IMG/VR virus record: IMGVR_UViG_3300024308_000302
Location: 1 to 64,000 of that record
Strand: one strand, 5' to 3'
DNA: 64,000 bases
In this document: positions 1 to 64,000 of the stretch, one piece after another
Layout of the letters: every line of letters starts with the position of its first letter
Numbering within the stretch: position 1 is the stretch's first letter
Program-made: the position numbers and the translations under genes
Notes under the pieces: model-generated
The model's database searches: none
What the model was told of the DNA's origin: nothing
What the model saw: the letters and a program-made list of their open reading frames with translations, nothing else

Positions 1-282
1 TTATGATTTTTTAAGCCGATTGATAAACTCATTTTGGTTATCCATGACATAGGCATAAACCATAGAATAAATAATGACAGGTGAATGAACAGATTCGAAT
101 TTGTCTTTGTTAAATTTAACACGGGAGTCAAACATACTGTGAATATCTGAAGCTCCAAGGACACTACTCTCAGGAATGGAAATCCCCCTTTCAACTACTT
201 CAACCATTTGAAGATCTACTTTACGACGAATAGGACGGGGAATCATCTGGATAAAAGCTATACAAAAATCAACAGTCAGCAT
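1..282 (-). CDS. hypothetical protein
   Basis: ORF with GAGG SD; promoter TTGATT-17-TATAAT at about 334-362. Confidence 0.75.
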   Translation of the reverse strand: MLTVDFCIAFIQMIPRPIRRKVDLQMVEVVERGISIPESSVLGASDIHSMFDSRVKFNKDKFESVHSPVIIYSMVYAYVMDNQNEFINRLKKS

Positions 283-369
283 ATTGAGCCTCTATGATTT
301 GGTGTAAAAAGGTTTTTGAAACTTATGACGTATTATAATACTAAATTAATAAAAAATCAAGAAACAAAA

Positions 370-385
370 AAGGGCCGAAGCCCTT
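370..385 (-). terminator. Rho-independent terminator, cUUCGg loop (representative of the GGGCCGAAGCCC family, repeated many times)
   Basis: minus strand AAGGGCTTCGGCCCTT followed by a U-tract that abuts the next -35 box. Confidence 0.9.
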
Positions 386-398
386 AATCTGAATGTAG

Positions 399-704
399 TT
401 AGAAACTCAGGATGTGCCCGAAAATTTCAATTTTGTAAATGTTAGGGTCATTCTTATCATAAATTGCATTGTCATTACGAACATACTTTTTCAAAGAAGC
501 ATCATATTCGTAATAGACAGAAGTTTTTTCCTCGGCGTCTATAATCAATTTAGGGCTACGTTTATATGTGATAAGATACAAGTATCTAAAACCTTTATAA
601 ACATTATAGAACGTACCCAAAACAGTCAGCAGTGTTATGAAGCCAAAGAAAACAGTAAGGAAAATGGTCGGATAAGCAAAAAGATCCATAATGTTATAAT
701 CCAT
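399..704 (-). CDS. hypothetical membrane protein
   Basis: one hydrophobic segment; start placed at MDYNIM after a GAGG SD. Confidence 0.7.
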   Translation of the reverse strand: MDYNIMDLFAYPTIFLTVFFGFITLLTVLGTFYNVYKGFRYLYLITYKRSPKLIIDAEEKTSVYYEYDASLKKYVRNDNAIYDKNDPNIYKIEIFGHILSF

Positions 705-866
705 TTTAAATGCCTCTATCAAGTTAGCAATTCAATACGTGGATTATAATACTATCAAAGAATAAAATCAAGTTTTTTTAGGTTACAAGAGAGCATGATG
801 AAAAAATATTAATTTATTATGGGCATAAAAAAGGGGCCGAAGCCCCATGGTAAAAGTAAGTTTATG

Positions 867-1181
867 TTACAGGGATGAAATGTCAGGGCAACGGTCTTTG
901 AAAAGCTGCCAGAGTTCATTGTCAACTTTGTATGCCAAAGTAAGCTGGGATGCCAAAGTTTTTTCGTCAACAATGGAATTGATAGCGTGAATGATGAAAA
1001 CCTTACGTTCCCCTTTGTAAACAATCATAGCTTCTTCGTCACTGGTGAAGTGAGCACCAGCAAGGAAGTCATCAAAAAGATTGGTTTGCATTTGCTCATA
1101 GAGAGCAAGTCCACGAACATGGTCAACAGCAAGGCAGTTTTCTACGGACACAAAAGTAGGGACAGAAATCTTAACAGTCAT
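867..1181 (-). CDS. hypothetical protein (KVDxELW C-terminal motif family)
   Basis: start moved to MTVKIS (AAGGTG SD); C-terminus KVDNELWQLF resembles the 1851 and 7696 ORFs. Confidence 0.7.
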   Translation of the reverse strand: MTVKISVPTFVSVENCLAVDHVRGLALYEQMQTNLFDDFLAGAHFTSDEEAMIVYKGERKVFIIHAINSIVDEKTLASQLTLAYKVDNELWQLFKDRCPDISSL

Positions 1182-1409
1182 TAGAATCACCTTGTTGTGT
1201 GAGAAGAACAGTAGTATATCAAAAAAAAGTGAAAGGGTAAAGAGAATAATTTGATAAACCCACGACAGCCATCCAGATGGATTTTTAATACCTAAAATAA
1301 AATCAAAATACAAACATTATAATAAAAATAGATTATGGCTTGTAAATAACAAAAAAGAACTATATGTATTATAGTGCTGTCAAAAAATACGGGGTTTTAT
1401 AAAACAAAA

Positions 1410-1427
1410 AAGCCTCCGAAGAGGCTT
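1410..1427 (-). terminator. Rho-independent terminator (AAGCCTCCGAAGAGGCTT family)
   Basis: hairpin with UUCG loop plus U-tract; near-identical copies at about 5030, 11235 and 11752. Confidence 0.85.
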
Positions 1428-1446
1428 GTAGAAGATAGTAAAAGTG

Positions 1447-1713
1447 TTAAGCGGCCAGAGTTTGTTGACGCATCAGTTTGGTAGTCTGGATTTTACCAGA
1501 GCGAGTCAGAGATACGCGGGTATCAAAAAGGTCTTTGCTACGAGCAATCAGACCTTTGCCAATCATGTTATTGATGACAGCACTAACCTGATTCGACTTG
1601 ATGGTAGCTGGGCCAACAGAAAGAACGTTTTGTGGAATGCTTTGACCAACACCGTAGTTCTGGATGTTTTGCAGAACAGCTTGTTCAAGAGCGGTGATGA
1701 TGAGCTTAGCCAT
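1447..1713 (-). CDS. winged-helix (MarR-like) DNA-binding protein, paralog 1
   Basis: start at MAKLII; IKSNQVSAVINNMIGKGL helix and wing pattern VSLTRSG; near-identical to 2598-2873. Confidence 0.6.
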   Translation of the reverse strand: MAKLIITALEQAVLQNIQNYGVGQSIPQNVLSVGPATIKSNQVSAVINNMIGKGLIARSKDLFDTRVSLTRSGKIQTTKLMRQQTLAA

Positions 1714-1732
1714 TTCGATAATCCTTGTGTTG

Positions 1733-1770
1733 TCTCGTTTTGATGGGATAAGTATAGCAAAAATGAGTTT
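1733..1770 (-). promoter_or_regulatory. sigma70 promoter followed by the conserved start motif CATCAAAACGAGA
   Basis: TTGACC-17-TATACT then the motif; motif recurs at about 15 promoters. Confidence 0.8.
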
Positions 1771-1850
1771 TTTGGTCAAGACTTTATTTTAACTATAAAA
1801 AAAGGGAGCCTAAGCCCCCTATCTAATTGCAAGTGATGATTTAACCAGGT

Positions 1851-2135
1851 TTAAAGGTCATGTGGGTATTTTTTCACAAACTCAGCCCAAAGCTCTTTAT
1901 CGACCTTGTAGGTGCTGGAAAGGCCACCTTCCGGTTTAATGCCATCATAGTGGTTGACCAAGAGGTAACGAGTTTCATCTTTCAGATAATTGCCTTTGCG
2001 GTCACCAGAGAAGCGAGCATTTCGAGTAATCTCAAGAAAAGCGTTGCTTCGAATACGGTCTTCAATACGGAAGTATTCACGCCGAGTGATAACTTGAAGG
2101 TTATCTTGATTAAATTCAGTAATGAGTTCAGACAT
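1851..2135 (-). CDS. hypothetical protein (KVDxELW family)
   Basis: ORF between promoter and terminator; KVDKELWAEF C-terminus. Confidence 0.75.
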   Translation of the reverse strand: MSELITEFNQDNLQVITRREYFRIEDRIRSNAFLEITRNARFSGDRKGNYLKDETRYLLVNHYDGIKPEGGLSSTYKVDKELWAEFVKKYPHDL

Positions 2136-2233
2136 AATAGAATCCTTGAAATAGTTGAATATCTGGAAGCAATTCTAACAAAAATCAATTCAAAAATAAA
2201 GTTATAAAAGAAGATTAATGGTAAAAATAGTTA

Positions 2234-2500
2234 TTAACCGCAGCCGCAAGGGCAAGTCCAGATAGTCAATCCATGAGGACAAAAACCATTACTTTCGTTT
2301 TCATCGTCCATGTCAGAAATTTCATCAGGAGAAAGATATCCATATTTTTCACGGGCATATTCAAAAGCTTCTGGAACAACTTTTGGATCAAAGTGTTCAT
2401 CCATAAGAGAAGAGAAGCCTTTGATCAACATGAATTCGTAAGTAGTGTATTGTTTACAGGCTTGGTTGAATAGGTCATCAACAACAAAATGGAATGACAT
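2234..2500 (-). CDS. hypothetical protein with Cys/His-rich C-terminus
   Basis: CPHG...CPCGCG putative metal-binding tail. Confidence 0.75.
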   Translation of the reverse strand: MSFHFVVDDLFNQACKQYTTYEFMLIKGFSSLMDEHFDPKVVPEAFEYAREKYGYLSPDEISDMDDENESNGFCPHGLTIWTCPCGCG

Positions 2501-2597
2501 AAAAGAGATCCTTAAAGAAGAATAGAGAAATTATAGCAATAAAGTATATAAAAAACAACAAAAAAGGGGCCGAAGCCCCTGAGACAAGATTTAAGTA

Positions 2598-2873
2598 TTA
2601 AGCAGCAATTTGCTCGATAGTCGAAGAACGCATCAGTTTGGTGGTCTGGATTTTACCAGAGCGGGTAAGAGAGACAGTGTTACCGAAAAGGTCTTTGGTA
2701 CGCTCAAGCAGACCTTTACCAATCATGTTGTTGACAACAGCACCAACTTGGTTGGATTTGATTTTGGAAGGGCCAGTGGAAAGGAAGTTCTGAGGAATGA
2801 CTTGACCTACACCGTAGTTCTGAATATTTTTCAAAACAGCTTGTTCGAGAGCGGTGATGATGAGTTTAGCCAT
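2598..2873 (-). CDS. winged-helix (MarR-like) protein, paralog 2
   Basis: near-duplicate of 1447-1713, including promoter and leader. Confidence 0.6.
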   Translation of the reverse strand: MAKLIITALEQAVLKNIQNYGVGQVIPQNFLSTGPSKIKSNQVGAVVNNMIGKGLLERTKDLFGNTVSLTRSGKIQTTKLMRSSTIEQIAA

Positions 2874-2998
2874 TTCGAGAGTCCTTATGTTATCTCGTTT
2901 TGATGGGATAAGTATAACAAAAATGAGTTTTTTGGTCAACAACTTTATCAAGAAAAACAAAAAAGCCTCGGGAAAGAGGCTTTAAAATGGATAGTTCT

Positions 2999-3439
2999 TT
3001 AATCTTTTAATGTGATAACAGGGCCTAAAGATACATCAACACGGCCAGCACCCTGAGTCACTTCCTGATAGCGAGAGTTGCCCAGTTCACGAAGTTCTTT
3101 CCAGTAGGGTTCCCAAGGTCCAGTAATCAGGATAGTTCTACATCCACCACTTTTGGTAATACGGTGATATTCGTTTTTAGGGATATAGATGATTCTGCTA
3201 CGATTGCGATCAAGAGCAACAACTTTGCCATCTTGGATAACTTCTTCGATATAATTACCAGAAATCAAAAAACTGAGGGCACCAAAGGAATGTGTATGGA
3301 ATCGATCTTGCTTTCCATCTGTTTTGTGAAAGTTGAATATTTTAATACTAAAGAGTTTTTTCCATTCAAGTACAGTTATTTCTGAAACATTTTGATCGCC
3401 TAACTGAATAGATTTCTTTTTCCAAAATATAATAGACAT
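2999..3439 (-). CDS. cupin-fold protein
   Basis: FHTH...GNYIEE...HRI cupin metal motifs. Confidence 0.65.
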   Translation of the reverse strand: MSIIFWKKKSIQLGDQNVSEITVLEWKKLFSIKIFNFHKTDGKQDRFHTHSFGALSFLISGNYIEEVIQDGKVVALDRNRSRIIYIPKNEYHRITKSGGCRTILITGPWEPYWKELRELGNSRYQEVTQGAGRVDVSLGPVITLKD

Positions 3440-3471
3440 AAAGAAACTCCAAGTATAATGTAATGATTTAC

Positions 3472-3888
3472 TTACTTTAAAGAACCATAAAGAGAAGCAA
3501 TACGAGAATGATGTTGCTCAGAAACATTTAAAGTAAGTTGAATATAACCAGATAAGAAAGAAGTATCATCGTCATCATCTGGTTCAGAAACCTGTTTACT
3601 GCAAACAGAAACATTAGGGTCTAGAGTAAAACCATATGACTCGAACATTCGAATTACACCAGTTTCTGAAATACCCATAACATCTCTAAAAGCATTACCA
3701 CTTGGCCACCACCAAATAATATCAGTAACAATGGAGCCAGAAATAACATCTAATGCTTTTTGAGACGCCTTAGAATCAGTTGGATCTCTTGTTTGGTCAA
3801 TAACAGCAATAGAGCCATCATTTAATAAAAGACCAATTTTTGGAAGAAGATTTTTCTTAGTAGAGTATAAAAATGTCAAAGTAGTCAT
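3472..3888 (-). CDS. hypothetical protein
   Basis: ORF with SD and promoter. Confidence 0.75.
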   Translation of the reverse strand: MTTLTFLYSTKKNLLPKIGLLLNDGSIAVIDQTRDPTDSKASQKALDVISGSIVTDIIWWWPSGNAFRDVMGISETGVIRMFESYGFTLDPNVSVCSKQVSEPDDDDDTSFLSGYIQLTLNVSEQHHSRIASLYGSLK

Positions 3889-3993
3889 AGATATTTATCC
3901 TTTAGAGTAATATATGAAAATTATTATAACAAAAAAAACAATATAAAAACAATAAAAAAAAGACCTATGAATAGGTCTTAAATACTCTAAATA

Positions 3994-4440
3994 TCAGCAA
4001 GAATCGCCCTGTGGGCCATCAGGGTGACTGGAGTAGACATAACCTTTAGCCAAACCTTGATTAGTAATTTCAGCAAAATAAGCATCAGCTTCATCAAAAT
4101 CCATATCGTCCATTTCATCTTGCGAAGGAACTGGTTTACCTAACAGAGACATAAAGAACTGATTAAAAATCTGTTTTTGAATAAAGGAAATGAGACATGC
4201 AGAGTAAATTACATCAGGAGCTTTTCCCAAGGAGTAAAGTTCAGGATTATTGAAATCAACCAACAAAATATTATTATTGTTTGGAACAAACAAACCAGAA
4301 AGAGCACCATCATTGACGGCATCAAGAAGTGCAGGATTTTCAGAAAGAACATCAATCATTTGAGATTGAGTAAGAAAGAAATTAGTATCACCACTGATCA
4401 ATTTGCAAACTTTGGTGATTTCATTCTGATTAATGTTCAT
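3994..4440 (-). CDS. hypothetical protein, paralog of 19392-19706
   Basis: start at MNINQ (AAGGA SD); shared Q.Q.I..L...P.LL..V..G and LG.P.PS..E.DDMD motifs. Confidence 0.75.
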   Translation of the reverse strand: MNINQNEITKVCKLISGDTNFFLTQSQMIDVLSENPALLDAVNDGALSGLFVPNNNNILLVDFNNPELYSLGKAPDVIYSACLISFIQKQIFNQFFMSLLGKPVPSQDEMDDMDFDEADAYFAEITNQGLAKGYVYSSHPDGPQGDSC

Positions 4441-4530
4441 AAAATATCCTTTTGGTTGATGAGGCAATTATACACTAAACGATTAGAAAAGAAAAGAAAA
4501 AGGGGCCAACAAGGCCCCTAATGGTAAAAA

Positions 4531-4920
4531 TTACTGCCAAAGCTGATGGAAAGCTACCAGCCATGTTTTTAAATTTTCAATTTCAACATCGACTTTATCA
4601 AGAGCATATTGTGGTGCATTTAGCTGACGAAGATGTTCTTTATCACTCAACAGGTTTGCTTTTGCTGCATGATAAGCATAAGACAAAGTGTTAAGTTGCT
4701 CAGAAGTAGGTTTGTGACCAGCATTAGGATGCTCAACAGAAAGACAATAATTAGAGAGCAAACCTTTAAAAGATTCTTCAAGCTGAATATTCTTCTGAAT
4801 CCACTGGGGGTCTTTTACTCCAATAAAATGAACAATACTGGAGTGGTTAGCATTTACTTGGTGATGAAGGGTAGATTGAAGTTCTAACAGTTTTTTATAA
4901 TGATTCATGGCTATATCCAC
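4531..4920 (-). CDS. hypothetical protein
   Basis: ORF in cassette. Confidence 0.7.
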   Translation of the reverse strand: MDIAMNHYKKLLELQSTLHHQVNANHSSIVHFIGVKDPQWIQKNIQLEESFKGLLSNYCLSVEHPNAGHKPTSEQLNTLSYAYHAAKANLLSDKEHLRQLNAPQYALDKVDVEIENLKTWLVAFHQLWQ

Positions 4921-5061
4921 CTAATTAAGAAGAGATTTGAATACTGGCAAGTGTAGTCGCCAAGTTTTGATGGGATTATAATACCAAAAATTAGATTTAT
5001 AAGCAAGCAAAATCATTGAAAATAAAAAAGCCTCCGAAGAGGCTTTAACAAATCAGTGATT

Positions 5062-5544
5062 TTAGTTAAAAATTTTGTTGATTACTTCGTCATAGCGATT
5101 TTTTACTGCAGTAGCCGCTGCTGCATAATAGTGTACATTTCCCCGGCTTTTTTCGAGTTCAACCATTAAATCAGACATGGAAATGTTTTGAGTTGGAACT
5201 TTGGATAAATATCGATTTTCAAGTGCTTGCATAGAGTTGTTGAGAGCTTTATCAAGACTGGCCAAAATAACATCACGGTCACGAACGGGGTGAAGAATGA
5301 AGTTAGGATTAAGACCAATGCAAACACCACTCTCCTGTTCGTAAATATCATCTTTCTCAACTTGACTGGCTGAGTGAACATCAGAAATATTGATATTAGG
5401 ACGAATACTGAAATGTTGAGAATCAGCTTGCAAGACAACACCAGTCACCGAATTCAAGAATATTGCATGATGATTGGGGTGATCCCAAAGTTCGATATTA
5501 CGAAGGTTTACGATTTTATCACCGATATTGAACTGATGAGACAT
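5062..5544 (-). CDS. hypothetical protein, paralog of 15825-16328
   Basis: shared N-terminus F/Y-N-I/V-GDK-I/V-x-x-L-x-N-x-x-LWD. Confidence 0.75.
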   Translation of the reverse strand: MSHQFNIGDKIVNLRNIELWDHPNHHAIFLNSVTGVVLQADSQHFSIRPNINISDVHSASQVEKDDIYEQESGVCIGLNPNFILHPVRDRDVILASLDKALNNSMQALENRYLSKVPTQNISMSDLMVELEKSRGNVHYYAAAATAVKNRYDEVINKIFN

Positions 5545-5638
5545 TATGAAGCTCCGTTAAAAGATGACTTATTATAATACTAAATCAAAAAATATACAAC
5601 AAAAAAAGAGGCCGAAGCCTCTCTTTTATAAAAAATAT

Positions 5639-5914
5639 TTAAGCCAAAACAACTTTTTTGAATTCATGATTTACATGCATAAGCCCCTCAAGGCACTCTT
5701 GAGAAATTTTATGAGTGATACAAAGAGCTTCAATTTCAGAATCAATTTCATTTTGAACCTTAATGAAATCTTCTGCTGGAACATGTTCTGTGGATTCAAA
5801 AAGGGTATCGAATGCCTGAATAGATTCTACCAGTGGAGCACTTGAGATGTTATAAAAGAATTGAAGTGCTTTAGCTTCGTTAACAAGGCTTTCTTGGCGG
5901 TCTTGAATATTCAT
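5639..5914 (-). CDS. hypothetical acidic protein
   Basis: ORF in cassette with GGAG SD. Confidence 0.75.
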   Translation of the reverse strand: MNIQDRQESLVNEAKALQFFYNISSAPLVESIQAFDTLFESTEHVPAEDFIKVQNEIDSEIEALCITHKISQECLEGLMHVNHEFKKVVLA

Positions 5915-5997
5915 CGAAACACTCCTTTATTAAGTGATGGCATTATAACACTGAATAAAGAGAGATACAAGAAAAAGGGGCCGAAGCCCCAAAATAT

Positions 5998-6384
5998 TTA
6001 TTTTCGAAGATGTTCCCAATCACTTTTTTTCATTGATGCAGGATATTTCAGGAATGTGATGCCAAACAGTTTATGTGAGACACGTTTTTTAACTGTAGAA
6101 TCAAGAATAACGCCATCACGTTCACGAAATCTACCAACCCAAGTAGTTTTCCTACTGTAGATTTGACCAAAAGGTTTAATGAACAAGAACCAAGGAGTTT
6201 TAATAATCATAACAACAAAAGTCCAAGGAATCATATAGATAGATTTCCATGGAGAAAACATTTTAATAAGTCCCAAAATATTAAGAACAGTTCGCCAAAG
6301 AGTAAAAGTTACTTTCCAATAAGCAATAAAGCCAGCATTCGTATTTAAAAGTTTATGGTTAATATCATAAGTAACTTGTTTCAT
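5998..6384 (-). CDS. hypothetical membrane protein
   Basis: two hydrophobic segments. Confidence 0.7.
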   Translation of the reverse strand: MKQVTYDINHKLLNTNAGFIAYWKVTFTLWRTVLNILGLIKMFSPWKSIYMIPWTFVVMIIKTPWFLFIKPFGQIYSRKTTWVGRFRERDGVILDSTVKKRVSHKLFGITFLKYPASMKKSDWEHLRK

Positions 6385-6436
6385 GAATAATCCTCAAAAG
6401 TAAAAAAGCAAAGAGGGACCGAAGTCCCTTTACTAA

Positions 6437-6820
6437 TTAAGCTGAAATTACAAAACACCGATTAAGAATTGGTGTTGGAACTTTACTACCAGTAACACCA
6501 TGTAAGTCATCAACAGAAAAGAGCAACTTACATTTGTTATCAAACATGAGTCGCATCAAAATATTAATATCATTTGGTTCAAAATGCTGAATATTATTTG
6601 CCAAGACTACTGTATTCTCAGAAGTGGCAGTTTTATCAAGGAGAAGATTGAACATAGGAAGTCCAACTTGATTCTCTTTAAGTGGGTCTTGTTCAAAAGT
6701 ATGAACAGTCATACCTTTTCGGGTATAGTGTTCACGAATTTGATTTTGTTTGTCAACTGCAAGTGGGAAGCTGAAAAACAGAGGCATGGATACAGAATCA
6801 AGAATATTAAGGCTTTCCAT
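6437..6820 (-). CDS. hypothetical protein resembling a degenerate AAA+ C-terminal half
   Basis: start at MESLN; PTPILNRCFVI resembles the AAA+ second region of homology; no Walker A. Confidence 0.5.
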   Translation of the reverse strand: MESLNILDSVSMPLFFSFPLAVDKQNQIREHYTRKGMTVHTFEQDPLKENQVGLPMFNLLLDKTATSENTVVLANNIQHFEPNDINILMRLMFDNKCKLLFSVDDLHGVTGSKVPTPILNRCFVISA

Positions 6821-7067
6821 TGTTGAATCTCCTTGGGTTGATGGGGTAATTATACACAAAAATGAGGTTCATCACAAGCATAAAATGAAAAAAGGGGCCG
6901 AAGCCCCTGTATCAATGCAATTTATTTTTGTATTTGTAATGCCGCTTAAAAGCAAAAAAAATAAGATAACGAGGTATATAAAACGATAAAGTAGCAATTA
7001 TAGTAAAAATAAGATTTGTAGGCAACAAAAAAGCCCGCAAAAGCGAGCTTTATTGAAGATTTATGTA

Positions 7068-7622
7068 TTAGGCAGCATTGTCACTGTCTACCAGATAACG
7101 ATTTGGGATAACATCATCAATAGAAAGTTTCTTGTATTTATGTGTGAACTCACTTTTGGATACTTTGCCACAATCCCAATAAGGGTTACGAGTAATCCAA
7201 TCCATGAAGCTTTTCTTGACTGGTTTTTCAAATGTTTCAACGACCAACTTAAGATAAAAAGTATCTTTATCTTCACCAACAATAACAAGTGGAATATCAA
7301 AAAGTTTGACAGAATCAGCACAGACATCAATAGATACAATGTCACCAACTACGAAATTAGAAGCCTCAATGATTTCATAGAAGCCAGCATATGGATTGCT
7401 GGATGAATTAATCAATTGACGAAGATCGGACTGGTAAAAAGTAATATCAGGCACACCAAGATCTTGAATGCCAACGAAACCAACTTTGTTGTCGGTTTTA
7501 ATCTGGTAATCAGCTTCTGTAACGGAATAGCAAGCTGAATAACCATCTTTAGAGACAATACGAGACATATGGCCATAAGCATCAAGCACCATACGAACGT
7601 TAGCAAGGATCGGTTGAGACAT
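7068..7622 (-). CDS. hypothetical protein
   Basis: start at MSQPIL (AGGA SD). Confidence 0.75.
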   Translation of the reverse strand: MSQPILANVRMVLDAYGHMSRIVSKDGYSACYSVTEADYQIKTDNKVGFVGIQDLGVPDITFYQSDLRQLINSSSNPYAGFYEIIEASNFVVGDIVSIDVCADSVKLFDIPLVIVGEDKDTFYLKLVVETFEKPVKKSFMDWITRNPYWDCGKVSKSEFTHKYKKLSIDDVIPNRYLVDSDNAA

Positions 7623-7695
7623 TATAAAAGTCCTATTCAATAAATGATGGGTTTATTATACATAAAGCCCAATATAAAGGCAACAAAAATGAGAT

Positions 7696-7986
7696 TTATG
7701 GACGAAGTTTAGGTTTTGCACCTTCTGGATCAATACGTTCAAATTCATCCCACAAATCACAATCTACTTTTGGAGCAACGCAACGGCGGTCATTGTATGG
7801 AGGTTGAATCATCATAACTTTCCCATTGGTTTCAAGGCTCAAGAAAGGAGTATCAGTCTGAATTGAATCTTTATTAACAAAAGATGGTAATTTTTGACGG
7901 GCAAGAGCGAGCAAGACAGCATTGAACTGATAAGGATCTACTGTAACCAAGTTTTCAAGCTCATAAACGTCATCAAGATTTTTCAT
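7696..7986 (-). CDS. hypothetical protein (KVDxELW family)
   Basis: KVDCDLWDEF C-terminus. Confidence 0.75.
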   Translation of the reverse strand: MKNLDDVYELENLVTVDPYQFNAVLLALARQKLPSFVNKDSIQTDTPFLSLETNGKVMMIQPPYNDRRCVAPKVDCDLWDEFERIDPEGAKPKLRP

Positions 7987-8065
7987 ATATCACCCCTATC
8001 AAATAAATCTGATTATAACAAAGTAGAGAACGATAAACAATAAAAAAGGGGCCGAAGCCCCAATT

Positions 8066-8746
8066 TCATTGTTTTTGGAAAATTTCCCATTCTTTTTGAA
8101 TGACTGACAATGGAATGTAAGTGGTGTAGAACTTATTTACATCAAAGCCAATCAAGTTATCACCAGAAACAATGCCTGTAGCAATACCGACAATAGAACC
8201 ATCATCAGCGTATACAGGGCCACCAGACATACCACCTACAATATCAGTCTCAGCAAGGTAAACCATGTCATTCTTGACTGTTTTTGCAAACTTACCAGTA
8301 TCTTTACCAGCCAAAACCATAGGCTTGGAAGATTGGGAAATACCAACGAAAGTCACATTTTCAAGTGGTTTAGCATTCCGCCAAACATTCACAGCAACAT
8401 CAGAGTGACGTTTAACAAAACGAATATCTACGTTATTGCTGGAAGCATAAACTGAGTCTTTAACGAAGTCTACATGTTTAGCAGTCACAACATAATCAGA
8501 GTTCCATTGGGCACCAGAACCAAATTCGGAAACGGAATCTTTAAACTTCTTGCCATCTTCTTCAACAATGACAGTAGTTTTCTTTTCAAACACTACAAAA
8601 TGAAGTGGCTTACCAGCCGAACTAATCGCCGCATCTTTTGCAATATTGAAATTGTCACGGTTTGGCGTTGCAACATTGGCTGGCGGGGTGATTGCACAAC
8701 CAACGATGGAGAGAGACAGGGCAAGAACAGCAATCGATTTGAACAT
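8066..8746 (-). CDS. trypsin-like serine protease, lipoprotein
   Basis: lipobox IVGC; VVTAKHV (catalytic His); GGMSGGPV (catalytic Ser). Confidence 0.85.
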   Translation of the reverse strand: MFKSIAVLALSLSIVGCAITPPANVATPNRDNFNIAKDAAISSAGKPLHFVVFEKKTTVIVEEDGKKFKDSVSEFGSGAQWNSDYVVTAKHVDFVKDSVYASSNNVDIRFVKRHSDVAVNVWRNAKPLENVTFVGISQSSKPMVLAGKDTGKFAKTVKNDMVYLAETDIVGGMSGGPVYADDGSIVGIATGIVSGDNLIGFDVNKFYTTYIPLSVIQKEWEIFQKQ

Positions 8747-8852
8747 TTTAGAACCTTGTGTGATTTGATGAGGTGATTATAACAAACTATATAGCGATAA
8801 GCAAGAAAAGCCTCCGGGGAGGCTTATGTTTTTTTGTTTTAGTGATGAAGTG

Positions 8853-9284
8853 TTATACTGGAATTGCAATAGACAATAGGTTAATTGATTCACCATAATA
8901 TAAATTGATATAGTGTGATTTTTTACGAGCCGCAGATAACATCGTTGAAGCTTTTTCAGCAGTGTAACCCATGTCAACAAGAGCCTGAATCAACTCATCA
9001 TTTGGAATAGGATAAACAGTTGTCTCAGAGTCAGAACGAATATAATCACCATCATCATCATTGTAATGCTGGGTAGGGTATTGGTAAGATTCTACACAAT
9101 AAAGAATGATGTATTTTTCTGCAAGTAAATTTTCAATTTTCTTTTGCTTACCAGCAGAAAGATATTTGGTATCAATGTTAGAATCAGGCATCAATTGATG
9201 AAAGCATTTCACCATAACAGTGTCAGAATATGACAAGCCATGGAGTTTTTTGGTGTCATCAGTAGAAACAAATTTGATAGTCAT
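8853..9284 (-). CDS. hypothetical protein
   Basis: ORF in cassette. Confidence 0.75.
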   Translation of the reverse strand: MTIKFVSTDDTKKLHGLSYSDTVMVKCFHQLMPDSNIDTKYLSAGKQKKIENLLAEKYIILYCVESYQYPTQHYNDDDGDYIRSDSETTVYPIPNDELIQALVDMGYTAEKASTMLSAARKKSHYINLYYGESINLLSIAIPV

Positions 9285-9364
9285 ATTTTGTACTCTGTAT
9301 TTGTATGAGCTAATAGTATCAAAAACTGATTAATAACGCAATCAAAAAACAGTTTATAGAAAAA

Positions 9365-9736
9365 TTACTTGTATCGGCCAACAAAGGACTCAAATCCAGA
9401 AATATGATGTGTATTTTTAATATGACTGTAAGAAGAAGATAGGGAAGCTTCAAAAATATCAGAATAGGTTCTTTTGTTGGCATACATTTTAATCAACTTA
9501 GCAACAACTTCAGCATCAGCCTTATCTTCTTCATCAAGTGCGAAGAATACAGCAGCACCAAAATGGCCATTGAATTCCAACGAGTGGGCATACGTCAAAC
9601 CAGAAAGGATCGAATCAAGATCACAACTTCTGCCAGCAAGATTTTCACGATCATCACGATCCGTCAAATAAATGAACTGTTTGATAGTGAGTTCAACACA
9701 GTAGGTAATACGGGCAACTTGAGCAAGAGTGGTCAT
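9365..9736 (-). CDS. hypothetical protein
   Basis: ORF in cassette. Confidence 0.75.
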   Translation of the reverse strand: MTTLAQVARITYCVELTIKQFIYLTDRDDRENLAGRSCDLDSILSGLTYAHSLEFNGHFGAAVFFALDEEDKADAEVVAKLIKMYANKRTYSDIFEASLSSSYSHIKNTHHISGFESFVGRYK

Positions 9737-9792
9737 GAGAGATTCCCTATATAAGATGAGCCATTATAGCAAAAAAAGAAAAAACAGGCAAG

Positions 9793-10404
9793 TTATTCAA
9801 ATATGGAATCAAGATTTTCTCGACCAACAAGAGCATTCTGGAATAACTTTGTTTTTATATTTGACTCATCATTGACCACAACATTAAGTGCCCGAGATAA
9901 ATCACGATTAAGTTTAAAAATTAAAATAACGTCATCAGCAACTTCTATACTAAAACGCTCATGGTCATAAAGAGACATCCGAGAAGTAATCATCATTTTT
10001 TGATGAATATCAGTAAAATGAGTGTTCGTATAATCAAAGTTTGGGAATATAGCTAATACATCTTCTTTAAGTTTAGCAGAACCTTGTGAATTGATAAGTT
10101 TAATTAAACTAAGTATTTGCATATTAACCAAATGAAGTTCTTTTTTATGTTTCATGCAAAAACTAACAATTCGCTCTTTTTTGGTTCCATATTCATAAAA
10201 AGAATCAAACTTTTTAAGATCCCACATTAAATCATATATCTGTGTTTTTACTGTTTGATGAATAAGACTGTCTGATAAAGCAATCGAAGCTTTATCAGAA
10301 ACAGATAATGTATTAGGATCAATATTTTCTAATTGTTCAGGTGATGGTAATTTCTTAGAACGAAATAACCGATAGAGGAATAAAGTAAGTAATCTTTTTA
10401 TCAT
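9793..10404 (-). CDS. hypothetical protein (very AT-rich)
   Basis: 203-aa ORF directly downstream of the phosphoesterase. Confidence 0.75.
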   Translation of the reverse strand: MIKRLLTLFLYRLFRSKKLPSPEQLENIDPNTLSVSDKASIALSDSLIHQTVKTQIYDLMWDLKKFDSFYEYGTKKERIVSFCMKHKKELHLVNMQILSLIKLINSQGSAKLKEDVLAIFPNFDYTNTHFTDIHQKMMITSRMSLYDHERFSIEVADDVILIFKLNRDLSRALNVVVNDESNIKTKLFQNALVGRENLDSIFE

Positions 10405-10419
10405 ATTATAATACTCACT

Positions 10420-11178
10420 TTAAATTTCAATAATTTTAGATTCATCAAACAATTGATTAAGAGAATCAGGATAACCCATTGGATTGCAAACAACGCGGCA
10501 ATCACCAATCATGTAATCTACAGAATCATGCATATGACCATGAACAGCCAATTTAAGATCAGAATAACCAATGAAAGAATCAAGGTTATTAGTGAAATAA
10601 TGATTCAAATGCAAAGTGCGTTCATCTTGAAGATAGCGTGGATGAACACTTTGATGAGAAATACCATAATGAGTTATCAGAACTTTCTTACAGTCATTGG
10701 GAGCGTAAACAGCTTTTTCCAAGAACTTGAAAGATTCATTGTATTCCTCAAGTATTTCTGCTGGAGTAATACAATCATCACCAGCAGCATTGGTAATCTT
10801 TTGAAAATCCTTAATTTCATTGGGAGCATTGAACATGGTATGGAAATTACCATTATTAAAGTTCAGCCAGAGAGTTGAACCAATGAATTCAATGCCATCC
10901 AAGATAACACTTGAGTTATCAAGGAAATAGAAGTTTTCAATTTGAACAGACTTCCAAAAGTCACGGACTACTTGAAGCGAGTATCCATAGAATTCATGAT
11001 TACCCAAAATATAGATAACGATGTAAACTTTAGCACAAGCCTGAATGAATGGAAGGTGATTTTTAAAGCTGCCAATATCCCCAGCAAGAATAAGGTATTC
11101 AACACCATCGATTTTTTTAATTTCGATAGTATTGCCCCATTCCATATGAAGGTCGCTCAAAACAAGGATTTTGGCCAT
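10420..11178 (-). CDS. calcineurin-like metallophosphoesterase
   Basis: SDLH, AGDIG, GNHE, ITH and HGHMH motifs. Confidence 0.9.
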   Translation of the reverse strand: MAKILVLSDLHMEWGNTIEIKKIDGVEYLILAGDIGSFKNHLPFIQACAKVYIVIYILGNHEFYGYSLQVVRDFWKSVQIENFYFLDNSSVILDGIEFIGSTLWLNFNNGNFHTMFNAPNEIKDFQKITNAAGDDCITPAEILEEYNESFKFLEKAVYAPNDCKKVLITHYGISHQSVHPRYLQDERTLHLNHYFTNNLDSFIGYSDLKLAVHGHMHDSVDYMIGDCRVVCNPMGYPDSLNQLFDESKIIEI

Positions 11179-11254
11179 ATAAAAAACTCCTAAATGATGA
11201 TAGGATTATACATGAAAATAAGATTATAAGCAAGAAAAAAGCCTCCGAAGAGGC

Positions 11255-11698
11255 TTAGCTGTGACCATCAAGTATTTTATAAATTTGATCTATTGGAATA
11301 GAATAAGACTTATAACGGCGATAGTTTCCATAATAGTCATATTCTGTATATTCTTTAACATGCAAGTTTCTGAAAATAAGAGCAACAAGTTGGTTGATAT
11401 CAAATTTAGAAGTTTGTTCTAACATGGTATCAAGAACAATACGGATAGATTTAGTTACATGGCGAACTTTGACAGAGAAAGTTTCAGGGGCTGGTAATGG
11501 GGCATCAGAATAGCAAGAGCCGCATGCTTGCTCTTCAGTTTTGAAACAAACATAGAAATTTGCACTTTGACCAATACCAAAAGAATAGTTCCATTTCTGA
11601 AAATGATTTTTACTAGCAGTGCTGCTCAAAAATGAAATTTGTTTAGCGATGATTTTTTTAGTACGGTCCAAATCTTTAATAATTTTCATCATTAACAA
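11255..11698 (-). CDS. hypothetical protein
   Basis: ORF in cassette. Confidence 0.75.
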   Translation of the reverse strand: MLMMKIIKDLDRTKKIIAKQISFLSSTASKNHFQKWNYSFGIGQSANFYVCFKTEEQACGSCYSDAPLPAPETFSVKVRHVTKSIRIVLDTMLEQTSKFDINQLVALIFRNLHVKEYTEYDYYGNYRRYKSYSIPIDQIYKILDGHS

Positions 11699-11786
11699 CC
11701 CTTAGAAGTTGCTCATATTATAATACTATTCAAAATTAAAGTAAAGAAAAAAGCCTCCGAAGAGGCTTTGTTAGCAAAAGTATTTA

Positions 11787-12263
11787 TTACTTCTCTTGTT
11801 CCTTTTGAGCGTTCTCAGTGATTTCAAACGCTTTGCGAACGATGTATTTCCGCATGAAAGGGTTGAAAGCACCATTGTAGATAAGGGCATCAAAGAACAC
11901 ACACAGAGCCAGACAGCCAAAGTAGAAAATGTTTTGATTAATGCTGAACAGGTAGAAGTGTAGGCCATAGATAATGACATCACGAACCAAGTCAGTCCAC
12001 ATATCAAGTTTCATGTTGGCGGCTCGGAAAATCATGGTGAAATTGTAGAGTGACTTTTGTTGAATGCAGTCTTTTACTTGACGAACAATCATCACTACCA
12101 TTGCAAGGCAACCGATACCCAGCAGAATACCACTGATGATGGCATGTTCTTTGAAGTAGATGGATAGAACTACAAACCCTAACAACAGAAAATCAAGAAC
12201 ATTGGGAATGAGTTTACTGATCTTGAACTCATTCATTACATCTTGAGGTGTCATCTCACTCAT
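11787..12263 (-). CDS. multi-pass membrane protein
   Basis: four hydrophobic segments. Confidence 0.75.
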   Translation of the reverse strand: MSEMTPQDVMNEFKISKLIPNVLDFLLLGFVVLSIYFKEHAIISGILLGIGCLAMVVMIVRQVKDCIQQKSLYNFTMIFRAANMKLDMWTDLVRDVIIYGLHFYLFSINQNIFYFGCLALCVFFDALIYNGAFNPFMRKYIVRKAFEITENAQKEQEK

Positions 12264-12434
12264 GAAAATAGTCCTATTAATGAAAAGAAATTTTTAAATG
12301 CTCGATTTTGCAAAACAATGAGAAAGGCTTATTTGCGTGCTCGCTCATTGCCGCTTCGATGATGGAATTATAATACAATAAGAAAATAAAAACAAGTTTA
12401 TTTAAAGGAAAAAGGCCCTTCAATGGGCCTTATT

Positions 12435-13052
12435 TTAGTGAGAGCAAGATGGGTTATGGAGCAAGCCTTGTTTCCAGTGTTTACGGCATACCGAAACATA
12501 GCTGGTTTCAGCACCTACAACCACCTCGGCACCATCACGAAGGATTTCACCAGTTTCAGCATTGAAGCGGGCATTCATTGTAGCTTTAACACCACACCAG
12601 CAAATGTGTGGGAGGGCTTCAATTTTGTCTGCAATTTCAATGAGACGTTTCGAGCCGGGGAACAGTTCACCTTTAAAGTTAGTGCGAAGGCCGTAGCAAT
12701 CAACACCAATATTCAAGAAATCGACAACATCCGAGAGTTGTTCAATTTGCTCTGGAGTGTAGAACTGTACTTCGTCGCAGTAGATATGGGCGATAACTTC
12801 GCCAGCTTCTACTTTGGCCTTGATGATTTCAAAAATGTTAACACTATCGTTTACGGAGATACTTGGAGCTTTAACCCCAAGGCGAGATGCGATTACACCT
12901 TCACCAAAACGAGTGTCTACAGAGTGGGAGAACAGAACAGTGTGCTGACCACGTTTAACGTAGTTATCGTTAGCAATGAGCAGACTCAAGCTCTTACCCG
13001 AGTTCATCACTGCATGGTTAAAAGTGAGTTTGATTTCTACCGACATTGCCAT
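12435..13052 (-). CDS. tdk: thymidine kinase (TK1 family), copy 1
   Basis: MNSGKS P-loop, CDEVQF, YGLRTNF, CWCG...CRKH zinc site. Confidence 0.95.
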   Translation of the reverse strand: MAMSVEIKLTFNHAVMNSGKSLSLLIANDNYVKRGQHTVLFSHSVDTRFGEGVIASRLGVKAPSISVNDSVNIFEIIKAKVEAGEVIAHIYCDEVQFYTPEQIEQLSDVVDFLNIGVDCYGLRTNFKGELFPGSKRLIEIADKIEALPHICWCGVKATMNARFNAETGEILRDGAEVVVGAETSYVSVCRKHWKQGLLHNPSCSH

Positions 13053-13119
13053 ATACCCTTGTTCGTTTCGATGGGATGATTATACCAAAACCAACAAGGG
13101 GGATCAAGAAAAATAAGGA

Positions 13120-13638
13120 TTATTCGACCAATTCTTTTTGTTTAGCCGCAAGAACATCAGTGTAAAAGCCTGACTCAACAAGTCGTTGCCTGATAGCATC
13201 ATAGCCTGAAAACACACCAGACTTGTTTTTTTCAAAATCATGCTCACCACAGGAATTGTGATAAACGATAGAGCAAATTTCGAAAGGATCAAGTTTAGCC
13301 AGGGCGTTAAACCGTTGTTCTGAGTAGTAATAAACTGATCCCATCAGCATCACTTCCTTGCCAGTAAGATAGTTTTTAACAATCAAAACCGGATTTTTGG
13401 ATTCTGTAACATAATCAACACAGACAGCAAATCCAATAATTGGGTCTGCCCATTCGTTTGAAATACCAATGATTGGTTTACCAACCATCATTTCATACTC
13501 AATAGAAGTGATTTGATTACGTCTTTCAATTTGATTCGATCTGAATTGGTCTTCTGCTTTAGAAATATCTTTTGCACGAATAGCTGCCAGTTCAGCAGCA
13601 AAGATATTGGAGAAAAATTTGAAAATAAGCTTTTTCAT
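13120..13638 (-). CDS. hypothetical phage protein
   Basis: 172-aa ORF in cassette. Confidence 0.75.
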   Translation of the reverse strand: MKKLIFKFFSNIFAAELAAIRAKDISKAEDQFRSNQIERRNQITSIEYEMMVGKPIIGISNEWADPIIGFAVCVDYVTESKNPVLIVKNYLTGKEVMLMGSVYYYSEQRFNALAKLDPFEICSIVYHNSCGEHDFEKNKSGVFSGYDAIRQRLVESGFYTDVLAAKQKELVE

Positions 13639-13743
13639 GAAGACGCCTTTTAACTTAGATACGCAATTATACTATAGAGACTTAGAGAAAACAAGAATTT
13701 AAGACAAAAAAAGGGGCCGAAGCCCATGTCTAAAAACTTGATA

Positions 13744-14067
13744 TTAGGTGAAAGTGAAGTAAGAATCACCAGATTCGTTGAAGTCTGGTTTATAATATGA
13801 AACTTTCCATCCAGCCTTGCGGTAGAAAGCTTCAACATCAAGCCAGTTATTAGCCATAATTACAGAGTTCGTAGTATCGCCCAATTTAATAATACGTGCT
13901 ACAACATCTTTTCGATATACATTATTCGAATGTTTTTGTTTAGACTCTTGAATACATTCATTGAATGCTTGAATCACAAAATCAGGAAAGACACGATCTG
14001 CAAGATTTTGTGCTACTTGTTCTTTAGTGATTGCTTGAACTGGTGCTGATTGGTTGTTTGAGTTCAT
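13744..14067 (-). CDS. hypothetical phage protein
   Basis: WLDVEAFYRKAGWKV motif, a pattern typical of phage hypotheticals. Confidence 0.75.
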   Translation of the reverse strand: MNSNNQSAPVQAITKEQVAQNLADRVFPDFVIQAFNECIQESKQKHSNNVYRKDVVARIIKLGDTTNSVIMANNWLDVEAFYRKAGWKVSYYKPDFNESGDSYFTFT

Positions 14068-14173
14068 TTAAAGCCTCGCTAGTTGGGATAATATTATAAC
14101 AAATACAAATTATAAAGTAAAGTTAGAAAAACAAAAAAAGAGGCCGAAGCCTCTTTAGAAAGTTTTATTTAGG

Positions 14174-14485
14174 TCAATCAACCATAACCAAATCGAGTGG
14201 GTGAATTTCGAGTTCGTCAGCAATGCCATCTTGATAATACAAGCGAGCCTCAGATTCTCCTTCAATTTGAAGGCTAATCATTTTAGTACCAGTTGCCGGA
14301 GATACATAGTTCATATCAAGAACAGTGAAGGGCTTGCCACAACGTAACTGGAACTGTTTGCCCATGCTTGCTTCATGGAAAGAGAAGTCACGCATTGTTT
14401 TTTCTTTTTTCGAAACTACTGGTGTAACAGGAACAACATCGTTGCTGTTTTTGAAAAACGAAAGAAGTGCGAGTGCAAAATTCAT
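14174..14485 (-). CDS. hypothetical protein
   Basis: ORF in cassette. Confidence 0.7.
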   Translation of the reverse strand: MNFALALLSFFKNSNDVVPVTPVVSKKEKTMRDFSFHEASMGKQFQLRCGKPFTVLDMNYVSPATGTKMISLQIEGESEARLYYQDGIADELEIHPLDLVMVD

Positions 14486-14616
14486 GATTTGTCATCCTAA
14501 TTAAGATGATGCCATTATAGCAAAAATAAGGATATTGGACAATAAATTTTTACTATCAAAAGAACAAGCAGCCATCAGGCTGCTTATTGATTGCTTATTA
14601 AAAAATACCTTACTAA

Positions 14617-14895
14617 TTATTTGATGACAATATGCTGTACTGGGCGAGAGTATTGGCGAATATGGCCGGAATCGCAAGCACGTTTACGAGACGCTTCAGC
14701 CATATCAGAAAAGTTACCACATTTAACTTCTTCACGAAGTATTTCTGATACTGCTACACCAATATCCTGTTGACTTTTAACACGAATTTCTTGATTGAGA
14801 ATACCTTTAGTGAAGCAACGCACACCCCACAAGTTAGCTTTCAGACGGGTTACTTTGATTTTGTGGAAAGTATCACCAACCATGACAAGTTTCAT
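14617..14895 (-). CDS. hypothetical basic protein
   Basis: GAGG SD; ORF in cassette. Confidence 0.7.
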   Translation of the reverse strand: MKLVMVGDTFHKIKVTRLKANLWGVRCFTKGILNQEIRVKSQQDIGVAVSEILREEVKCGNFSDMAEASRKRACDSGHIRQYSRPVQHIVIK

Positions 14896-15004
14896 AACGA
14901 ATCCTCTTTTTGTGTTGAGTGTCTGTCACTGTCTTGCTACATGAACATATTATAGTAAAAAAGAAGCATGAAATCAAGTTTTTTTAAGCCTGCGGGATAC
15001 ATTT

Positions 15005-15424
15005 TTAGACTAAATAAGGGTTTTTATTTGCAAATTCCAAGTATTCTTTGCGATTCTTGAACTCTACTTGTTTATCTTCTGGAATTTGAATATAAGCTTT
15101 TCGAGATTTGCCTTCAATGCCATGAATAGAGTGCATATGAAACATTGCTGCTGAGTGCTGAGCATCTTTATGCAATGGTTTGTTTTTAGCACCATGCGAA
15201 AAAACTTCGCCACAAATAGAGCATGTGTAATAAGATTTGATAGTAGCAGTGAAAGGAGAAACCAACATTTTCTTTTCACGCATTTCGGCCAGCAAAGCGT
15301 AACCACTTTTGCCAGCACCACTTTGAGAGTAGTAAGGCTCCATCATGTCGAGAGCATTTTCGAGTTCAGCCAAGACTCGTTCAAAGTCATTGTTGTCCCA
15401 ATAATTCTCGGTTTTAGCATTCAT
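15005..15424 (-). CDS. hypothetical protein with CxxC...H..H (possible zinc finger)
   Basis: CSICG and HMHSIH. Confidence 0.7.
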   Translation of the reverse strand: MNAKTENYWDNNDFERVLAELENALDMMEPYYSQSGAGKSGYALLAEMREKKMLVSPFTATIKSYYTCSICGEVFSHGAKNKPLHKDAQHSAAMFHMHSIHGIEGKSRKAYIQIPEDKQVEFKNRKEYLEFANKNPYLV

Positions 15425-15559
15425 GATAAAGCCCTTCTGTTAAGATAGGGCTATTGTACCATTATAAGGATTACATAGCCACCAATTTAATCTTTAAATC
15501 TAAGAAAACAAAAGAAATAAAAAAGGGGCCGAAGCCCCTATGCGGATATAACATGAAGA

Positions 15560-15757
15560 TTATGCTGCTTTCAGAATTTCTTTTTTGCTTGCTTTATGTT
15601 GAGCAACCAGCACCTGAGCAGGGTATTCACGGATACCGTTATCAACCATAACTTCAATAAGAACAGAAGCTGGGGTGATGCCGCGATCAAGAGCCAGAAC
15701 GTCTTGAACCAGTTTGAATTGAGCGTCGGTCAGGTGCAGAGTGTGTTGAGTGTGCAT
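15560..15757 (-). CDS. small hypothetical protein
   Basis: start at MHTQHT (AAGGA SD); carries the leader motif. Confidence 0.7.
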   Translation of the reverse strand: MHTQHTLHLTDAQFKLVQDVLALDRGITPASVLIEVMVDNGIREYPAQVLVAQHKASKKEILKAA

Positions 15758-15824
15758 TCTGGAATTCCTTGCTGTCGTTTTGATGGGGTAATTATAGCAA
15801 ATACTCCAACCATAATCAAGTTTT

Positions 15825-16328
15825 TTAAAGGCCAAGTTTCTTCAAAATGGTTTCTTGTCGATTTTCCAAAAATTGACGTTGTGGAACTTTACCAGTAATT
15901 GCTGGTCGGCCACCAGCTTTAATGTTTTCAATTTTTGCTTGAAGCCTACGAATTTCATGCTCCAAGGAATCAATTTCTTTTGCATCATCAGCAGCCGCTT
16001 TTTCAAAAGCAGTGGCGATTTTCTTTTTGATAAAATCAACAACACGTTGATGATCGTGAACAAAATGATAAAGCGAATTGTCACGACTTGGAATATAATC
16101 GCGGCATTTACCATCTTTTTGATAGAACATGTATTGGTTATTGCATGGCATATAACTCATAGGTTGAGTTACATCAAAAGAAGTAACAGAGAAATACTCT
16201 TCACTAGCAAATGTGACAACCTTGATCAAGCTATTTTCAAACTGACCAAAGTGCATTGTATTGTCCCAAAGGGAGAGATTGGACAAATCGATGACTTTAT
16301 CACCAACATTGTATTTAAACTGAGTCAT
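15825..16328 (-). CDS. hypothetical protein, paralog of 5062-5544
   Basis: shared N-terminus; coiled-coil C-terminus. Confidence 0.75.
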   Translation of the reverse strand: MTQFKYNVGDKVIDLSNLSLWDNTMHFGQFENSLIKVVTFASEEYFSVTSFDVTQPMSYMPCNNQYMFYQKDGKCRDYIPSRDNSLYHFVHDHQRVVDFIKKKIATAFEKAAADDAKEIDSLEHEIRRLQAKIENIKAGGRPAITGKVPQRQFLENRQETILKKLGL

Positions 16329-16500
16329 GTGGCATCTCCCTTAAAATATGGAACGAGTATACAAGAATCAAGTGATAAAATCAAGTTTTATGCCTTACTG
16401 ATTCATTTTTGATTAGATCTTTTAGAAATATCAAGAACCCAGTTTTTCACAAAATAGCAGAAATAAAAAAAGGGGCCGAAGCCCCTTTGATGCAAACAAT

Positions 16501-16740
16501 TTAGTTGATTTCAAGAACAGCTTTGATACCATCTTGAATTTCTTTTCGACCTTGTTCACGGCCATACTGAAACATGAGCCTCAGAGCGGTCTGCATGATA
16601 GATGCTTCATCACAAGCAATAGCCGAAAAATCAAAAGTTTGACCATCGAAGCTAACCCGAGAATCTGCATGTTCAATTTCAAATCCCAAACGTTCCAACA
16701 GTTCACATTTTTTGTTGATAGCTTCATAGTTTCTACGCAT
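16501..16740 (-). CDS. hypothetical protein
   Basis: ORF in cassette. Confidence 0.75.
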   Translation of the reverse strand: MRRNYEAINKKCELLERLGFEIEHADSRVSFDGQTFDFSAIACDEASIMQTALRLMFQYGREQGRKEIQDGIKAVLEIN

Positions 16741-16802
16741 GAGAGGTTTCCTTATTTATAGATGGCCTATTATACAACATTTAGATGCCAAATGAAACAA
16801 AT

Positions 16803-17513
16803 TCAGTAACGAATTTGAACTTGTTCGGTTTCTTTATTGAATGAGTGCCTAACAACGTGTGGCATATCTTTAGTTTCTTCCTTGAAAATATGACGAAGTT
16901 CTCGCTGCAAGTTTTCAAGTTCTTTGACAAGTCCATGAACTTGATTGTTCAACTTAGAATCATCAACTCGTTTTTTAAGAAGAGTATAATATGCGTCCCG
17001 TTTCTGGCGAAGAGTATCTTTAGTAACATCAATTTGAGACTTCAATTTGTTTACTCGATCAAGATAAGGAGCCTTGAAAGAGCGGACAGCAGAATCATTC
17101 AGTTTCGAGCTTTGAATGATATTGAAGATGCGAACAATGTTTTCGGTGGTAGGGTTACTCAAAAACTCAGTGATAAGGTGCTTAGCAGTAGGAATATCAA
17201 ATTCCAAGGAATAATCGACTTTACCACGAAGCCCAACACCAGCACGTACAGTTGGTGTAGCACGGTCAGTATAGCTGAAAGCCAAAGAAATAGTGTTCAC
17301 GAAACGTTTATGACTGCCAAGCTCATGATAGATACCACCAAACCCCAAAATAGCAACATAATCAAAAGTCACTGGTTTGGAAGTGTAGACATTTCTGCCA
17401 ACGAAAGTGTTACCACCTTGTTTACGATTGAGTTCTACAAAAGTAAACCCTGGCAAGGTTTTGAACTGAGTCATCAAGGGTTTCAGGACTTGCATTGGGG
17501 TTGTGTTTTTCAT
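16803..17513 (-). CDS. hypothetical protein with coiled-coil C-terminus
   Basis: 236-aa ORF. Confidence 0.75.
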   Translation of the reverse strand: MKNTTPMQVLKPLMTQFKTLPGFTFVELNRKQGGNTFVGRNVYTSKPVTFDYVAILGFGGIYHELGSHKRFVNTISLAFSYTDRATPTVRAGVGLRGKVDYSLEFDIPTAKHLITEFLSNPTTENIVRIFNIIQSSKLNDSAVRSFKAPYLDRVNKLKSQIDVTKDTLRQKRDAYYTLLKKRVDDSKLNNQVHGLVKELENLQRELRHIFKEETKDMPHVVRHSFNKETEQVQIRY

Positions 17514-17607
17514 AGGAAATGCTCTGTAGGATTAATGAGTGCAGTATAACAAAAAAAGAAAAGGAAATAAACTAATTTTTAAAATAAAAAAGGGCCGAAG
17601 CCCTTGG

Positions 17608-17868
17608 TCAATTATCTTTAAAATAACATTGTGAAATAGGGACTCGCATAGTAATGCCAGTATCAACTTCTTTGATTCGAGCAGAAATGTCTGTATCAAC
17701 AACAGCAGCAACCAAAATCACATTAGCATTCTGGTAAGTTTTGATATTACCTGAATAACAAATAACAGATTTTGTCGGCTTACCTTGAGTCTTATTTTGT
17801 TGCTCTGCATGACAACCAGAAGAAATAAACAGAGCGAGCATAAATGGAATAATAAATAGTTTTTTCAT
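17608..17868 (-). CDS. small exported protein, possible lipoprotein
   Basis: signal peptide ending in SSGC. Confidence 0.7.
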   Translation of the reverse strand: MKKLFIIPFMLALFISSGCHAEQQNKTQGKPTKSVICYSGNIKTYQNANVILVAAVVDTDISARIKEVDTGITMRVPISQCYFKDN

Positions 17869-17965
17869 AAAGGTTTCCTAATCAAAATAAGTGATTCATT
17901 CTATCAAAAAAATATAAATTACACAAACAAAAAAAGGGCCGAAGCCCTTTTATTTGTTCTGGTAA

Positions 17966-18430
17966 TTAAGCCAGAACTTGAACTGGCAGGCCAGTCGATT
18001 CGATGTGCTCCACAGGAAGGTCAACTTCGGAGTCAGCTTTAACAGCTTCTTCCATAGCTACTACTGCTTTCCCAATGCGTTTGGCAGCTTTGCGGATAGC
18101 GACCAGTTGAGCAACCAGTGCTTGTTCTTCTTCCGAAACTGGAGCCTGACGGCTGAGTTCTACGTTGCTTGCCATGCGAAGGTTTTCAAGATATTGTTCT
18201 TCGGTTGGAAACAGTTCATTGTGAACAGCAATGCCAGCAGCAGTCAGCGAGACATTATCACCATCACGGGTGACCAGACCTTTACCTTTCAGATTCAGAA
18301 TAACAGCACTCACTTGAGTAGCTTTGATTTCTTGTGGACCTTCGTGAACGCTTTTAACCGAAACGTTTTCTACACCAGCGACTGCAACGTTGGCGATAAC
18401 AGCGATTTCGAGAGCGGTTACTTTAGTCAT
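17966..18430 (-). CDS. winged-helix protein, paralog 3, with C-terminal extension
   Basis: TALE...IKATQVSAVILNLKGKGLV...VSLTAAG aligns with 1447 and 2598. Confidence 0.6.
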   Translation of the reverse strand: MTKVTALEIAVIANVAVAGVENVSVKSVHEGPQEIKATQVSAVILNLKGKGLVTRDGDNVSLTAAGIAVHNELFPTEEQYLENLRMASNVELSRQAPVSEEEQALVAQLVAIRKAAKRIGKAVVAMEEAVKADSEVDLPVEHIESTGLPVQVLA

Positions 18431-18568
18431 TTTGAATCTCCAATTTGTTTGATTTGGTGTATCTCGTCTTGATGTGGCTATTCTAGCAAAAACAATATTA
18501 GTGGTCAACCACTTTTTTCGCCAAAAACAAGTTTTTTTGAAAATAAGAAAGGGGCCGAAGCCCCAAAA

Positions 18569-18982
18569 TTAAGATTTTTGCTGTTTACGCTCAGCCAGTT
18601 TTTTCTTGAAATCTTTAAAACGTTTTTTTACTCTTGCAGCATTAACATCGAATTTATTACCATGAAGTACATGAAAATAGTGCAATTCTCGCTGCAAAGG
18701 AGTTGCCAATTTTGTTTTTACAATCAAGGCCAAAGCCTCAGTTTCTTGCTTTGTAAGCTCACAAGCAACCAGACATTTGAAGTGGTAGTCAAAGCTATCA
18801 ACTGGACAAGAGTATGCTTGACCTTCGGCTTCAAACCAGCATTCTTTACCTCTTTTAAACCAACCATCACGGTTTAGAATTGGCTCAATTTTTTTATAAT
18901 GGTCGCCACTTGCAACAGTAGATGCAAACCATTGCTTAGAAGGGTACATCCAGAGATCAAGATTCAAACGTTTAATTGTCAT
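18569..18982 (-). CDS. hypothetical protein
   Basis: start at MTIKRL. Confidence 0.7.
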   Translation of the reverse strand: MTIKRLNLDLWMYPSKQWFASTVASGDHYKKIEPILNRDGWFKRGKECWFEAEGQAYSCPVDSFDYHFKCLVACELTKQETEALALIVKTKLATPLQRELHYFHVLHGNKFDVNAARVKKRFKDFKKKLAERKQQKS

Positions 18983-19096
18983 GATGCACCTATAATAAAA
19001 TGGATAATGAGCATAGGATATCAAAAATGAGTTTTTAATACAAGCTTTTTTAAGATCAAAAAAGGGGCCGAGGCCCCTAATAAACAATGATTTTTT

Positions 19097-19312
19097 TTAA
19101 ACACGAAATGGTTGGTTACGATATTTCTTACCATAAGGTTTTTCATTAAAGTTATTTTTGCCCACAGATGCTTTGAGTTGAGACACTTCATTAAGCAGAG
19201 ATTCACTGAGACTGGAAATACTAGGAATCATGTGACCACCAGTAATAAGGATGACACGCGAAGTACCAACAGCAGAACGTCCATAATGAGTAATTTCAAT
19301 ATTTTTGCTCAT
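19097..19312 (-). CDS. small hypothetical protein
   Basis: ORF in cassette. Confidence 0.7.
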   Translation of the reverse strand: MSKNIEITHYGRSAVGTSRVILITGGHMIPSISSLSESLLNEVSQLKASVGKNNFNEKPYGKKYRNQPFRV

Positions 19313-19391
19313 AAAATAACCTTTATTAGAATTGTGTTAATTATACAACAAAAGATTGTTTTAAACAAGAAAAAAGGGGCTGAAAGCCCCA

Positions 19392-19706
19392 TTATTTAAT
19401 AGTGAAGCCAAGTTCTTGTGCAGATGTTACTAATGAATTTTTGAAATCGTGTAACATTTCCAAATCCATATCTTCGAATTCTGCACTTGATGGATATGGG
19501 CGACCAATCAGGTGATGACAGATGAAATTAAATAATGCAACCTTTTGAACATCACCAGAGTTGACTTGCTTCAACAAAGATGGCTGTTTAAAAAGTAAAG
19601 AAATCATTTGTCCTTGATTAATCAGAACATTGAATTCTTCATGAATAAAAAGGCAAGCATTATGAATATTTTCAAGGTTTACTTGCCAATTATATTCGTA
19701 AGACAT
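19392..19706 (-). CDS. hypothetical protein, paralog of 3994-4440
   Basis: shared motifs. Confidence 0.75.
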   Translation of the reverse strand: MSYEYNWQVNLENIHNACLFIHEEFNVLINQGQMISLLFKQPSLLKQVNSGDVQKVALFNFICHHLIGRPYPSSAEFEDMDLEMLHDFKNSLVTSAQELGFTIK

Positions 19707-19733
19707 AGTGGCTCCTTAAATAATGGTTAGCGA

Positions 19734-19979
19734 TTAATGAGAATCTTCTGGGTCATCAAAGCCAAGTTCATACAAACGATCTCGTACACCTCTGTCATAT
19801 TCTCGATGATCAGCGGTTTCATTGAATCCACCATCAGAAAGCCCATACAAATGGTCTGCATCTTTTTTAGAAAGTTCACCATTTTTAATGTAACAGTCTA
19901 CGGTGTCACGTCCTTTCTGATAAGGTGGGACATATGGTTTTGGTGTGAAAATAGAAAGCAATGATTTCATGAAGTTCAT
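19734..19979 (-). CDS. hypothetical protein
   Basis: ORF in cassette. Confidence 0.7.
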   Translation of the reverse strand: MNFMKSLLSIFTPKPYVPPYQKGRDTVDCYIKNGELSKKDADHLYGLSDGGFNETADHREYDRGVRDRLYELGFDDPEDSH

Positions 19980-20073
19980 AATAAAAACTACGTTTAATTA
20001 AGTAAGTAAGTATATATTAAAGTTCTAATCAAAGCAACAAAAAAGACATCCGAAGATGTCTTTTTTTTGTGAT

Positions 20074-20208
20074 TTATTCCGAATCTTGGTGACGATTGCG
20101 GCGTTTATCTCGCCATTTACGGTCGTTTTTACGAGCTTTGATTTGCTCGGAATCTTTCACTTTACGACCACTGAAACGTTCTACCATATCACCATGAGAG
20201 CCTTGCAT
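20074..20208 (-). CDS. 44-aa basic peptide, MQGS...RDKRRNRH family
   Basis: GGAG SD; three paralogs in the window. Confidence 0.8.
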   Translation of the reverse strand: MQGSHGDMVERFSGRKVKDSEQIKARKNDRKWRDKRRNRHQDSE

Positions 20209-20365
20209 TTTGTATCTCCTAACCTTTTTGATTTGATTGTGTTGTTTCGTCTTGATGGAATAATTATATAGAAAACACACCATCATGTAAAGCATTTTTT
20301 TGTAGTATTTTTGATATTTTTCAAAAAAAGAGAGGCCGAAGCCTCTTTTTGTAAGAACGAATTGA

Positions 20366-20728
20366 TTATGATTCAACAATCTCCATCATGACACGATTGC
20401 CATTTTCATCATAAAAATTAACATCAATACCAACAATTTTACTACCTCTGTCTTGGCTTGCAAACCAACGAGAAAGGCCATGACAATCATGATTAGCCCA
20501 TTTGTCAAAACCAGCCAACTCAGAAAGTGGCGTTTTAAAAGAATGACAATCAGCAGCAACGATAAAATTCAAGAAATCAATTACTTCATCTTTAACAATA
20601 GAAGATGGCATTCGAATCAATGTGTGATCTTCAAGACCGTCCTCAAAAGAGCAAAAAGTCAGGTGAATCACAAACTGATTTTTGTGTTCACAGTGAAGTT
20701 TTCGTGGGCGAATATCAGTGATTTTCAT
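20366..20728 (-). CDS. hypothetical protein
   Basis: ORF in cassette. Confidence 0.75.
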   Translation of the reverse strand: MKITDIRPRKLHCEHKNQFVIHLTFCSFEDGLEDHTLIRMPSSIVKDEVIDFLNFIVAADCHSFKTPLSELAGFDKWANHDCHGLSRWFASQDRGSKIVGIDVNFYDENGNRVMMEIVES

Positions 20729-20810
20729 TTAAAAGCCTCATGATTTTGGTAGAGATATTATAAATAAAAAAAGGGTTTTTAGCAAACCCTTTTGAATATT
20801 TTAATGAGAA

Positions 20811-21188
20811 TTAAACGTCTTCATCGTCGTCTTCATGAACTACAGGAATTTCTTTATAGGCATGAAGTTCTGAGTCATAAAACAAATCGTTCACAAAAGA
20901 CATAAAATATGAATCACAATGATCTAATGAGCTATAACCATAAGTAATGTTTACTTGAGAATGAAGCCCCATGGAGTAGCGACCACCTTTATAACCATCA
21001 AAAACTTTACCAACAGCATTCCGAGCATTATCAAGCATTGCCTGAACACTAATATTTGAATCAATGGCCACACCAAGCTCTGCTGGCTCTCCACGAAATG
21101 AAAAGAATTGACCAAGCCCAGAGGAAACAACTTTTTGAGGATCTGCTTTCTCAAGCAGAACGATAAGAGCACCAAGAGAAATCGTCAT
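20811..21188 (-). CDS. hypothetical phage protein
   Basis: SFRG.PAEL...F.GYKGG.Y.M motif, typical of phage hypotheticals. Confidence 0.75.
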   Translation of the reverse strand: MTISLGALIVLLEKADPQKVVSSGLGQFFSFRGEPAELGVAIDSNISVQAMLDNARNAVGKVFDGYKGGRYSMGLHSQVNITYGYSSLDHCDSYFMSFVNDLFYDSELHAYKEIPVVHEDDDEDV

Positions 21189-21253
21189 ATATAACAGTCC
21201 TATATAAATTATCTGAAAAGTATATTACATTTCACATATAATAGCAACTGTTA

Positions 21254-21481
21254 TTAAGCGAAATGGTCTTGAAGATCAGTTGTTTTAACCCAATATTGAT
21301 TACCACTTTTAGTAGTGACCAATTGCATACTAAAACGAACAGTTACACTTAACTCACAAGTTTTTGCTTCATGGGAAATGAATTCAACAGAATTCACAGC
21401 AATCTTGCCAATAGTTTTAAGTTGTTTAATGTCATTACTGCCAGATATATCGTAGGCAGGAATAGTTTTAATTCGTTCCAT
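21254..21481 (-). CDS. small hypothetical protein
   Basis: GAGG SD; in an operon with tdk copy 2. Confidence 0.7.
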   Translation of the reverse strand: MERIKTIPAYDISGSNDIKQLKTIGKIAVNSVEFISHEAKTCELSVTVRFSMQLVTTKSGNQYWVKTTDLQDHFA

Positions 21482-21506
21482 AACAAAACCTCAATGAAAA
21501 ATATTT

Positions 21507-21749
21507 TTAATAGTTTTGGTCACTGTGACCAATAGAATAAACAGTATAATCAGCATCACTTGCTTCTTCAACCAGAAGCACAGGGCCGGGCATGGAAATA
21601 TCAGCAAAATGACCTTGAGCATAGTGCCCTTCCTGAGTAATGCACAGCTTAGAACCTGCTGGAAGTGCTTGCAGTGCTTTAATCATGTCCTCAACATCGA
21701 TCATGTGATGAACAGTTTGTTGAATATCATCAACTTTAATATCTTGCAT
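21507..21749 (-). CDS. small acidic hypothetical protein
   Basis: start at MQDIKV (GAGGA SD). Confidence 0.7.
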   Translation of the reverse strand: MQDIKVDDIQQTVHHMIDVEDMIKALQALPAGSKLCITQEGHYAQGHFADISMPGPVLLVEEASDADYTVYSIGHSDQNY

Positions 21750-21777
21750 GATAAATCCTCTAATTTGTATTTTGGTA

Positions 21778-22371
21778 TTAAACTGGTTTTTGAATTTGGC
21801 CAAGTTTCCAATGCTTGCGGCAAACAGAAATGTATTTACCTTCTGCACCAACTTCAACATCACCACCATCACGGATAACTTCGCCAGTGGCAGAATTGTA
21901 TTTCAAGTTCATGGTTGCATCACAGCCACACCAGCAAACTTGTGGAAGTTGTTCGATTTTGTCAGCGAGTTCCATCAAACGTTTGGATGCCTCGAAAAGT
22001 TCACCTTTGAAGGTGCTGCGAAGGCCATAAGCAATTACAGGGATATTGAAAGAGTCTACGATTTCAGAGAGTTGTTCGATTTGCTCAACCGAATAAAACT
22101 GTACTTCATCGCAGAAAACACAAGCAATATCGTCGCCATTTGCTACTTTAGCGGCAATGATTTCAAGCAGGTTAACAGATTCATTAACCGAAATGCTTGG
22201 AGCTTGAAGGCCAAGACGGGAAGCAATCACGCCCTCACCAAAACGGGTATCAAGCGAGTGAGAGAACAGCACAGTGCCACGGCCTTTTTTTACATAGTTG
22301 TCATTTGCAACGAGAAGGCTAAGGCTCTTGCCTGCGTTCATTACTGCGTGACGGAAGTAAAGTTTGCTCAT
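21778..22371 (-). CDS. tdk: thymidine kinase (TK1 family), copy 2
   Basis: MNAGKS, CDEVQF, YGLRSTF, CWCG...CRKH. Confidence 0.95.
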   Translation of the reverse strand: MSKLYFRHAVMNAGKSLSLLVANDNYVKKGRGTVLFSHSLDTRFGEGVIASRLGLQAPSISVNESVNLLEIIAAKVANGDDIACVFCDEVQFYSVEQIEQLSEIVDSFNIPVIAYGLRSTFKGELFEASKRLMELADKIEQLPQVCWCGCDATMNLKYNSATGEVIRDGGDVEVGAEGKYISVCRKHWKLGQIQKPV

Positions 22372-22564
22372 TGGTCTGTACCATTAACGTTTCGATGGAG
22401 TGATTATACTGTATTTATGGTGTGATGTAAACAAAAAAGCCTCAAAAGAGGCTAAAAATAATATTTATTTTCAAGCTTTCCAATGGTTGGAATCTTCCCA
22501 ATTTTCATTGTTACAACCAAGAAAAGCCATTGAAAACATCAGAATACAATAAACCATAGAAACC

Positions 22565-22819
22565 TCATTTTAGGATATTGTCGATATGTGCAATTTTTCG
22601 CTGATCAATTTTGAAAGCATGATCGCCCTCATCATTATCAAAATAACGGTTATTACTGAGATGGTTTCGGAAATCAAGAGCTACTTTTTTCAACTCTTTC
22701 ATCGCAGAAAGAAGATGTTGAACATCAGTTTCTGTATAAACCACAGTCGAACCAGCAGGCATAGTTTGCTGATTAGTGATTACAGTCAGCGAGTCTGGAG
22801 CAGCGATAAAACGTTTCAT
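22565..22819 (-). CDS. hypothetical protein
   Basis: ORF in cassette. Confidence 0.7.
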   Translation of the reverse strand: MKRFIAAPDSLTVITNQQTMPAGSTVVYTETDVQHLLSAMKELKKVALDFRNHLSNNRYFDNDEGDHAFKIDQRKIAHIDNILK

Positions 22820-23008
22820 AAAGCACCATGTCTTTTGGATTAGGTGAATTATAGCAAGGACGAAGGTTCAAGGCAAGAAAAATCTTTTATATGAAAAAAC
22901 ATATTATATAATATTTTTTAATTATAAAAGAAAAATTAATATATCAAAGATGATTTGCAATTATATATAGATATATTAATGTAGAATTAAGAAACATTAT
23001 ATTAAAAT

Positions 23009-23392
23009 ATGAGAATAATAAAAAAAATAAGTACGATATGTATGGTAAGTCTATTTAGTACCTTCACAATGGCAAGTTATCAAGTAATAATTGGAAGTCC
23101 ATCAATACAAGGTGACAATATAAACTTTGTAAGCAATACAAAACCAGTTGAACCAGAAGTTCCACCAGCACCAGTTGAAGAATGTCCAACAGACTTCCAG
23201 ACAAGTAGATGGGTTGCAGGTACACCGGAATTAGCAATGTTTTATGTAATTTGGGATGGTGTTAAATTGATAGAAACAGGTGAATATTCTATTACAGAAA
23301 AAGTAATAGGTGATTATAAATATACCAAAAAGAATCAAGTTTCAAACTATGGTTATTACACATTTAGTTTAGTATGCAGAATTAAAATATAA
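23009..23392 (+). CDS. exported protein with YQVIIG motif and Pro/Glu linker
   Basis: signal peptide; N-terminus matches 56005-56766. Confidence 0.75.
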   Translation: MRIIKKISTICMVSLFSTFTMASYQVIIGSPSIQGDNINFVSNTKPVEPEVPPAPVEECPTDFQTSRWVAGTPELAMFYVIWDGVKLIETGEYSITEKVIGDYKYTKKNQVSNYGYYTFSLVCRIKI

Positions 23393-23413
23393 AAAAAGCC
23401 TTCCAAAGGGCTT

Positions 23414-23677
23414 TTAAAATACTCTTTTGATAGAGTAAAAAGATATGTAGTAAATCAATGTAATGACAAGTAAAACAGGCCAGAGTGGAATACAAACTAT
23501 GATACAAGAGATATAATAGTTGATTCCGATTTTACGACACAAGCCGCGAAGGGCATAGTAGTAAAAAGGTGGTTTTTCGTCATCATCATCACCATCATAG
23601 GCGTAAGCTGCTGCCGCAATAAAACCAATCGACATATAAAGAACTACTGCAATGAACAATCCGAAAACGGTAAGCAT
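23414..23677 (-). CDS. membrane protein
   Basis: start at MLTVFG (GGAG SD); 2-3 TM segments. Confidence 0.7.
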   Translation of the reverse strand: MLTVFGLFIAVVLYMSIGFIAAAAYAYDGDDDDEKPPFYYYALRGLCRKIGINYYISCIIVCIPLWPVLLVITLIYYISFYSIKRVF

Positions 23678-23779
23678 TGGAGTGATCTCGTTTGTATTTG
23701 ATGATTCATTATAACACAAACCTAATATTAATAAAACAAAAAAGGTGGCATAAGCCACCCTTTATCTATAGCTATTGCT

Positions 23780-24649
23780 TCATTTTACATCAAAAACAAC
23801 TTCGCGGCCTTTAATGATTTCTTTATACTGTTTGTCACTATCAGGAATGAAGTAAGCAGTGCGTTTATCACCTTTAACAATGCTTTTCAGGGTTTCTACC
23901 ACAATCACCCCATTAACAACACCTTGGATGCTATACAGGCCGTCAGCGAAGGAATTAACGTCCTTGGTCAGAACAACAGTCGAATCAAGGCCATTCACTT
24001 TGGATTTGAAGACTTTTTTAGACTTATCTTCTTTGCCAACATGGAATGCAACAATTCGATTTGCAGTCATATCAACTGATTTAATCTGAATTGTACCCGA
24101 TACTTCAAAATAAGTACCATCCACAACAACAGCTTTAACTTCTTTGATGTTCTTTTTGTCTACATTTACAAACTGAGCTTCGGTCTTGCTCTTGTAGTAG
24201 CTGGTCACGCCATCAACTACAACTTTGAAGACAGGAACAATAGGACTACGATTCAGTCGAGTATCAACAACAGTAGCAGACGGATTCAAAACAGCCCGGA
24301 AAGTCTCATATTCCTGTTTAGGCTTTTCTGCCAGAAGATTATTAGGCAGAACATAAACGTTTACAGTAATCCAACCTTTTTCTTTCTGAGTGGTGTACAG
24401 AACTTCAAAATCATTAACGTTATATTCAGCAATGGTGGATTTCCACTCTACCTGCTTAATATCGAAGCCAACTTTTACGTTTGAAAATGACTTTTTGGAA
24501 AAGATTTGCTCCGCCGCAGTCAGGCGGTTCGATCTTTGGAAGCCCCGGAAAAATTGATTAATGTTGTAGAACGGAGCACCATTACGGCCACTGATAATAC
24601 GCAGAGTTGCAACAACGTGTGGGCGACGATTACCATTGAGAGTGAACAT
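23780..24649 (-). CDS. hypothetical Val/Lys-rich protein
   Basis: 289-aa ORF with GAGG SD. Confidence 0.8.
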   Translation of the reverse strand: MFTLNGNRRPHVVATLRIISGRNGAPFYNINQFFRGFQRSNRLTAAEQIFSKKSFSNVKVGFDIKQVEWKSTIAEYNVNDFEVLYTTQKEKGWITVNVYVLPNNLLAEKPKQEYETFRAVLNPSATVVDTRLNRSPIVPVFKVVVDGVTSYYKSKTEAQFVNVDKKNIKEVKAVVVDGTYFEVSGTIQIKSVDMTANRIVAFHVGKEDKSKKVFKSKVNGLDSTVVLTKDVNSFADGLYSIQGVVNGVIVVETLKSIVKGDKRTAYFIPDSDKQYKEIIKGREVVFDVK

Positions 24650-24718
24650 GTAAAATCCTCATTGATTTAAGATGAGGCCATTATATCAACAAATGGCCTA
24701 CATGGCAACAAATAAAAC

Positions 24719-25135
24719 TTAGTTTTCTTGATGAACGTAATTGCTCCAATCGGCTGGGGTTAGTGGGCGAAGGCCATGCTTTGCACGGGCTTTGTCACAA
24801 CGCTCATTTTTTTCACCAAACTGGTAGGAACCGGGGAAGTTATCTCGGCAAGTAGAAGAACGAGTGCTGTATGCCCCACAGAAAGCCGATTCACCAATTT
24901 TCCCTTGCAGGTTGATGCAATAAGGAGAAGTTGCACTATCAGTACCTTTCATTGCTACACGATGGGGGGTCACTTGGACAACGCTATCATCAGGTACAGT
25001 ACCACCAGCGGAAGCACATTCCATCCAGTGGAAAGTCGCTCGGAAATAGGCACAGCAAGCACCACAACCAACACAAGGGTTATGCTCTTGGCCAACTGGT
25101 ACAACAACTTTATCACTGGCAATAATTTCGGTCAT
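24719..25135 (-). CDS. YkgJ-family cysteine-cluster (CxxCxxCC) protein
   Basis: CVGCGACCAYF, C..L.G......C..Y..R...CR. Confidence 0.85.
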   Translation of the reverse strand: MTEIIASDKVVVPVGQEHNPCVGCGACCAYFRATFHWMECASAGGTVPDDSVVQVTPHRVAMKGTDSATSPYCINLQGKIGESAFCGAYSTRSSTCRDNFPGSYQFGEKNERCDKARAKHGLRPLTPADWSNYVHQEN

Positions 25136-25218
25136 GATCGATCTCTTATGTTTGAGTCGCTATTTTAACAAATCTTAAAAATGATGTAAACAAAAAAAGG
25201 CCCTTTCGGGCCTTTTTT

Positions 25219-25620
25219 TTAGATGATCCTGCTACTGTTAACGAAGAAGCCAGTAAAGTGAAGTTCTCGGATTTTATCCTGAAAATCCTGAACAAGAGCA
25301 GCATTGTCACTGCCCATTTGAGTGAACCAAACCAGAGATTTTTCGTGCTCAACAATCATTTCATTGAGAGCTTTATTAACCCAAGAAAGCTCAAATACAC
25401 TCAAAGAGATTTCCATGGTAGGGTCCATTTCAACCTGACTGAAGTAGGATACCAGATTGTCCATGCGGTCAACCACCATACCATGCTCTTGAATCAGATG
25501 CTCAACATTAGAAGTCTTTGCAACAGACTTCAAGCGGACAAGGTAAGTGTTCAGGTTGTGAACAGCAGAAACCAAAGCATTAACAACGTTGGTGGCATGC
25601 TGAGCTACGGTGTATTCCAT
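25219..25620 (-). CDS. hypothetical helical protein
   Basis: start at MEYTVA; carries the leader motif. Confidence 0.7.
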   Translation of the reverse strand: MEYTVAQHATNVVNALVSAVHNLNTYLVRLKSVAKTSNVEHLIQEHGMVVDRMDNLVSYFSQVEMDPTMEISLSVFELSWVNKALNEMIVEHEKSLVWFTQMGSDNAALVQDFQDKIRELHFTGFFVNSSRII

Positions 25621-25776
25621 GATGAGATTCCTTGTATTGTCTCGTTTTGATGAGCAAAGTATAGCAAAATCAATATTTATGGTCAACTTATTTTTTTTCC
25701 ATATTTTGAAAAAATGAGTAGTAAAAATAAGCTTTTTAAGTTATAATGCTTTCACATCATAAAGAGGTGTTTTACA

Positions 25777-26214
25777 ATGAGCAAGCTGATTTCCATTACT
25801 CAAGAAATGCTGGCCACTTTTGAGAAAGGCAAGGTGATCGATCAATATGGCATGTACAACAATGTCATTTTTAACTGTGTCGATGGTGATAATGTAATCA
25901 TCAATGATCAAGATGGCAATAAAAAGACGGTTTCTGTACGTCTCTTTTGCAAATATGGAAAAATGGTTTCAAACGAACCAAAAAAAACGGCTGCAAGAAA
26001 GAAAAAGTCGGCCAAAGAAAAACTGGTAGCAGTAACTGCTGAAATGTTGAATGCCTTTGAAAAAGGTCAAATCATCAACAGGTATTCGTTCTTCACTGAT
26101 GTTGTATTTGACAGAATTGAAGATGGTAAAGTGGTATTGATTGATTCCAAAGGCACTGAGAAAAAAGATCCTGTATGGCTTTTCCTTAAATATGCACAAT
26201 TAAAAGCTGATTGA
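25777..26214 (+). CDS. protein with two tandem copies of an approximately 60-aa domain joined by a Lys-rich linker
   Basis: EMLATFEKG..I..Y....V.F...FxKY repeated; GAGGTG SD. Confidence 0.8.
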   Translation: MSKLISITQEMLATFEKGKVIDQYGMYNNVIFNCVDGDNVIINDQDGNKKTVSVRLFCKYGKMVSNEPKKTAARKKKSAKEKLVAVTAEMLNAFEKGQIINRYSFFTDVVFDRIEDGKVVLIDSKGTEKKDPVWLFLKYAQLKAD

Positions 26215-26269
26215 ATTTAGTTTAATACAAAATAAAGCCCACTGATGTGGGCTTTTTTAATGTCTGGAA

Positions 26270-26536
26270 TTATTTAAATCCAATAGATTTTAGATAATCT
26301 GATTTATTTTCATTGGATAAGTAATTCAAGTTATCAACAGATAATGGAAGCATATAATAATCAACTTTGCGATTTCGTGCAATGATACTAAGCATGCCAG
26401 ATGATCTATTTGTGGGAATAACTCCACACTTACGTTTTTTTATTTTGCGATTAATAAAGAAACGCTCAATAAAGTTAGCCCTAACAATAGCTATAGAAAA
26501 GCCTTTATTTTTGTAAGGGATTCTAATTATTTGCAC
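26270..26536 (-). CDS. hypothetical basic protein
   Basis: in an operon with 26548 and 26936. Confidence 0.65.
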   Translation of the reverse strand: MQIIRIPYKNKGFSIAIVRANFIERFFINRKIKKRKCGVIPTNRSSGMLSIIARNRKVDYYMLPLSVDNLNYLSNENKSDYLKSIGFK

Positions 26537-26547
26537 AAATATGACCT

Positions 26548-26928
26548 TTATTTGATAAGAACAAGTGGAAGTGTTACAAGTCCACGATGTTTGAAACTAA
26601 CAGATTGATTGCGTTGGTAAACATCTTTAAGCATCAGTCTTTTTTTCTTAGTGTCAGTTTGTTTTTCAATCAAAGTAAAATCCCAGCGAGCAACTGGAAC
26701 AATAACTTCATGAATTTCATATAACTTAGGAGCGTGTTTTAGAACTGGAATTGGTTTTGCGATAAACATTTTATCACCAACTTTCAAATCATCTGAATGA
26801 TAATCACGAACTTCAAAACGTTGGCCATTATCACCAGTGAAAATAGTGCCAAAGACACGAGTAGGAGTGTCAATAGTTGCAATGCAAACTTTGCGAACAT
26901 ATTTAGCCAAAGTGTCATTATAATTCAT
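26548..26928 (-). CDS. hypothetical protein
   Basis: GAGG SD. Confidence 0.7.
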   Translation of the reverse strand: MNYNDTLAKYVRKVCIATIDTPTRVFGTIFTGDNGQRFEVRDYHSDDLKVGDKMFIAKPIPVLKHAPKLYEIHEVIVPVARWDFTLIEKQTDTKKKRLMLKDVYQRNQSVSFKHRGLVTLPLVLIK

Positions 26929-26935
26929 AAATACC

Positions 26936-27346
26936 TCACAAGTAATTAGTTAAAGATTCTTCTTTGACTTTAACAGCAACACGACTATTAAAGACAAGTT
27001 GTCTCTTACCCATGCGAATTTCGCATTTAGGAACTCTGTAAGTGACCATTTTAACACCTTTGTCAGCAAATTGTCGTCGCCAGTAAGGGTTAAACACCCA
27101 ATGCTGATACTGTTCAACATCTTTAAAACCACAAATGAATTCATCCCAGTAGCTAAGATCTACACCAGTGTCCTTTGTAGGGTCAGGATGAACTGACGTA
27201 TCATTAAATTGCTTGGTAACTGTAAACCAAAGTGAGTCTTCTCGCAAAGCATATTTTTTACTGTGATAGATGCCAAAACCATCACTGGTTTCAAGCCTTA
27301 AGACTTCCATCATTGGTAGTGAATTTTCTACTATGCTTGACTTCAT
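26936..27346 (-). CDS. hypothetical phage protein
   Basis: HP.P..D...F.CGF motif; loosely similar to 41334. Confidence 0.7.
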   Translation of the reverse strand: MKSSIVENSLPMMEVLRLETSDGFGIYHSKKYALREDSLWFTVTKQFNDTSVHPDPTKDTGVDLSYWDEFICGFKDVEQYQHWVFNPYWRRQFADKGVKMVTYRVPKCEIRMGKRQLVFNSRVAVKVKEESLTNYL

Positions 27347-27428
27347 AATGGAGTTTCCAATTTAGGTTAGACGTATTATAGCAAAAAATAGAATTATGAT
27401 CAACAAAAAAGGAGCCGAAGCTCCGTTT

Positions 27429-28667
27429 TTATTTTAGTTGTAATGTAAAATTTTTAATAACAACATTATCACCATAATCTTTAGCAACAAGCTGTAAATT
27501 ATAGGTGCCAGCATAAGGATGGAAAGTGCTTGCAGATCTAGAAGAATTATTATTAATGACTATAGGATATGATTCAAGACCTCTAATTTCAAAACCTTTA
27601 ATTGGATCAGTACCAGTCCAAGCAAAATTCAAAGTGCCTTTATTAATACTTGCTGAATCTGAATAACCATTAACAGTGAATGTATTAACTTGTGTAGGTT
27701 CATAAACTACCACTCTAGTAGGCAAAGTAATTGGATTAGATGGAACATTACCGAACGAATATGCAACAGCTTGCCAATTAGTATAATCACCAACATTGTT
27801 AACAGGAAGATTATAATAGCCAGAATCAGCGTTTGGAACAGTTAATGTAATTACTGCTGGTCCATTAGGATCACTAAATGCTTTTGCAGTAATAACAAAT
27901 CTGTTAATATTTGTGCCTGACCAACTAAGGTTTAAAGTACCGCCCGCTGGTACTGCTGAACCACCAAATAGATCGCTTGTAGGAGGGTTATTAATAGCAA
28001 AGCCAGTATAAGTCATTTCACCTTTAACTGGAATATTTATGTCCGCTGTATCAAAAGCAGCACCATCAAGAGAATAAGCAGTAAGGCGATAAGAGATAAC
28101 ATCACCAACAACGAAACCGCCAGTGTTAGATAAATATGTACCACTTGGAGAAAGCTGACCTGATGGGCTGGATGCAGCACCAGAAGAGCCACCAGTATTA
28201 ACAGCAGATATCGTCACATAGGCAGCATTAGCAACATTCCAAGATAGGTTTACTTTACCACCCAAAAGGATACCACGCATATCAGATTCAAATGCTACAA
28301 TATCAACTGGTGGAACATCAACATTAATACTGAGAGTATCTGTTTGTTGCTTGCTTCTATTATTAGCAGTAACTAAGTAAGTTCTGGATTGAGTTGGACT
28401 TACATTAACTGAACCTGTATTAGATGTGAATGTACCAACATCTTGAATAGTGATAGATGTTATTTGTTCAAAGTTCCAAGAGATTACTGCAGATTCACCA
28501 TATTGAATAGAGTCTTTATTAATGGTTACAGTACCAACAACAGTTAAATCATCATCGTTCACATATGAAAAAACACTATCATCTAAAAAAAATTTAGCAC
28601 TGTAAGTTGCAGCCATTGGGCAACCAACGGAAAGAACTGCTATTGGAATTATAATTTTTTTTAACAT
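27429..28667 (-). CDS. exported protein with about four Ig/PKD-like beta-sandwich repeats
   Basis: signal peptide; repeated I..F...G..V.LSW motif; Ser/Thr/Gly-rich. Confidence 0.75.
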   Translation of the reverse strand: MLKKIIIPIAVLSVGCPMAATYSAKFFLDDSVFSYVNDDDLTVVGTVTINKDSIQYGESAVISWNFEQITSITIQDVGTFTSNTGSVNVSPTQSRTYLVTANNRSKQQTDTLSINVDVPPVDIVAFESDMRGILLGGKVNLSWNVANAAYVTISAVNTGGSSGAASSPSGQLSPSGTYLSNTGGFVVGDVISYRLTAYSLDGAAFDTADINIPVKGEMTYTGFAINNPPTSDLFGGSAVPAGGTLNLSWSGTNINRFVITAKAFSDPNGPAVITLTVPNADSGYYNLPVNNVGDYTNWQAVAYSFGNVPSNPITLPTRVVVYEPTQVNTFTVNGYSDSASINKGTLNFAWTGTDPIKGFEIRGLESYPIVINNNSSRSASTFHPYAGTYNLQLVAKDYGDNVVIKNFTLQLK

Positions 28668-28914
28668 AAATATCTCATAGTCTTTATAATATATATACCA
28701 TAATAACTATAAGATGGAATAGATAACTGGTTAATTTTTAATCTAAAATGATGAAGTGTCAATATTGAAAAATATATGAAAATTATGCTAATTAAAGTTA
28801 ACATAGAAAATAATGATAAAATTAATAATAAAAAACTCCAATTCAATGGAGTTTTAAGTGGATATATAAATTAAAATGAGCCAAATAATCAATATATTCG
28901 GCTCAAATGATAAA

Positions 28915-29160
28915 TTATTTGTAATAAAGTGATTTAAGTTCGTCTGAAATCAATGTATGGTTCTTGATATGTCGTGGAATAAGCACATAATTAAAACCTT
29001 CAAGAAAACCAATTTTTTGAACTAAACGAGGCATAAGATCAAGTGGAATCAGGCCAGAATTGCGGCGATACATCTTCAGATAAAGAAAAATAGATTCAAA
29101 AATATTGCCATTAACATAAGCATATCGACCTTGTTTAATTCGAACTCGACTGATTTTCAT
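28915..29160 (-). CDS. hypothetical protein
   Basis: 81-aa ORF. Confidence 0.6.
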   Translation of the reverse strand: MKISRVRIKQGRYAYVNGNIFESIFLYLKMYRRNSGLIPLDLMPRLVQKIGFLEGFNYVLIPRHIKNHTLISDELKSLYYK

Positions 29161-29282
29161 CTTATGGCCTTTTTAGTATACGCTTAATGTTGAGAATTAT
29201 ACCATAACAAGATCTAAAACAAAACATATATTATCAAAAACAAAAAGGCAGATTTTATCTGCCTTATGTATTTACACAATCC

Positions 29283-29471
29283 TTATTTCTGAACGATATA
29301 ACCTTGTTTTATGCCAATTACATGTGCCCAAGGAAACTCATCCAGTGCAGCCCTTTCAGCAGTAACCATGCCAATGGCATTCACATAAATAGCAAATTTC
29401 ATTGGTGAGTTATCATCTTGCATGAGGACTCGATAACTTTGAACTGGCAGATTCTTTTTTTCAGGAGACAT
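29283..29471 (-). CDS. small hypothetical protein
   Basis: AGGA SD. Confidence 0.65.
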   Translation of the reverse strand: MSPEKKNLPVQSYRVLMQDDNSPMKFAIYVNAIGMVTAERAALDEFPWAHVIGIKQGYIVQK

Positions 29472-29495
29472 AATTAATCCTATGTAAGTTAGGTG

Positions 29496-29675
29496 TTAGT
29501 CAGCCAATTCGGTTTTGAGACTAACACGGATGGAAACAATGCCTTCTTGGCGAGCAGTTTTGCGATTGGTGCGGTCAACCTGTTTGCGGCAATTCAGCAT
29601 TTTGCCGGATTTGTAGGTGCAGCAACCATATTTGCATTGCAGTTTGTCAGTACGGGAGTGGCCATAAGCTTTCAT
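29496..29675 (-). CDS. 59-aa basic Cys-containing peptide (MKAYGHSRTDKLQCKYGCC...)
   Basis: not in the ORF track; AAAGGA SD and own promoter; translated by hand. Confidence 0.75.
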   Translation of the reverse strand: MKAYGHSRTDKLQCKYGCCTYKSGKMLNCRKQVDRTNRKTARQEGIVSIRVSLKTELAD

Positions 29676-29751
29676 AAAAACATCCTTTATGTTTGACTGT
29701 GAGCATTATACAACACATTATCATGCTACACAATAGAAATTAAAAAAATAA

Positions 29752-30030
29752 TTAATGAAATTTCATTTTGTTGTAAGCTTTAAAATTCTTAATAGTAGAC
29801 AACAGTTTTTCTCGTCGCTCAGGCCCAGGTGCCATAGTTTCGACGACACGAAACGCTTGTTTCATGGACTCTTTAATTTCACGAGATTCAATAAAACCTT
29901 GAACGGTGTGGTTGAGTCTTACATACATTGAATATTTATGATAGAGAGCCGCAGCTTTTTTAAGCAGCTTTTCATCTGATGGTTTGAAAATAGATTGAAC
30001 AAATGTTTTAAAAGCAATGAAAATAGGCAT
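29752..30030 (-). CDS. hypothetical basic protein
   Basis: ORF in cassette. Confidence 0.7.
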   Translation of the reverse strand: MPIFIAFKTFVQSIFKPSDEKLLKKAAALYHKYSMYVRLNHTVQGFIESREIKESMKQAFRVVETMAPGPERREKLLSTIKNFKAYNKMKFH

Positions 30031-30094
30031 TGTGTTTATCCCTTAATTTGATGACCACTATATCACAAAAAGCTCTTAACACAAAGAAGAATTT

Positions 30095-30415
30095 TCAAAA
30101 CTTCGATTTTTCGATGGCTTTTTTAGATTTATATGTAGAATTCATAACAAATGGAAGCGAAAGTGCCAGAAAAGACATAAACAGATAGCACATATTAGCT
30201 TCATGTTTATAAAGCTGAGAACAACCACCCAGAACAAAAAGCATCACAACACAAACAATCAAAGTAATCACATTGATATCGTGGGATTCTTGAAGAGAAC
30301 TATCAAGTTGATTTGCTTTAATAGGAATGATAACACGGCTGTCAGTAACAGTCACAACAGGTGTGGAGATATCTTTCTCCAAATCAATCTTTTTAGTGGT
30401 GGTTGAAATTTGCAT
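30095..30415 (-). CDS. membrane protein (2 TM)
   Basis: start at MQISTT (AGGTG SD). Confidence 0.7.
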   Translation of the reverse strand: MQISTTTKKIDLEKDISTPVVTVTDSRVIIPIKANQLDSSLQESHDINVITLIVCVVMLFVLGGCSQLYKHEANMCYLFMSFLALSLPFVMNSTYKSKKAIEKSKF

Positions 30416-30515
30416 AGAAACACCTATTGTTGATAATGTGAAATTGTAGCACAAAAGGCAGAATAATCAAATAAAAAACCGCTTTCAAGCGGTATTTTTT
30501 GAAGAGTGTAGAAGG

Positions 30516-30992
30516 TTATTGTTCTACTTTATATACATTGTAAGGCTCACGAATCATGAAGCCACCATGTTTTTTGAAAAATGGAAGGTGTTTAGCTGCA
30601 ACCTTATTACTGGCAATATTGCTTTCATGAGCCAAGTAAATCATATTTTTGTGAAGTTTCAAAAAATGTTCAATGACCAGTCCAGCATAACCCTGACCAC
30701 GTTCTTTTTTTGCAATATAAATCATACCAAGATTTTGATAATCAATATCTTTATCAAGACCCAATTGATTTTTGGTTCTGAAATCAACAGTTGAAGTTCT
30801 AACAATACCAACAATTCGATCATTGTCCTTGATAACTGAGACAGATTCTTTTTCAAGAATACCACGGACTTCCTGAAAAGTTAACCCGGCTGGATTAGAT
30901 ACAGAAGTGTATTTGTTACGCATGGAAAAATAAACCAGTTTTACGACTTCTGGATTTTCCGATGGCTTCTGACAATTTTCAATGGAAATCAT
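30516..30992 (-). CDS. GNAT-family acetyltransferase
   Basis: motif A YIAKKERGQGYA; N.AS motif B. Confidence 0.75.
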   Translation of the reverse strand: MISIENCQKPSENPEVVKLVYFSMRNKYTSVSNPAGLTFQEVRGILEKESVSVIKDNDRIVGIVRTSTVDFRTKNQLGLDKDIDYQNLGMIYIAKKERGQGYAGLVIEHFLKLHKNMIYLAHESNIASNKVAAKHLPFFKKHGGFMIREPYNVYKVEQ

Positions 30993-31081
30993 GATAAACC
31001 TTATAATCGCTTGGTTAATGCGGCCATTATACCAAACATTTAAAGGATCTACAATAAGAAAACCGCCCGAAGGCGGTTCTG

Positions 31082-31306
31082 TTAAGCACCAAGGGTGTTA
31101 ACATTCATACAGATATTATGAGCATCATTGGGGCCATTACTTTGCAGAACAGATTCAGCACAAGCATGGCGAGTATCACGATCTTGCTCTTTGTAGATAC
31201 GGCGAAGCATATTTTTCAAAACAGCTTCTGGAGACTCACCAGCAGCAACACGTTTTTCAAATTCTTGAACATCATTGGTGATTTTAATATTCAGTTTAGT
31301 AGTCAT
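31082..31306 (-). CDS. small hypothetical protein
   Basis: AAGG SD. Confidence 0.7.
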   Translation of the reverse strand: MTTKLNIKITNDVQEFEKRVAAGESPEAVLKNMLRRIYKEQDRDTRHACAESVLQSNGPNDAHNICMNVNTLGA

Positions 31307-31499
31307 GAGTCAACCTTATTTGTCAAAAGTGAAAATTTGTACTGGAGTGGTGTTTTTAAGTTCTTTGATAAAATCTGCCATACTTTCAACAAGTTTTTTT
31401 TGGAACAAGAGACATTACAGCACCACCACCAACATAAACCATTTCTTGCTCAGATTCAATTTTTTTATACATGTATGAACTCCAATGAGATTAAATTAA

Positions 31500-31674
31500 T
31501 TAGTCAGCATCAAGGGCAGCTTGTCGGCTATCGTAATAACCATCAGCCTCCCACATATAACAGGCTTCAAGAAATGCATCTTGGTCACGGAAATTATAAC
31601 TACTGATTTCAACAAAAGAAAGGCTACCATCAGCCCGTTTACGATAATACTTCTTGATGACTTCTTCGTGCATG
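31500..31674 (-). pseudogene. 57-aa ORF broken by one extra T (pseudogene, slippage site or sequencing error)
   Basis: 175 nt = 58 codons + 1; removing one T from the run at 31614-31617 restores the frame. Confidence 0.45.
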
Positions 31675-31839
31675 ATAATGTCCTAAGTTTAAGTTATTGA
31701 GGGATTTTGAACATTGGTCGAGGAAACTTCTCTTGCTCATCCATTCATTGTATGGGCATATTTTACCAAAAAACAAAATTTTAGACAAGCAAATAGACAA
31801 GCAAAATATCAAAAATAAAAGATATAAAAATAAGGTTTT

Positions 31840-32235
31840 TTATGATTTTTCAAAAACAACAAGTTCTCGTTTTTTTCCTTTCTCATTTCGGACATGTAAC
31901 ATATCGTTCTTAGTATAGAATTCAATTGCCTTAGAGTTGTCTACAGTCGTTTTAAGGCGTATAGGAAGTGGTACAGTATCGAACAATGCTTTGCCAATAC
32001 CTTTACCTTGATGTTCACGCATAACAGCTAATTCATGCACTGTATGCCATCCATCTTGACGTGGATGATAATGAATAAAGCCTAAAACACCATCAACACT
32101 ATCAAAGACCAAAAGAGACTTTTTAGATATAGCTTCAATAAGAGCCACTTTCATTACAAAACCAATAAAATCTCGGTTTTGATTTGCGATTTTTTTGATA
32201 ATGTCTAAATCATCAACAACAGCCAAACGAATCAT
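31840..32235 (-). CDS. GNAT-family acetyltransferase
   Basis: HELAVMREHQGKGIGKAL; N..A..FY.K. Confidence 0.85.
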   Translation of the reverse strand: MIRLAVVDDLDIIKKIANQNRDFIGFVMKVALIEAISKKSLLVFDSVDGVLGFIHYHPRQDGWHTVHELAVMREHQGKGIGKALFDTVPLPIRLKTTVDNSKAIEFYTKNDMLHVRNEKGKKRELVVFEKS

Positions 32236-32253
32236 GACAGATACTCCGAGTCG

Positions 32254-32664
32254 TTAACGAATTCCAAAATCGTAAGCCTTCAATCGATTTTTTTTGTCAT
32301 AACCAACTTGACCACCATCAATCGAACCAACCCAGTCAGGCAAGGATTCATAAGAAAACTCATCAGCAGGGATTTCAGTCAAACGTTCTTGAATAACACA
32401 GACGAATCCGTCAATTTGAATCCAACGACCTTTTGCAAGGTGAGGTGCTGAGCAGCTACCTTCCCAATCATTATCACAAATGCCATTGTCATTTAAAGGA
32501 AATTTAATAACGCAATGCTTACTCATGAATGCAGCACGATTACGACCACATATAGGCTCACCATATTTAGCTGTCAGTCGTTCTAAGGCAGCTTCTGCAC
32601 GAATGTTAATAGATTTATCATCCCAATCACAAAAACCGCCGAACAAAAGACTTGAAAGCTTCAT
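32254..32664 (-). CDS. hypothetical protein
   Basis: 136-aa ORF. Confidence 0.75.
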   Translation of the reverse strand: MKLSSLLFGGFCDWDDKSINIRAEAALERLTAKYGEPICGRNRAAFMSKHCVIKFPLNDNGICDNDWEGSCSAPHLAKGRWIQIDGFVCVIQERLTEIPADEFSYESLPDWVGSIDGGQVGYDKKNRLKAYDFGIR

Positions 32665-32780
32665 AAGTAAGAACTCATTTGAATAGAGCTGAATTATAGC
32701 ATTATTTAAAAATCAAGGCAACAAAAAACCCCGTACATACGGGGCTTTTTTCTTTATTAAATTCTATGATTGGAGTTTAA

Positions 32781-32813
32781 TTAAGACTGCATCTTTAGTT
32801 CACCTCGGGCACT
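32781..32813 (-). other. minigene unit (GAGGTGA-7nt-ATG CAG TCT TAA)
   Basis: same core as the 58974-59417 array. Confidence 0.7.
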
Positions 32814-32848
32814 GAATTATATAATAAACCGTTAATATAAGTAGTCAG

Positions 32849-33160
32849 TTATTCAGAAACTGTAACGTATACCTTGAAGCCCCAGCAACTATCAGGGAGA
32901 AGGAAACCCGGAGAACAACCGCAAGAGCAACCTGCTTTTTGTGACCACGATACTTTTGTATCTGCTGGAAGTCCTGCCTTTTCAAGAATTTGAGGGATTA
33001 CCTCTTTTTTGTAAGCAGTGCTTGGACGATGACGACGATTTGCAAGATTCTGAAGAACAGTTTCACCTTCTGGGAAAATGAAGATCTTGCTGCGTTCAGA
33101 GCGAGCACGACGACCTCTGGTAGAACTGTTTGGGAGTATTTGAAATTTGGTAATTTGCAT
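32849..33160 (-). CDS. hypothetical basic protein
   Basis: start at MQITKF; WSQKAGCSCGCSPGF motif. Confidence 0.75.
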   Translation of the reverse strand: MQITKFQILPNSSTRGRRARSERSKIFIFPEGETVLQNLANRRHRPSTAYKKEVIPQILEKAGLPADTKVSWSQKAGCSCGCSPGFLLPDSCWGFKVYVTVSE

Positions 33161-33228
33161 TTTACACCTCACATTTCGTTTCAATGTCGCTATTTTACTA
33201 CAAATTAAACGACATTGTAAACATATTT

Positions 33229-33651
33229 TTAAATGTCTTCTTTGTACGCATCCAATGTTTCAAAAGTAAAGATGCATGACAGTTTTTGAGACAAGATAGA
33301 ATCTTTTTTCCAGAAGCCCTTATCATTAAATTTTGGTACATACCTTGCTCGAATGAAAGCATGGCGTTTTTCAAAATTGAAAGAGTAGGGTTTACCCAAC
33401 TCAGGTTCTACACAAAATTGTTCACCATCAAGCTCATAGATGAAAAAATAGTTTTTGCGAGCAGCAATGAACGTAATAGTCCAAACAGTTTCGTCAGTAG
33501 TAGGCATATCAATATGCGGATCTACTTCTGCCATATACGAATATTCAACATCTTTGAATTTGTGAAAACTGGTGTGTTCTGCTGCCGGATTTTTTTTGCA
33601 GACTCGTTTGATTTCTTCAAGAACTTCTTTATCAATTGTCTGGATAGTCAT
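33229..33651 (-). CDS. putative HxD...H (2OG-Fe/cupin-like) protein, paralog of 38094
   Basis: PHID...FNF...HAF. Confidence 0.55.
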   Translation of the reverse strand: MTIQTIDKEVLEEIKRVCKKNPAAEHTSFHKFKDVEYSYMAEVDPHIDMPTTDETVWTITFIAARKNYFFIYELDGEQFCVEPELGKPYSFNFEKRHAFIRARYVPKFNDKGFWKKDSILSQKLSCIFTFETLDAYKEDI

Positions 33652-33773
33652 CACTATAGTCCTTATTTGGGATAGGGAAATTATATCAAAAATAGGATTT
33701 TTAGTCAAGGAAAAATACGAAAATAGAAAACCCGCCGAAGCGGGTTTTATGTATATTAACAACAATTTAAATC

Positions 33774-33850
33774 TGGTGGGACTTGCAGGACTTGAACCTG
33801 CGACCTGCCGATTATGAGTCGGATGCTCTAACCAACTGAGCTAAAGTCCC
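33774..33850 (-). tRNA. tRNA-Ile2: tRNA with CAT anticodon, Ile2 type (lysidine), CCA encoded
   Basis: full cloverleaf; CCGAC-TCATAAT-CGG arm resembles E. coli ileX more than Met tRNAs. Confidence 0.9.
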
Positions 33851-33938
33851 TTAGTGTGGTGATTTAGGACGCACTAAACCACCCAGTATCATCTAAATAG
33901 TATAATCTACATTATAAATTAAGTACCTGACAATCTAT

Positions 33939-34040
33939 TTCAAGCGATTTCCAATCTTTTTATTGAAATCCCTACTTTGGATTTACTTGTCTACCAAAGG
34001 TCTTAGGTTTTGCTTGAATCAACAGGATGTCAACCTGCTG
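33939..34040 (-). ncRNA. candidate structured RNA (three-way junction plus hairpin)
   Basis: three perfect helices; own promoter TTGTGT-17-TAAAAT at 34085-34113. Confidence 0.45.
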
Positions 34041-34166
34041 AAAAACTGTTTATCCTTTTGTTCGTTTATGTTTAAGAAGGTTCTATTTTAAGCCTTTTCA
34101 TTCATTTACACAAGTCTTTTTTTAATCTTTTTTTAAATCATCTTTTTTTTATCTTTGTTTTAAAAC

Positions 34167-34251
34167 TGGTGCCCGGAGCCGGACTCGAACCGGCACGGCT
34201 TTCGCCGGAAGATTTTAAGTCTTCTGTGTCTACCAATTTCACCATCCGGGC
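34167..34251 (-). tRNA. tRNA-Leu: tRNA-Leu(TAA), copy 1
   Basis: cloverleaf with long variable arm and CCA. Confidence 0.95.
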
Positions 34252-34394
34252 TTTTTAGTCTACTCTCGTCTTGATGTGGTAATTATATAGAAATCCACAT
34301 GGTAGGTCAAGCATATTTTTTAGAAAAAACCATTAATTTTCAATAATTTAAAAACAACAAAACCGCCAGATGGCGGTTCATGGATTAGAAAATT

Positions 34395-34817
34395 TTATTT
34401 TTTGTTATGCAAATCGTAAAGGAAAACCCCAGTAAATTCAATATCCATGCCAATCAAGTCTTTGAATTTATCAGAATCACCAGCAACTGCAGATTTCAGA
34501 AGAGTGATATGAGGAACATGCGGCAAATCTTCAACAATTCCGAAAGATTTGACTGCTTTGTTATAAAAATGACTCCAATCAGTACCTTCAAGTTCAGCAA
34601 CAATCATAACCTGACCGTTTGGATTCCATTCAGAAATCTTAGAAATGCGGCCAGACAAATTGCCATTTTCATTTTTTGGATAATAAGGAAGCTGAATATG
34701 TTTGATAGATCTCGAATGATCAAAAAAAACAGTCAAATGAAGGTTTGATTTAATGTCAAAATTGGAAAGAACAGCACCAGATTCTTTGGTTACTGGAGCA
34801 GCAAAATACATAGCCAT
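34395..34817 (-). CDS. 2H phosphoesterase, T4 gp57B/Acb1-like (candidate anti-CBASS nuclease)
   Basis: HLT and HIT 2H motifs; Y.AA N-terminus and EW...G...V..L pattern as in T4 57B; lies in the tRNA cluster as in T4. Confidence 0.75.
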   Translation of the reverse strand: MAMYFAAPVTKESGAVLSNFDIKSNLHLTVFFDHSRSIKHIQLPYYPKNENGNLSGRISKISEWNPNGQVMIVAELEGTDWSHFYNKAVKSFGIVEDLPHVPHITLLKSAVAGDSDKFKDLIGMDIEFTGVFLYDLHNKK

Positions 34818-34928
34818 AAACTTTTAACTCAAACGATATTTGATAACGCTAATTATACGTTAAATAAAGAAAAAGGACAATTAAAAAATGCTAGAATAGA
34901 AAAAGGCACTCTGAGTGCCTTTGATGGA

Positions 34929-35005
34929 TGGTGGGACTTGTAGGGTTTGAACCTACGACCTAACGATTATGAGTCGTCCGCTCTAACCAACTGAGCTAAA
35001 GTCCC
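34929..35005 (-). tRNA. tRNA-Ile2: tRNA-Ile2(CAT), copy 2
   Basis: cloverleaf with CCA; near-identical to copy 1. Confidence 0.9.
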
Positions 35006-35019
35006 ATTAAACAAGAATT

Positions 35020-35103
35020 TGGTGCCCGGTGCCAGACTCGAACTGGCACGGCTTTCGCCGGAAGATTTTAAGTCTTCTGTGTCTACCATTTCACCAACCG
35101 GGC
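35020..35103 (-). tRNA. tRNA-Leu: tRNA-Leu(TAA), copy 2
   Basis: cloverleaf with CCA. Confidence 0.95.
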
Positions 35104-35108
35104 GTAAA

Positions 35109-35295
35109 TTGAACAGTCCAGAACAGGCTCACATCGAGCAATCTCCGCCCTCCACGGACGGTGTTTTAAGCTTCATCCTTCGACTTTCCCAGTTTATGGC
35201 CACTCAACTGGTTCCATCTAAGACTATGCAACTCTCTAGTCAGCCTGCAGAGCCTTCCTTCAAGTTCCTTTAAACTACCGTTCTGGACTATTCAA
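35109..35295 (-). ncRNA. 187-nt structured RNA of unknown family
   Basis: 18-bp terminal helix and internal hairpins; GC-rich; lies between two tRNAs. Confidence 0.65.
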
Positions 35296-35312
35296 TCAAC
35301 AACAAATAAAGC

Positions 35313-35389
35313 TGGCGTCTGTGGCAGGACTCGAACCTGCGACCATCCGCTTAGAAGGCGGATGCTCTATCCAACTGAGCTACACACGG
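35313..35389 (-). tRNA. tRNA-Arg: tRNA-Arg(TCT) with unpaired acceptor-stem positions 1-3
   Basis: D, anticodon and T arms essentially as in the 36621 copy; 5' CCGTGTG vs 3' CACAGAC. Confidence 0.75.
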
Positions 35390-35399
35390 ATAAAGAAAA

Positions 35400-35477
35400 G
35401 GGTGCTCTTGGTAAGGATTTGAACCTACGACTTGTGGGTTTCCGCCCACAAACTCTACCAGACTGAGTTACAAGAGC
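35400..35477 (-). pseudogene. aberrant tRNA-like element (8-nt anticodon loop GCGGAAAC, bulged T stem, ends ACCC)
   Basis: 7-bp acceptor stem GCTCTTG/CAAGAGC, D arm and TTCAAAT loop intact. Confidence 0.65.
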
Positions 35478-35484
35478 GTGAAGC

Positions 35485-35610
35485 TTATTCTGCGTGACGG
35501 TTGCGGCGTTTATCACGCATTTGACGACTGATTTTGTTATCACTACGTTTGGCGTTATCTTTCGATTTGCCCGAGAATTTTTCCATAGTGTCGCGGTAAG
35601 AACCTTGCAT
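35485..35610 (-). CDS. 41-aa basic peptide, MQGS...RDKRRNRH family
   Basis: not in the ORF track; AAGGA SD; translated by hand. Confidence 0.8.
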   Translation of the reverse strand: MQGSYRDTMEKFSGKSKDNAKRSDNKISRQMRDKRRNRHAE

Positions 35611-35718
35611 TTGGTGTTTCCTTGTATGCTTCGTTTTGATGGGATAAGTATATCAACCATTGAACCCGTTAGCAACCATTTTTTTGAATATTTTTCGCTA
35701 TTTTTTCAAAAATTTAGG

Positions 35719-36060
35719 TCAATAGACAACATTTTTAATCACACCATCCAAACTGACAGATGATTCAGCATATCCACATGATTGAAGCAACCTGTTAACA
35801 TTAGCACGACTAAAGTTTTTTGGGAAACAATAATCTTTCCCTGTAATTAATGATCTTGCAACCCAAGGAAAATACTCACAAACAGAAGCATAAGTTTCAA
35901 CATTGTTAGCAAGTTCAGTGTATGAAGATGGTTTACGAGTTTGAAAAAGAATAACAGGTTCTGGTGGGCCTACAAGCAAGGGGAGATGATATAGAAAAAT
36001 AGGTGTTTCTACTTTTTTAGTAAAAATTTTTTTCATCAAATTAAAAATATTCATATTCAC
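35719..36060 (-). CDS. hypothetical protein
   Basis: ATGA overlap with the upstream ORF. Confidence 0.7.
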   Translation of the reverse strand: MNMNIFNLMKKIFTKKVETPIFLYHLPLLVGPPEPVILFQTRKPSSYTELANNVETYASVCEYFPWVARSLITGKDYCFPKNFSRANVNRLLQSCGYAESSVSLDGVIKNVVY

Positions 36061-36239
36061 CCTCTGAAATCAGTATGCTGATAGCAATAAAGTTGAAAAC
36101 CAGAAAGTTCACGGATAGTTTTGTTTTTTTCTTCAATAGTTTCACGAAGTCTTTTAATTTCGGCTTTCCAGCGAGCATTGTCATCTTCAAGAGATTTAAT
36201 GTATTCTGGGCTTTGATGATAAGGAATATCATTTTTCAT
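36057..36239 (-). CDS. small coiled-coil protein
   Basis: 60-aa ORF with own promoter. Confidence 0.65.
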   Translation of the reverse strand: MKNDIPYHQSPEYIKSLEDDNARWKAEIKRLRETIEEKNKTIRELSGFQLYCYQHTDFRG

Positions 36240-36357
36240 ATTCGTGAATCCAATTAATGTTAGACACTGATTATATCAAAAATAAAAATAAAAAACAACA
36301 AAAACCCCCTGCTGCGAGGGGGTTTTATTCTCATATAATTAAATTCTCTGATTTAGT

Positions 36358-36492
36358 TTAAAACTGCATCGGTAGTTCACCTCTGGCACTTTAATTAAAT
36401 TTTAAAAGTTTATGGGCAATCATCAATTATACTAAATTCAATAATAGGATTAAATTAAAGTTTATGCTGCATTATTGGCTCACCTCTGGCAC
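36358..36492 (-). repeat. two minigene units (MQHKL*, MQF*) 3' of tRNA-Leu
   Basis: GTGCCAGAGGTGA-7nt-ATG CAG core, twice. Confidence 0.75.
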
Positions 36493-36529
36493 ACTCATTA
36501 ATTATCAGTAGGTTTATCGTGGTTTAATT

Positions 36530-36614
36530 TGGTGCCCGGTGCCAGACTCGAACTGGCACGACTTTCGCCGGAAGATTTTAAGTCTTCTGTGTCTACCGAT
36601 TTCACCAACCGGGC
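36530..36614 (-). tRNA. tRNA-Leu: tRNA-Leu(TAA), copy 3
   Basis: cloverleaf with CCA. Confidence 0.95.
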
Positions 36615-36620
36615 ATAATT

Positions 36621-36697
36621 TGGCCCATGCGGCAGGATTCGAACCTGCGACCATCCGCTTAGAAGGCGGATGCTCTATCCAACTGAGCTACGCACGG
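36621..36697 (-). tRNA. tRNA-Arg: tRNA-Arg(TCT)
   Basis: fully paired cloverleaf with CCA. Confidence 0.95.
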
Positions 36698-36706
36698 ATG
36701 TTTGAG

Positions 36707-36835
36707 TTAAGCGTCTTGATGACGATTGCGGCGTTTATCACGGAATTGACGGTCTTTTTTTGCAAAATTGCGGGTTTCTTTGTCACGACCTTTAGAAGTG
36801 AATTTTTCGGTCATATCGTTGTGAGAACCTTGCAT
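36707..36835 (-). CDS. 42-aa basic peptide, MQGS...RDKRRNRH family
   Basis: AAGGA SD; leader motif; co-transcribed with tRNAs. Confidence 0.8.
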   Translation of the reverse strand: MQGSHNDMTEKFTSKGRDKETRNFAKKDRQFRDKRRNRHQDA

Positions 36836-36994
36836 TTCGTATTTCCTTGTATGTTTCGTTTTGATGGGTTCATTATAGAGAAATTGGTACTGCATGTAAA
36901 GCATTATTTTCAAATTTTCTTAAAAAAACACATGATATTTTTCTTGTATTTCACTGATTTTTAAAGAAAAAGAAAAGGGCCTTTCGGCCCTTAG

Positions 36995-37573
36995 TCAATC
37001 ATCGCTCACTTCATCATCATAGCATTCATAGTTTCGGATATAGTAGGTGAAAAGTTCTTCCAGAGAATCAAAATCTTTGTCTGGGTAGTTGCTACGCAGT
37101 GAGAACTTACCATCAGGAAGTGCATAAATGTAATGTTCCTGAGTAAAAATGTTAATAATTTTATTACCATCTTTGTCCATAGGTTTGAACAGTGGAATAA
37201 GATGCTTGAGGCCAGCAATGGATTTAGCATTGCGTTCAAGATCAAGTTTGTAGATAAAAACATCAACCGAACGTTGTTGGCTAAACGCACGATACCCCAT
37301 GCCATAAAGACCAAAAGATTCAATGAATTTTTGCGAAGCCGCATAACGAATCTTATCAGTCCCCGAACCAGATTCATGCATCAGAAAATCAAACCGTTCT
37401 TGTTCAGTCATATCCATCTTCAATGTTTCAATGGTGATGGATTCATTGAGAGAAGCAATCTCTTGACCAATAGAAGAAGCCTGATCTTGAAGTGGTTTGA
37501 TCTGCTCAAAAATATCATTACGCTGTGCTTTAAGTTCTTCACGGCGAGCAGTCAAAAGTGCAAGAGTAGTCAT
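36995..37573 (-). CDS. hypothetical protein with N-terminal coiled coil
   Basis: 192-aa ORF. Confidence 0.75.
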   Translation of the reverse strand: MTTLALLTARREELKAQRNDIFEQIKPLQDQASSIGQEIASLNESITIETLKMDMTEQERFDFLMHESGSGTDKIRYAASQKFIESFGLYGMGYRAFSQQRSVDVFIYKLDLERNAKSIAGLKHLIPLFKPMDKDGNKIINIFTQEHYIYALPDGKFSLRSNYPDKDFDSLEELFTYYIRNYECYDDEVSDD

Positions 37574-37644
37574 TAATATAGCCTCATTGAATTTGAATCA
37601 ATTATACATAAAAGACAGTGCCAAAGCAACCTAAAAATAAGATT

Positions 37645-37839
37645 TTAAGGGATGCCATTCAAAAAATCTTTAATACGAGATTCTGCATCAGCACGATAAA
37701 TGTACCCAGATCGACAAGAACCACGAGGCCAATGAGTGATGAAGGTATTGCAAGGACGCCACCAGAACAGCCATTTATATTCGCAAATATAAACTTTTTT
37801 ACCATCATCACGAACCGCTTCACGAATACGAGTTTGCAT
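37645..37839 (-). CDS. small hypothetical protein
   Basis: AAGGGA SD. Confidence 0.65.
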   Translation of the reverse strand: MQTRIREAVRDDGKKVYICEYKWLFWWRPCNTFITHWPRGSCRSGYIYRADAESRIKDFLNGIP

Positions 37840-37848
37840 ACAATTCCC

Positions 37849-38031
37849 TTATTCGTAAACTACCAGATCCCAAGTAACATATTCATGATCTGAACAAGAA
37901 CTGTTACGTTCAAGTACACCATTTTTAACATTTTTGGTACGTTCAACAAAATTACGAAGCTCATCAAGTGATAGAGAATCACGATCATGCATAATACCAA
38001 TTGAATCAACTACAGTACGTTTTTTATCCAT
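37849..38031 (-). CDS. small hypothetical protein
   Basis: GAGGTG SD. Confidence 0.7.
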   Translation of the reverse strand: MDKKRTVVDSIGIMHDRDSLSLDELRNFVERTKNVKNGVLERNSSCSDHEYVTWDLVVYE

Positions 38032-38093
38032 AAATCACCTCAAAAATAGTTCAAATGGAAAGCCATTATAAACAAAATACAACGAAAAGACAA

Positions 38094-38486
38094 CTATTCT
38101 TCTAGCACAAAAATACAAGCAAGTTTATCATCAGGATGCAAAGTATCGCCCCAAGCATCTTCATTATCAAAATGTTTGACATTTTTCTTTTTCAAGAGGG
38201 CATGAAGTTCAGTAAAATTGAATGAATATTTTTTATCCAATTCAGGCTCAATACAAAATTGCTGACCATCAAAATTGTAGATGAAAAAATAATTTGGCTT
38301 AACTGCAACAAAACGAATAGTCCAAAAATTTTCTTCTTTCACTGGCTCATCACGATGAGGATCAACCTCTGTCATATAGCAATATTCAACACCGTCAATT
38401 GTGAACTTTTCTGTGTAAGCAGACGCTTTAACACGCTTGCAACGTTCTTTGATGGCTTTGACAATTTCTGGATGATTAGTAAGCAT
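38094..38486 (-). CDS. putative HxD...H protein, paralog of 33229
   Basis: PHRD...YSFNF...HAL. Confidence 0.55.
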   Translation of the reverse strand: MLTNHPEIVKAIKERCKRVKASAYTEKFTIDGVEYCYMTEVDPHRDEPVKEENFWTIRFVAVKPNYFFIYNFDGQQFCIEPELDKKYSFNFTELHALLKKKNVKHFDNEDAWGDTLHPDDKLACIFVLEE

Positions 38487-38574
38487 GGTGAATACCAGTA
38501 ATTTGCAAGAAGATGATTATATCAAAAATAAGAAAATATGAAAAGCATCTTAATGAACAAGATGCTTAGAATAA

Positions 38575-38856
38575 TTAACTCTCGTTAATGAAAAAAGAAA
38601 CTCCAGTTTTGGGATAAAAAGTAGACTTCCAAAGATCACCATGTATATTGCCACCATCAAAAATGATGATTTCATAAATATGATGTTCATCAATAAGTTT
38701 TAGCAAAGAATCATAACTAACAGATTCCATATGTAGTTTAGAATCAACATTTTTAATAACGTAAGCATGGCCAACTGCATCATCAGATAGCATAGAATTG
38801 ATAGCAATGCCAAGATTACTCATGTAATCATCTGAATAAGTGATAGATTTTTGCAT
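38575..38856 (-). CDS. hypothetical protein
   Basis: start at MQKSIT (GGAG SD). Confidence 0.7.
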   Translation of the reverse strand: MQKSITYSDDYMSNLGIAINSMLSDDAVGHAYVIKNVDSKLHMESVSYDSLLKLIDEHHIYEIIIFDGGNIHGDLWKSTFYPKTGVSFFINES

Positions 38857-38939
38857 ACAATCTCCAAGATTATGATAAGAATAGAAGTTTATTATAGCAA
38901 ATATAAAAACAAAACTCAACTTATTTAAAGCAATAAAAA

Positions 38940-38957
38940 AACCACCCGAAGGTGGTT
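38940..38957 (-). terminator. terminator, AACCACCCGAAGGTGGTT family
   Basis: UUCG hairpin plus U-tract; copies at about 39637, 55615 and 57497. Confidence 0.85.
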
Positions 38958-38962
38958 AATTA

Positions 38963-39559
38963 TTAAGCAGCAAGTAATTCTTTTCTTCGTATTCCACAAG
39001 CAATTGCATTATCGATTGCTTGAGACTTGTAAGTCTCTAAATCATATATTTTATACATTTCATGAAAGTTTAAATAACACATTTGATAACAAGGATAAAA
39101 TGTAACTCGAAGATCATTTCCACAAATAAAGTTAATATAAGTTAGTAAATCGTCAAGTACAGAAGTAAAGCAATATTCAAAGGAAATTTCAGTAGATTGA
39201 ATAGTATTTAAATAATCCTTATTATGAAGATGATAAGAATGACTTTTACAAAGAGAAAGAATGTGATTTTCAAGAGACATAGCACGAAGCTTTGAAATAT
39301 CAGGATCTTTTGTGATAATTTTGAATAGATGAACAAAATTAATATTACTATCTTTAAATTTTTGTTTTAGAGCAGAAACTCTGCTACCGAAAGTAGAAGA
39401 ATGACCTATTTTAATAACACCATTTTTGAGACGCAATACATAAACAAAGTGAATATAATCTTTAGTGTTTCCATCCATTTCTTTAGAATGCATACGTCTT
39501 GGATCAACACAAGAATAGTTAGAAATAAAGAGTTTAGATCTGCGATGAAAAGCATACAT
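38963..39559 (-). CDS. GIY-YIG/T5orf172-like nuclease-domain protein
   Basis: FVYVLRLKNGVIKIGHS...R...L and a downstream E..IL. Confidence 0.6.
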   Translation of the reverse strand: MYAFHRRSKLFISNYSCVDPRRMHSKEMDGNTKDYIHFVYVLRLKNGVIKIGHSSTFGSRVSALKQKFKDSNINFVHLFKIITKDPDISKLRAMSLENHILSLCKSHSYHLHNKDYLNTIQSTEISFEYCFTSVLDDLLTYINFICGNDLRVTFYPCYQMCYLNFHEMYKIYDLETYKSQAIDNAIACGIRRKELLAA

Positions 39560-39659
39560 AAATATAAAATCTCATTTTTCAAGTTTAATAATTATATCAA
39601 AAATAAGCTCAATGGTAAAGCAAAAACAATAAAAAAACCACCCGAAGGTGGTTTGTGTT

Positions 39660-39826
39660 TGGTAGCTGTTGATGGGGTCGAACCACCAAGTTAGGACTAT
39701 TTCACAAGCTTCAGAGTACGTGCAATCTCGTCCGACAAGTTATTTCATCTTCACTCCGCTTCCACATCCACGGCTCTTGGTGTCTGCACGTATGACACCT
39801 CCTTCCGATCCAGTTTAGCAACAGCC
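39660..39826 (-). ncRNA. 167-nt tRNA-like RNA (acceptor stem, T arm, CCA) with internal pseudoknot, SD and short ORF
   Basis: GGCTGTT/AACAGCT-A-CCA; GGTGG-TTCGACC-CCATC; GGTGTC/GACACC and TACGTGCA/TGCACGTA. Confidence 0.8.
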
Positions 39827-39840
39827 ATAAATCTTAAATA

Positions 39841-39924
39841 TGGTGCGGAAAGCGGGACTCGAACCCGCACGCCTTGCGACACTGGCTTCTAAGACCAGCA
39901 CGTCTACCATTTCGTCACTTCCGC
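39841..39924 (-). tRNA. tRNA-Leu: tRNA-Leu(TAG)
   Basis: cloverleaf with long variable arm and CCA. Confidence 0.95.
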
Positions 39925-39931
39925 ATAAAAT

Positions 39932-40045
39932 CAAAGTGGTCTACTCTATTTATTTTAGCACCGAGTAGTATTCCATACTTTCAAGCTATATTGGCAACCG
40001 AAGCTGTTATTCCAAAACAAACCACTTGAAAGAAGTGCTAAGTTA
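39932..40045 (-). ncRNA. candidate structured leader RNA (pseudoknot plus cUUCGg hairpin)
   Basis: two crossing 7-bp helices; CAGC-TTCG-GTTG; AGTAT-GGA-ATACT. Confidence 0.45.
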
Positions 40046-40142
40046 TTGCTGCAAGATTTTGTATCTCCGTTTCGTCTTGTGGGCCTATTATAGTGTAATG
40101 CAAGGTAACCGTCAAGCTTTTTTACTTCTTTTAGAACAAATT

Positions 40143-40227
40143 TGGTGCCCAAAGTCGGACTCGAACCGACACTCCTTTCGGAAGCGGATTTTGAATCCGC
40201 CGCGTCTACCAATTTCACCATATGGGC
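40143..40227 (-). tRNA. tRNA-Leu: tRNA-Leu(CAA)
   Basis: cloverleaf with CCA. Confidence 0.95.
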
Positions 40228-40440
40228 TTGTTTAGTGGCTGGCCCGCGTCACCGCCTCCACCCGTAGACTTTAGCGTCTACCCTTTATGCGTTGCAGTAT
40301 ATCAAAGTTAGAGGTTCTGTACAAGCCTTTTTACCAACTTTTCAAAACTTTTTTGTCACTCAACTACATAACTACTTGCTGCATTATTGAAGTCACATTC
40401 TACTGCCAACTCATGTGATAATCAACCTTTTTTTGAAATA

Positions 40441-40623
40441 TTATTCTGCATCACGATCTTGGCAAGCTGATTTATAACCACGATTCCAGCTATACTGAAG
40501 CATGATATTGACAGCTTCCAACTGTTCAGGTGTAAAGCCTACAGTAGATGGGGCATTCGTGTTATTGGGATCTGCTGCATCTTCCATAATTTCACGAACA
40601 TCATCATGAATGTAGCCAGCCAT
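40441..40623 (-). CDS. small acidic protein
   Basis: start at MAGYIH (GAGG SD). Confidence 0.65.
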   Translation of the reverse strand: MAGYIHDDVREIMEDAADPNNTNAPSTVGFTPEQLEAVNIMLQYSWNRGYKSACQDRDAE

Positions 40624-40689
40624 GGTAAACCTCATCGTTTGTGTATAGCGTTTATATTAACAAATATCTAATTTGAAAACAAGAAAAAA

Positions 40690-41292
40690 TTAGAGTTTTT
40701 GATTGGTGTCCACATAACCTAAGTAGGCACTAATTTTTTTCTCAACATATTCTTTACTTTGTGTAAAATCATTATGGTGCTCATCACGCTGCATATAGCC
40801 TTTAGGGAATGTCATAGTCACATTCATGCCAAGTGCTTCACCAGCAATACCACCAGCCCAATCAGCACCTGTTTGACCACCTGAGATGAGGTTGGTTATA
40901 GGCCAAAATTCATGGACTTTGGAAATAACAAGATAAACCCACTGGTTCAAAGATGCTTGAGATTCGTTCACAAGTTGCTCTGCATCCAAAGTATTAAATT
41001 TGTTGGGTTGATTATCCTTAGACCATTCACCTGACAAGGAATAGATTCCATTACCAGCCACATTCAAAGTGGAAACATTGTGTTTTTTGCAAGCAGCATA
41101 AAGCATACGAGCAGCCACAAGTGGGTCAGTGCTCAAATGGATAGAAACATAACGTTCACCAGCTTCACGTTTGGTCAAGCGTTCACCGGCTGAAGAAAAG
41201 TCTTCTGCGATAGCGACAGTAAGATCTGCTGTACGAGCATTGTGTACAGTTCGTGGCTTGTACTGTGCAGATTCATGTTCGATAATATGCAT
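40690..41292 (-). CDS. SLOG-superfamily (putative molybdenum carrier-like) protein
   Basis: RT..N...ADLT.A, LNVAGN, ISGGQTGAD.AG motifs. Confidence 0.75.
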   Translation of the reverse strand: MHIIEHESAQYKPRTVHNARTADLTVAIAEDFSSAGERLTKREAGERYVSIHLSTDPLVAARMLYAACKKHNVSTLNVAGNGIYSLSGEWSKDNQPNKFNTLDAEQLVNESQASLNQWVYLVISKVHEFWPITNLISGGQTGADWAGGIAGEALGMNVTMTFPKGYMQRDEHHNDFTQSKEYVEKKISAYLGYVDTNQKL

Positions 41293-41333
41293 AAAACCCC
41301 CTCATTCTGTGAATATACATTATACCATAAGGA

Positions 41334-41738
41334 TCAACGTTTCACACGAATATTTTTAAAATTTTTAGGAACGACATTTGATATATCATTTCTAATAATT
41401 GTTTTTGGATCATTAATAAAAACAACTTGACCATCATCAGAAATAAATAAAGGATTAACATTTGAATATTCTATCAAAGCAAAACCATATTTTTGCAAAA
41501 CAGAAAAGTCACGAATAAAACGCATACATTTATCTTTAGATTCAAAAGCAAAAATTGCATAAGGATGATCATTTAATATTTTTTGAACTTCTGGAATGGC
41601 ATCAATATCTTTCATCACAGATTTTATGCCATTAATACCTTTATTGACAACTTCTATTATCTGACCACCATGTTCAAAAGGGCCAAGACTAGAGATAGAA
41701 TGTTCAATACGATACACAGAACAAATGGCATCGGTCAT
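41334..41738 (-). CDS. hypothetical protein
   Basis: VYRIEH...GPF motif. Confidence 0.7.
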   Translation of the reverse strand: MTDAICSVYRIEHSISSLGPFEHGGQIIEVVNKGINGIKSVMKDIDAIPEVQKILNDHPYAIFAFESKDKCMRFIRDFSVLQKYGFALIEYSNVNPLFISDDGQVVFINDPKTIIRNDISNVVPKNFKNIRVKR

Positions 41739-41777
41739 ATTAAAGCTCGAAAAATGGTTATAAAATTATGTATAATG

Positions 41778-41960
41778 TTAATCAGATTTTTTCAATGGAA
41801 ATATCATATCCCAAACAAAATGTCCCTTTTGAGTCGTCCAACAGTAAGCTGTAGACTCTACAGACAAACAATCTTTCATTCGATAATAGGAAGCACACAA
41901 CGACAACAAAAACGCAACACCGATGACGAAAGCAAAAATTGGAATCATACTTTTGTTCAT
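41778..41960 (-). CDS. small membrane or exported protein
   Basis: N-terminal hydrophobic segment. Confidence 0.6.
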   Translation of the reverse strand: MNKSMIPIFAFVIGVAFLLSLCASYYRMKDCLSVESTAYCWTTQKGHFVWDMIFPLKKSD

Positions 41961-42205
41961 GATTTGATGCCCTGAATGGTCATTTTAAGATGAGGACATT
42001 ATACCAATAAAACACATATGATGGCAAGAAAATTTTCAAAAATATTAGAAATGAATCAAATCAAAATAAAGAAAACGTATAATACAAAGTAAGCAATATA
42101 AATATATAGAAAAGCATAATAAATTAAAGTAAAAATAAATAAGTCAGACTATTGACCGTATAGTTTCTTATGTTAAATTTTTTAAAACAACACACATAAA
42201 GAGGG

Positions 42206-42790
42206 ATGACTATGTTAAAAAAAATATTAGGGACAATGGCTGTATTGGCATTGTGTGCTAACGCTCAAGCTGGTGTTATTATAGGCGGTTCACTTGGGTC
42301 AAGTTCAAGTGATATAAAAAATGCTAAATATGATGATAAAGTAAAGAATGAAGATTACAGTGACTCTTTGAAGAGTGCTGAAACTTGGGGTATTAAACTT
42401 GGTTATGATTTTGAAGTAGCAAGAACATATATCAGTTATGATTATGCTTCAAAAAATGATCATGGCAAGAATAGCCAAGAAAACATAGTGTTATCTGCTG
42501 ATTATATGTATAGAGTTAGTAATGAAGTAAGGTTGTTTGCAGGGCTTTCTGGTGGTTATAACAGAATGAAAAATGAATCAACAAGTTATCGTGGATATAC
42601 TTACGATCCATATAGTTATGTATGGGGTGGTCAATTAGGTATGTTATATGAATTCTCTAACTGGCAATTAGAAACAGGCTACAGATATTTAAAACATGAC
42701 ACTGATGAACATGAAGAAGGTGCAAGTAAAGTATTCCCACAAATAAGAGCCACTGACCAAGTGTATATTGGTCTAAACTATCATTTTTAA
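42206..42790 (+). CDS. outer-membrane beta-barrel protein (8-stranded OmpA/Ail-like porin family)
   Basis: signal peptide (AQA), alternating beta strands, C-terminal YIGLNYHF BAM signal. Confidence 0.85.
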   Translation: MTMLKKILGTMAVLALCANAQAGVIIGGSLGSSSSDIKNAKYDDKVKNEDYSDSLKSAETWGIKLGYDFEVARTYISYDYASKNDHGKNSQENIVLSADYMYRVSNEVRLFAGLSGGYNRMKNESTSYRGYTYDPYSYVWGGQLGMLYEFSNWQLETGYRYLKHDTDEHEEGASKVFPQIRATDQVYIGLNYHF

Positions 42791-42836
42791 ACAAACAAAA
42801 AAGCCGTCCTAAGACGGCTTTCTTATTGCTTTGAAA

Positions 42837-43031
42837 TCAGCCCATTACAACAGAACGAAGGGCCTTTTCGGAGAAGCGGCGTGGTTCAGGAGCCTGACCA
42901 GACCGAACATCTGGAACACCTTGAACAAGATATTCACGACCATTTTCAGTTGGGTACGAAGCCACAACACGACCAGTATAGCCAGAAGCACGAGCCGAAA
43001 CCAGATCACGAGCACCGAATTTATGAGTCAT
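42837..43031 (-). CDS. small SH3/KOW-like protein
   Basis: F...DLV.....GYTGRVV...Y.V pattern. Confidence 0.6.
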   Translation of the reverse strand: MTHKFGARDLVSARASGYTGRVVASYPTENGREYLVQGVPDVRSGQAPEPRRFSEKALRSVVMG

Positions 43032-43153
43032 TGTGTATTTCCTTCTATTGTTTGGTTGATGGTGGCTATTATAGCAAGGTTGGTATCAATAGACAAGCAT
43101 TTTTTCTATTTTTAAAAAGAGATTTTCTGAAAATCCCTATTTTTTAAGTGCGT

Positions 43154-43432
43154 TCAAAAAGGCCCGAAAGGGCTTTTTTGAGTACCTGCAAGACTTCTTG
43201 CTGGCGTTGGTGCTTCATACTCCAAAGCAGCCTGCAGACACTCGCGTGGAGTTCCACAATGAATGTTTCGAATGCAACGACCACCAGAACCAGTATTGTT
43301 TTTGTCTTCGTATTCATCAAGACCTGTATAGCCATTACGAGACTTAGCAGCAAGATAAACACCAGTACCAGCTAACCCAACATTGATATCTTTAAGGTCA
43401 GCAGTAAGACTTTTGATAGTATAACGAGTCAT
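43154..43432 (-). CDS. hypothetical protein
   Basis: GAGG SD. Confidence 0.7.
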   Translation of the reverse strand: MTRYTIKSLTADLKDINVGLAGTGVYLAAKSRNGYTGLDEYEDKNNTGSGGRCIRNIHCGTPRECLQAALEYEAPTPARSLAGTQKSPFGPF

Positions 43433-43537
43433 AGGAACCTCAACATGGATAATTGTGTTAATTGTACTCTAAAATGTATAAATTGGCAACGACATTAAAC
43501 AAAAAACCCGCCGAAGCGGGCTTTCAAATCAAATGAT

Positions 43538-44260
43538 TTAGAGATAACGCAACGTGTTTTGAGTTGGAGTTGCTTTATAACCAAAAGTTTCCAGAAGTTT
43601 AACATCAAAATCAATGATTTTTGCCTTTGAAGATTCACGGTCAGTAACAGGAATATCAGCAAGCGGTGCCATTTCTGCAAAAGGCAAAGCAGTTACGTTG
43701 AAAACGTTATGGCGAAGTTCAACCAAAGCAGTTTGATCGGCTGCCAATGTGGCAATTTTCACAATACGAGTGCCATCAATACTATCTTCATAAGTTCCAC
43801 GACGATGAATGTCACCATTTTCAATGGTTGGAACTTCCGTAATTGCATCAAACATTTGTTGGAAGCTGTTATCAGCCATTTCACTGGTATAGTCGGTCAG
43901 GTAGCCAAAAATAGAAACCCGAGCACCTTTGTTAGCTTCACGAACTTTATTTTTTGCAATTTTGCGAACGCTATAACTACGATTATTACGATATTCAGAC
44001 AGCAGGCGTTCAAAAGGGGTTTTCTTTTCGGTATCATCGAAAAGTCGCATAAAAGCAGGCATAGAAGTCATGCCTTTATTGTTAACCATCAAACAGATAG
44101 CATCACTTGCATGATGATAATGAGAAACAATGATACCATTGGTTTCTTCAAAACCTTTAGTAACTCGTTCAATATTTCGAAGGCCAAGAGCGTAAACTTT
44201 ATCAAAACTTGGCACTTCCGAAACATCGTGACGAATTGCAATGATGACTTGATTACCCAT
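43538..44260 (-). CDS. hypothetical protein
   Basis: start at MGNQVI (GGAG SD). Confidence 0.75.
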   Translation of the reverse strand: MGNQVIIAIRHDVSEVPSFDKVYALGLRNIERVTKGFEETNGIIVSHYHHASDAICLMVNNKGMTSMPAFMRLFDDTEKKTPFERLLSEYRNNRSYSVRKIAKNKVREANKGARVSIFGYLTDYTSEMADNSFQQMFDAITEVPTIENGDIHRRGTYEDSIDGTRIVKIATLAADQTALVELRHNVFNVTALPFAEMAPLADIPVTDRESSKAKIIDFDVKLLETFGYKATPTQNTLRYL

Positions 44261-44329
44261 GATGTAGCTCCGATTTCGTTTAAGTGAGCCAATTATACAT
44301 GAATCCACCATTGGGGTAAAGAAAAAAAT

Positions 44330-44977
44330 TTAGATTTTATACATATCGATCAAATCACAAACGGAATCAGGATTAAATCCAATATCCAAGTCAAAATTAA
44401 CATCAATTTTTTTATCTTTTAATAATTTTTCAATTGATGAATCAAGATAAGCCAAAATAGGTTCAGTTAAATACCATTTTGATTTAATGTGTTTAAAATA
44501 AGTATAAATAGTATAATTTTTGCATTCAAAACTAACAGAGTTTAAATAAAATGAAACATCGACGCCATAAGAGTGAACATCAAAATTTATTGTCTCAAAT
44601 ATTTTATTATCTTTTTCATTATTTAAGTGATTAAATACTTTAAGTAATTTTAATTGATGAGCAATATGACTATTTATAATTGAGTCATTTTTTAAAAATT
44701 CAACAAGTTCTAAATCATCAAATTTAAACTTAACACCAACTAAAGTTTCAAGAGATGGATGTAAAGAAATATCAAATAAAACCTGATCAGTAGATGTTTC
44801 AATAATATTAAAAAGAAAAGGATATTCATTGGTAACAGGAACAACTGAATAAAGAGCAGGATCAAAATTGAACTCAAGAATAGAAAACGCTTTTTGTAGA
44901 AGATTTCTCCTGCCTTCTTCTAGCCTTTTTTCTACTTCTTCCAAAAGTGAATTTGATATATAACTACTATTTTCCAT
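44330..44977 (-). CDS. hypothetical protein (very AT-rich)
   Basis: start at MENSSY; ends DLIDMYKI. Confidence 0.7.
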   Translation of the reverse strand: MENSSYISNSLLEEVEKRLEEGRRNLLQKAFSILEFNFDPALYSVVPVTNEYPFLFNIIETSTDQVLFDISLHPSLETLVGVKFKFDDLELVEFLKNDSIINSHIAHQLKLLKVFNHLNNEKDNKIFETINFDVHSYGVDVSFYLNSVSFECKNYTIYTYFKHIKSKWYLTEPILAYLDSSIEKLLKDKKIDVNFDLDIGFNPDSVCDLIDMYKI

Positions 44978-45040
44978 ATGTCCACCTAAATATAAATAAG
45001 AAAAGGCCACCTAAGTGACCTTTAATATCATAACAACCAG

Positions 45041-45430
45041 TTAGCTCATTTGCTCACTGAAACGGTTCATCGCTTCAACAAAGTCTTTGCGAACCTTCAA
45101 TGCGTCTTCATCAGAGATAACTGAACATGCCTTGATATAGCGAACAGCAGATGCGTCAATATCTTCTGGAATCTCAACATTATGACCAGACAGATAAGAG
45201 CTATTCCACGAACTCAGGGTTAGCGATTCCTGTTCTGGATAGCCGAAAAGTTCCATACCTTGAGCATTACGAGAGGCTTCCAGAGCGAAGTAGTTCACTT
45301 GCCCATCATGCGAAAAACTGAATTTCACAGTGGATTTACGAATAGCACCACCATTGAGATCAACGGTATTGATTTTTTTGAAGGAAATCGCTTTGAGCAA
45401 GGCACGGTTAAATTTTTGAGAATAGTTCAT
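45041..45430 (-). CDS. hypothetical protein
   Basis: GAGGA SD. Confidence 0.75.
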   Translation of the reverse strand: MNYSQKFNRALLKAISFKKINTVDLNGGAIRKSTVKFSFSHDGQVNYFALEASRNAQGMELFGYPEQESLTLSSWNSSYLSGHNVEIPEDIDASAVRYIKACSVISDEDALKVRKDFVEAMNRFSEQMS

Positions 45431-45520
45431 GTTCTTGAGTCCTCTCTGTTGTTAGGCGTTCATTGTACAACGAAAGTCGTAATGAGGCAAGAAAAAAATG
45501 TGTATATTATCTGAAAAATC

Positions 45521-45907
45521 TTAATTTTGGACACATGACATTTTTCCACCTTTTGATTTATAGCAAGAAACATTGAAAGATTTGTCATGATATTTGTAAA
45601 GATATTCTGATTCAAAAACTTCAATATCAATATAACTTACATTCAGTAAAGATGACTTGTTAATAACACAAGATAGACTACCACCACCTGTTTTATAACA
45701 AATATTTTTACCATCAATGAAACGAGTCAAAGAATGGCTATCATTTTTAAAAACTTGAATATTGGGAGAAAAAGTTTTATTGACTGTTTTAACTTCAACA
45801 TCAATTTTAATTGGAGTTGAAGGTGCATTGAAAAGATGATCTTTAAAACCATAGCTCAAACCAGCAATAAGCAAAACTAACAAAATAAGAATATTTCGCA
45901 TACGCAT
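45521..45907 (-). CDS. membrane-anchored protein with a duplicated D...CY...G.xSCV domain
   Basis: N-terminal TM; two CY..GG.LSCV-like repeats. Confidence 0.7.
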   Translation of the reverse strand: MRMRNILILLVLLIAGLSYGFKDHLFNAPSTPIKIDVEVKTVNKTFSPNIQVFKNDSHSLTRFIDGKNICYKTGGGSLSCVINKSSLLNVSYIDIEVFESEYLYKYHDKSFNVSCYKSKGGKMSCVQN

Positions 45908-45954
45908 TATCTAATTCTCTCTAAAATGAAAAAGGCTACCTAAGTAGCCTATAA

Positions 45955-46500
45955 TTATAACTGTTTTGAAGCGAGTTGTCTATATTTTGCTGATTTAGTC
46001 GAGTCATAAAAAACATGACCACCAATGTCAGCAACAGCCGCCATACGTTTTGCCCAAGCAGGCGTTTTGATAGTAGCTGCAACAAAATGATCTGCCCCAT
46101 TTGAATAATCTGGATATGTCCCGTCAAGTACACCACGAGCAATAATCTTCATTTTATTAGATTGTGCTGTGTTCATTTTTGGAGCCTTACCACTATTCAT
46201 CCATTTGCATACATAAGAAAATTGGCAATACCATTTATCTTTGTCTTCATCATAGCGTTTGTCTTCAACAACACCAGCTACTGTATCTTGGAAACCATCG
46301 CGTTCAGTACGGTTAACAATAACCTGACCTACAGCGATAATGCCTTTTTGAGATTCGCCACGAGCCTCGAAATAGAGAGCTTCTGCAAGTTTTACACAAT
46401 CTACATCAGCATTACAGCGATTAATGGTTTCCTTTGCTGCAAATACATTAGATGAAAATAACGCGGCGATAGAGATAAAGGCAATTTTAAAATAAGACAT
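45955..46500 (-). CDS. cell-wall hydrolase, SleB (Hydrolase_2) family
   Basis: LAEALYFEARGES..G..AV..V..NR, CQFS, IGGHVFY; signal peptide. Confidence 0.9.
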   Translation of the reverse strand: MSYFKIAFISIAALFSSNVFAAKETINRCNADVDCVKLAEALYFEARGESQKGIIAVGQVIVNRTERDGFQDTVAGVVEDKRYDEDKDKWYCQFSYVCKWMNSGKAPKMNTAQSNKMKIIARGVLDGTYPDYSNGADHFVAATIKTPAWAKRMAAVADIGGHVFYDSTKSAKYRQLASKQL

Positions 46501-46685
46501 TAAAGATCCCTTTTAAAGTTACATAAATTTAAGTTTAACCTGATAAAAGGTAGTAAGTCAAGGTTAAGCTCGCGGAAAAACACATTATAATAGATAAGCG
46601 GATAAAGATAAAGCCCAATTAAGGGCTTTTTTAGGTGTTATAATTATTAAAAAAATGCTTATCCAATCATTTCTGAATAAGTATA

Positions 46686-46943
46686 TTAACGGAACATCTT
46701 TTTCAGACTATTGTTAATATTGCGGTCAAGATTACGAAATGCTTTGCGAACTTCTTGTTTAGGCATACGTTCATAACGATTGATTTCAGAACGAACTTGT
46801 CGAGTCTGATATTTATAAGCTGGCGAAGAAAATTGCAAACCGCTGCTAGTCCAACGAAGTTTTACAGGATTTTGAGAAGATGACGAAGCAAATGCAGGGG
46901 TGGTCATCACGATTACGATGAGAGCAAAGATGATTTTTTTCAT
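46686..46943 (-). CDS. small exported basic protein
   Basis: signal peptide (AFA). Confidence 0.7.
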   Translation of the reverse strand: MKKIIFALIVIVMTTPAFASSSSQNPVKLRWTSSGLQFSSPAYKYQTRQVRSEINRYERMPKQEVRKAFRNLDRNINNSLKKMFR

Positions 46944-47018
46944 AGTGGTTCTCCGTTTTCAATGACATGATTATATCAAAAAACACAAAATAATACAACC
47001 AACTTTTACATAAAACAG

Positions 47019-47264
47019 TTAAAGTGATTTAGGAGTATACTCACGGAATTCAAACTTTAGTACCTGATGATAAACATTATCAGCATCTGGGCACGTATAA
47101 ATAATTGATTTTCCATCACAATGAGTACGCCACCAGTGGCGACCATGAGGTCCAGCATTAACACCCACAAAACCAGAGGATTGAAGTTTGTAATTATAAA
47201 TGATGATATCACGAGTTACTTTTTTTTCATCACCTTCCACCAAAACAATTTCAATGCTCGTCAT
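47019..47264 (-). CDS. hypothetical protein
   Basis: GAGG SD. Confidence 0.65.
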   Translation of the reverse strand: MTSIEIVLVEGDEKKVTRDIIIYNYKLQSSGFVGVNAGPHGRHWWRTHCDGKSIIYTCPDADNVYHQVLKFEFREYTPKSL

Positions 47265-47328
47265 AATAAACCTCTGAATCTGTTAAAGATGCCTAATTAT
47301 AGACGATAATGAATTTAATGACAAGTAA

Positions 47329-47691
47329 TTATAGACAAAGAATCTTATTTTTAGCCCAAAAATCTTTTGAAAAGTCCAAACCCAGATAGGCATAGCTATA
47401 AGGACAAGAAAGAAGTTGAACGAGTTCGGAACCAATACCTTGTTTTCTATATTTGGGAGACACATAACATTGAATGACTTTCAAGTTTTTGAATGAAATG
47501 CCTACAGGTTGTCCACCATCAAAAGCAAGAGCAATTTCAACATTGATATCCGATGGATCAGTGTCTTTACTGACAACAGCTAAAAGTAAATTTCGCAATG
47601 TCCATCCAGCAACATAAAGGCGATTAGAAAGAGCCAACTGACAGAATTGAATACGTTCTTCAAATGTGTTTGCAATCTTATAAGTAATCAT
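47329..47691 (-). CDS. GNAT-like acetyltransferase
   Basis: YVSPKYRKQGIGSELV motif A. Confidence 0.7.
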   Translation of the reverse strand: MITYKIANTFEERIQFCQLALSNRLYVAGWTLRNLLLAVVSKDTDPSDINVEIALAFDGGQPVGISFKNLKVIQCYVSPKYRKQGIGSELVQLLSCPYSYAYLGLDFSKDFWAKNKILCL

Positions 47692-47803
47692 TTGGGAGTC
47701 CTAAATTTTTATAAATTATATATAAAATAAATGAAATTGTAAACATAAAAATAGATGTTATATTGGTATATGAATGTAATAAAATAACATAAAAGAGGAT
47801 TGT

Positions 47804-48589
47804 ATGGAAATAACTGAAACACATACATTTGATCATGATTGGGGAGGGAAAGACCCTATTAAAATGTGGTCAAAAACTTGTTATATATTAATAGCAAGTT
47901 CAATATTGGCATTTATCAATATAGGATTTATAGCTGGACTTATAACAGGTGTTGTTGATTTAATAATGATATATCAACTAAAATACTTTTTAGATAAGAA
48001 TAATATAAGAGCAAGATTCAATACAGTAGAATCAAGAGGTAAACATATATTATTTTTAGGCATATATACTTTATTGCTAGGGTATATAATAAGTTCAATT
48101 GTAGTTGAAAGACCAGAAAATGAGATAATGAGTTTATTAATTAAAGTAGTAGGAGTAGCATCAATATTACATATTATTGCAAGAATATTAATAAATGAAG
48201 ACATAATGATACTTAAATATGATTATGATGGTCGTTATATGAAACATTTTAAAGATAAAGATACACCAATAAAATATATATTTGATCAATATGATGGAGT
48301 TGGTCCTATATATGGAGTAATAGCAAATAACTGTGGTGTAGAGATATTTAGTGAGTATAAGTATAAAAATAAATTATATGATAAACATACTGTTTTTGAA
48401 TATCTTAAAAAGTATGATAAACATATAGAAGATCTAACAGATGATGATTATGCAATAATAGCTAACATATACATATATGAAAATGAAGTATATGATTTAA
48501 ATGATGTTAAAGAGTATGCTAAAAAGATAAATCAAGATTATCTGTGGAATTTAAGAGAAGATGACTTTAAATTAATAAAAAAGATGTAA
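47804..48589 (+). CDS. 4-TM membrane protein with a duplicated cytoplasmic DLTDDD module
   Basis: GAGGA SD; similar layout to 50295-50990. Confidence 0.75.
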   Translation: MEITETHTFDHDWGGKDPIKMWSKTCYILIASSILAFINIGFIAGLITGVVDLIMIYQLKYFLDKNNIRARFNTVESRGKHILFLGIYTLLLGYIISSIVVERPENEIMSLLIKVVGVASILHIIARILINEDIMILKYDYDGRYMKHFKDKDTPIKYIFDQYDGVGPIYGVIANNCGVEIFSEYKYKNKLYDKHTVFEYLKKYDKHIEDLTDDDYAIIANIYIYENEVYDLNDVKEYAKKINQDYLWNLREDDFKLIKKM

Positions 48590-48612
48590 AAAAAGGGCCG
48601 AAGCCCTTTTTT

Positions 48613-49101
48613 CTATGCTGCCTCGGAAACAGTACCGAGGATATAATGTGGTTCGTTTTCAATGTTGAAAATGAAACTGTCGTAGATTGGATGACCTTGA
48701 ATGGATTGAGTAGAAACATGGTTGCCATCAATCTTAACAACCATCAGTTCACGACACCAGACAATAACAGTGTTATGTGGAACTGGCTCATGAGAAATTG
48801 CAATCACTTCTTCTGCCGAAAAATCTTCGTTACGGGCTGTTGCAATGTGCGAAAGAGCAATTGCCAGATGAGTATCAACAAATTTTTTCCGAGTCTCCAA
48901 ATCAACATTTTCAAGGCGTGGAGAATTATTCAGGACATAAAGCAGATGACCACGATGTTTAATATCAGTAGTCAAAGAAGCAAGAGCCTCATCAAAACGT
49001 TCATTTTTATCAATGGATGCAGTGCTGATTTTGGCATTCGCATAGAAATCTTTGACAGCGTTAACAACGTCTTCATAAGATTTGATAGCAATAGTTTTCA
49101 T
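48613..49101 (-). CDS. hypothetical protein
   Basis: AGGAG SD. Confidence 0.75.
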   Translation of the reverse strand: MKTIAIKSYEDVVNAVKDFYANAKISTASIDKNERFDEALASLTTDIKHRGHLLYVLNNSPRLENVDLETRKKFVDTHLAIALSHIATARNEDFSAEEVIAISHEPVPHNTVIVWCRELMVVKIDGNHVSTQSIQGHPIYDSFIFNIENEPHYILGTVSEAA

Positions 49102-49162
49102 GGCAAAGCTCCTTTGATTTGATGATGTAATTATAGCAATTTATGGAAGAAAAAACAAGGTT

Positions 49163-49399
49163 TTAAATGATAGGTTTGCGTTCAAGATAAGGCTTCAAGC
49201 GATCAATGTGACCATCATGCCACTGCATAGCACAAAGCGTAGGAAGATTTTTATTTTCTGGTGTGAATACCAAAAAACGACACCCCCTCAGCAGACCAAC
49301 ACCATAGGTTAATTCTTGACCAATTTTGTAAATGTTACCACGAACAGAGAATTCTTTACCAATATGCAGATCTTTATATTTCATGATCAACCCATTCAA
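49163..49399 (-). CDS. small hypothetical protein
   Basis: ORF in cassette. Confidence 0.65.
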   Translation of the reverse strand: MNGLIMKYKDLHIGKEFSVRGNIYKIGQELTYGVGLLRGCRFLVFTPENKNLPTLCAMQWHDGHIDRLKPYLERKPII

Positions 49400-49454
49400 A
49401 AAAATGAATTTGAATTATACCATAAAAAGTTTCTGCTGAAAAGAAAAAGCAGCC

Positions 49455-49577
49455 TTAGTGGCTGCCTTTTTTGTCATGTTTAGCAAAGAACATATAATAG
49501 CCAATGTAGACTGGTACAATAAGTGGCATGGTGCAAGCAACAACTGTAATGGTAGTCAGTTCGTTCTTAATGCTCAT
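49455..49577 (-). CDS. 40-aa membrane peptide (MSIKNELTTITVVACTMPLIVPVYIGYYMFFAKHDKKGSH)
   Basis: translated by hand; AGGT SD; own promoter. Confidence 0.55.
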   Translation of the reverse strand: MSIKNELTTITVVACTMPLIVPVYIGYYMFFAKHDKKGSH

Positions 49578-49655
49578 TTTAAGTTACCTGTTTTGTTTGT
49601 TGATGTGTTCATTATACCACAAAAACTTGAAAACAAAGAGCCGTTGATCGGATAA

Positions 49656-49931
49656 TCAAATAATTTGCATAGAAGCATATTTGATTTCCATATTGTCAAC
49701 ACTAACAGAAATAGGCATATCATTAATACACGCCTGAAAATCAAAATTAACAAGTGAATCATCATTACAGAACAGTTCAACAACACAATGTTTAGTGTTT
49801 TTATCGAAAGAAATCACCTGAGCACTGTCAATCATGGCATGGAAGAATTCTGCATCAAGATGAAAGAAATCACTTTCATAGTCAGAAAGCTGGGAAGTGA
49901 CAGTAAACGAAGCGGTTACGAAAGAGGTCAT
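49656..49931 (-). CDS. acidic hypothetical protein
   Basis: GGAG SD. Confidence 0.7.
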   Translation of the reverse strand: MTSFVTASFTVTSQLSDYESDFFHLDAEFFHAMIDSAQVISFDKNTKHCVVELFCNDDSLVNFDFQACINDMPISVSVDNMEIKYASMQII

Positions 49932-49974
49932 GGGTTATCTCCAAAAAAACTTATTTTAACACAAATTCAAAAAA

Positions 49975-50208
49975 TTAGGAAGAAACAATCACTGTATATT
50001 TGAGATAATCTGGGTAAATTCGCCATTTGTGACACCCACTATCAGTAAAAATTGTTTTACCAACTTTACATTTGCTCAGACAACGATTATCCAGAACATG
50101 GTTGGCACAAGCAACACAGGATTTTGAAAATACGGCTCTTGTAATAGCATTAATATTAACAGATTTTGGTACACTATTTTTAATTGTATCACTATTAGAA
50201 TTAAGCAT
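49975..50208 (-). CDS. small Cys-rich protein
   Basis: CxxC...CxxxC...C pattern. Confidence 0.55.
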   Translation of the reverse strand: MLNSNSDTIKNSVPKSVNINAITRAVFSKSCVACANHVLDNRCLSKCKVGKTIFTDSGCHKWRIYPDYLKYTVIVSS

Positions 50209-50294
50209 ATTGAATAGCTCCTGATAATGGTCATATTATACCACATAATGGAAAAAGAAAAAAGTTGATTTTTCAGTGAATAATGATATTTTAA

Positions 50295-50990
50295 ATGAAA
50301 AAGGATTGTCACATGCTTAATAACAAATATACATATTTACTACTAATAAAAATGATAGGCTTAATGTTCGGGTTTATATTGTTTACTTATATGCCAGCAT
50401 ACACAATGCTTTCAAAAGTGATTATGGCAGTTAGTATTACAGAATTGATTATAGACTCATACAGTATGTATAAATTAAATAAGAATAAAAGACAAATAAA
50501 AATAGATAAAGAAATATTAAAAGATATAGTTAAATTCATAGCAATAATAGCTGCCCTATATATCGGCCTACATTACATATATGATTACATATTGCATACT
50601 GAAAGTGTATTGTTAATAGGTTTTTGGGTGATAGTAATGATAATAGGTTATTTATTAAAAAAGTTAGAAAATTTTGCAATTATTAATTATATATCAAAAG
50701 GTAATGGGTTTGATGAAAAAATGCAAAAAAAGAAAAAGAAAATAATGGAAGATGAAGGATATATAGTATATCAAAGAAAAGTAGCAACATTAGATGTATT
50801 TGATGATTATAAAATAAAAGAATTAAGAATAAATAATGTTGAATATGACATATTGAAAGGTATATATAGAATAAAAGGAAAAGAATACAGTGAAAAAGTA
50901 GTTGAACTATATATAGATGAAAATAATATAAAAGTTCAAGACTTAACTGATAATGACATTGAAATGTTAGACATGCTGGACATTCGCTAA
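50295..50990 (+). CDS. 4-TM membrane protein with a cytoplasmic DLTDND module
   Basis: paralog-like to 47804. Confidence 0.75.
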   Translation: MKKDCHMLNNKYTYLLLIKMIGLMFGFILFTYMPAYTMLSKVIMAVSITELIIDSYSMYKLNKNKRQIKIDKEILKDIVKFIAIIAALYIGLHYIYDYILHTESVLLIGFWVIVMIIGYLLKKLENFAIINYISKGNGFDEKMQKKKKKIMEDEGYIVYQRKVATLDVFDDYKIKELRINNVEYDILKGIYRIKGKEYSEKVVELYIDENNIKVQDLTDNDIEMLDMLDIR

Positions 50991-51520
50991 ATAGCAATCA
51001 TGGTCAACACTTCCAGTATGTGAGGCAAATCGTTTGCATTATTATATTTAAGACCATAATTATCAAGGATAATATCTACGTTCTCAATTAAGTTACCATT
51101 AACAAGTTTTTTAGAGATACTTTGATCAACTTTTCTTAATGGTGGAGCAGAAATGGAAGTTGTGACAACTGAAACTTTAAAGGGGTCAAGGGAAATAATG
51201 TTCATATATGCAGATGTAGATATTTCATTCAAAGTTGACATATCTAAAACATGTAAAATATCTTTATAGGCTTGAATCTTTTCTAAATCAAAAAAAGAAT
51301 TATCAGAAGTACAATGATTCTCTAAAATGAGCATATGTGATGTAGCAGTATTCTTTTCAAAATTAATAGATAGCCTAAAAATGTTTCTCATAGAACTTGT
51401 ATAAAAAGCAACTTCTTGTCGCTGAACAGACCCATCATCATTTTTTATATTATTAACATTAATTTGATGTGGTTTAAACTTTAGACCAAGTGCTTTTAAA
51501 ACAATATCATATTTTTCCAT
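50987..51520 (-). CDS. hypothetical protein
   Basis: 177-aa ORF, tail-to-tail overlap with 50295. Confidence 0.7.
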   Translation of the reverse strand: MEKYDIVLKALGLKFKPHQINVNNIKNDDGSVQRQEVAFYTSSMRNIFRLSINFEKNTATSHMLILENHCTSDNSFFDLEKIQAYKDILHVLDMSTLNEISTSAYMNIISLDPFKVSVVTTSISAPPLRKVDQSISKKLVNGNLIENVDIILDNYGLKYNNANDLPHILEVLTMIAI

Positions 51521-51531
51521 GACAATAAACC

Positions 51532-52602
51532 TTATTTTTTAACTTTCAATTTAGAATGAATGCCCCAGTAATGACCTTTAGAATGGGCCTTTAAACTATG
51601 ATTAATATCAACAGTAGTACCGTCAATAGCAATAACAACATGTTCAATATCATCTGGATTTACTTTATTGGCTTCACAAAGAGTATTATAAAGATCATAA
51701 TCTAACAGTGTGTACCACCACAAATCCATACAAACTGAACCTACATTCTCATAGGACATTAACTTTTTAAAATGTGATGATTCTTCATCTTCTTCATCAT
51801 AATTCGAAATCAAAATTTCTTTATCTTTTTTAAATGCATCAAGCATTGTGTTACCAACAAAGAAAAATCCAATATTATGAGCAGCATAAAATTCAGTTTC
51901 TTTAATACAACCAGCAGTAGAGTTGATTGAATATTCATAACGATCTTCTCTTTGTTTATTAAAGAACTTTCGTGGATTATTCAAGAAGACTAATTTTTTA
52001 GAAGGTGCAGTAATAGTAACTTTTACATTAGTTGGTTTTTTATCTTTATAAGTGCAAGCTTCAGAGTCATCATCGATCATTTGAATTTTATTTTCCTTAA
52101 AGTTCAAATAGAAACTTACATATTTAGAACATTTAGGGCATTTCTGAGTTGACATAAGTTCAATTAAATTAGACCCAAATGCAAAAAGAAAAAGACTTCG
52201 CTTATCTAAAATTGTATTATTTTTAATAGAAAGATATACTTTATAAGAGTCTATTGCAACTTTTGTAGAAAGGTAACGAGAAAGACCAGCCCTGTTAAAA
52301 ATATAGTCATCTTTATATTCAACAGAATTAAGAGTTTTTCCATCATAGTTGTCATAATGCCCTTTTAAGTCGAAAACAGGTTCTGATGCATAAAAGAGAT
52401 TATCAATAATTAAATCAATAAAATCTTTATAATAAGTTTTATTTCCAAGATAAGCAGGATCTTTTTTAGCTTCCCCAACAGGAATATATGTCAGTTCAGG
52501 TACTGCTTTATCTGAATCATATTGTTTAGACTGATTAAAATCATCTAAATGAAAGTTAACAAAATTATGCAATGCTTCATAATAAAAATTCAACGATGAC
52601 AT
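51532..52602 (-). CDS. hypothetical protein with a CxxC motif
   Basis: 356-aa ORF; AGGAG SD. Confidence 0.8.
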   Translation of the reverse strand: MSSLNFYYEALHNFVNFHLDDFNQSKQYDSDKAVPELTYIPVGEAKKDPAYLGNKTYYKDFIDLIIDNLFYASEPVFDLKGHYDNYDGKTLNSVEYKDDYIFNRAGLSRYLSTKVAIDSYKVYLSIKNNTILDKRSLFLFAFGSNLIELMSTQKCPKCSKYVSFYLNFKENKIQMIDDDSEACTYKDKKPTNVKVTITAPSKKLVFLNNPRKFFNKQREDRYEYSINSTAGCIKETEFYAAHNIGFFFVGNTMLDAFKKDKEILISNYDEEDEESSHFKKLMSYENVGSVCMDLWWYTLLDYDLYNTLCEANKVNPDDIEHVVIAIDGTTVDINHSLKAHSKGHYWGIHSKLKVKK

Positions 52603-52697
52603 ATAATATAAACTCCTATAATCGCAAAAGTATATCAGATATATTTAAAAATAACAACAAAAAAGAGGCCGAAGCCTCTTTTATTATAAATGAACAA

Positions 52698-53201
52698 TTA
52701 AACTAGAAGACTAATTGCATCTTGTGTGTCTTGAATAACTTTTTGATAAGAAGAAACATATTCCTCCAGTTTCTCCTTAGTGGCGAAGTATGGAGAGCCA
52801 TGATCTGTCAAAACCAATTTATTACCTTCTGGAGTATCTACCACCCATGCTTTATAGTCACTTTCCCAACCAAGATGAAGAATATTAAATAGCTTAATTT
52901 TTTTGTAAGAGACACCATCAACTGTAACAGGTTTAGCTAAATCTGCAGAGATCTCTTCTTTTTTCGACATAACATCATAAATAATTTGGCGTTTTTCATC
53001 AAAACCTTGACCAAAAATATCATTCATACATTCAATATGAGAAGTTTCAGAGGTCGAATAAGTAGCATCCAGAACAGTCCAGAAATCATCAACCCACTGA
53101 TTAATAGCATCACTTGTGGAAAATGTCGAAAAATCAACATCACCAACACGAATGCCACCAACAACTAAATCTTTAATTTTGTCATTAGTTACAATTTGCA
53201 T
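52698..53201 (-). CDS. hypothetical protein
   Basis: GGAG SD. Confidence 0.75.
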   Translation of the reverse strand: MQIVTNDKIKDLVVGGIRVGDVDFSTFSTSDAINQWVDDFWTVLDATYSTSETSHIECMNDIFGQGFDEKRQIIYDVMSKKEEISADLAKPVTVDGVSYKKIKLFNILHLGWESDYKAWVVDTPEGNKLVLTDHGSPYFATKEKLEEYVSSYQKVIQDTQDAISLLV

Positions 53202-53294
53202 AATACTTTCTCCAAAAATATTTAATGAATTATAGCAAAATAAAGGTTCTTAAGCAACAAAGACTTCCGAAGAAGTCTTTATTTACAATTAACG

Positions 53295-53552
53295 TCAGTC
53301 CTCACCATACATCAAATCAAGGCCATCATTTGCCCATTGCAGATCTCGAATCAATTCTGCTTCACTTTCTTCATAAGCAGAAACATCCATCCATTTTTCG
53401 CAACCATATTCATCAAGTGTTACAACGTTTTTGCTACCATCATGCTCAATGATAAGGTAAGAACCTTGAGGCAGTTCTTTCTTGGTCTTGTAGAATTCGA
53501 AAGCTGTCATTTCTGCAAGTGCATTACTCATTTCTATATTCCTTGATTTCAT
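53295..53552 (-). CDS. small acidic protein
   Basis: start uncertain. Confidence 0.65.
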   Translation of the reverse strand: MKSRNIEMSNALAEMTAFEFYKTKKELPQGSYLIIEHDGSKNVVTLDEYGCEKWMDVSAYEESEAELIRDLQWANDGLDLMYGED

Positions 53553-53588
53553 TTTATGCGATGATTATACACAAATTTTAAGACATAA

Positions 53589-54227
53589 TCAAGATTTTTT
53601 AGATTCGATAATTTTTACCAGATTATCCAAGAATCCATGGACTGGTTCAGTTTGAACAAAACGTTCAAAATTGAACAGTTTTGTAATGTTTTTTTCGTCA
53701 ACAACTTTGTTGAACTCAGCTACAACTTCTTTGTAAACATTAGGGCGTGTACTTTCATTGTAATAAACAACATCTTTACCATCTTCACGGCAATAATGGT
53801 TAAGGCCAAGATTTTTGTATACTTCTGGAAGAATATCAATATAATCTGCACAAATTTTTGTATGTCGAATCACAACAGCCCTATTCATGTTTGCTTCTGG
53901 CATAGAATAAAGCTCGTCCGTCAAGGCAGCGTATTTTTCTGTACATTGCTTTTCGATGGCATGGTTTTCAATATTGATTTGAGCGTTAAGCACATCAATT
54001 TCATTCTGGAGACGATGCAGTTGAACTGCAATGTTTGCAGCCAATGCTTGTTGTTCAAGTGGAAGGCTTTGTTGCATTTTAGTCAATTCAGCCACAACAG
54101 AAGATGTATCAAAAACAGCATGACCATCATCACTCATAGACAATACAGGCAAAACATCTTTGATACTGCTACGCAGAGCTTTGGTTTCAGCAGTGTAAGT
54201 AGCAATTTTTGCAGACACAGAAGTCAT
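53589..54227 (-). CDS. hypothetical helical protein
   Basis: GAGG SD. Confidence 0.75.
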   Translation of the reverse strand: MTSVSAKIATYTAETKALRSSIKDVLPVLSMSDDGHAVFDTSSVVAELTKMQQSLPLEQQALAANIAVQLHRLQNEIDVLNAQINIENHAIEKQCTEKYAALTDELYSMPEANMNRAVVIRHTKICADYIDILPEVYKNLGLNHYCREDGKDVVYYNESTRPNVYKEVVAEFNKVVDEKNITKLFNFERFVQTEPVHGFLDNLVKIIESKKS

Positions 54228-54395
54228 GATAGATGCCTCTTAATTTAGGATGTGAGCATTATACGTATTTTTAGTTTCAACATCAACACTTTTGAGTCAA
54301 TAATTGACGATTTTTTTGATCCCAGTTGCAATAATAACAGATATCTAAAACAAAATCAAAAAAGGAGCCGAAGCTCCCTTTTTATAAAATTTGAA

Positions 54396-54740
54396 TTATT
54401 CGATGCCAGTCCAAGGCAATGTTTTACCTTCAAGTTCAAACACACTACCACGCGATTTGTTACGTGCAGGTGCTTTCCAACCTGCAGCTTTCAGTAGTGT
54501 GCCATAAGGAAATTCTTTGTCATTATGGCAGTTAACAACAAAGCCATTTACACTACGGCTACCACGATTTTCTACCACAACTTTGATGTATTTTTTACCA
54601 AAATCAAATTCAATTTCATAATCACCATTGAAACCATTTTTGGTATAGTCAGCCTTCATGAGTTCAGCAACTTTATTCAAGCCAAGATGCATATCTTCTT
54701 CACTGTGTACAATGATGTTTTGGATAGCTGCAGTAGTCAT
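54396..54740 (-). CDS. conserved phage protein (KYIK...SV.GF...LKAA.W.APARN), tandem copy 1
   Basis: motif shared with the adjacent copy. Confidence 0.8.
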   Translation of the reverse strand: MTTAAIQNIIVHSEEDMHLGLNKVAELMKADYTKNGFNGDYEIEFDFGKKYIKVVVENRGSRSVNGFVVNCHNDKEFPYGTLLKAAGWKAPARNKSRGSVFELEGKTLPWTGIE

Positions 54741-54880
54741 TTGCGTATCATCCTATGTTTTCGTCTTGATGAGTATATTATATAGAAGAACCAATAGATC
54801 ATCAACAACTATTTTTAAGTTTTTTCAAACAGAATAAACAAAAAAGGAGCCGAAGCCCCTTTCATGTTGTTCCAAATCCC

Positions 54881-55225
54881 TTACAGGATGCCAGTCCAAG
54901 CTACTTTCTTGTCTGCGATTTCGAAGATGTTGCCACGGACATTGTTTCGTGCTGGTGCAGCCCAAGAAGCAGCTTTCAGCAGAGTCCCATAAGGGAATTT
55001 CTTATCGTTATGAACGTTGACGATGAACCCACCAACACTGCTACTACCACACCAACGTTTAACGATTTTGATATATTTGCTGCCAAATTCGAATTCAATG
55101 GCATAATCCGAAGTGCTGCCACCTTTGTAGAAGTCTTTCGTCATCATGTCGGCCAAAGCTTGAAGGCAAGGCTGCATGGTTTCTGCATTGCGTTCAACTT
55201 GGGTAGCAACGGTGGTGTTAGTCAT
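54881..55225 (-). CDS. conserved phage protein, tandem copy 2
   Basis: paralog of 54396; shared terminator and leader type. Confidence 0.8.
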   Translation of the reverse strand: MTNTTVATQVERNAETMQPCLQALADMMTKDFYKGGSTSDYAIEFEFGSKYIKIVKRWCGSSSVGGFIVNVHNDKKFPYGTLLKAASWAAPARNNVRGNIFEIADKKVAWTGIL

Positions 55226-55324
55226 TTCGATTCATCCTGTGTCGTTGTCTTGATGTGGTTATTATAGGGAATTTCGCCTAGCCATGCAAGCTTTATTTTT
55301 AAGTTTTTTCAAAGAAAAACAGTT

Positions 55325-55555
55325 TTAATTTTTGTCATTTTCCTGTTTAATTAGATGGATCTTGCTAGTGATGAGATCCATGTCTTTATTTACATCTTTT
55401 ATCATTTCAATAGATTTTGACATATCACTATTTGCTTCTCGAAGCAACCTAATCATACGGTCAAAAGAAGATTCTTCCACCAGAGTAGATTTTTTAGGAG
55501 CAATGCCAAAAACTTTTTTAAGGCCGACAACAAATAGTTTAAATGAAAAAGTCAT
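55325..55555 (-). CDS. small coiled-coil protein
   Basis: start at MTFSFK (GAGG SD). Confidence 0.65.
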   Translation of the reverse strand: MTFSFKLFVVGLKKVFGIAPKKSTLVEESSFDRMIRLLREANSDMSKSIEMIKDVNKDMDLITSKIHLIKQENDKN

Positions 55556-55632
55556 AATGACCTCTGCAAAAAGATGATTTATTATAACATATGTAAAAAA
55601 AGAGAGCAATAAAAAACCACCCGAAGGTGGTC

Positions 55633-55887
55633 TTATTTGTTGCTAACAGAAAAAGTTGTGGACGCGACTTCTTGGTTATCAACATCTAGAGAAATTCGAT
55701 ATCCAACATAGTCATAGTCATAATAGTCTTCTGAACCTAAAGAAAATGAAACATCTTCTTTCAGAATACTCACAACAGAATTACGAACATCAACATCTTC
55801 TCGCATTAATTCAACAAGAATTTCTGCAAGTAAAGCTTTTGCATCAGAACTGCTTTGAATTGCTTGTAAAAGTTCAATAGGGGTCAT
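55633..55887 (-). CDS. small acidic protein
   Basis: start at MTPIEL (GAGGA SD). Confidence 0.7.
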   Translation of the reverse strand: MTPIELLQAIQSSSDAKALLAEILVELMREDVDVRNSVVSILKEDVSFSLGSEDYYDYDYVGYRISLDVDNQEVASTTFSVSNK

Positions 55888-56004
55888 AATTTTATCCTCA
55901 TAGGGCTGTCTAAACGATAGCTTGTGGATATATGTCCTCTGAACAGGTTGTAGTATAACAAAACAGAAGAAACAATGCAATAAAAAAACCGCCGAAGCGA
56001 TTTT

Positions 56005-56766
56005 TTATTTTACCCAAATTTCGATATTGTGTTTATCACCAGCAATACCTGTACCAGAATAGCCAGGATTTGTATTACCTGCACCCCAACCATGAGTGAC
56101 AGAAGCTCCAATATATTGAGTTGCAATATATAAGCTGGATGGTAGAGTAAAATCAGAAAGTCCAGCAACATCTGAATGTGGTTGTCCTTGTCTATAACCT
56201 GCAGATAAAGTTTCATTTGAATAACTTGTCAAACAAATACCAGTCGCTTGTACATTACTGCTATATGAGCATTCTCCTGAAAAATAACGAGTCCCTGCAT
56301 AACGACCATAAGCTATTGTCTTATAGGTATTTTTAGGAATGGAGTTAATGACAGCATCTGGCAATTTGTAAGTTACAGAACTTGCTGGATTAGAGGCTAT
56401 ACCTGCTGGATTACTCCAATTTGCAGTAGACATTTGAATACCACGACCAACCAGAGTCCATCCACCATTAGACATATCACAGTAAACTGAGATATCAGAA
56501 CCATTATATTTTATAGTTTGAATACCATTAGTAAGTGATGGGTCTTTTGACAAAAGTCCTTTACAAGATGAAGACGTTAAATCTTCTTCTGGTTCCTCTG
56601 GGATTACAGGTTCCTCTGGTTCTTTAACTGGTGGAGTTTCACCATTATAAAAATGAATATCAGGGACACCAATAATGACTTGATAAGTTTTTGTATCTGC
56701 GGCTAAAGATATAAAAGGTGTCAATACAATTACTGGGATTATAAGTTTGAATTTATTAAGGCTCAT
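56005..56766 (-). CDS. exported protein with a fibrinogen-like C-terminal domain
   Basis: signal peptide, YQVIIG, Pro/Glu linker, SC...VYCDM..GGWTLV fibrinogen signature. Confidence 0.8.
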   Translation of the reverse strand: MSLNKFKLIIPVIVLTPFISLAADTKTYQVIIGVPDIHFYNGETPPVKEPEEPVIPEEPEEDLTSSSCKGLLSKDPSLTNGIQTIKYNGSDISVYCDMSNGGWTLVGRGIQMSTANWSNPAGIASNPASSVTYKLPDAVINSIPKNTYKTIAYGRYAGTRYFSGECSYSSNVQATGICLTSYSNETLSAGYRQGQPHSDVAGLSDFTLPSSLYIATQYIGASVTHGWGAGNTNPGYSGTGIAGDKHNIEIWVK

Positions 56767-56877
56767 ATAAAATTTATTATTATTATTTCACACATTATAA
56801 TATAGGCCACAATTAAGTCAATAACAAAAAAGCCACTCGAAAGTGGCTTTAATTGCATTATTGAAAATATTTAGATT

Positions 56878-57066
56878 TTAAACATCTTCATAAACAGGTT
56901 TAATTCCATGGCTTTTGAATTCTGCTTCAAGTTCTTCTTGAGTCATATTGGCAAAACCTTTAAATCCATGGTAAGCAACTGAATACTGCTCACTACTGTC
57001 ACTTGCAAGCAGACTCATTTCGCTGTCAAGGAGTGCTTTGATGGATGCTTGAGTAATCTTTTTCAT
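56878..57066 (-). CDS. small hypothetical protein
   Basis: ORF in cassette. Confidence 0.7.
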   Translation of the reverse strand: MKKITQASIKALLDSEMSLLASDSSEQYSVAYHGFKGFANMTQEELEAEFKSHGIKPVYEDV

Positions 57067-57143
57067 GGAGTTTATCTCGCTCTATTTAAGATGTGCTAAT
57101 TATAACAAAAATCATCAACAAAAACAATAATTATTGTTGTATA

Positions 57144-57431
57144 TCAGTCTTCAAGAACATGAAAAGTGTATTTTTTAGTCAAGGCATCGAATTTATCTTT
57201 GAGATATTGTTTCATTTCATCCAAAGTATCAGTTTCGTGAGTCAAAAAAATCCATGTCCAGTCAGATTCTGTCTTTACAGTGAAAGCTGATTTCCACTTG
57301 TGCTGGCGATAGTTTGGTGCGGAAATCAAGCCTACAACTTCTTTTTTATATTTAATATCAACATCTGGCCAAGGATTACCAACCGAAGCCAACCCAGTTT
57401 CTTTTTTATGATTTTTAAATGTAAAAGACAT
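57144..57431 (-). CDS. hypothetical phage protein
   Basis: ORF in cassette. Confidence 0.75.
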   Translation of the reverse strand: MSFTFKNHKKETGLASVGNPWPDVDIKYKKEVVGLISAPNYRQHKWKSAFTVKTESDWTWIFLTHETDTLDEMKQYLKDKFDALTKKYTFHVLED

Positions 57432-57528
57432 ATTCCATCACCTTTAATTTGATAATGTTTTGATTATAACAAAGAACAGAAATTAAAGCAATAAAAAACC
57501 ACCCGAAGGTGGTTTAAAAAACTGCTTT

Positions 57529-58119
57529 TTAAAGGGCTGGGACAAGCCCTTTTGCAATGGCCATAGAAACCCCAAGAATCGTGTTACAAGCTCGAATTTC
57601 ACCAGAAGCAATCATTTCCATGGTTTTCTTACGAGAAATTTTGACAACCTGAATATCTTCGTCATCAATACCATGTGATTCTTCATAGTTGAAACGAGAC
57701 GAATCAACTTTTGCAAAATAGTGAATGTGCATTTCAGTCAGACAACCGGGAGTGGTATAACCTTTGCAAATAAACTGAATACTTGCAGGGTCAATTTTCA
57801 CGTTGGTTTCTTCTTCACCTTCACGATGTGCAGTGAATGCAGGATCTTCGTTAGGGTCAATATGACCAGCAACAGGTTCGATCAGCCAAGGATTTGTTTC
57901 AGTTTTGTGCATTGCTGGGCCGGTGCGGAATTGACGAACAAAAATGAATTCATCAGTCTTTTCATCAAAAAGAGTAAGGCAAATAGCATCTTGCTTGCTA
58001 ACAATGTAGTGCTCAAGCTTTTTTTCACCACCATTAATAGTGTCATGAGTAGCATGCACCAAAGCAAGCGACATGAAAGAGCGTTTAAATTCATATTCAA
58101 TTTCATCAATTTTGTACAT
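57529..58119 (-). CDS. Nudix hydrolase, ADP-ribose pyrophosphatase-like
   Basis: Nudix box GHIDPNEDPAFTAHREGEEETN; VRQFR, Y.TPG..TE, DEDI. Confidence 0.9.
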   Translation of the reverse strand: MYKIDEIEYEFKRSFMSLALVHATHDTINGGEKKLEHYIVSKQDAICLTLFDEKTDEFIFVRQFRTGPAMHKTETNPWLIEPVAGHIDPNEDPAFTAHREGEEETNVKIDPASIQFICKGYTTPGCLTEMHIHYFAKVDSSRFNYEESHGIDDEDIQVVKISRKKTMEMIASGEIRACNTILGVSMAIAKGLVPAL

Positions 58120-58213
58120 AACATTTCCTTTTGATTTAACGTTTACTTGCAATCATGATAGCAAATAAGCCATCAAATCGCAAGTTTTAATAGTGTATAA
58201 GCCCCAAAATCTA

Positions 58214-58672
58214 TCAGGTAGCAATCTTAGGCTCAGCATTTTTGTTTACAGCATGCCATTTTTGCTTTTTTTGTTGTCTTTTTGAAATATAGATTTCTGG
58301 ATTTTTAATCATTTCACCCAGTTTTTCAAGTGTGATAATCCTGTTTCCTTTGAGATTGTTGCAAACCTGACACATAGGTTGATAGTTTGCCAATTCATTA
58401 CGACCACCACGACTTTTAGGGTGAATATGGTCAACAGTCATAAGAATCATATCAGCAGTAAATACATCCCAATGGATTCCACCTTGTGAATCAATGGAGC
58501 GAACTACCTTTTCACCAATATTTGTACAGCCGGGAGTGACGCAAGCACAACCCTTGTGGAAAAACACTTGCAGGCGGCAATGATCTTTAAAACCTTCCAA
58601 ACGAGTAACAGGATATTCTTGATCGAAAAAAGCACCAAAACGTGGGATTTTTTGACCTTTAACAAGTTTCAT
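58214..58672 (-). CDS. HNH endonuclease-domain protein
   Basis: TVDHIHPKSRGG.N...N...MC..CN..KG. Confidence 0.9.
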   Translation of the reverse strand: MKLVKGQKIPRFGAFFDQEYPVTRLEGFKDHCRLQVFFHKGCACVTPGCTNIGEKVVRSIDSQGGIHWDVFTADMILMTVDHIHPKSRGGRNELANYQPMCQVCNNLKGNRIITLEKLGEMIKNPEIYISKRQQKKQKWHAVNKNAEPKIAT

Positions 58673-58741
58673 TGTTCGAATCCTTCTTTTTTTGATTTCT
58701 GTTTTTAGTGTAACATAAGTATATTTTTAGATCAACAAAAA

Positions 58742-58759
58742 AGCCACCCGAAGGTGGCT
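58742..58759 (-). terminator. terminator closing the minigene-array transcript
   Basis: GAGCCACC-TTCG-GGTGGC-TT plus U-tract. Confidence 0.85.
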
Positions 58760-58973
58760 CTTTATCTGAATTCTTCACAAGGCGGCATGATAAATGTGCC
58801 ATTTAATGAAAACCTTGCTCCAATCGCACCACTCTTTATATATATGAGATCTGCAAGATGCGATTCACTTCACTCATATCCACAACAGCTAAGTTCAGTT
58901 AAGGGGGCCTGTCGTGGTCAGCCATCACCTTAAATACATCATCATAATTAATCAAATATAAAATAATTAGAAG

Positions 58974-59417
58974 TTAGTTCTGCATCGGCGGTTCACCTCC
59001 CGGCACCCAATTAATTAGTAGGGGTTAATCGGCAATCTTAATCAAATTAATAGTTTCAAAATTATATAAGTTAGTCAACTTACTGCATCGGTAGCTCACC
59101 TCTGGCACTCAATTAAGTAGTGTGGAAGTCAAATTTGTTTCTAAGATTAATCAATAATAGGTTATCAAATTAACTTAGTACGGCATTGCTAGCTCACCTC
59201 CGGGCACTTCATTAAGAGTATCAATCGGTTTATAAAAAAGGTATTGCAATCAAATATTCTAAATTAATCAAGTCTATAATTTAAGTTCAATGCTGCATGG
59301 GTAGCTCACCTCGGGCACTTGCATTAATGTGTTCGGTTTAGGCTATTCTAACAAATTAATCAATAAAATAAAAGTTTTAATTTACTGAGTTTTACATTTT
59401 TAGCTCACCTCTGCACT
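58974..59417 (-). repeat. array of five approximately 100-nt units, each a strong-SD minigene (M*, MQH*, MPY*, MQ*, MQN*)
   Basis: core (A/G)GTGC(C)N0-2GAGGTGA-N7-ATG; ATG-to-ATG periods of 99, 112, 98 and 103 nt. Confidence 0.85.
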
Positions 59418-59435
59418 TTCTTTATTCTTTCTGTT

Positions 59436-59482
59436 TCTCGTCTTGATGTGGCTATAATATCAAAGAGTCACAAACCTGTAAA
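59436..59482 (-). promoter_or_regulatory. sigma70 promoter of the array, with the CATCAAGACGAGA start motif
   Basis: TTTACA-17-TATTAT with TGn extension. Confidence 0.8.
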
Positions 59483-59600
59483 GTGTTTTTTATAATTATT
59501 TTTCTATAAAAATCAAAGCCTTGAAGATAGCAATTAACGTGCCATAATGAAGTATAAACATAAAAAAAGCCATCGAAATGGCTTTTGTACAAATGCGATT

Positions 59601-60068
59601 TTAAGTATTGTATTTTTTTGATTGAGCTTGTGCTTTAGCTAAATCGTTAGGAGAAATTGAGCTAATAACTAACATGTCATTATCAATAAATCCATGAAGG
59701 GCGGTGTCACAACCATTAAAACGCCAAGTTTTAAAATATCCTTTTTCAATATTTATGACACTATTAATACATTCAATAACATTGCTACTGGAGAACAACA
59801 TATTAAAAGCTGGTAAATCTTTCTCATAAAGATTAGTAATGAGGATTTTAACATTACCAGTAGAATGAGAAGCTGGTTGGACGTGAATGGAATTGTTTTT
59901 AAACAAATAAGTTAAGTTAAAATCACTTGCCGCTTGAATTTCGTAGCAATGAGTCTCAGGCATTGATTGCAATTTTTTAATTTTAACAGGATCATTAAAC
60001 AATTTTGAAAGTTCAAAAAAATGTCCTTTTGTAACAACACCATGTAAAACCATGAAATTGGTAATCAT
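59601..60068 (-). CDS. hypothetical protein
   Basis: AAGGAG SD. Confidence 0.7.
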   Translation of the reverse strand: MITNFMVLHGVVTKGHFFELSKLFNDPVKIKKLQSMPETHCYEIQAASDFNLTYLFKNNSIHVQPASHSTGNVKILITNLYEKDLPAFNMLFSSSNVIECINSVINIEKGYFKTWRFNGCDTALHGFIDNDMLVISSISPNDLAKAQAQSKKYNT

Positions 60069-60141
60069 TTGACAAACTCCTTGAAAATATAAACAAGTAT
60101 AACAAATATTAAAAGTAAAATAAAGAAAAAGCTGACTTTTG

Positions 60142-60393
60142 TCAGCTTTTTAATGGTCTGTGATATTCATCCCGGCCATATTTTCTAAGTTTCGAATAAT
60201 CATTGTCACACATGGCCCATGCAAAACCCAAAATGTATACGAAAACCAGAGTATCTTTCATATATTCAGAAGGTAAGCCAACCCACACAAGGAAAGGAAT
60301 CAGCAAGATAAAATAACTTGGAACCATAATAAACAGCAAACGAGTAACATCACGATACCAGAAGAAGCACCAATATTTTTTTAGCGTATACAT
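60142..60393 (-). CDS. membrane protein (2 TM)
   Basis: GGAGG SD. Confidence 0.75.
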   Translation of the reverse strand: MYTLKKYWCFFWYRDVTRLLFIMVPSYFILLIPFLVWVGLPSEYMKDTLVFVYILGFAWAMCDNDYSKLRKYGRDEYHRPLKS

Positions 60394-60406
60394 AAGACCT
60401 CCAAAA

Positions 60407-60829
60407 TTAAGGTTTTACACCACTGATATAAAGTGTGTTTTCAATTCGATAGGCATACACCGAAATGCCTCTGGTTGAAAAGTCGATGTAATCATTACCT
60501 TTCAAATCAATGATTTTTTCAATCCTCTGAATGTTTAGAGAAGAAGTAAAGAAATCAGCAACAACAGCTAATTGAGCATGATCGAGGATATATTCAATAA
60601 CAATTTTAAAATCACCACCAATGCCACGACAAGGTGTCAGATGAAGGATAGAAGCTCGCTGGGTAGCATTAAAGCTGAATCCAAAACCACCTTTAATTTT
60701 GGTGACAGCACTTTCTTGCAAGTGTCTAAGTTTTTCAATCCTTTTGTAATTTCGAAATAATAGGCCAACAGCGGCTAAATCACCACTGTATTCAAAATGA
60801 TGTAAGACTGCCAGATCACGAAATAGCAT
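60407..60829 (-). CDS. hypothetical protein
   Basis: 140-aa ORF. Confidence 0.7.
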   Translation of the reverse strand: MLFRDLAVLHHFEYSGDLAAVGLLFRNYKRIEKLRHLQESAVTKIKGGFGFSFNATQRASILHLTPCRGIGGDFKIVIEYILDHAQLAVVADFFTSSLNIQRIEKIIDLKGNDYIDFSTRGISVYAYRIENTLYISGVKP

Positions 60830-60839
60830 AAAATAACTA

Positions 60840-60944
60840 TTATGCTACAAAGATGTAAAGGCAGAGAGCTGCAAAACCAGCACAAGAAATGTAGCAGCCA
60901 AGAACAGCAGGGTCACTAGCCAAAAGGTTTTGAATGAATTTCAT
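60840..60944 (-). CDS. 34-aa hydrophobic peptide (MKFIQNLLASDPAVLGCYISCAGFAALCLYIFVA)
   Basis: translated by hand; AGGAGG SD. Confidence 0.65.
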   Translation of the reverse strand: MKFIQNLLASDPAVLGCYISCAGFAALCLYIFVA

Positions 60945-61032
60945 AAAGACCTCCTAATAAATGTTATAAATATTATAACACAAAAAACCAAAAAAGCCAA
61001 GTTTCAAGCTTGGCTTCTTCATTAAAATTGCA

Positions 61033-61413
61033 TCAAATTGTGATAGTGCCAATAATAGGATAGTTGCCAACTGGAGCACTTTCATATTCTTCACCATCCA
61101 TGGAAATCAAAAAAAGTCCTTTTTGATGGTCAAAAGTGTCAACAATAAATGGTTTTTTATCGTAAACAATAACATCACGGGGTAGAAATTTACCTGAAAA
61201 ACGAATCAAAGCAGGGTTGAAGTCACCACCTTCTGTTTCGATCAAACTAAGGCGAATTGTATTTACTTGTGCCTCAAAAAGAAGATTTTCATTAACCTTT
61301 GAAGTGGTTGCCTGTACTACAAGATCAATATCTTCAACTGGATTTTCACTCTTTACACCACAAACTACAAGATTTTTCTGAATTTCTTGAAGATTAAGAG
61401 TTTCCATAATCAA
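61033..61413 (-). CDS. hypothetical acidic protein
   Basis: AGGA SD. Confidence 0.75.
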   Translation of the reverse strand: MIMETLNLQEIQKNLVVCGVKSENPVEDIDLVVQATTSKVNENLLFEAQVNTIRLSLIETEGGDFNPALIRFSGKFLPRDVIVYDKKPFIVDTFDHQKGLFLISMDGEEYESAPVGNYPIIGTITI

Positions 61414-61505
61414 ATCCTAATTGGTTGGTATAGGCATATTATAGCAAAAAGGGTACAGGCAGTAAACAAAAAAAAGCCCCGAAGGGCTTATTTATCGATT
61501 AATAT

Positions 61506-61760
61506 TTAAAGATGATGCATTTGTTTCAAAGCAGCTACCTGAGCCAAACGTTCAGCACAGTATTCAAGCGTTGCAGATACCATAGCTCCATGAACAGGAG
61601 AAATGATTTCAGCATAAGCATTGAAATTAGTTGGATTACTTTTTGGTGCGGTATACTTTACGTTACTAATTACAGCATCTTTATAGTTTTCTACATAATC
61701 TTTTGCCTGTTCAAAAGTCAGAGCTTTGAGAGCAGCGATACTTGCTTTAGAAAGTTTCAT
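61506..61760 (-). CDS. hypothetical protein
   Basis: AGGTG SD. Confidence 0.7.
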   Translation of the reverse strand: MKLSKASIAALKALTFEQAKDYVENYKDAVISNVKYTAPKSNPTNFNAYAEIISPVHGAMVSATLEYCAERLAQVAALKQMHHL

Positions 61761-61849
61761 TTTGGCACCTGTATAATATTTGATAGAAAGATTTTAACAA
61801 AAATTAGATTAATATACAACAACTCTTTTCAAATTATGAAAAAAGCCCA

Positions 61850-62032
61850 TCACGGGGCTTTTTCATTTTGTTTAAAAAGAGATGCAATATCACCATCAGC
61901 ATGTTTTGCAGCAAGTGTAAAAAGTTCGTCTGCTGGCATATTGTTAAACGTTTCAACAGTGGTATCAAGAGCTTTTTCAAGGTCTTTGGAAAGCTGAACA
62001 CCAAAGACCCTATCAAGAGCACTCAGAGACAT
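61850..62032 (-). CDS. small acidic protein
   Basis: TAATG overlap with the upstream gene. Confidence 0.65.
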   Translation of the reverse strand: MSLSALDRVFGVQLSKDLEKALDTTVETFNNMPADELFTLAAKHADGDIASLFKQNEKAP

Positions 62033-62634
62033 TAGCAAATACCCATCGCAACATCAAGGTCTTCTGCCAGTTTTTGCTGGTTTTCTGGCGAGAACGTTTC
62101 CATCAGGTTTTCGATTTCAGCATTGACGAATGCACGCATAGCTTTGATGTTGTCAGTGACAGACATTTTGCCATTCAAGGTTGCAACATACAATTGAGTA
62201 TGGGAAATGTAGTTACGAACAGTAACCAGTTTCAGACCACCACCCAGCATGAAGTTAACAGGCACATTATTGTCGTTGTCAAGATGGAAACCATCGAAGT
62301 CATCACCATTTTCAATGGTGCGATTATCAAGGTCTACAACAACAACTTTACGAGCACTGAGCGAAGTCATAGGGGTGGACTTGTTCAGGAAAATAGTGGT
62401 ATTTTTTGCACCTTTTGGCTTGGCATAACCAATTACAACAAAGCGATTTTCGATAACTCGCACAACTTGCGTTTCACCACTGTCCATAACCAGAGACAGA
62501 ACACCATCAACATCGGTTTTTTCCAGAACAAAGTTCTGAGTAAGCATTTTGGAAACAGCTTTCATTTCACTGTTTTTAGCAAAGATGCTGACCAGTTTTG
62601 CTTTCAGTGCCGAATGATTCAGTGCTTTAGTCAT
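62032..62634 (-). CDS. hypothetical protein
   Basis: start at MTKALN (AAGGA SD). Confidence 0.75.
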   Translation of the reverse strand: MTKALNHSALKAKLVSIFAKNSEMKAVSKMLTQNFVLEKTDVDGVLSLVMDSGETQVVRVIENRFVVIGYAKPKGAKNTTIFLNKSTPMTSLSARKVVVVDLDNRTIENGDDFDGFHLDNDNNVPVNFMLGGGLKLVTVRNYISHTQLYVATLNGKMSVTDNIKAMRAFVNAEIENLMETFSPENQQKLAEDLDVAMGIC

Positions 62635-62704
62635 TGTGTAATTCCTTTCTTCGTTGATTTGATGTGTATAGTATAGCAAAAACCTGTTGTTTGAACAAGT
62701 TTTT

Positions 62705-63382
62705 TTAAAGTTTTACGCAAACATTTCCGACTTCATCAAGGAATAAAATTTCACTAGATTCAACAACATCCCGTAGATGTTTCAAACGAGTTTCTTCAAC
62801 ATCTTTATTGATACGAGTCACGATAACCGTAACAGTGTCTGGCAATGCAGTGAAATTCAAGATAGATTCTTTACCGGGCTGTGCTGGCTTAATCGCATAC
62901 TTGTCTCGAACTTGAATTTTTTTACCTTCAAAAATCACAATGTCAGTAGGTTGATTTTTCAAAGAAACTTCAAAATAAGAATTATCAATAGAAACCAGAA
63001 TGTCAGTTGGACGCCGACCTTCCAACATAGGAATTTTAAGATTCAATACGGATTCAGTAAAAATACTATTAACAGAATTGAATTGCTCATTGGTTACAGA
63101 AACAGAGTGCATAACAGTTTCATTTTTAAGTTTATTTCGGAAGTTAACAATAAACTCTTGTTCAATATCAGCATCCAGATTTTTAACCAAGTCATTGGCG
63201 TTATTCAAAACATCCAGCACATGATCAAAATGAAATTCAAGACCACTGGATGGAAGCATACCTTCAACATTTGAAGCCGCCATAGAAACCACATCAGACA
63301 TTGAAGTCAATTGTTTAGAAAGACCTTGAACGGAAGCCAAAGAAGAAATGTTGCCAACGATAATAATAGACATGTTATTCAC
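62705..63382 (-). CDS. hypothetical protein resembling a degenerate P-loop/AAA N-terminal half
   Basis: N-terminal IIIVG strand and C-terminal ILFLDEV Walker-B-like motif; no GK[ST]. Confidence 0.45.
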   Translation of the reverse strand: MNNMSIIIVGNISSLASVQGLSKQLTSMSDVVSMAASNVEGMLPSSGLEFHFDHVLDVLNNANDLVKNLDADIEQEFIVNFRNKLKNETVMHSVSVTNEQFNSVNSIFTESVLNLKIPMLEGRRPTDILVSIDNSYFEVSLKNQPTDIVIFEGKKIQVRDKYAIKPAQPGKESILNFTALPDTVTVIVTRINKDVEETRLKHLRDVVESSEILFLDEVGNVCVKL

Positions 63383-63472
63383 CTGAATGTTTGTAGGTTC
63401 CTATTATACCTAAAAAAGAAAAAAATGACAACAAAAAAGCCGCTCGAAAGCGGCTTAAAAATTAAATTTATA

Positions 63473-64000
63473 TTATTCGTTCATCATAGCTTGCAGAATG
63501 GCAATAGATTTTACTCTTGGTTGTAAAAGCTCTTTAACCGCCCACATTTTTTCAAACAAATTAAACCAAAAAACAGAATCCCAAGATTTCAAAGAGTGAA
63601 GTTCGGTACTATTAAGGCTATGTTCAGTGCAAAGAGCTTTAATAATAGCTTCAATCAATTCACCACAAGCTTTTTTCCAACTGTTATCAATGTTTTCTGG
63701 CATATTGAATAAAAGTGGGTGACTTGCAAGTACAGTAAGTTCTTGAGAAGTAATACTTCGTTGTGAATCAAAATTGCAAGAAGCAAAAACATCAATATTT
63801 GCTTCAATATACTTATATTGCATAAGTTTCATTTCTCGTTCCACAACACGAGATTTATAAAAATCAGGAATAAGTTTTTTAATATCTTTGTCAATAATTA
63901 AAGGTTCTTGAAGATCTTTTGGAATATTCATGACTGCTTTACGAGGATTGGTTTCTTTCAAACCATCAACATGCAATTTACCATCACTGCCCCAATAGGC
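63473..64000 (-). CDS. hypothetical protein, 5' end beyond the window
   Basis: frame stays open to position 64000. Confidence 0.7.
   Translation of the reverse strand, partial: AYWGSDGKLHVDGLKETNPRKAVMNIPKDLQEPLIIDKDIKKLIPDFYKSRVVEREMKLMQYKYIEANIDVFASCNFDSQRSITSQELTVLASHPLLFNMPENIDNSWKKACGELIEAIIKALCTEHSLNSTELHSLKSWDSVFWFNLFEKMWAVKELLQPRVKSIAILQAMMNE

What the first reader, a model, noticed from the sequence alone, without database searches (positions are those of the whole stretch)
1733..59448. Conserved +1 motif CATC(A/G)A(A/G)ACGA(G/A)A defines a putative regulon
Seen in sequence: this motif lies immediately after the -10 box at 1733-1745, 2893-2905, 15775-15785, 18462-18474, 20245-20257, 25640-25652, 34264-34276, 35629-35641, 36854-36866, 40070-40081, 54759-54771 and 59436-59448, with variants at 13062, 22388 and 55245. 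These units include all three wHTH genes, all three MQGS peptides, tRNA operons, both tdk genes and the minigene array. Most other promoters lack it; some instead have CATCTTAAAT. Inference: an operator (possibly for the wHTH proteins, autoregulated), an initially transcribed sequence that favours promoter escape for immediate-early genes, or a 5' RNA tag.
Basis: partly seen in the sequence, partly recalled or inferred. Interest (0 to 1): 0.62.

Follow-up and report, generated by a model that had tools for sequence, protein, structure and literature searches.

The report
Shared start block of strong early promoters
The 13-base motif is real and marks the first transcribed bases of a distinct class of very strong host-polymerase promoters; the same block sits at the same place in the early-promoter cassettes of several T4-type phages, so it is a known kind of element in a new, unrelated giant phage-like genome.

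Summary
CATCRARACGARA occurs 9 times exactly in the window (0.02 expected). The 11-base core occurs 16 times in the 290-kb record. Fifteen of these lie on the minus strand exactly 5 nt after a sigma-70 -10 box. With variants there are 16 sites in the window and about 20 in the genome.

These promoters form a discrete class. They carry an A-tract UP element, a TTGAC-type -35, a 17-nt spacer and often TGn. They fall into about 15 non-paralogous families, so duplication does not explain the motif.

The class is enriched in the first 60 kb and upstream of tRNA genes.

The block is not private to this genome. The same sequence at the same offset occurs in the early "PeSL" promoter cassettes of coliphage RB49, Vibrio phages KVP40 and nt-1, Aeromonas phage Aeh1 and uncultured T4-type phages. 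T4, T5 and pVp-1 have none, and host chromosomes nearly none. This genome is not T4-type.

The 88-aa proteins do fold as winged helix domains. They are missing from the other block-bearing phages, and the block has no dyad symmetry.

Best reading: the block is the start site plus initially transcribed sequence of escape-limited, near-consensus early promoters. What reads its exact sequence remains open.

The parts
1733..1745 (-). Block CATCAAAACGAGA behind TTGACC-17-TATACT; drives an 88-aa winged-helix-like protein (1447-1713).
2893..2905 (-). Block CATCAAAACGAGA; tandem paralogue of the 1733 unit; drives a 91-aa protein (2598-2873).
13061..13073 (-). Variant CATCGAAACGAAC behind TTGATC-17-TATAAT; drives thymidine kinase (12435-13052).
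15773..15785 (-). Variant CATCAAAACGACA behind TTGATT-17-TATAAT; drives a 65-aa ORF (15560-15757).
18462..18474 (-). Block CATCAAGACGAGA behind TTGACC-17-TAGAAT (TGn); drives a 154-aa protein whose N-terminus is related to the 88-aa protein (17966-18430).
20245..20257 (-). Block CATCAAGACGAAA behind TTTACA-17-TATAAT; drives a 44-aa MQGS peptide (20074-20208).
22385..22397 (-). Variant CATCGAAACGTTA behind a terminator plus TTTACA-17-TATAAT; drives the second thymidine kinase (21778-22371).
25640..25652 (-). Block CATCAAAACGAGA behind TTGACC-17-TATACT; drives a 133-aa ORF (25219-25620).
33174..33186 (-). Variant CATTGAAACGAAA behind TTTACA-18-TAAAAT; drives a 103-aa ORF (32849-33160).
34264..34276 (-). 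Block CATCAAGACGAGA behind TTGACC-17-TATAAT; runs straight into tRNA-Leu(UAA) at 34167-34251 with no ORF.
35629..35641 (-). Variant CATCAAAACGAAG; drives a 41-aa MQGS peptide (35485-35610), followed by four tRNA genes (35477-34929).
36854..36866 (-). Block CATCAAAACGAAA behind TTTACA-17-TATAAT; drives a 42-aa MQGS peptide (36707-36835), followed by tRNA-Arg and tRNA-Leu (36697-36530).
40070..40082 (-). Degenerate copy CCACAAGACGAAA behind TTGACG-17-TATAAT; upstream of tRNA-Leu(UAG) at 39841-39924; paralogue of the site at 181569.
54759..54771 (-). Block CATCAAGACGAAA behind TTGATG-17-TATAAT; drives a 114-aa DUF7717 protein (54396-54740).
55243..55255 (-). Variant CATCAAGACAACG, with one extra A, behind TTGCAT-17-TATAAT; drives a 114-aa ORF (54881-55225). 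The same variant is seen in RB49.
59436..59448 (-). Block CATCAAGACGAGA behind TTTACA-17-TATTAT; drives a non-coding unit holding five SD-ATG-stop minigenes (about 58990-59400).

Best explanation
The block is the transcription start (C-1 A+1 T+2) plus the first dozen transcribed bases of one discrete class of host sigma-70 promoters. The full architecture is: A-tract UP element, TTGAC(A/C) or TTTACA, a 17-nt spacer (often with TGn), TATAAT-like box, 5 nt, then CATCRARACGARA(YAC). By sequence it is the same start block found in the early 'PeSL' promoter cassettes of a subset of T4-type phages. Proposed mechanism (inferred, not shown): promoters this close to consensus hold RNA polymerase so tightly that escape becomes rate-limiting. 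A T-poor, purine-rich initial sequence with a fixed CAT start then raises productive initiation. This would give very high, immediate expression of small take-over proteins and of the element's own tRNAs. What the block is, I hold with about 0.8 confidence. That its sequence acts through start-site choice and escape, I hold with about 0.45. The figure given below is for the two together.
For: Position: all 17 sites with at most one mismatch among the high-scoring minus-strand promoters lie exactly 5 nt after the -10 hexamer, and 16 of 17 have a 17-nt spacer. The mismatch distribution is bimodal, so the class is discrete. Exact copies away from promoters (1 in this genome, 1-4 in the others) are roughly at chance level, about 0.16 per strand here.
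Selection on the block itself: among 15 non-paralogous promoters the block carries 17.4 bits, against 6.1 for the -35 and 6.3 for the -10. The spacer carries 0.33 bit per position and +14..+40 carries 0.25.
Association with strong-promoter features: A-tract upstream (Mann-Whitney p = 5e-5). A terminator T-run abuts the -35 in 2 of 20 class promoters against 65 of 186 others.
Stable-RNA use: 8 of 20 class promoters lie within 300 nt upstream of a tRNA gene, against 7 of 186 others (p = 8e-6). This argues against a purely translational or mRNA-stability role.
Leader composition: A 50% and U 14-17%, against U 36% in other leaders. In E. coli polymerase assays T-rich starts slow escape, GA near +6 favours it, and purine content correlates with productive yield (PMC5961368). 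T5 N25, an escape-limited promoter, is strongly modulated by its initial transcribed sequence (PMC12464699).
Cross-phage evidence: the same block at the same offset occurs in RB49 (19), KVP40 (22), nt-1 (21), Aeh1 (18) and the uncultured T4-type records G001, G002 and G005, with 0 control matches in these records. RB49/phi1 PeSLs are described as early promoters; the one wild-type clone recovered, PeSL206/205, gave about 13,000 Miller units, and nearly all other clones carried -35 or -10 mutations (PMC2839356).
Against: General escape rules ask only for T-poor, purine-rich starts. They do not explain why C+3, C+8 and G+9 are nearly invariant across phages whose proteins are only 30-40% identical. 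That degree of conservation points to a sequence-specific reader that I could not identify. T4 and T5 have very strong early promoters without the block, so it is not required for strength in E. coli. CG at +5/+6 was unfavourable for escape in two promoter contexts (PMC5961368). The census that defines 'other promoters' rests on hexamer matching, which at low stringency is not above chance.
Confidence: 0.5

Rival explanations
1. The block is a 5' RNA tag. The conserved 5' end AUCRARACGARA is read after transcription by a host or phage factor, for stability, processing, translation, or to tell phage transcripts from host transcripts.
For: The conservation is strand-specific and tied to the transcript's 5' end. 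The sequence is far more exact than escape rules require. The first 12 nt are predicted mostly unpaired, 0.80 against 0.69. The block is rare in host chromosomes: 11 hits in 201 Vibrionaceae genomes, about half of them at one conserved alcohol-dehydrogenase (adhC-like) promoter. So it could distinguish phage RNA. In Moraxellaceae prophage-like loci the same block forms the 5' arm of a terminal hairpin.
Against: 8 of 20 units begin tRNA operons, and one begins a non-coding minigene unit. tRNA 5' leaders are normally removed by RNase P, by established knowledge. No hairpin partner exists in this genome. No protein is shared by all block-bearing phages: DUF7230 also occurs in block-less phages and is absent from RB49. 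There is no Rfam match in the window apart from the tRNAs.
Confidence: 0.2
2. The block is a homology patch of mobile promoter cassettes. It is conserved because PeSL-type cassettes spread and are homogenised by recombination within and between phages, and its exact sequence has little function of its own.
For: In RB49, mini-circle crossovers were mapped between the -10 box and the ATG or SD, which is the segment holding the block (PMC2839356). The distribution is patchy and follows neither host nor lineage: RB49 has it and T4 does not; Aeh1 has 18 while 44RR and phage 65 have only 2 weak matches each; and it occurs in this non-T4-type genome. Uncultured contigs carry arrays of small genes with the whole promoter and leader repeated. 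Even the CATCAAGACAACG variant is shared with RB49.
Against: In this genome the flanks of non-paralogous copies are unrelated, with median identity 0.33 outside the blocks, while the 13 nt are kept. That is the signature of purifying selection, not of recent copying. Thirteen bases are short for homologous exchange. This rival also does not explain the link with UP elements and tRNA genes.
Confidence: 0.15
3. The block is an operator at +1 to +13 for a phage repressor, either the small winged-helix proteins acting on themselves or another factor. The repressor would shut off the early class after take-over.
For: All three winged-helix-like genes carry the block. The 88-aa protein models as a MarR-like DNA-binding domain, with pLDDT 79 and TM 0.7-0.77 to MarR-family structures. 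A site at +1 to +13 would block polymerase. How T4 early promoters are shut off is still not understood (PMC2988021, PMC3014915).
Against: The block has no dyad symmetry (4 of 13 self-complementary positions) and no inverted copy within -60..+70, whereas MarR-type proteins bind dyads as dimers. The proteins have no homologue in KVP40, in G001, G002 or G005, or in a 348-kb record, although KVP40, G001, G002 and G005 carry the same block; the own-genome control found all three copies. They also have no relatives in viral contigs. Only 3 of about 20 units encode such proteins.
Confidence: 0.1

Closest known systems
PeSL (promoter-early stem-loop) cassettes of T4-type phages: RB49/phi1, KVP40/nt-1 (PMC2839356, PMC4122927)
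   Same: Both have a sigma-70-type early promoter with an AT-rich upstream region and a short leader ending in an SD and start codon, in front of small orphan genes, with terminators nearby. The same 11-13-nt block lies exactly 5 nt after the -10 box, including the YAC(AC) extension and the CATCAAGACAACG variant.
   Different: This genome is not T4-type: only 5 ORFs match KVP40, RB49 or Aeh1, against 44-57 for uncultured T4-type records. Here the stem-loop is usually separated from the -35 by an A-tract instead of overlapping the promoter. Many units drive tRNAs. The spacer and leader are not conserved between copies. The two PeSL papers name the -35, -10, stem-loop and SD; a term search of PMC2839356 and a reading of two of the three parts of PMC4122927 found no mention of the start block.
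T5 N25-type early promoters with a functional downstream or initially transcribed region (Kammerer 1986 as cited in PMC5961368; PMC12464699)
   Same: Both are near-consensus phage early promoters with an A-rich upstream region. From my own knowledge, N25 also starts at CAT 5 nt after the -10 box. In N25 the transcribed region changes output more than 10-fold through promoter escape.
   Different: T5 itself has no copy of this block. The N25 start region has a different sequence. No single conserved initial-sequence motif has been defined for escape (PMC5961368).
T4 early 'uber' promoters: UP/-35/TGn/-10 (PMC2988021)
   Same: Both stack several polymerase recognition elements to out-compete host promoters, and both show extra blocks of consensus of unknown role.
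   Different: T4 uses GTTTAC-type -35 boxes and has no copy of the block.
MarR-family repressor operators
   Same: A small winged-helix protein is encoded directly behind three of the sites.
   Different: There is no dyad symmetry and only a single copy per promoter. The block also occurs in phages without the protein.

Membership tests
PeSL early-promoter cassettes (T4-type phages) | Sigma-70-like -35 and -10 boxes with an AT-rich region upstream | tested here: met
   TTGAC(C/A) or TTTACA, 17-nt spacer, TATAAT-like box and an A-tract upstream; A count 7.7 against 4.5 in other promoters, p = 5e-5
PeSL early-promoter cassettes (T4-type phages) | Stem-loop (terminator or attenuator) within or next to the promoter | tested here: inconclusive
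   A terminator-like hairpin lies within 90 nt upstream in 8 of 20 class promoters, no more than at other promoters (53 of 186). [quoted passage not shown]
PeSL early-promoter cassettes (T4-type phages) | SD and start codon of a small orphan gene at the 3' end | tested here: met
   Leaders of mostly 21-49 nt (tdk-2 about 25) run to an AAGGA-type SD and ATG for 11 units. This feature is not met for the tRNA and minigene units
PeSL early-promoter cassettes (T4-type phages) | Resides in hyperplastic regions of a T4-type genome | tested here: not met
   Only 5 ORFs match KVP40, RB49 or Aeh1, and none is a T4 core structural or replication gene
PeSL early-promoter cassettes (T4-type phages) | Sequence identity of the start block with bona fide PeSLs | tested here: met
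   CATC(G/A)A(A/G)ACGA(A/G)A lies 5 nt after the -10 box in RB49 (19), KVP40 (22), nt-1 (21) and Aeh1 (18)
PeSL early-promoter cassettes (T4-type phages) | Mediates cassette excision or insertion (mini-circles) | not testable with these tools
   Needs inverse PCR on infected cells or comparison with a close relative; no close relative was found
Escape-limited strong promoters modulated by the initial transcribed sequence (T5 N25 type) | Near-consensus core elements plus a T-poor, purine-rich start | tested here: met
   See the promoter census; leader U is 14-17% against 36%
Escape-limited strong promoters modulated by the initial transcribed sequence (T5 N25 type) | Changing the initial sequence changes the abortive-to-productive ratio and output | not testable with these tools
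   Needs in vitro transcription and reporter assays
Repressor operator (MarR/wHTH type) | Dyad-symmetric or repeated half-sites | tested here: not met
   4 of 13 self-complementary positions; no inverted copy within -60..+70 of any site
Repressor operator (MarR/wHTH type) | Cognate DNA-binding protein co-occurs with the site | tested here: not met
   The protein is absent from KVP40, G001, G002 and G005, which carry the block; the own-genome control was positive
Sigma-70-dependent promoter-proximal pause element (lambda PR' type) | A -10-like hexamer in the initially transcribed region | tested here: not met
   The block holds no TAnnnT hexamer. Class leaders are if anything depleted of such hexamers, 8 of 20 against 118 of 186

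The most novel reading that the evidence does not exclude
The block is a portable, sequence-specific identity tag of early promoters, and it crosses phage families: T4-type phages of E. coli, Vibrio and Aeromonas, plus this unrelated 290-kb genome. Under this reading it is read by a conserved, still unknown factor. Candidates are a specific contact of the bacterial polymerase with the downstream bubble and duplex, or a host protein or RNA. The tag would allow early transcription to be boosted, or shut off as a class. This would bear on the unsolved question of how early promoters are switched off in T4-type infections.
Probability: 0.2. Interest if true: 0.7.

Novelty: new member of a known kind. 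Interest (0 to 1): 0.4.

Why it matters
The block gives a simple sequence signature, a -10 box plus 5 nt plus CATCRARACGA, that picks out one promoter class in an otherwise unannotatable giant phage-like genome. That class covers the likely take-over genes and the element's own tRNA operons.

The comparison also shows that the start region of PeSL-type early promoters is their most conserved part. It is shared between phages of different hosts and even different families. The two PeSL papers name only the -35, -10, stem-loop and SD. If the exact sequence matters to the polymerase or to a host factor, it is a ready-made natural test case for how the first transcribed bases control strong promoters. 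It would also be a useful part for strong, portable expression cassettes in gamma-proteobacteria.

Tried and rejected
- Close relatives: megablast and blastn of window pieces, and tblastn of a 412-aa ORF, against phages and plasmids gave nothing apart from tRNA-sized matches. Only tblastn of the 356-aa ORF gave one weak hit, to Vibrio phage D479. D479 and D69 do not carry the block in number.
- Relatives of the 88-aa protein in viral contigs: none.
- Literature search for the literal sequence: only primer coincidences. The KVP40 and RB49 genome papers (PMC180978, PMC135041) are not held.
- Host promoter mimicry: rejected. A scan of bacterial genome contigs gave scattered single hits close to the chance number. 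201 Vibrionaceae genomes gave 11 hits, about half of them at one adhC-like promoter.
- Alternative genetic code to explain the short ORFs: no stop-codon reassignment clearly lengthens ORFs, so no other code is named.
- A shared phage-encoded reader: ORF sets of this genome against six block-bearing phages share only Tk, RNA ligase 1, a phosphoesterase, an HNH endonuclease and a 41-aa DUF7230 protein.
- Pairing of the block with 16S rRNA, an IHF site and a DnaA box: considered from memory only. Partial resemblances are no better than chance and were not pursued.

Full report
**Setting**

The window is the first 64 kb of a 290,157-bp virus record (IMG/VR class 'provirus', CheckV 96%). Its GC falls from about 36% to 27-30% along the record. 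Almost all genes lie on the minus strand. They are separated by intrinsic terminators, 36 found against 9.9 expected in 15 kb, many with a UUCG tetraloop. The record has 35 tRNA genes.

**The observation**

CATCRARACGARA occurs 9 times exactly in the window, always on the minus strand, against 0.02 expected. In the whole record the core CATC[AG]A[AG]ACGA occurs 16 times, against about 0.16 expected per strand. Fifteen of the 16 lie directly behind a sigma-70-type promoter on the minus strand.

Outside the window there are copies at 115.1, 126.8, 169.6 and 181.6 kb and a TATCGAAACGG variant at 257.4 kb.

**A discrete promoter class**

I scanned the genome for TTGACA-like and TATAAT-like hexamers with a 16-18-nt spacer and kept the high-scoring sites. 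This gave 206 sites on the minus strand and 86 on the plus strand.

- The number of mismatches to the block just after the -10 box is bimodal: 14 sites have 0, three have 1, three have 2, and the bulk have 4-7.
- Every site with at most one mismatch has the block exactly 5 nt after the -10 hexamer, and 16 of 17 have a 17-nt spacer. This puts the A of CAT 7 nt after the -10 box. From established knowledge of E. coli promoters, that is the usual start position and the usual pyrimidine-purine start context.
- The class has an A-tract where UP elements lie (p = 5e-5), mostly TTGACC, TTGACA or TTTACA as the -35, and often TGn.
- Other promoters commonly have the terminator T-run abutting the -35: 65 of 186, against 2 of 20 in the class.

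One caution applies. Low-stringency hexamer matches are not above chance in this AT-rich DNA, so the 'other promoters' set surely holds false positives.

**Not a by-product of duplication**

Outside the -35, -10 and block, only three groups of sites resemble each other: 1733/2893, 35629/36854/169633 and 40070/181569. The median pairwise identity of all other pairs is 0.33. In 15 non-paralogous promoters the 13-nt block carries 17.4 bits, more than the -35 (6.1) and -10 (6.3) together. The spacer has 0.33 bit per position and +14..+40 has 0.25. The sites were chosen by the block, so its own value is inflated. The contrast with the flanks is still what matters.

**What the class drives**

The class drives:
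- three paralogous small proteins of 88, 91 and 154 aa;
- four MQGS basic peptides, three of them followed at once by tRNA genes;
- both thymidine kinases;
- a DUF7717 protein and several orphan ORFs;
- a unit of five minigenes;
- tRNA genes directly.

Eight of 20 class promoters lie within 300 nt upstream of a tRNA gene, against 7 of 186 others (p = 8e-6). Fourteen of 20 lie in the first 60 kb, against 39 of 186 others (p = 1.4e-5). Class leaders are A-rich (50%) and U-poor (14-17% against 36%), and this extends beyond the block. They are also slightly less structured.

**The block is shared with other phages**

A scan of 2.9 million viral contigs for TAWAAT-N5-CATCAARACGA gave 102 loci. About half have no -35 and look like chance. 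Those with a proper -35 mostly continue with GA or AA, although the pattern did not ask for it. Several contigs carry many copies.

Whole-record searches showed the same block at the same 5-nt offset in these records, with 0 control matches in these records:

| Record | Host | Copies |
|---|---|---|
| Vibrio phage KVP40 | Vibrio | about 22 |
| Vibrio phage nt-1 | Vibrio | 21 |
| Aeromonas phage Aeh1 | Aeromonas | 18 |
| Coliphage RB49 | E. coli | 19 |
| Uncultured records G001, G002, G005 | unknown | 4-9 each |

G001, G002 and G005 are T4-type by gene content. T4, T5, the T5-like Vibrio phage pVp-1 and Acinetobacter phage 133 have none. 44RR, phage 65, ICP1 and D479 have two weak matches each, and D69 has none.

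In RB49 the consensus is GTTGTTGACA, 17 nt, (C/T)ATAAT, ACACC, CATCGAAACGA(A/G)A(C/T)ACAC, then AGGAGAATCAAAATG. These are the PeSL cassettes of Arbiol et al. (PMC2839356) and Comeau et al. (PMC4122927), which are composite terminator, early promoter and SD elements flanking orphan genes. One cloned wild-type PeSL gave about 13,000 Miller units, and most other clones acquired promoter-down mutations. Mini-circle crossovers were mapped between the -10 box and the ATG.

The two papers name the -35, -10, stem-loop and SD. A term search of PMC2839356 and a reading of two of the three parts of PMC4122927 found no mention of the start block.

**This genome is not T4-type**

Only five of its ORFs match KVP40, RB49 or Aeh1: two Tk, RNA ligase 1, a calcineurin-like phosphoesterase and one other. 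As a control, KVP40 and RB49 share 89. The block therefore crosses phage families.

It does not follow the host. It is present in RB49 but absent from T4, and present in Aeh1 while 44RR and phage 65 have only two weak matches each.

It is not a general host promoter feature either. 201 Vibrionaceae genomes gave 11 hits, about half of them at one conserved alcohol-dehydrogenase promoter. The scan of bacterial contigs gave scattered single hits near the chance number.

**The operator idea**

The 88-aa protein models as a winged helix-turn-helix domain (pLDDT 79). Its best structural matches are MarR-family repressors, with TM 0.7-0.77.

Three things speak against the block being their operator. 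It has no dyad symmetry and no inverted partner. The protein has no homologue in the other block-bearing phages, although the own-genome control found all three copies. It also has no relatives in viral contigs. The operator reading is unlikely, though not excluded for this genome alone.

**Search for a shared reader**

A comparison of all ORFs with six block-bearing phages found only Tk, RNA ligase 1, the phosphoesterase, an HNH endonuclease and a 41-aa DUF7230 protein. DUF7230 is also in block-less phages and is missing from RB49. No phage-encoded candidate remains.

**Mechanism**

Three things are shown:
- the block belongs to the core promoter at a fixed distance from the -10 box;
- it goes with the strongest promoter architecture and with stable-RNA operons;
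- the same block belongs to RB49 PeSL cassettes, described as early promoters, one of which was shown by reporter fusion to be very strong.

The rest is inferred. Near-consensus promoters are limited by escape, as T5 N25 is (PMC12464699). T-rich starts slow escape, GA near +6 and high purine content favour it (PMC5961368). A T-poor, purine-rich start with a fixed CAT would therefore raise productive initiation.

The weak point is specificity. These rules do not explain near-invariant C+3, C+8 and G+9 across distant phages. Something reads the exact sequence. It could be the polymerase itself in the open or initially transcribing complex, whose downstream bubble and duplex contacts cover about -1 to +12, or a host factor, or the RNA 5' end. 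Alternatively, the block persists partly because cassettes move and recombine through it.

I give 0.5 to the start-and-escape reading, 0.2 to a 5' RNA tag, 0.15 to a mobile-cassette homology patch and 0.1 to an operator.

**Verdict**

The finding is real and well described. The element is a new member, in a new genomic background, of a known kind: PeSL-type strong early promoters. The added observation that the start block is their most conserved and most widely shared part gives it moderate interest.

Noticed in passing
window 58990-59400 (- strand): Five repeats, each with a strong SD (GAGGTGA), an ATG, 0-3 codons and a stop (M*, MQH*, MPY*, MQ*, MQN*). They are spaced about 60-110 nt apart and sit behind the class promoter at 59436. 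This is a minigene array, reminiscent of lambda bar minigenes that provoke peptidyl-tRNA drop-off.
   Followed up: partly
window 20074-20208, 35485-35610, 36707-36835; G000 169486-169614: Four paralogous 41-44-aa basic peptides start with MQGS and end in RDKRRNRH. Each has a good SD, and three are followed within about 10 nt by tRNA genes in the same unit. They have no Pfam or PHROG family.
   Followed up: partly
G000 179840-179914 and 180849-180923; window 35401-35477; G000 163041-163117: Two tRNAs have the anticodon CUA, which would read the amber stop codon. Two tRNA-like genes have irregular anticodon loops. There are about ten copies of tRNA-Leu(UAA) among the 35 tRNAs. Treating TAG as sense did not clearly lengthen ORFs.
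   Followed up: partly
window 14519, 24685, 42003, 44297, 47301, 54263; G000 67354, 69182, 98067 (-10 box positions, - strand): A second start-site block, CATCTTAAA(Y) or CACTTAAAC, follows the -10 box of about 9 other promoters. These have weaker -35 boxes (TTGCCA, TTGTCC and others) and no A-tract. CAT at the start position is general: 62 of 206 minus-strand sites.
   Followed up: partly
G000 whole record: The record is odd for a 290-kb virus. Its largest ORF is 633 aa. The 8-10 largest ORFs mostly have no Pfam or PHROG family. No hallmark structural gene turned up among the ORFs scanned, only one weak 'virion structural protein' hit. It carries cellular-type genes: PepA aminopeptidase, a Na+/H+ exchanger, a PilV/shufflon-like pilin, a transposase and HNH endonucleases. 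Its lineage and host remain unknown.
   Followed up: partly
G000 whole record, - strand: The most over-represented 9-mers are terminator stems with a UUCG tetraloop, such as GGGGCTTCGGCCCC, up to about 300-fold over expectation.
   Followed up: no
L219 (Moraxella MAG), L235 and L216 (Psychrobacter), L074, L095: Prophage-like loci carry AATAATGCTTGC... -35 boxes, TATAAT, then CATCAAGACGAGA followed 6-9 nt later by CTTGAT. There the block is the 5' arm of a terminal hairpin.
   Followed up: no
L254-L259 (Vibrionaceae chromosomes): One conserved host promoter, upstream of a class III alcohol / S-(hydroxymethyl)glutathione dehydrogenase-like gene, carries TATAAT, 5 nt, then CATCAAGACGACA in at least six species.
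   Followed up: no
G000 156851-156976 (L327:352-477, - strand): A 41-aa basic DUF7230 protein (motif NFVAKHMNTFNK) is conserved in KVP40, T4, pVp-1 and many other phages. Its function is unknown.
   Followed up: yes
window 12435-13052 and 21778-22371: The two thymidine kinase genes are 43-46% identical to those of RB49 and Aeh1. They are among the very few genes shared with T4-type phages, and each has a CATCGAAACG-type start block like those phages.
   Followed up: partly
L119, L181, L196, L213 (Patescibacteria and other MAGs): In these loci the block after a -10 box is followed by a conserved GGGG...CCCC structured segment (AAGGGGCCCGAACGGTTAAC...). It may be an unrelated structured leader RNA.
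   Followed up: no

Follow-up and report, generated by a model that had tools for sequence, protein, structure and literature searches.

Phage 2H phosphodiesterases form an emerging and diverse toolkit against nucleotide-based immunity, in which the substrate range tracks variation of the core fold. The described systems closest to the locus studied here are the Acb1 enzymes, T4 gp57B and its counterpart from Erwinia phage FBB1 (PF23474; 7T26/7T27), which cleave 3'3'-cGAMP, cA3 and other signals through an HxT tetrad and leave a 3'-phosphate on the product (PMC9117128), and PDE-9 from the Burkholderia phage BCSR5 (9Q2G/9Q2Y), which falls into one structural group with T4 Acb1. Both types carry a lid, formed by C-terminal residues 145-152 in Acb1 and by N-terminal residues 1-15 in PDE-9. 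Loss of the lid abolished the in vivo activity of T4 Acb1, and PDE-9, which cleaves 3'3'-cGAMP, still does so without its lid, more slowly; specificity is set by the 2H core and not by the lid (Doherty et al., bioRxiv 10.1101/2025.08.21.671373). Some phage 2H groups in that study were narrow in specificity or lacked a known substrate, and two structural groups of phage 2H phosphodiesterases cleaved none of the 18 messengers offered. Therefore, the fold alone is no predictor of messenger cleavage.

More distant 2H enzymes include the LigT/ThpR proteins (E. coli LigT, 5LDI; P. horikoshii PH0099, 1VDX), which share the 2H fold and two HxT/S motifs, and the phosphodiesterases of eukaryotic viruses (the penguinpox cGAMP PDE, 9BKQ, and the 2',5'-PDEs rotavirus VP3 and coronavirus ns2), which evade immunity by destroying a nucleotide messenger. 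For the 2H enzymes of jumbo phages, a role in RNA end healing has been proposed (Iyer et al. 2021, PMC7824862).

Here, we analyzed a gene, P0001, located among tRNA genes in a 64,000-nucleotide stretch of viral DNA (hereafter, the window). The record that holds the window comprises 290,157 bp, encodes two further paralogs of P0001 and is listed as a provirus within a 1.54-Mb metagenome contig; some of its genes are cell-like. After weighing the sequence comparisons and the predicted structure, we consider it very probable that P0001 is a real, and probably active, 2H phosphoesterase of a rare sister clade of Acb1 that lacks the lid. The features of the locus are collected in Table 1.

Table 1. 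Features of the P0001 locus and positions of its paralogs (window coordinates unless marked as record coordinates)
Feature	Position	Strand	Basis or remark
P0001, predicted 2H phosphoesterase gene, Acb1-related, lid-less	34395..34817	-	ORF, homology, fold, intact frame
Catalytic motif 1, H27-L-T29	34731..34739	-	aligns with T4 Acb1 H44/T46
Catalytic motif 2, H103-I-T105	34503..34511	-	aligns with T4 Acb1 H113/T115
Upstream tRNA-Met(CAU)	34929..35005	-	tRNA call; terminator-like hairpin 34902-34922 after it
Sigma-70-like promoter match, TTGTCC-17 nt-TATAAT	34852..34880	-	~35 nt before the start codon; consensus match only
Terminator-like hairpin and T-run	34360..34379	-	16 nt past the stop codon; consensus match only
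Downstream tRNA-Leu(UAA)	34167..34251	-	tRNA call; own promoter-like site 34282-34310 before it
Paralog	record 251045-251434		45% identical to P0001
Paralog	record 141439-141798		38% identical to P0001

P0001 is an intact ORF of 140 aa that opens with an ATG codon. The contigs of four public runs carry this ORF intact and free of indels, and a homologue that is 84% identical has the same length. The gene is under purifying selection; in a variant strain, nine sites differ, seven of them synonymous and two non-synonymous (S37A and H40N). It is thus highly improbable that P0001 is an inactive remnant, namely a 2H gene that is decaying or non-catalytic and persists as a passenger of a repeat-rich tRNA region. 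The diverged duplications of that region would suit such a gene, as would the position of P0001 as the most derived member of its clade, in which the family's C-terminal FDRHG motif is lost; however, the intact frame, the retention of all four catalytic residues, the excess of synonymous strain differences, the absence of indels in the four runs, the equal length of the close homologue, the confidently predicted fold and the gene's own promoter-like and terminator-like sites all speak against decay. On the other strand, the P0001 gene fully encloses an ORF of 113 aa (34407-34748), which was not counted as a separate gene. Recoding of TAG or TGA, raised by two CUA-anticodon tRNAs in the element, found no support in ORF-length statistics, and translation table 11 was therefore used throughout.

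The first-pass annotation had described P0001 as an Acb1/57B-like 2H phosphoesterase on the strength of two HxT motifs, and both motifs are indeed present, within residues 25-30 (NLHLTV) and 102-106 (PHITL), on the minus strand, which that annotation had left unstated. H27, T29 and H103 are kept in all 35 members of the family alignment, and T105 is kept in 34. The T4-like pattern that had been described between the motifs holds only approximately: Y4-x-A-A corresponds to T4 Y12-V-A-A, and the tryptophan of SEW64 corresponds to that of T4 EVW74. In a direct pairwise BLASTP comparison, P0001 and T4 57B are 21% identical with both HxT motifs aligned (E 0.003, for a single comparison).

Direct searches with P0001 gave little. 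The single sequence had no match in Pfam, NCBIfam or the PDB (phmmer), a four-sequence profile retrieved only chance matches from the PDB, and a word-based protein search returned one relative. A tblastn search of 50,697 phage records yielded only six weak matches (26% identity, E ~3e-4), all from Pseudomonas siphophages of the Ab18/PaMx11 type. An exhaustive profile search was therefore used, and it recovered 40 clusters at E <= 1e-3 among 1.84 billion cluster representatives, which marks the P0001 family as rare. A locus search with a 12-sequence alignment found one viral locus and 12 metagenome loci. In a 35-member alignment of the family (A3), H27, T29, H103 and F128 are invariant, and W64, A74, T105, L106, L121 and G123 are nearly so. 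A maximum-likelihood tree set the canonical Acb1 enzymes apart from the 41-row P0001 family with 97/95 support. Within this family, P0001, on a long branch of its own (1.36 changes per column), is sister to one paralog (paralog 2); the other paralog (paralog 3) clusters with orthologues of related contigs. On the evidence of the alignments and the tree, the P0001 clade is a rare, separate, phage-borne sister clade of Acb1.

Profile comparisons placed this clade closer to Acb1 than to LigT. When A3 was aligned with 14 canonical Acb1 sequences (A4) by hhalign, the probability was 98.2% with an E-value of 3.1e-14 over 129 columns. Against PDB sequences, the A3 profile matched BCSR5 PDE-9 (9Q2G, entered as 'Anti-CBASS protein Acb1') at 1.6e-8 and FBB1 Acb1 (7T26) at 5e-5, compared with 7e-3 for the LigT-like protein of P. 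horikoshii and 0.48 for E. coli LigT. The T4 57B family, PHROG 755, recognized T4 57B at 5e-68, paralog 2 at 1.2e-6 and P0001 weakly at 2.2e-4. The curated Pfam Acb1 model (PF23474; threshold 27 bits) did not match P0001 at E <= 10, and paralog 2 stayed under the threshold at 24.3 bits (E 2.7e-5). Searching the six frames of the record with this model returned no match at E <= 1; given the score of paralog 2, we ascribe this to a coarse initial filter and base no conclusion on it. Among 42 relatives compared with Pfam, 15 matched Acb1 at E <= 0.01 (best 1.7e-12) and five matched LigT_PEase. P0001 had no match to the LigT/ThpR families (PF02834 and PF13563), for which paralog 2 reached 20.4 bits, under the threshold of 23.3.

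The predicted structure gave the same ranking. The AlphaFold model of P0001 has a pLDDT of 95.6 and a pTM of 0.88, superseding an earlier model built from a four-sequence alignment (pLDDT 72.7). In a Foldseek search of the PDB, the best match was 9Q2G (E 5e-6, TM 0.75), followed by 7T26 (2.7e-5) and 1VDX (3e-4). In VIA-align, Acb1-type enzymes superposed on the model with Z 13.9-14.1 and an rmsd of 2.4-2.6 A over 126-131 residues; FBB1/T4-type Acb1 had Z 14.0 (2.5 A over 126 residues), and PDE-9 spanned Z 13.9-14.1. Other 2H proteins scored lower, with Z 11.1 for plant CPDase, 10.4-10.6 for LigT and PH0099, and 8.9-9.8 for the eukaryotic-virus enzymes. Acb1 clusters also ranked first in BFVD and in the ESM Atlas. 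The prospect that the closest structure might be of the LigT type was thus not borne out, and the LigT/ThpR proteins were weaker than Acb1 in every comparison; at ~175-185 aa, they also have extra elements that P0001 lacks. The eukaryotic-virus enzymes are larger, more distant in both sequence and structure, and have other lids and substrates. By sequence and predicted fold, therefore, P0001 is a 2H phosphoesterase whose nearest characterized relatives are phage Acb1 enzymes.

The Acb1 designation nevertheless stands only in part. P0001 fails the curated Acb1 model, falls in a separate clade and lacks the C-terminal lid with its Trp147 as well as Glu141; judged by these sequence features, it is not a canonical Acb1. 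It shares with the T4 and FBB1 enzymes the compact 2H fold, the status of a stand-alone phage gene for a protein of ~140-150 aa and the 'L/F-D-R' start of the last strand, which is recognizable in most of the P0001 family. However, it is shorter than T4 Acb1 by eight residues at the N-terminus and by five at the C-terminus, and the model starts at strand 1 and ends five residues past the last strand. P0001 accordingly has neither known lid, that of Acb1 or that of PDE-9, and it aligns with residues 16-165 of PDE-9 only, at an identity of 15-18%.

The residues to which PMC9117128 assigns a function in T4 Acb1 were then located in the alignment. The catalytic tetrad (T4 H44, T46, H113 and T115) is kept as H27, T29, H103 and T105. 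The base-stacking residues Y12 and W74 are kept as Y4 and W64 (position 4 is aromatic in 34/35 members, and W64 is present in 34/35), and the aligned aromatic Y90 is kept as W81. The alignment thus shows that the tetrad and two or three pocket aromatics are conserved in P0001. The third base-stacking residue, F107, is replaced by L98 (leucine in 23/35 members). Y110, invariant in the Acb1 set, corresponds to H100, and the near-invariant R51 and R94 of that set are not conserved. E141, which reads adenine N6, corresponds to Y134 in P0001 and to lysine in both paralogs; the 14/35 members with a glutamate at this position all belong to another subgroup, marked by 'FDRHGxE'. The lid tryptophan W147 is absent, its position being taken by K140, the last residue of the short, lysine-rich C-terminal tail of P0001, and it is likewise absent in 21/35 members. 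The fold and the catalytic residues speak for a functional phosphodiesterase without prescribing its substrate.

These replacements bear on the possibility that P0001 acts on some other or undescribed small molecule, such as 2'-5' oligoadenylates, ADP-ribose-derived cyclic phosphates, 2',3'-cNMPs or a new messenger, with the paralogs tuned differently. The base-reading E141, F107 and W147 of Acb1 are all replaced, and the subgroups differ from one another at the first of these positions (glutamate in the 'FDRHGxE' subgroup, lysine in the subgroup of the window). Moreover, three paralogs at 35-45% identity all retain the tetrad, P0001 sits on its long branch, in three related loci the second gene upstream encodes a NUDIX hydrolase, and phage 2H groups of narrow or no known substrate have precedent (bioRxiv 10.1101/2025.08.21.671373). 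Yet the core is most like that of structural group 3, whose activity against CBASS and type III systems is broad, and no positive evidence singles out any particular ligand; we regard this possibility as distinctly unlikely.

We consider the chances about even that P0001 is a nucleotide-messenger phosphodiesterase for counter-defence. Both the substrate class and the counter-defence role are drawn by analogy, and we infer the anti-CBASS or anti-type III activity from that of the relatives. In this putative mechanism, the HxT/HxT tetrad would use acid-base catalysis, with no need for a metal, to cleave a 3'-5' phosphodiester of a small nucleotide second messenger, passing through a 2',3'-cyclic phosphate intermediate in analogy with T4/FBB1 Acb1 and BCSR5 PDE-9. 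Loss of the messenger would then silence a host signaling system such as CBASS, or perhaps type III CRISPR or a similar defense. Together with its two diverged paralogs, P0001 may provide several substrate specificities in one element, and it would be expressed from its own transcription unit in a plastic tRNA/accessory region.

The genomic setting of the relatives is consistent with a counter-defence gene. Almost all of them stand alone, surrounded by small genes, early or accessory, on phage contigs that also carry terminases, a primase-polymerase, SNF2, DUF3987, dUTPase, thymidylate synthase and a methylase, and no conserved neighbor family was found across 17 loci. Stand-alone placement of this kind, without conserved neighbors, is the usual pattern for counter-defence genes. 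The three copies in the record each keep both HxT motifs and, being so diverged within one element, suggest that specificities are partitioned among them. As a minimal lid-less group close to the broad-spectrum Acb1 enzymes, the clade offers a natural means to gauge the contributions of the lid and of the adenine-reading glutamate. The practical value of P0001 is that of a short, well-folded assay candidate and not that of a new principle.

The first-pass annotation had also placed the gene inside a tRNA cluster, and it is in fact flanked by tRNA-Met(CAU) and tRNA-Leu(UAA), within a group of ten tRNA genes at 33774-40227 that all lie on the strand of P0001. In T4, where 57B had been described as lying next to the tRNA genes, the distance between 57B and the tRNA cluster is ~1.4 kb, and four ORFs intervene. 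The location of P0001 amid tRNA genes carries little weight as evidence in either direction.

This setting nonetheless brings in RNA end healing, in which P0001 would hydrolyze the 2',3'-cyclic phosphate on tRNA or rRNA cut by host anticodon nucleases or ribotoxins and would work with a T4 Rnl1-type ligase and a kinase encoded separately. We regard such a role, the one proposed for jumbo-phage 2H enzymes (Iyer et al. 2021, PMC7824862), as unlikely, though it is the main rival to the messenger reading. Besides P0001 itself, paralog 3 lies 735 nt from a tRNA-Gly gene, and a homologue in a related contig (L020) is located inside a nine-tRNA array; under random placement, the chance that at least two of the three copies fall within 1 kb of a tRNA gene is ~0.03. 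However, in large phages, tRNA regions generally act as hot spots for accessory genes. The P0001-family proteins are also near neutral (pI 6.3-6.5) and not basic, and the nearest relatives in sequence and structure are messenger nucleases of the Acb1 type rather than LigT/ThpR proteins or Trl1 CPDases.

A Trl1-like healing-and-sealing set, supplied in trans, would combine a ligase, a kinase and a 2H CPDase, with Tpt1 to remove the 2'-phosphate. The record encodes a homologue of T4 RNA ligase 1 (Rnl1) at 66.2-67.3 kb (E 8e-27), which would supply the ligase for end healing, and a small P-loop kinase whose match to PNKP is confined to the P-loop. Neither gene adjoins any of the three paralogs, and the Rnl1 gene is ~32 kb away from P0001 and shares no operon with it. 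No PNK3P-type 3'-phosphatase domain was detected in the record, which leaves the healing of 3' ends without an assigned enzyme. RtcB, Rnl2 and Tpt1 were not detected either, and their lack counts against end healing, as does the 3'-phosphate that Acb1 leaves (PMC9117128), which would still block Rnl1. A ligase gene may also accompany a messenger nuclease in the same phage. T4, for one, encodes a complete set for tRNA repair alongside Acb1, and the presence of Rnl1 therefore does not discriminate between the two roles.

Two distant relatives have neighbors that point toward RNA metabolism. In the bacterial-type member P0018, the protein is joined to an RF-1-like domain and its gene neighbors those of RtcR and RtcB, and P0005 adjoins a gene for the peptidyl-tRNA hydrolase PTH2; both contexts would fit end healing. 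The RtcB context, however, occurs once in ~12 contexts, and the PTH2 adjacency is not conserved here. We rejected the latter as a functional link since it is found in one element only (loci L005 and L021 being the same), and PTH2 lies at 166.9 kb in the present record.

A broader departure from the messenger reading is that the lid-less clade is not anti-CBASS at all and acts on a signal or RNA end beyond the known messenger panel, with the three paralogs making up a small arsenal of separate specificities linked to the element's unusually large, redundant set of tRNA genes. We hold this to be rather improbable. Examples of such a target are 2',3'-cyclic-phosphate tRNA fragments, as sensed by RtcR/CARF, and an undescribed messenger. 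If the substrate were an RNA end, Acb1-type enzymes would be linked to tRNA-directed defense and repair.

Returning to P0001 as a candidate counter-defence gene, pattern matches suggest that it forms a self-contained transcription unit between its tRNA neighbors, with a promoter-like site before it and a terminator-like hairpin after it (Table 1). In the region as a whole, there are seven promoter-like consensus matches against 3.4 +/- 2.1 expected and four terminator-like matches against 1.7 +/- 1.3 expected. The tRNA region itself is built of diverged duplications, and a SLOG-domain protein, a member of a nucleotide-binding family, is encoded in the same tRNA/accessory region as P0001.

The tRNA complement of the 290,157-bp record is large and highly redundant: its 35 genes, every one of them on the minus strand, include about 11 copies of tRNA-Leu(UAA), 7 of tRNA-Met(CAU) and 4 of tRNA-Arg(UCU); the related contig L020 carries the same tRNA set. 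Two of the tRNAs have an amber-suppressor-like CUA anticodon, and ORF-length statistics gave no indication of TAG recoding in the record. Two tRNA-like genes, one called with a 2-base and the other with a 4-base anticodon, could be pseudo-tRNAs or frameshift-suppressor-like tRNAs. The tRNA region of the window is made up of direct repeats that have diverged to 72% and 82% identity and that take in small ORFs beside tRNA-Leu/tRNA-Arg pairs. This arrangement suggests that tRNA-plus-ORF modules have been duplicated repeatedly.

The 140-aa 2H phosphoesterase encoded between the window's tRNA genes has two paralogs in the record. Paralog 2 and the window's copy are sisters, and orthologues of paralog 3 occur in related contigs. 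Of the RNA-repair and translation genes, an Rnl1-type RNA ligase gene lies just beyond the window's edge and a peptidyl-tRNA hydrolase gene is also present; searches of the record for RtcB, Rnl2, PNK3P, Tpt1 and an RF-1 domain found none. At locus L007, the family member P0018 carries two fused domains, a middle domain common to proteins P0012 and P0015 and an RF-1-like domain with GGG in place of the GGQ motif; RtcR and RtcB genes adjoin its gene.

The element may be a huge phage, a provirus or an entity of another kind. The record, labelled a provirus, is an internal part (about 268,255-558,411) of the 1,539,155-bp metagenome contig Ga0247725_1000001, and contigs carrying homologues measure 0.5-1.86 Mb. 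PHROG matches are few in the record, cell-like genes occur in it (an M17 aminopeptidase, a Na+/H+ exchanger and TnpB), and only two ORFs of at least 330 aa lie within the 64-kb window. Sequence near-identical to window positions 33000-37000 was found in public runs of 15 studies of very different sources, namely subsurface, freshwater, food, plant, soil and silage metagenomes as well as several single-organism runs, suggesting that the host or the element is widespread. Near the tRNA array, just past tRNA-Leu(CAA), lies a gene for a protein with a SLOG domain, a nucleotide-binding family, and a GNAT acetyltransferase is also encoded.

Features of the window (W), the whole record (R) and locus L007
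Feature	Position	Strand	Details
Paralog 2	R 251045-251434	-	45% identical; catalytic tetrad intact
Paralog 3	R 141439-141798	-	38% identical; catalytic tetrad intact
tRNA stretch	W 33774-40227	-	
tRNA(CUA), first	R 179840-179914	-	
tRNA(CUA), second	R 180849-180923	-	
tRNA-like gene	W 35401-35477		
tRNA-like gene	R 163041-163117		
Direct repeat pair	W 33359-33550 vs 38200-38391		
Direct repeat pair	W 35575-35652 vs 36800-36877		
T4 Rnl1-type RNA ligase	R 66183-67316	-	E 8e-27 to T4 RNA ligase 1
PTH2 peptidyl-tRNA hydrolase	R 166858-167322	-	
Circularly permuted YpsA SLOG protein	W 40690-41292	-	200 aa; Pfam PF12694, E 1.7e-10
GNAT acetyltransferase	W 31840-32235		
M17 aminopeptidase	R 190065-191486		cell-like
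Na+/H+ exchanger	R 142645-144009		cell-like
TnpB	R 264692-266527		cell-like
P0018	L007 6001-7128		fused 2H family member

What the first reader, a model, noticed from the sequence alone, without database searches (positions are those of the whole stretch)
35109..35295. 187-nt stem-closed RNA between tRNA-Arg and tRNA-Leu
Seen in sequence: an 18-bp terminal helix (TTGAATAGTCCAGAACGG/CTGTTCTGGACTGTTCAA with two G.U pairs), internal hairpins CCAGTT/AACTGG and CCGTCC-GTGGA-GGGCGG, a twice-occurring GGAA-N3-4-GAAGGA motif and 8 GGA triplets in all. It is GC-rich against AT-rich flanks and positioned to be released by tRNA processing. Inference: its size and closing stem recall 6S RNA and the GGA repeats recall RsmY/Z/CsrB sponges, but I could not fit either fold by eye.
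Basis: partly seen in the sequence, partly recalled or inferred. Interest (0 to 1): 0.7.

Follow-up and report, generated by a model that had tools for sequence, protein, structure and literature searches.

The report
Orphan stem-closed RNA in phage tRNA operon
A roughly 190-base stretch closed by a 20-base-pair helix sits between two tRNA genes of an uncultivated giant phage-like element and is probably made as a stable non-coding RNA, but it has no relatives anywhere, fits neither 6S RNA nor CsrA-sponge RNAs, and its function is still a guess.

Summary
The sequence features are real, but they lie on the minus strand, the strand of all ten tRNAs in the window.

**What is there**
- The terminal helix is 20 bp (35297-35278 with 35126-35107). 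All three non-Watson-Crick positions are G.U on the transcribed strand.
- The element sits 21 nt after a tRNA-Arg(UCU) and 3-5 nt before a tRNA-Leu(UAA).
- It lies inside a compact operon with a sigma-70-like promoter and an intrinsic terminator.
- Its 190-nt window has the lowest folding energy of 4,604 windows in the 290-kb genome.
- Contigs in RNA-type wastewater libraries cover it but not the neighbouring genes.

**What weakens it**
- The interior without the helix folds no better than shuffles (z -0.83).
- GGA triplets are not enriched (8 against 5.5 +/- 1.6, P = 0.10).
- No Rfam family matches at E <= 10, including 6S, Rsm/Csr, Y RNA and pRNA.
- No homolog turned up in any collection searched, so there is no covariation test.
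- Two paralogous tRNA-Arg/Leu pairs lack it, so it is an insertion.

**Verdict**
It is most likely a lineage-specific stable RNA released by tRNA processing, analogous in position to T4 rnaC/rnaD but not homologous to them. The main rival is a functionless insert bounded by inverted repeats. The 6S and Csr readings are not supported.

The parts
35647..35675 (-). Sigma-70-like promoter (TTGCTA-17-TATACT with TG) upstream of the tRNA operon
   Evidence: Consensus scan. This is a consensus match only; function is inferred.
35485..35610 (-). 41-aa very basic ORF (MQGSYRDTMEKFSGKSKDNAKRSDNKISRQMRDKRRNRHAE), the first cistron of the operon, ending 8 nt before the first tRNA
   Evidence: Translation. 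The gene is called in the source contig. No Pfam hit.
35401..35477 (-). Non-canonical tRNA with a 6-nt (or 8-nt) anticodon loop and undetermined identity
   Evidence: ARAGORN gives tRNA-?(Ser|Phe)(ga). Rfam tRNA 44.4 bits.
35317..35390 (-). tRNA-Arg(UCU) copy with a weakened acceptor stem: three positions at its base are unpaired relative to the paralogs
   Evidence: Rfam aligns only model positions 4-67. Paralog alignment. ARAGORN fold with mismatches.
35298..35316 (-). AU-rich single-stranded spacer between the tRNA-Arg CCA end and the closing helix; a candidate endonuclease entry site
   Evidence: Sequence and fold. Contig ends at 35298 and 35299 in two runs.
35278..35297 (-). 5' arm of the 20-bp closing helix
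35127..35277 (-). Purine-rich interior (60 % G+A over the whole element), with stops in all three frames. It holds GAAGGA at 35261-35256 and 35181-35176, and hairpins at 35256-35220, 35211-35189 (CCAGUU/AACUGG), 35161-35145 (CCGUCC-GUGGA-GGGCGG) and 35139-35127 (GCUC/GAGC)
   Evidence: The interior alone gives z -0.83.
35107..35126 (-). 3' arm of the closing helix; it ends 3 nt before tRNA-Leu
35020..35103 (-). tRNA-Leu(UAA); its RNase P site would set the element's 3' end
   Evidence: Processing is inferred from general tRNA biology.
34929..35005 (-). tRNA-Met(CAU), the last gene of the operon
34902..34922 (-). Intrinsic terminator-like hairpin plus U tract that closes the operon

Best explanation
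The element is a lineage-specific non-coding RNA gene of about 190-195 nt (35299/35297 to about 35105). It was inserted into the 6-nt spacer of a tRNA-Arg/tRNA-Leu pair in an early tRNA operon of an uncultivated, AT-rich, 290-kb phage-like element.

**Shown**
- It lies on the tRNA strand, between a promoter-like site and a terminator-like site that it shares with four tRNAs.
- It has no terminator of its own.
- Its two ends pair into a 20-bp helix that starts 19-21 nt after tRNA-Arg and stops 3-5 nt before tRNA-Leu.
- It is non-coding.
- Contigs covering it occur in RNA-type libraries that lack the flanking genes.

**Inferred**
- It is co-transcribed with the tRNAs.
- RNase P cleavage at tRNA-Leu, followed by 3' trimming back to the helix, sets its 3' end.
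- An endonuclease cut in the AU-rich spacer after tRNA-Arg sets its 5' end.
- The terminal helix protects it from exonucleases, or is itself cut by RNase III.
- The weakly structured, purine-rich interior (GAAGGA x2, GGAGG, UGGCCA loop) is displayed as a binding surface, so the RNA acts as a decoy or sponge for a host or phage protein or RNA.

The ligand is unknown.
For: **Strand and position**
- tRNA order and strand.
- Operon signals: promoter-like 35675-35647 and terminator 34922-34902, with terminator-like sites 9 found against 2.7 expected.

**Fold**
- Minus strand -68.5 kcal/mol, z -4.36; plus strand -46 kcal/mol, z -2.91.
- All three non-Watson-Crick pairs of the helix are G.U on the transcribed strand.
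- Rank 1 of 4,604 windows by MFE, strand asymmetry in the top 0.65 %, GC in the top 1.2 %. The same scan recovers the genome's SRP RNA, which serves as a positive control.

**Expression**
- Contigs in X25, X26 and X27 (the tool marks X27 'probably DNA'), and in X33 and X12 (library kind not on record), cover the element.
- X25, X33 and X12 show zero depth over all or nearly all of the flanks laid. X26 and X27 show only traces there.
- X6, which holds the whole stretch, covers everything evenly.
- Contig ends fall at 35298 and 35299 in two runs.

**Variation in close relatives**
- One of the four variant sites changes C85-G107 to U.G, which keeps a hairpin pair.

**Supporting context**
- A second, unrelated stem-closed spacer RNA candidate lies at G000 181054-181331 (z -4.7 to -6.0, strand-specific). 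It ends 6 nt before the same tRNA-Leu variant.
- T4 places rnaD and rnaC directly after its tRNA-Arg.
- Neighbouring genes look like counter-defence or RNA-repair genes: a 140-aa homolog of T4 57B with both HxT motifs, and an RnlA-like ligase.
Against: - The interior alone folds no better than shuffles (z -0.83), so the whole thermodynamic signal is the terminal inverted repeat.
- No homolog exists in any collection searched. There is therefore no covariation and no evidence of selection on the RNA.
- Close relatives differ at only 4 sites, a density no lower than in the flanks.
- It is an insertion relative to two paralogous Arg/Leu pairs.
- It sits next to a tRNA-Arg with a damaged acceptor stem and an aberrant tRNA, so the locus could be decaying.
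- The RNA evidence is from assembled contigs at depth 2.5-7 in libraries whose RNA nature is only presumed. Contig ends are not mapped RNA ends.
Confidence: 0.5

Rival explanations
1. It is a passenger insertion: an inverted-repeat-bounded DNA segment (MITE-like, or a remnant of a mobile element) that landed in the tRNA-Arg/Leu spacer. It is transcribed only because it sits in an operon. Its terminal repeats fold it out of the way, so tRNA processing still works. It has no function of its own.
For: - Two paralogous Arg/Leu pairs have a 6-nt spacer where this copy has 213 nt.
- The 17-20-bp terminal inverted repeats and the 187-191-bp size are typical of MITEs.
- The interior is not significantly structured.
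- The adjacent tRNA-Arg and the upstream tRNA are aberrant.
- There are no homologs that would indicate a conserved RNA family.
Against: - It is single-copy in the 290-kb genome.
- Its internal 23-mer occurs once in the 1.54-Mb source contig.
- The terminal-repeat pattern is absent from 185,579 species genomes, and IMG/VR gave only one chance hit, inside a coding sequence.
- There is no convincing target-site duplication.
- All three repeat mismatches are G.U on the transcribed strand (P about 0.125 by chance).
- It is enriched over its flanks in RNA-type libraries.
Confidence: 0.27
2. It is a processing or insulator module. The 20-bp helix is an RNase III site (as in pre-rRNA stems and T7 early RNA) that separates the upstream aberrant tRNAs from the downstream functional tRNA-Leu/Met, or that tunes their relative yield. 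The interior is merely a loop.
For: - The helix is a perfect 20-bp duplex with only G.U irregularities, long enough for RNase III by established knowledge.
- The interior is unstructured.
- A second spacer with a long closing stem stands before the same tRNA-Leu variant.
Against: - A 150-nt GC-enriched loop is unnecessary for a cleavage site.
- Paralogous pairs work with a 6-nt spacer.
- The record carries no RNase III gene, so this would depend on an unknown host.
- There are no cleavage data.
Confidence: 0.1
3. It is a CsrA/RsmA-titrating sponge, as in the first reader's second idea. Single-stranded GGA motifs bind the host's CsrA-family regulator during infection.
For: - There are 8 GGA triplets. 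Those at element positions 81 and 143 are unpaired, and those at 38 and 118 are partly so.
- AAGGAUG at positions 116-122 resembles the CsrA SELEX core.
- GGA sits in the GUGGA pentaloop.
- The tRNA repertoire (UUA, AGA and AUA decoders) suggests a GC-rich proteobacterial host, where Rsm systems are common. This is an inference.
Against: - GGA is not enriched (P = 0.10).
- No match to CsrB/CsrC/RsmX/Y/Z models at E <= 10.
- There is no own terminator, and the architecture differs (long closing helix).
- The host is unknown.
Confidence: 0.06
4. It is a 6S-like RNA that sequesters sigma-70 holoenzyme, as in the first reader's first idea.
For: Its size (187 nt against 184 nt for E. coli 6S, from established knowledge) and its long closing stem.
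Against: - No hit to any 6S model.
- There is no rod shape, no central bubble flanked by two long helices, and no terminal stem opposite the closing stem. The interior is a set of short independent hairpins.
Confidence: 0.02

Closest known systems
Phage T4 small stable RNAs rnaD (species 2, 119 nt) and rnaC (species 1, 139 nt)
   Same: They are non-coding RNAs embedded in a phage tRNA cluster on the tRNA strand, directly downstream of tRNA-Arg(UCU). They are released by tRNA-processing enzymes and their function is still unknown. A 57B-like gene lies nearby in both genomes.
   Different: There is no sequence or structural similarity. rnaC carries a tRNA-like T arm (CCGGGUUCGAAUCCCGG) and an acceptor-like stem. 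The element has neither. It is longer, it is closed by a 20-bp helix, and it lies between two tRNAs.
6S RNA (Rfam RF00013 and related)
   Same: Similar length and a long terminal helix formed by the 5' and 3' ends.
   Different: No covariance-model match. No central bubble or rod architecture. It is not a free-standing gene.
CsrB/RsmY/RsmZ protein-sponge sRNAs
   Same: A purine-rich RNA with several GGA triplets, some of them unpaired.
   Different: GGA is not enriched above composition. No model match. No terminator. A long closing helix is present.
MITEs transcribed as hairpins (for example Neisseria Correia elements, ERIC)
   Same: Size of 100-200 bp, terminal inverted repeats of about 20 bp, an intergenic insertion, co-transcription with neighbours, and a potential RNase III substrate.
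   Different: It is single-copy everywhere searched, with no target-site duplication.
tRNA-linked ncRNA expression units (plant tRNA-snoRNA genes, MHV68 TMERs, MALAT1-mascRNA)
   Same: An adjacent tRNA or tRNA-like structure recruits RNase P or RNase Z to define an end of a non-tRNA transcript.
   Different: Those are eukaryotic or eukaryote-virus systems. This is an analogy of principle only (established knowledge, not tested here).

Membership tests
6S RNA | Match to the Rfam 6S covariance models | tested here: not met
   No hit at E <= 10 on 701 nt or on 213 nt.
6S RNA | Rod-like fold: closing stem, large central bubble, terminal stem | tested here: not met
   The closing stem is present, but the interior is 5-6 short hairpins with z -0.83.
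6S RNA | Binds sigma-70 holoenzyme and templates pRNA | not testable with these tools
   Needs biochemistry.
CsrB/RsmY/RsmZ sponges | Match to the Rfam Csr/Rsm models | tested here: not met
   None at E <= 10.
CsrB/RsmY/RsmZ sponges | Over-representation of GGA, mostly in hairpin loops | tested here: not met
   8 observed against 5.5 +/- 1.6, P = 0.10. Only positions 81 and 143 are fully unpaired.
CsrB/RsmY/RsmZ sponges | Independent gene with its own promoter and a rho-independent terminator | tested here: not met
   No terminator-like site falls within or at the end of the element. The only promoter-like match inside the tRNA array (35094-35065) lies within tRNA-Leu, downstream of the element. 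The element sits inside a tRNA operon.
CsrB/RsmY/RsmZ sponges | Binds CsrA/RsmA | not testable with these tools
   No csrA gene in the 290-kb record. The host is unknown.
T4-type tRNA-cluster stable RNAs (rnaC/rnaD) | Located in a phage tRNA cluster on the tRNA strand, next to tRNA-Arg | tested here: met
T4-type tRNA-cluster stable RNAs (rnaC/rnaD) | Sequence or structure homology to rnaC or rnaD | tested here: not met
   The alignment shows no real similarity, and there is no T-arm-like element.
T4-type tRNA-cluster stable RNAs (rnaC/rnaD) | Accumulates as a discrete stable RNA | tested here: inconclusive
   Contigs in RNA-type libraries cover the element without its flanks. Depth is low and ends are not mapped.
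MITE / inverted-repeat mobile element | Terminal inverted repeats | tested here: met
   17 nt at 94 % Watson-Crick, or 20 bp with G.U pairs.
MITE / inverted-repeat mobile element | Multiple dispersed copies | tested here: not met
   Single copy in G000. Its internal 23-mer occurs once in the 1.54-Mb contig. No copy in GTDB genomes, IMG/VR or GenBank phages.
MITE / inverted-repeat mobile element | Target-site duplication | tested here: inconclusive
   At most an AT dinucleotide, depending on where the ends are drawn.
Y RNA / YrlA | Rfam match, tRNA-like module and an Rsr (TROVE) partner | tested here: not met
   The YrlA hits (E 0.08-0.2) fall on the flanking tRNAs, not on the element. No TROVE gene is present.
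tRNA / tmRNA / SRP RNA / RNase P RNA / phi29 pRNA | Covariance-model or ARAGORN match | tested here: not met
   A genuine SRP RNA was found elsewhere in the genome by the same tool.

The most novel reading that the evidence does not exclude
The element is one of several unrelated non-tRNA RNAs that this uncultivated giant phage expresses from its tRNA arrays. The others are a second stem-closed RNA at G000 181054-181331, a 4.5S/SRP RNA, tRNAs with aberrant anticodon loops, and amber suppressors. On this reading the element is a new class of host-takeover or counter-defence RNA: a protein or RNA decoy displayed on a nuclease-resistant 20-bp clamp. tRNA arrays would then be a general phage platform for making processed ncRNAs.
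Probability: 0.22. Interest if true: 0.72.

Novelty: new variant of a known kind. Interest (0 to 1): 0.42.

Why it matters
Small stable RNAs inside phage tRNA clusters have been known since T4's species 1 and 2 RNAs, and they still have no assigned function. This would be an independent, structurally different example in an uncultivated 290-kb phage-like element. That same element carries an SRP RNA, suppressor tRNAs, an Acb1-like gene and an RNA ligase.

If it is real, two things follow. Phages would be using tRNA processing as a general way to mature regulatory or decoy RNAs. And there would be a concrete, short and easily synthesised RNA to test against host proteins and defence systems.

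If it is only a tolerated insertion, it shows how an inverted-repeat clamp lets foreign sequence sit harmlessly between tRNAs.

Tried and rejected
**Known RNA families**
- Rfam at gathering thresholds on the window and on all of G000, and at E <= 10 on 701 nt and 213 nt. Only tRNAs and one SRP RNA elsewhere were found.

**Homolog searches**
- blastn against GenBank phages: nothing for the element, only tRNA matches for the wider stretch.
- Exact and degenerate pattern scans of IMG/VR: the hairpin 17-mer gave four chance hits, and the internal 25-mer gave none. The terminal-repeat pattern gave one chance hit inside a tape-measure-like coding sequence. The tRNA-Arg...tRNA-Leu spacing pattern gave none.
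- JGI metagenomes: only the source contig.
- GTDB genomes: nothing, twice.
- Covariance model R1 on G000 and on Ralstonia phage RsoM2USA, the nearest RnlA relative at 40 % identity: only self.

**Finding relatives through proteins**
- The 140-aa neighbour has only 2 clusters in 5.8 billion proteins.
- The 632-aa ORF has no relative in IMG/VR or GenBank phages.
- Using the spurious plus-strand 84-aa ORF as a handle found nothing.
- A contig from another sample (L013) turned out to be an assembly chimera across tRNA-Leu paralogs.

**Other ideas rejected**
- T4 rnaC/rnaD homology.
- A coding reading: stops in all minus-strand frames, and the plus-strand ORF is antisense to tRNA-Leu with no database relative.
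- Stop-codon recoding of the genome.
- Partner genes in G000 (TROVE/Rsr, CsrA, RNase III): absent.

- The 1.54-Mb source contig outside G000 could not be searched.
- The complex-prediction job was not run. Composition-preserving RNA shuffles would keep several GGA sites, so it could not have discriminated CsrA binding.

Full report
**1. The observation**

All ten tRNA genes in the window are on the minus strand (ARAGORN; Rfam), so that is the relevant strand.

The order on that strand is:
- an aberrant tRNA (35477-35401);
- tRNA-Arg(UCU) (35390-35317);
- a 19-21-nt AU-rich spacer;
- the element;
- 3-5 nt;
- tRNA-Leu(UAA) (35103-35020);
- tRNA-Met (35005-34929).

The minus-strand RNA folds at -68.5 kcal/mol (z -4.36 against dinucleotide shuffles). 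With two more flanking bases on each side, the helix reaches 20 bp. The plus strand folds much less well (-46 kcal/mol, z -2.91), because all three non-Watson-Crick positions of the helix are G.U on the minus strand.

**2. Is it more than chance?**

I folded 4,604 windows of 190 nt across the whole 290-kb record.
- The window on the element has the lowest energy of all.
- It has the second-strongest GC-corrected residual.
- Its strand asymmetry is in the top 0.65 %.
- Its GC content is in the top 1.2 % (0.476 against a mean of 0.32).
- The same scan picks up a bona fide SRP RNA, which serves as a positive control.
- Among inverted repeats with distant arms in the 64-kb window, this is the only one of at least 17 nt with at least 90 % complementarity.

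- The eight GGA triplets compare with 5.5 +/- 1.6 in shuffles (P = 0.10). Only two or three are clearly unpaired.
- The 151-nt interior, folded without the closing helix, gives -39 kcal/mol and z -0.83.

The thermodynamic signal is therefore essentially the terminal helix.

**3. Context**

The window is the first 64 kb of a 290,157-bp IMG/VR record classed as a provirus (CheckV completeness 96 %). That record lies at about 268-558 kb of a 1.54-Mb JGI subsurface-metagenome contig.

The record has these properties:
- 35 tRNA genes, all on one strand and heavily biased to A/U-ending codons: ten Leu-UAA, four Arg-UCU and six CAU, plus two CUA amber suppressors.
- A standard genetic code.
- A T4 RnlA-like RNA ligase, HNH endonucleases and a transposase-like gene.
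- Very many ORFs with no PHROG match.
- No Gp23 or Terminase_6N Pfam hit.

Whether it is a complete phage, a prophage or part of something larger therefore stays open.

Around the element the signals define a compact unit:
- A promoter-like site at 35675-35647.
- A 41-aa very basic ORF.
- The four tRNAs with the element between the second and the third.
- A terminator-like hairpin at 34922-34902.

A new promoter-like site then precedes a 140-aa ORF. That ORF aligns with T4 gene 57B across both HxT motifs (PHROG 755 at E 2e-4; pairwise E 0.003). From established knowledge, 57B is the anti-CBASS phosphodiesterase Acb1. The assignment here is tentative.

**4. Expression**

The index of public runs lists the 1.8-kb stretch in many DNA runs from subsurface, freshwater, soil, plant, silage and food samples. 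RNA-type wastewater libraries hold only 5-14 % of its words. When only the element was queried, three such libraries held 61-72 % of its words.

Laying their contigs gave this picture:
- In X25, X26 and X27 (the tool marks X27 'probably DNA'), contigs of 151-241 nt cover the element. X25 has zero depth over 34300-34909 and 35398-36100. X26 and X27 have only traces there.
- X33 has zero depth, and X12 almost none, over the flanks laid (34800-34907 and 35394-35600). X6, which holds the whole stretch, covers everything evenly.
- Two contigs end at 35298 and 35299, 1-2 nt outside the helix. One ends at 35105.

This is what a stable RNA would give. However, depths are low (2.5-7), these are assembled contigs and not reads, and contig ends are not RNA ends. 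I rate accumulation as a discrete RNA at about 0.7.

**5. Relatives and covariation**

None could be found.
- blastn against 50,697 phage records gave no match.
- Pattern scans of IMG/VR gave chance hits or nothing.
- JGI metagenomes returned only the source contig.
- 185,579 species genomes gave nothing, twice.
- A covariance model built on the element matched only itself in the genome and nothing in the nearest identifiable phage.
- The neighbouring proteins are equally orphan.

Close relatives seen in public runs differ at four positions:
- 35133 A>G, in a hairpin loop.
- 35141 A>G, in an unpaired linker.
- 35211 G>A, which turns C85-G107 into U.G and keeps the pair.
- 35194 T>A, which breaks the loop-closing pair of the same hairpin.

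This density is no lower than in the flanks, so nothing can be said about selection.

**6. Origin**

The genome has two other tRNA-Arg(UCU)/tRNA-Leu(UAA) pairs with nearly identical tRNAs and a 6-nt spacer (36530-36697 and G000 169309-169476). Aligned to them, the element plus its 5' spacer is a clean insertion of about 205 nt after the CCA end of tRNA-Arg.

In this copy the tRNA-Arg also has three unpaired positions at the base of its acceptor stem. Rfam aligns only model positions 4-67, and ARAGORN needs a shifted, mismatched stem. The tRNA upstream has a 6-nt anticodon loop.

An insertion bounded by inverted repeats suggests a MITE. Against that, the element is single-copy everywhere, its terminal-repeat pattern is absent from all genome collections, and it lacks a clear target-site duplication.

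**7. What it is not**
- No Rfam family matches at E <= 10: not 6S, CsrB/C, RsmX/Y/Z, YrlA, pRNA, SRP, RNase P, tmRNA, a group I intron or a ribozyme.
- The fold is not the 6S rod with a central bubble.
- T4 rnaC and rnaD occupy the equivalent place after T4's tRNA-Arg, but they share no sequence or fold with the element. rnaC has a tRNA-like T arm and the element has none.
- It is non-coding on the transcribed strand. The plus-strand 84-aa ORF is antisense to tRNA-Leu and has no relative among 5.8 billion proteins.
- The record encodes no Rsr/TROVE, CsrA or RNase III.

**8. Most likely mechanism**

I commit to a lineage-specific stable non-coding RNA that is matured by the tRNA-processing machinery (confidence 0.5).
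- *Shown:* strand, position, shared operon signals, the helix, its non-coding nature, and the element-only coverage in RNA-type libraries.
- *Inferred:* RNase P cleavage at tRNA-Leu leaves a 3-5-nt tail that is trimmed back to the helix. An endonuclease cuts the AU-rich spacer after tRNA-Arg. The 20-bp clamp protects the ends, or is cut by RNase III. The open, purine-rich interior (GAAGGA twice, GGAGG, a UGGCCA loop) binds a protein or an RNA.

A second, unrelated spacer (G000 181054-181331, 278 nt) supports the idea that this genome uses tRNA arrays to make other RNAs. It has z -4.7 to -6.0 on the tRNA strand and -1.9 on the other. It is also closed by a long stem that ends 6 nt before the same tRNA-Leu variant.

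The rivals are:
- a functionless tolerated insertion (0.27);
- an RNase III processing or insulator module (0.10);
- a CsrA sponge (0.06);
- a 6S mimic (0.02).

**9. Verdict**

This is a real and unusual sequence feature that is plausibly expressed. By position it is a new variant of the T4-type 'stable RNA in a tRNA cluster'. It has no family, no covariation support and no assignable ligand. Interest is moderate (0.42). It would rise sharply if end-mapped RNA, a partner or diverged homologs were found.

Noticed in passing
G000 183334-183429, minus strand (= L040 6835-6930); outside the 64-kb window: The record carries a 4.5S/SRP RNA. It matches Rfam RF00169 Bacteria_small_SRP at 58.7 bits (gathering score 40), E about 1e-10, with an intact domain IV motif GUCAGGACCGGAAGGUAGCAGC. 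It lies about 95 nt downstream of a tRNA-Arg(UCU). A full-text search found no mention of SRP RNA in the main huge-phage survey.
   Followed up: partly
G000 181054-181331, minus strand (= L040 4555-4832): A second stem-closed structured RNA candidate (278 nt) lies between two tRNA-Leu(UAA) genes. It folds at -81.2 kcal/mol, with z -4.7 to -6.0 on the tRNA strand and -1.9 on the other. It has no Rfam hit and no similarity to the finding. It ends 6 nt before the same tRNA-Leu variant.
   Followed up: partly
window 35401-35477, minus strand: A tRNA with a non-canonical anticodon arm: a 6-bp stem with the 6-nt loop CGGAAA, or a 5-bp stem with an 8-nt loop. ARAGORN cannot name it.
   Followed up: partly
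window 35317-35390, minus strand: This tRNA-Arg(UCU) copy has GAC where its two paralogs have UGG at acceptor positions 70-72, so three base pairs are lost. Pair 6-67 changed in a compensatory way, from C-G to U-A.
   Followed up: partly
G000 179840-179914 and 180849-180923, minus strand: Two tRNAs with anticodon CUA (amber suppressors, which ARAGORN labels 'Pyl'). ORF-length statistics nevertheless give no sign of TAG or TGA recoding.
   Followed up: partly
window 34395-34817, minus strand: A 140-aa ORF immediately downstream of the tRNA operon resembles T4 gene 57B (Acb1, a 2H phosphodiesterase). Both HxT motifs align (LHLTV and PHITL). PHROG 755 scores E 2e-4 and the pairwise comparison E 0.003. 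There is no Pfam or PDB sequence hit.
   Followed up: partly
window 35485-35610, minus strand: A 41-aa, strongly basic ORF with a Shine-Dalgarno sequence is the first cistron of the tRNA operon. It has no family match. It is a possible RNA-binding peptide.
   Followed up: no
whole record G000 and its source contig: The 290-kb 'provirus' lies inside a 1.54-Mb metagenome contig, and the index lists two contigs of more than 1 Mb that carry its genes. Almost all genes are on one strand. Of 25 ORFs of about 360 aa or more tested, 21 have no PHROG match. No Gp23 or Terminase_6N hit was found. The nature of the replicon is unclear.
   Followed up: partly
window 40690-41292, 31840-32235 and 30516-30992 (minus strand); G000 66183-67316: Accessory genes near the tRNA arrays: a circularly permuted YpsA/SLOG protein, two GNAT acetyltransferases and a T4 RnlA-like RNA ligase.
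   Followed up: no
L013 (ENA contig k141_428512): This contig joins the sequence upstream of the tRNA-Leu at G000 168895 to the sequence downstream of the tRNA-Leu at 35020. The join creates an A.A mismatch in the acceptor stem, so it is most likely an assembly chimera across tRNA paralogs and not a variant lacking the element.
   Followed up: yes
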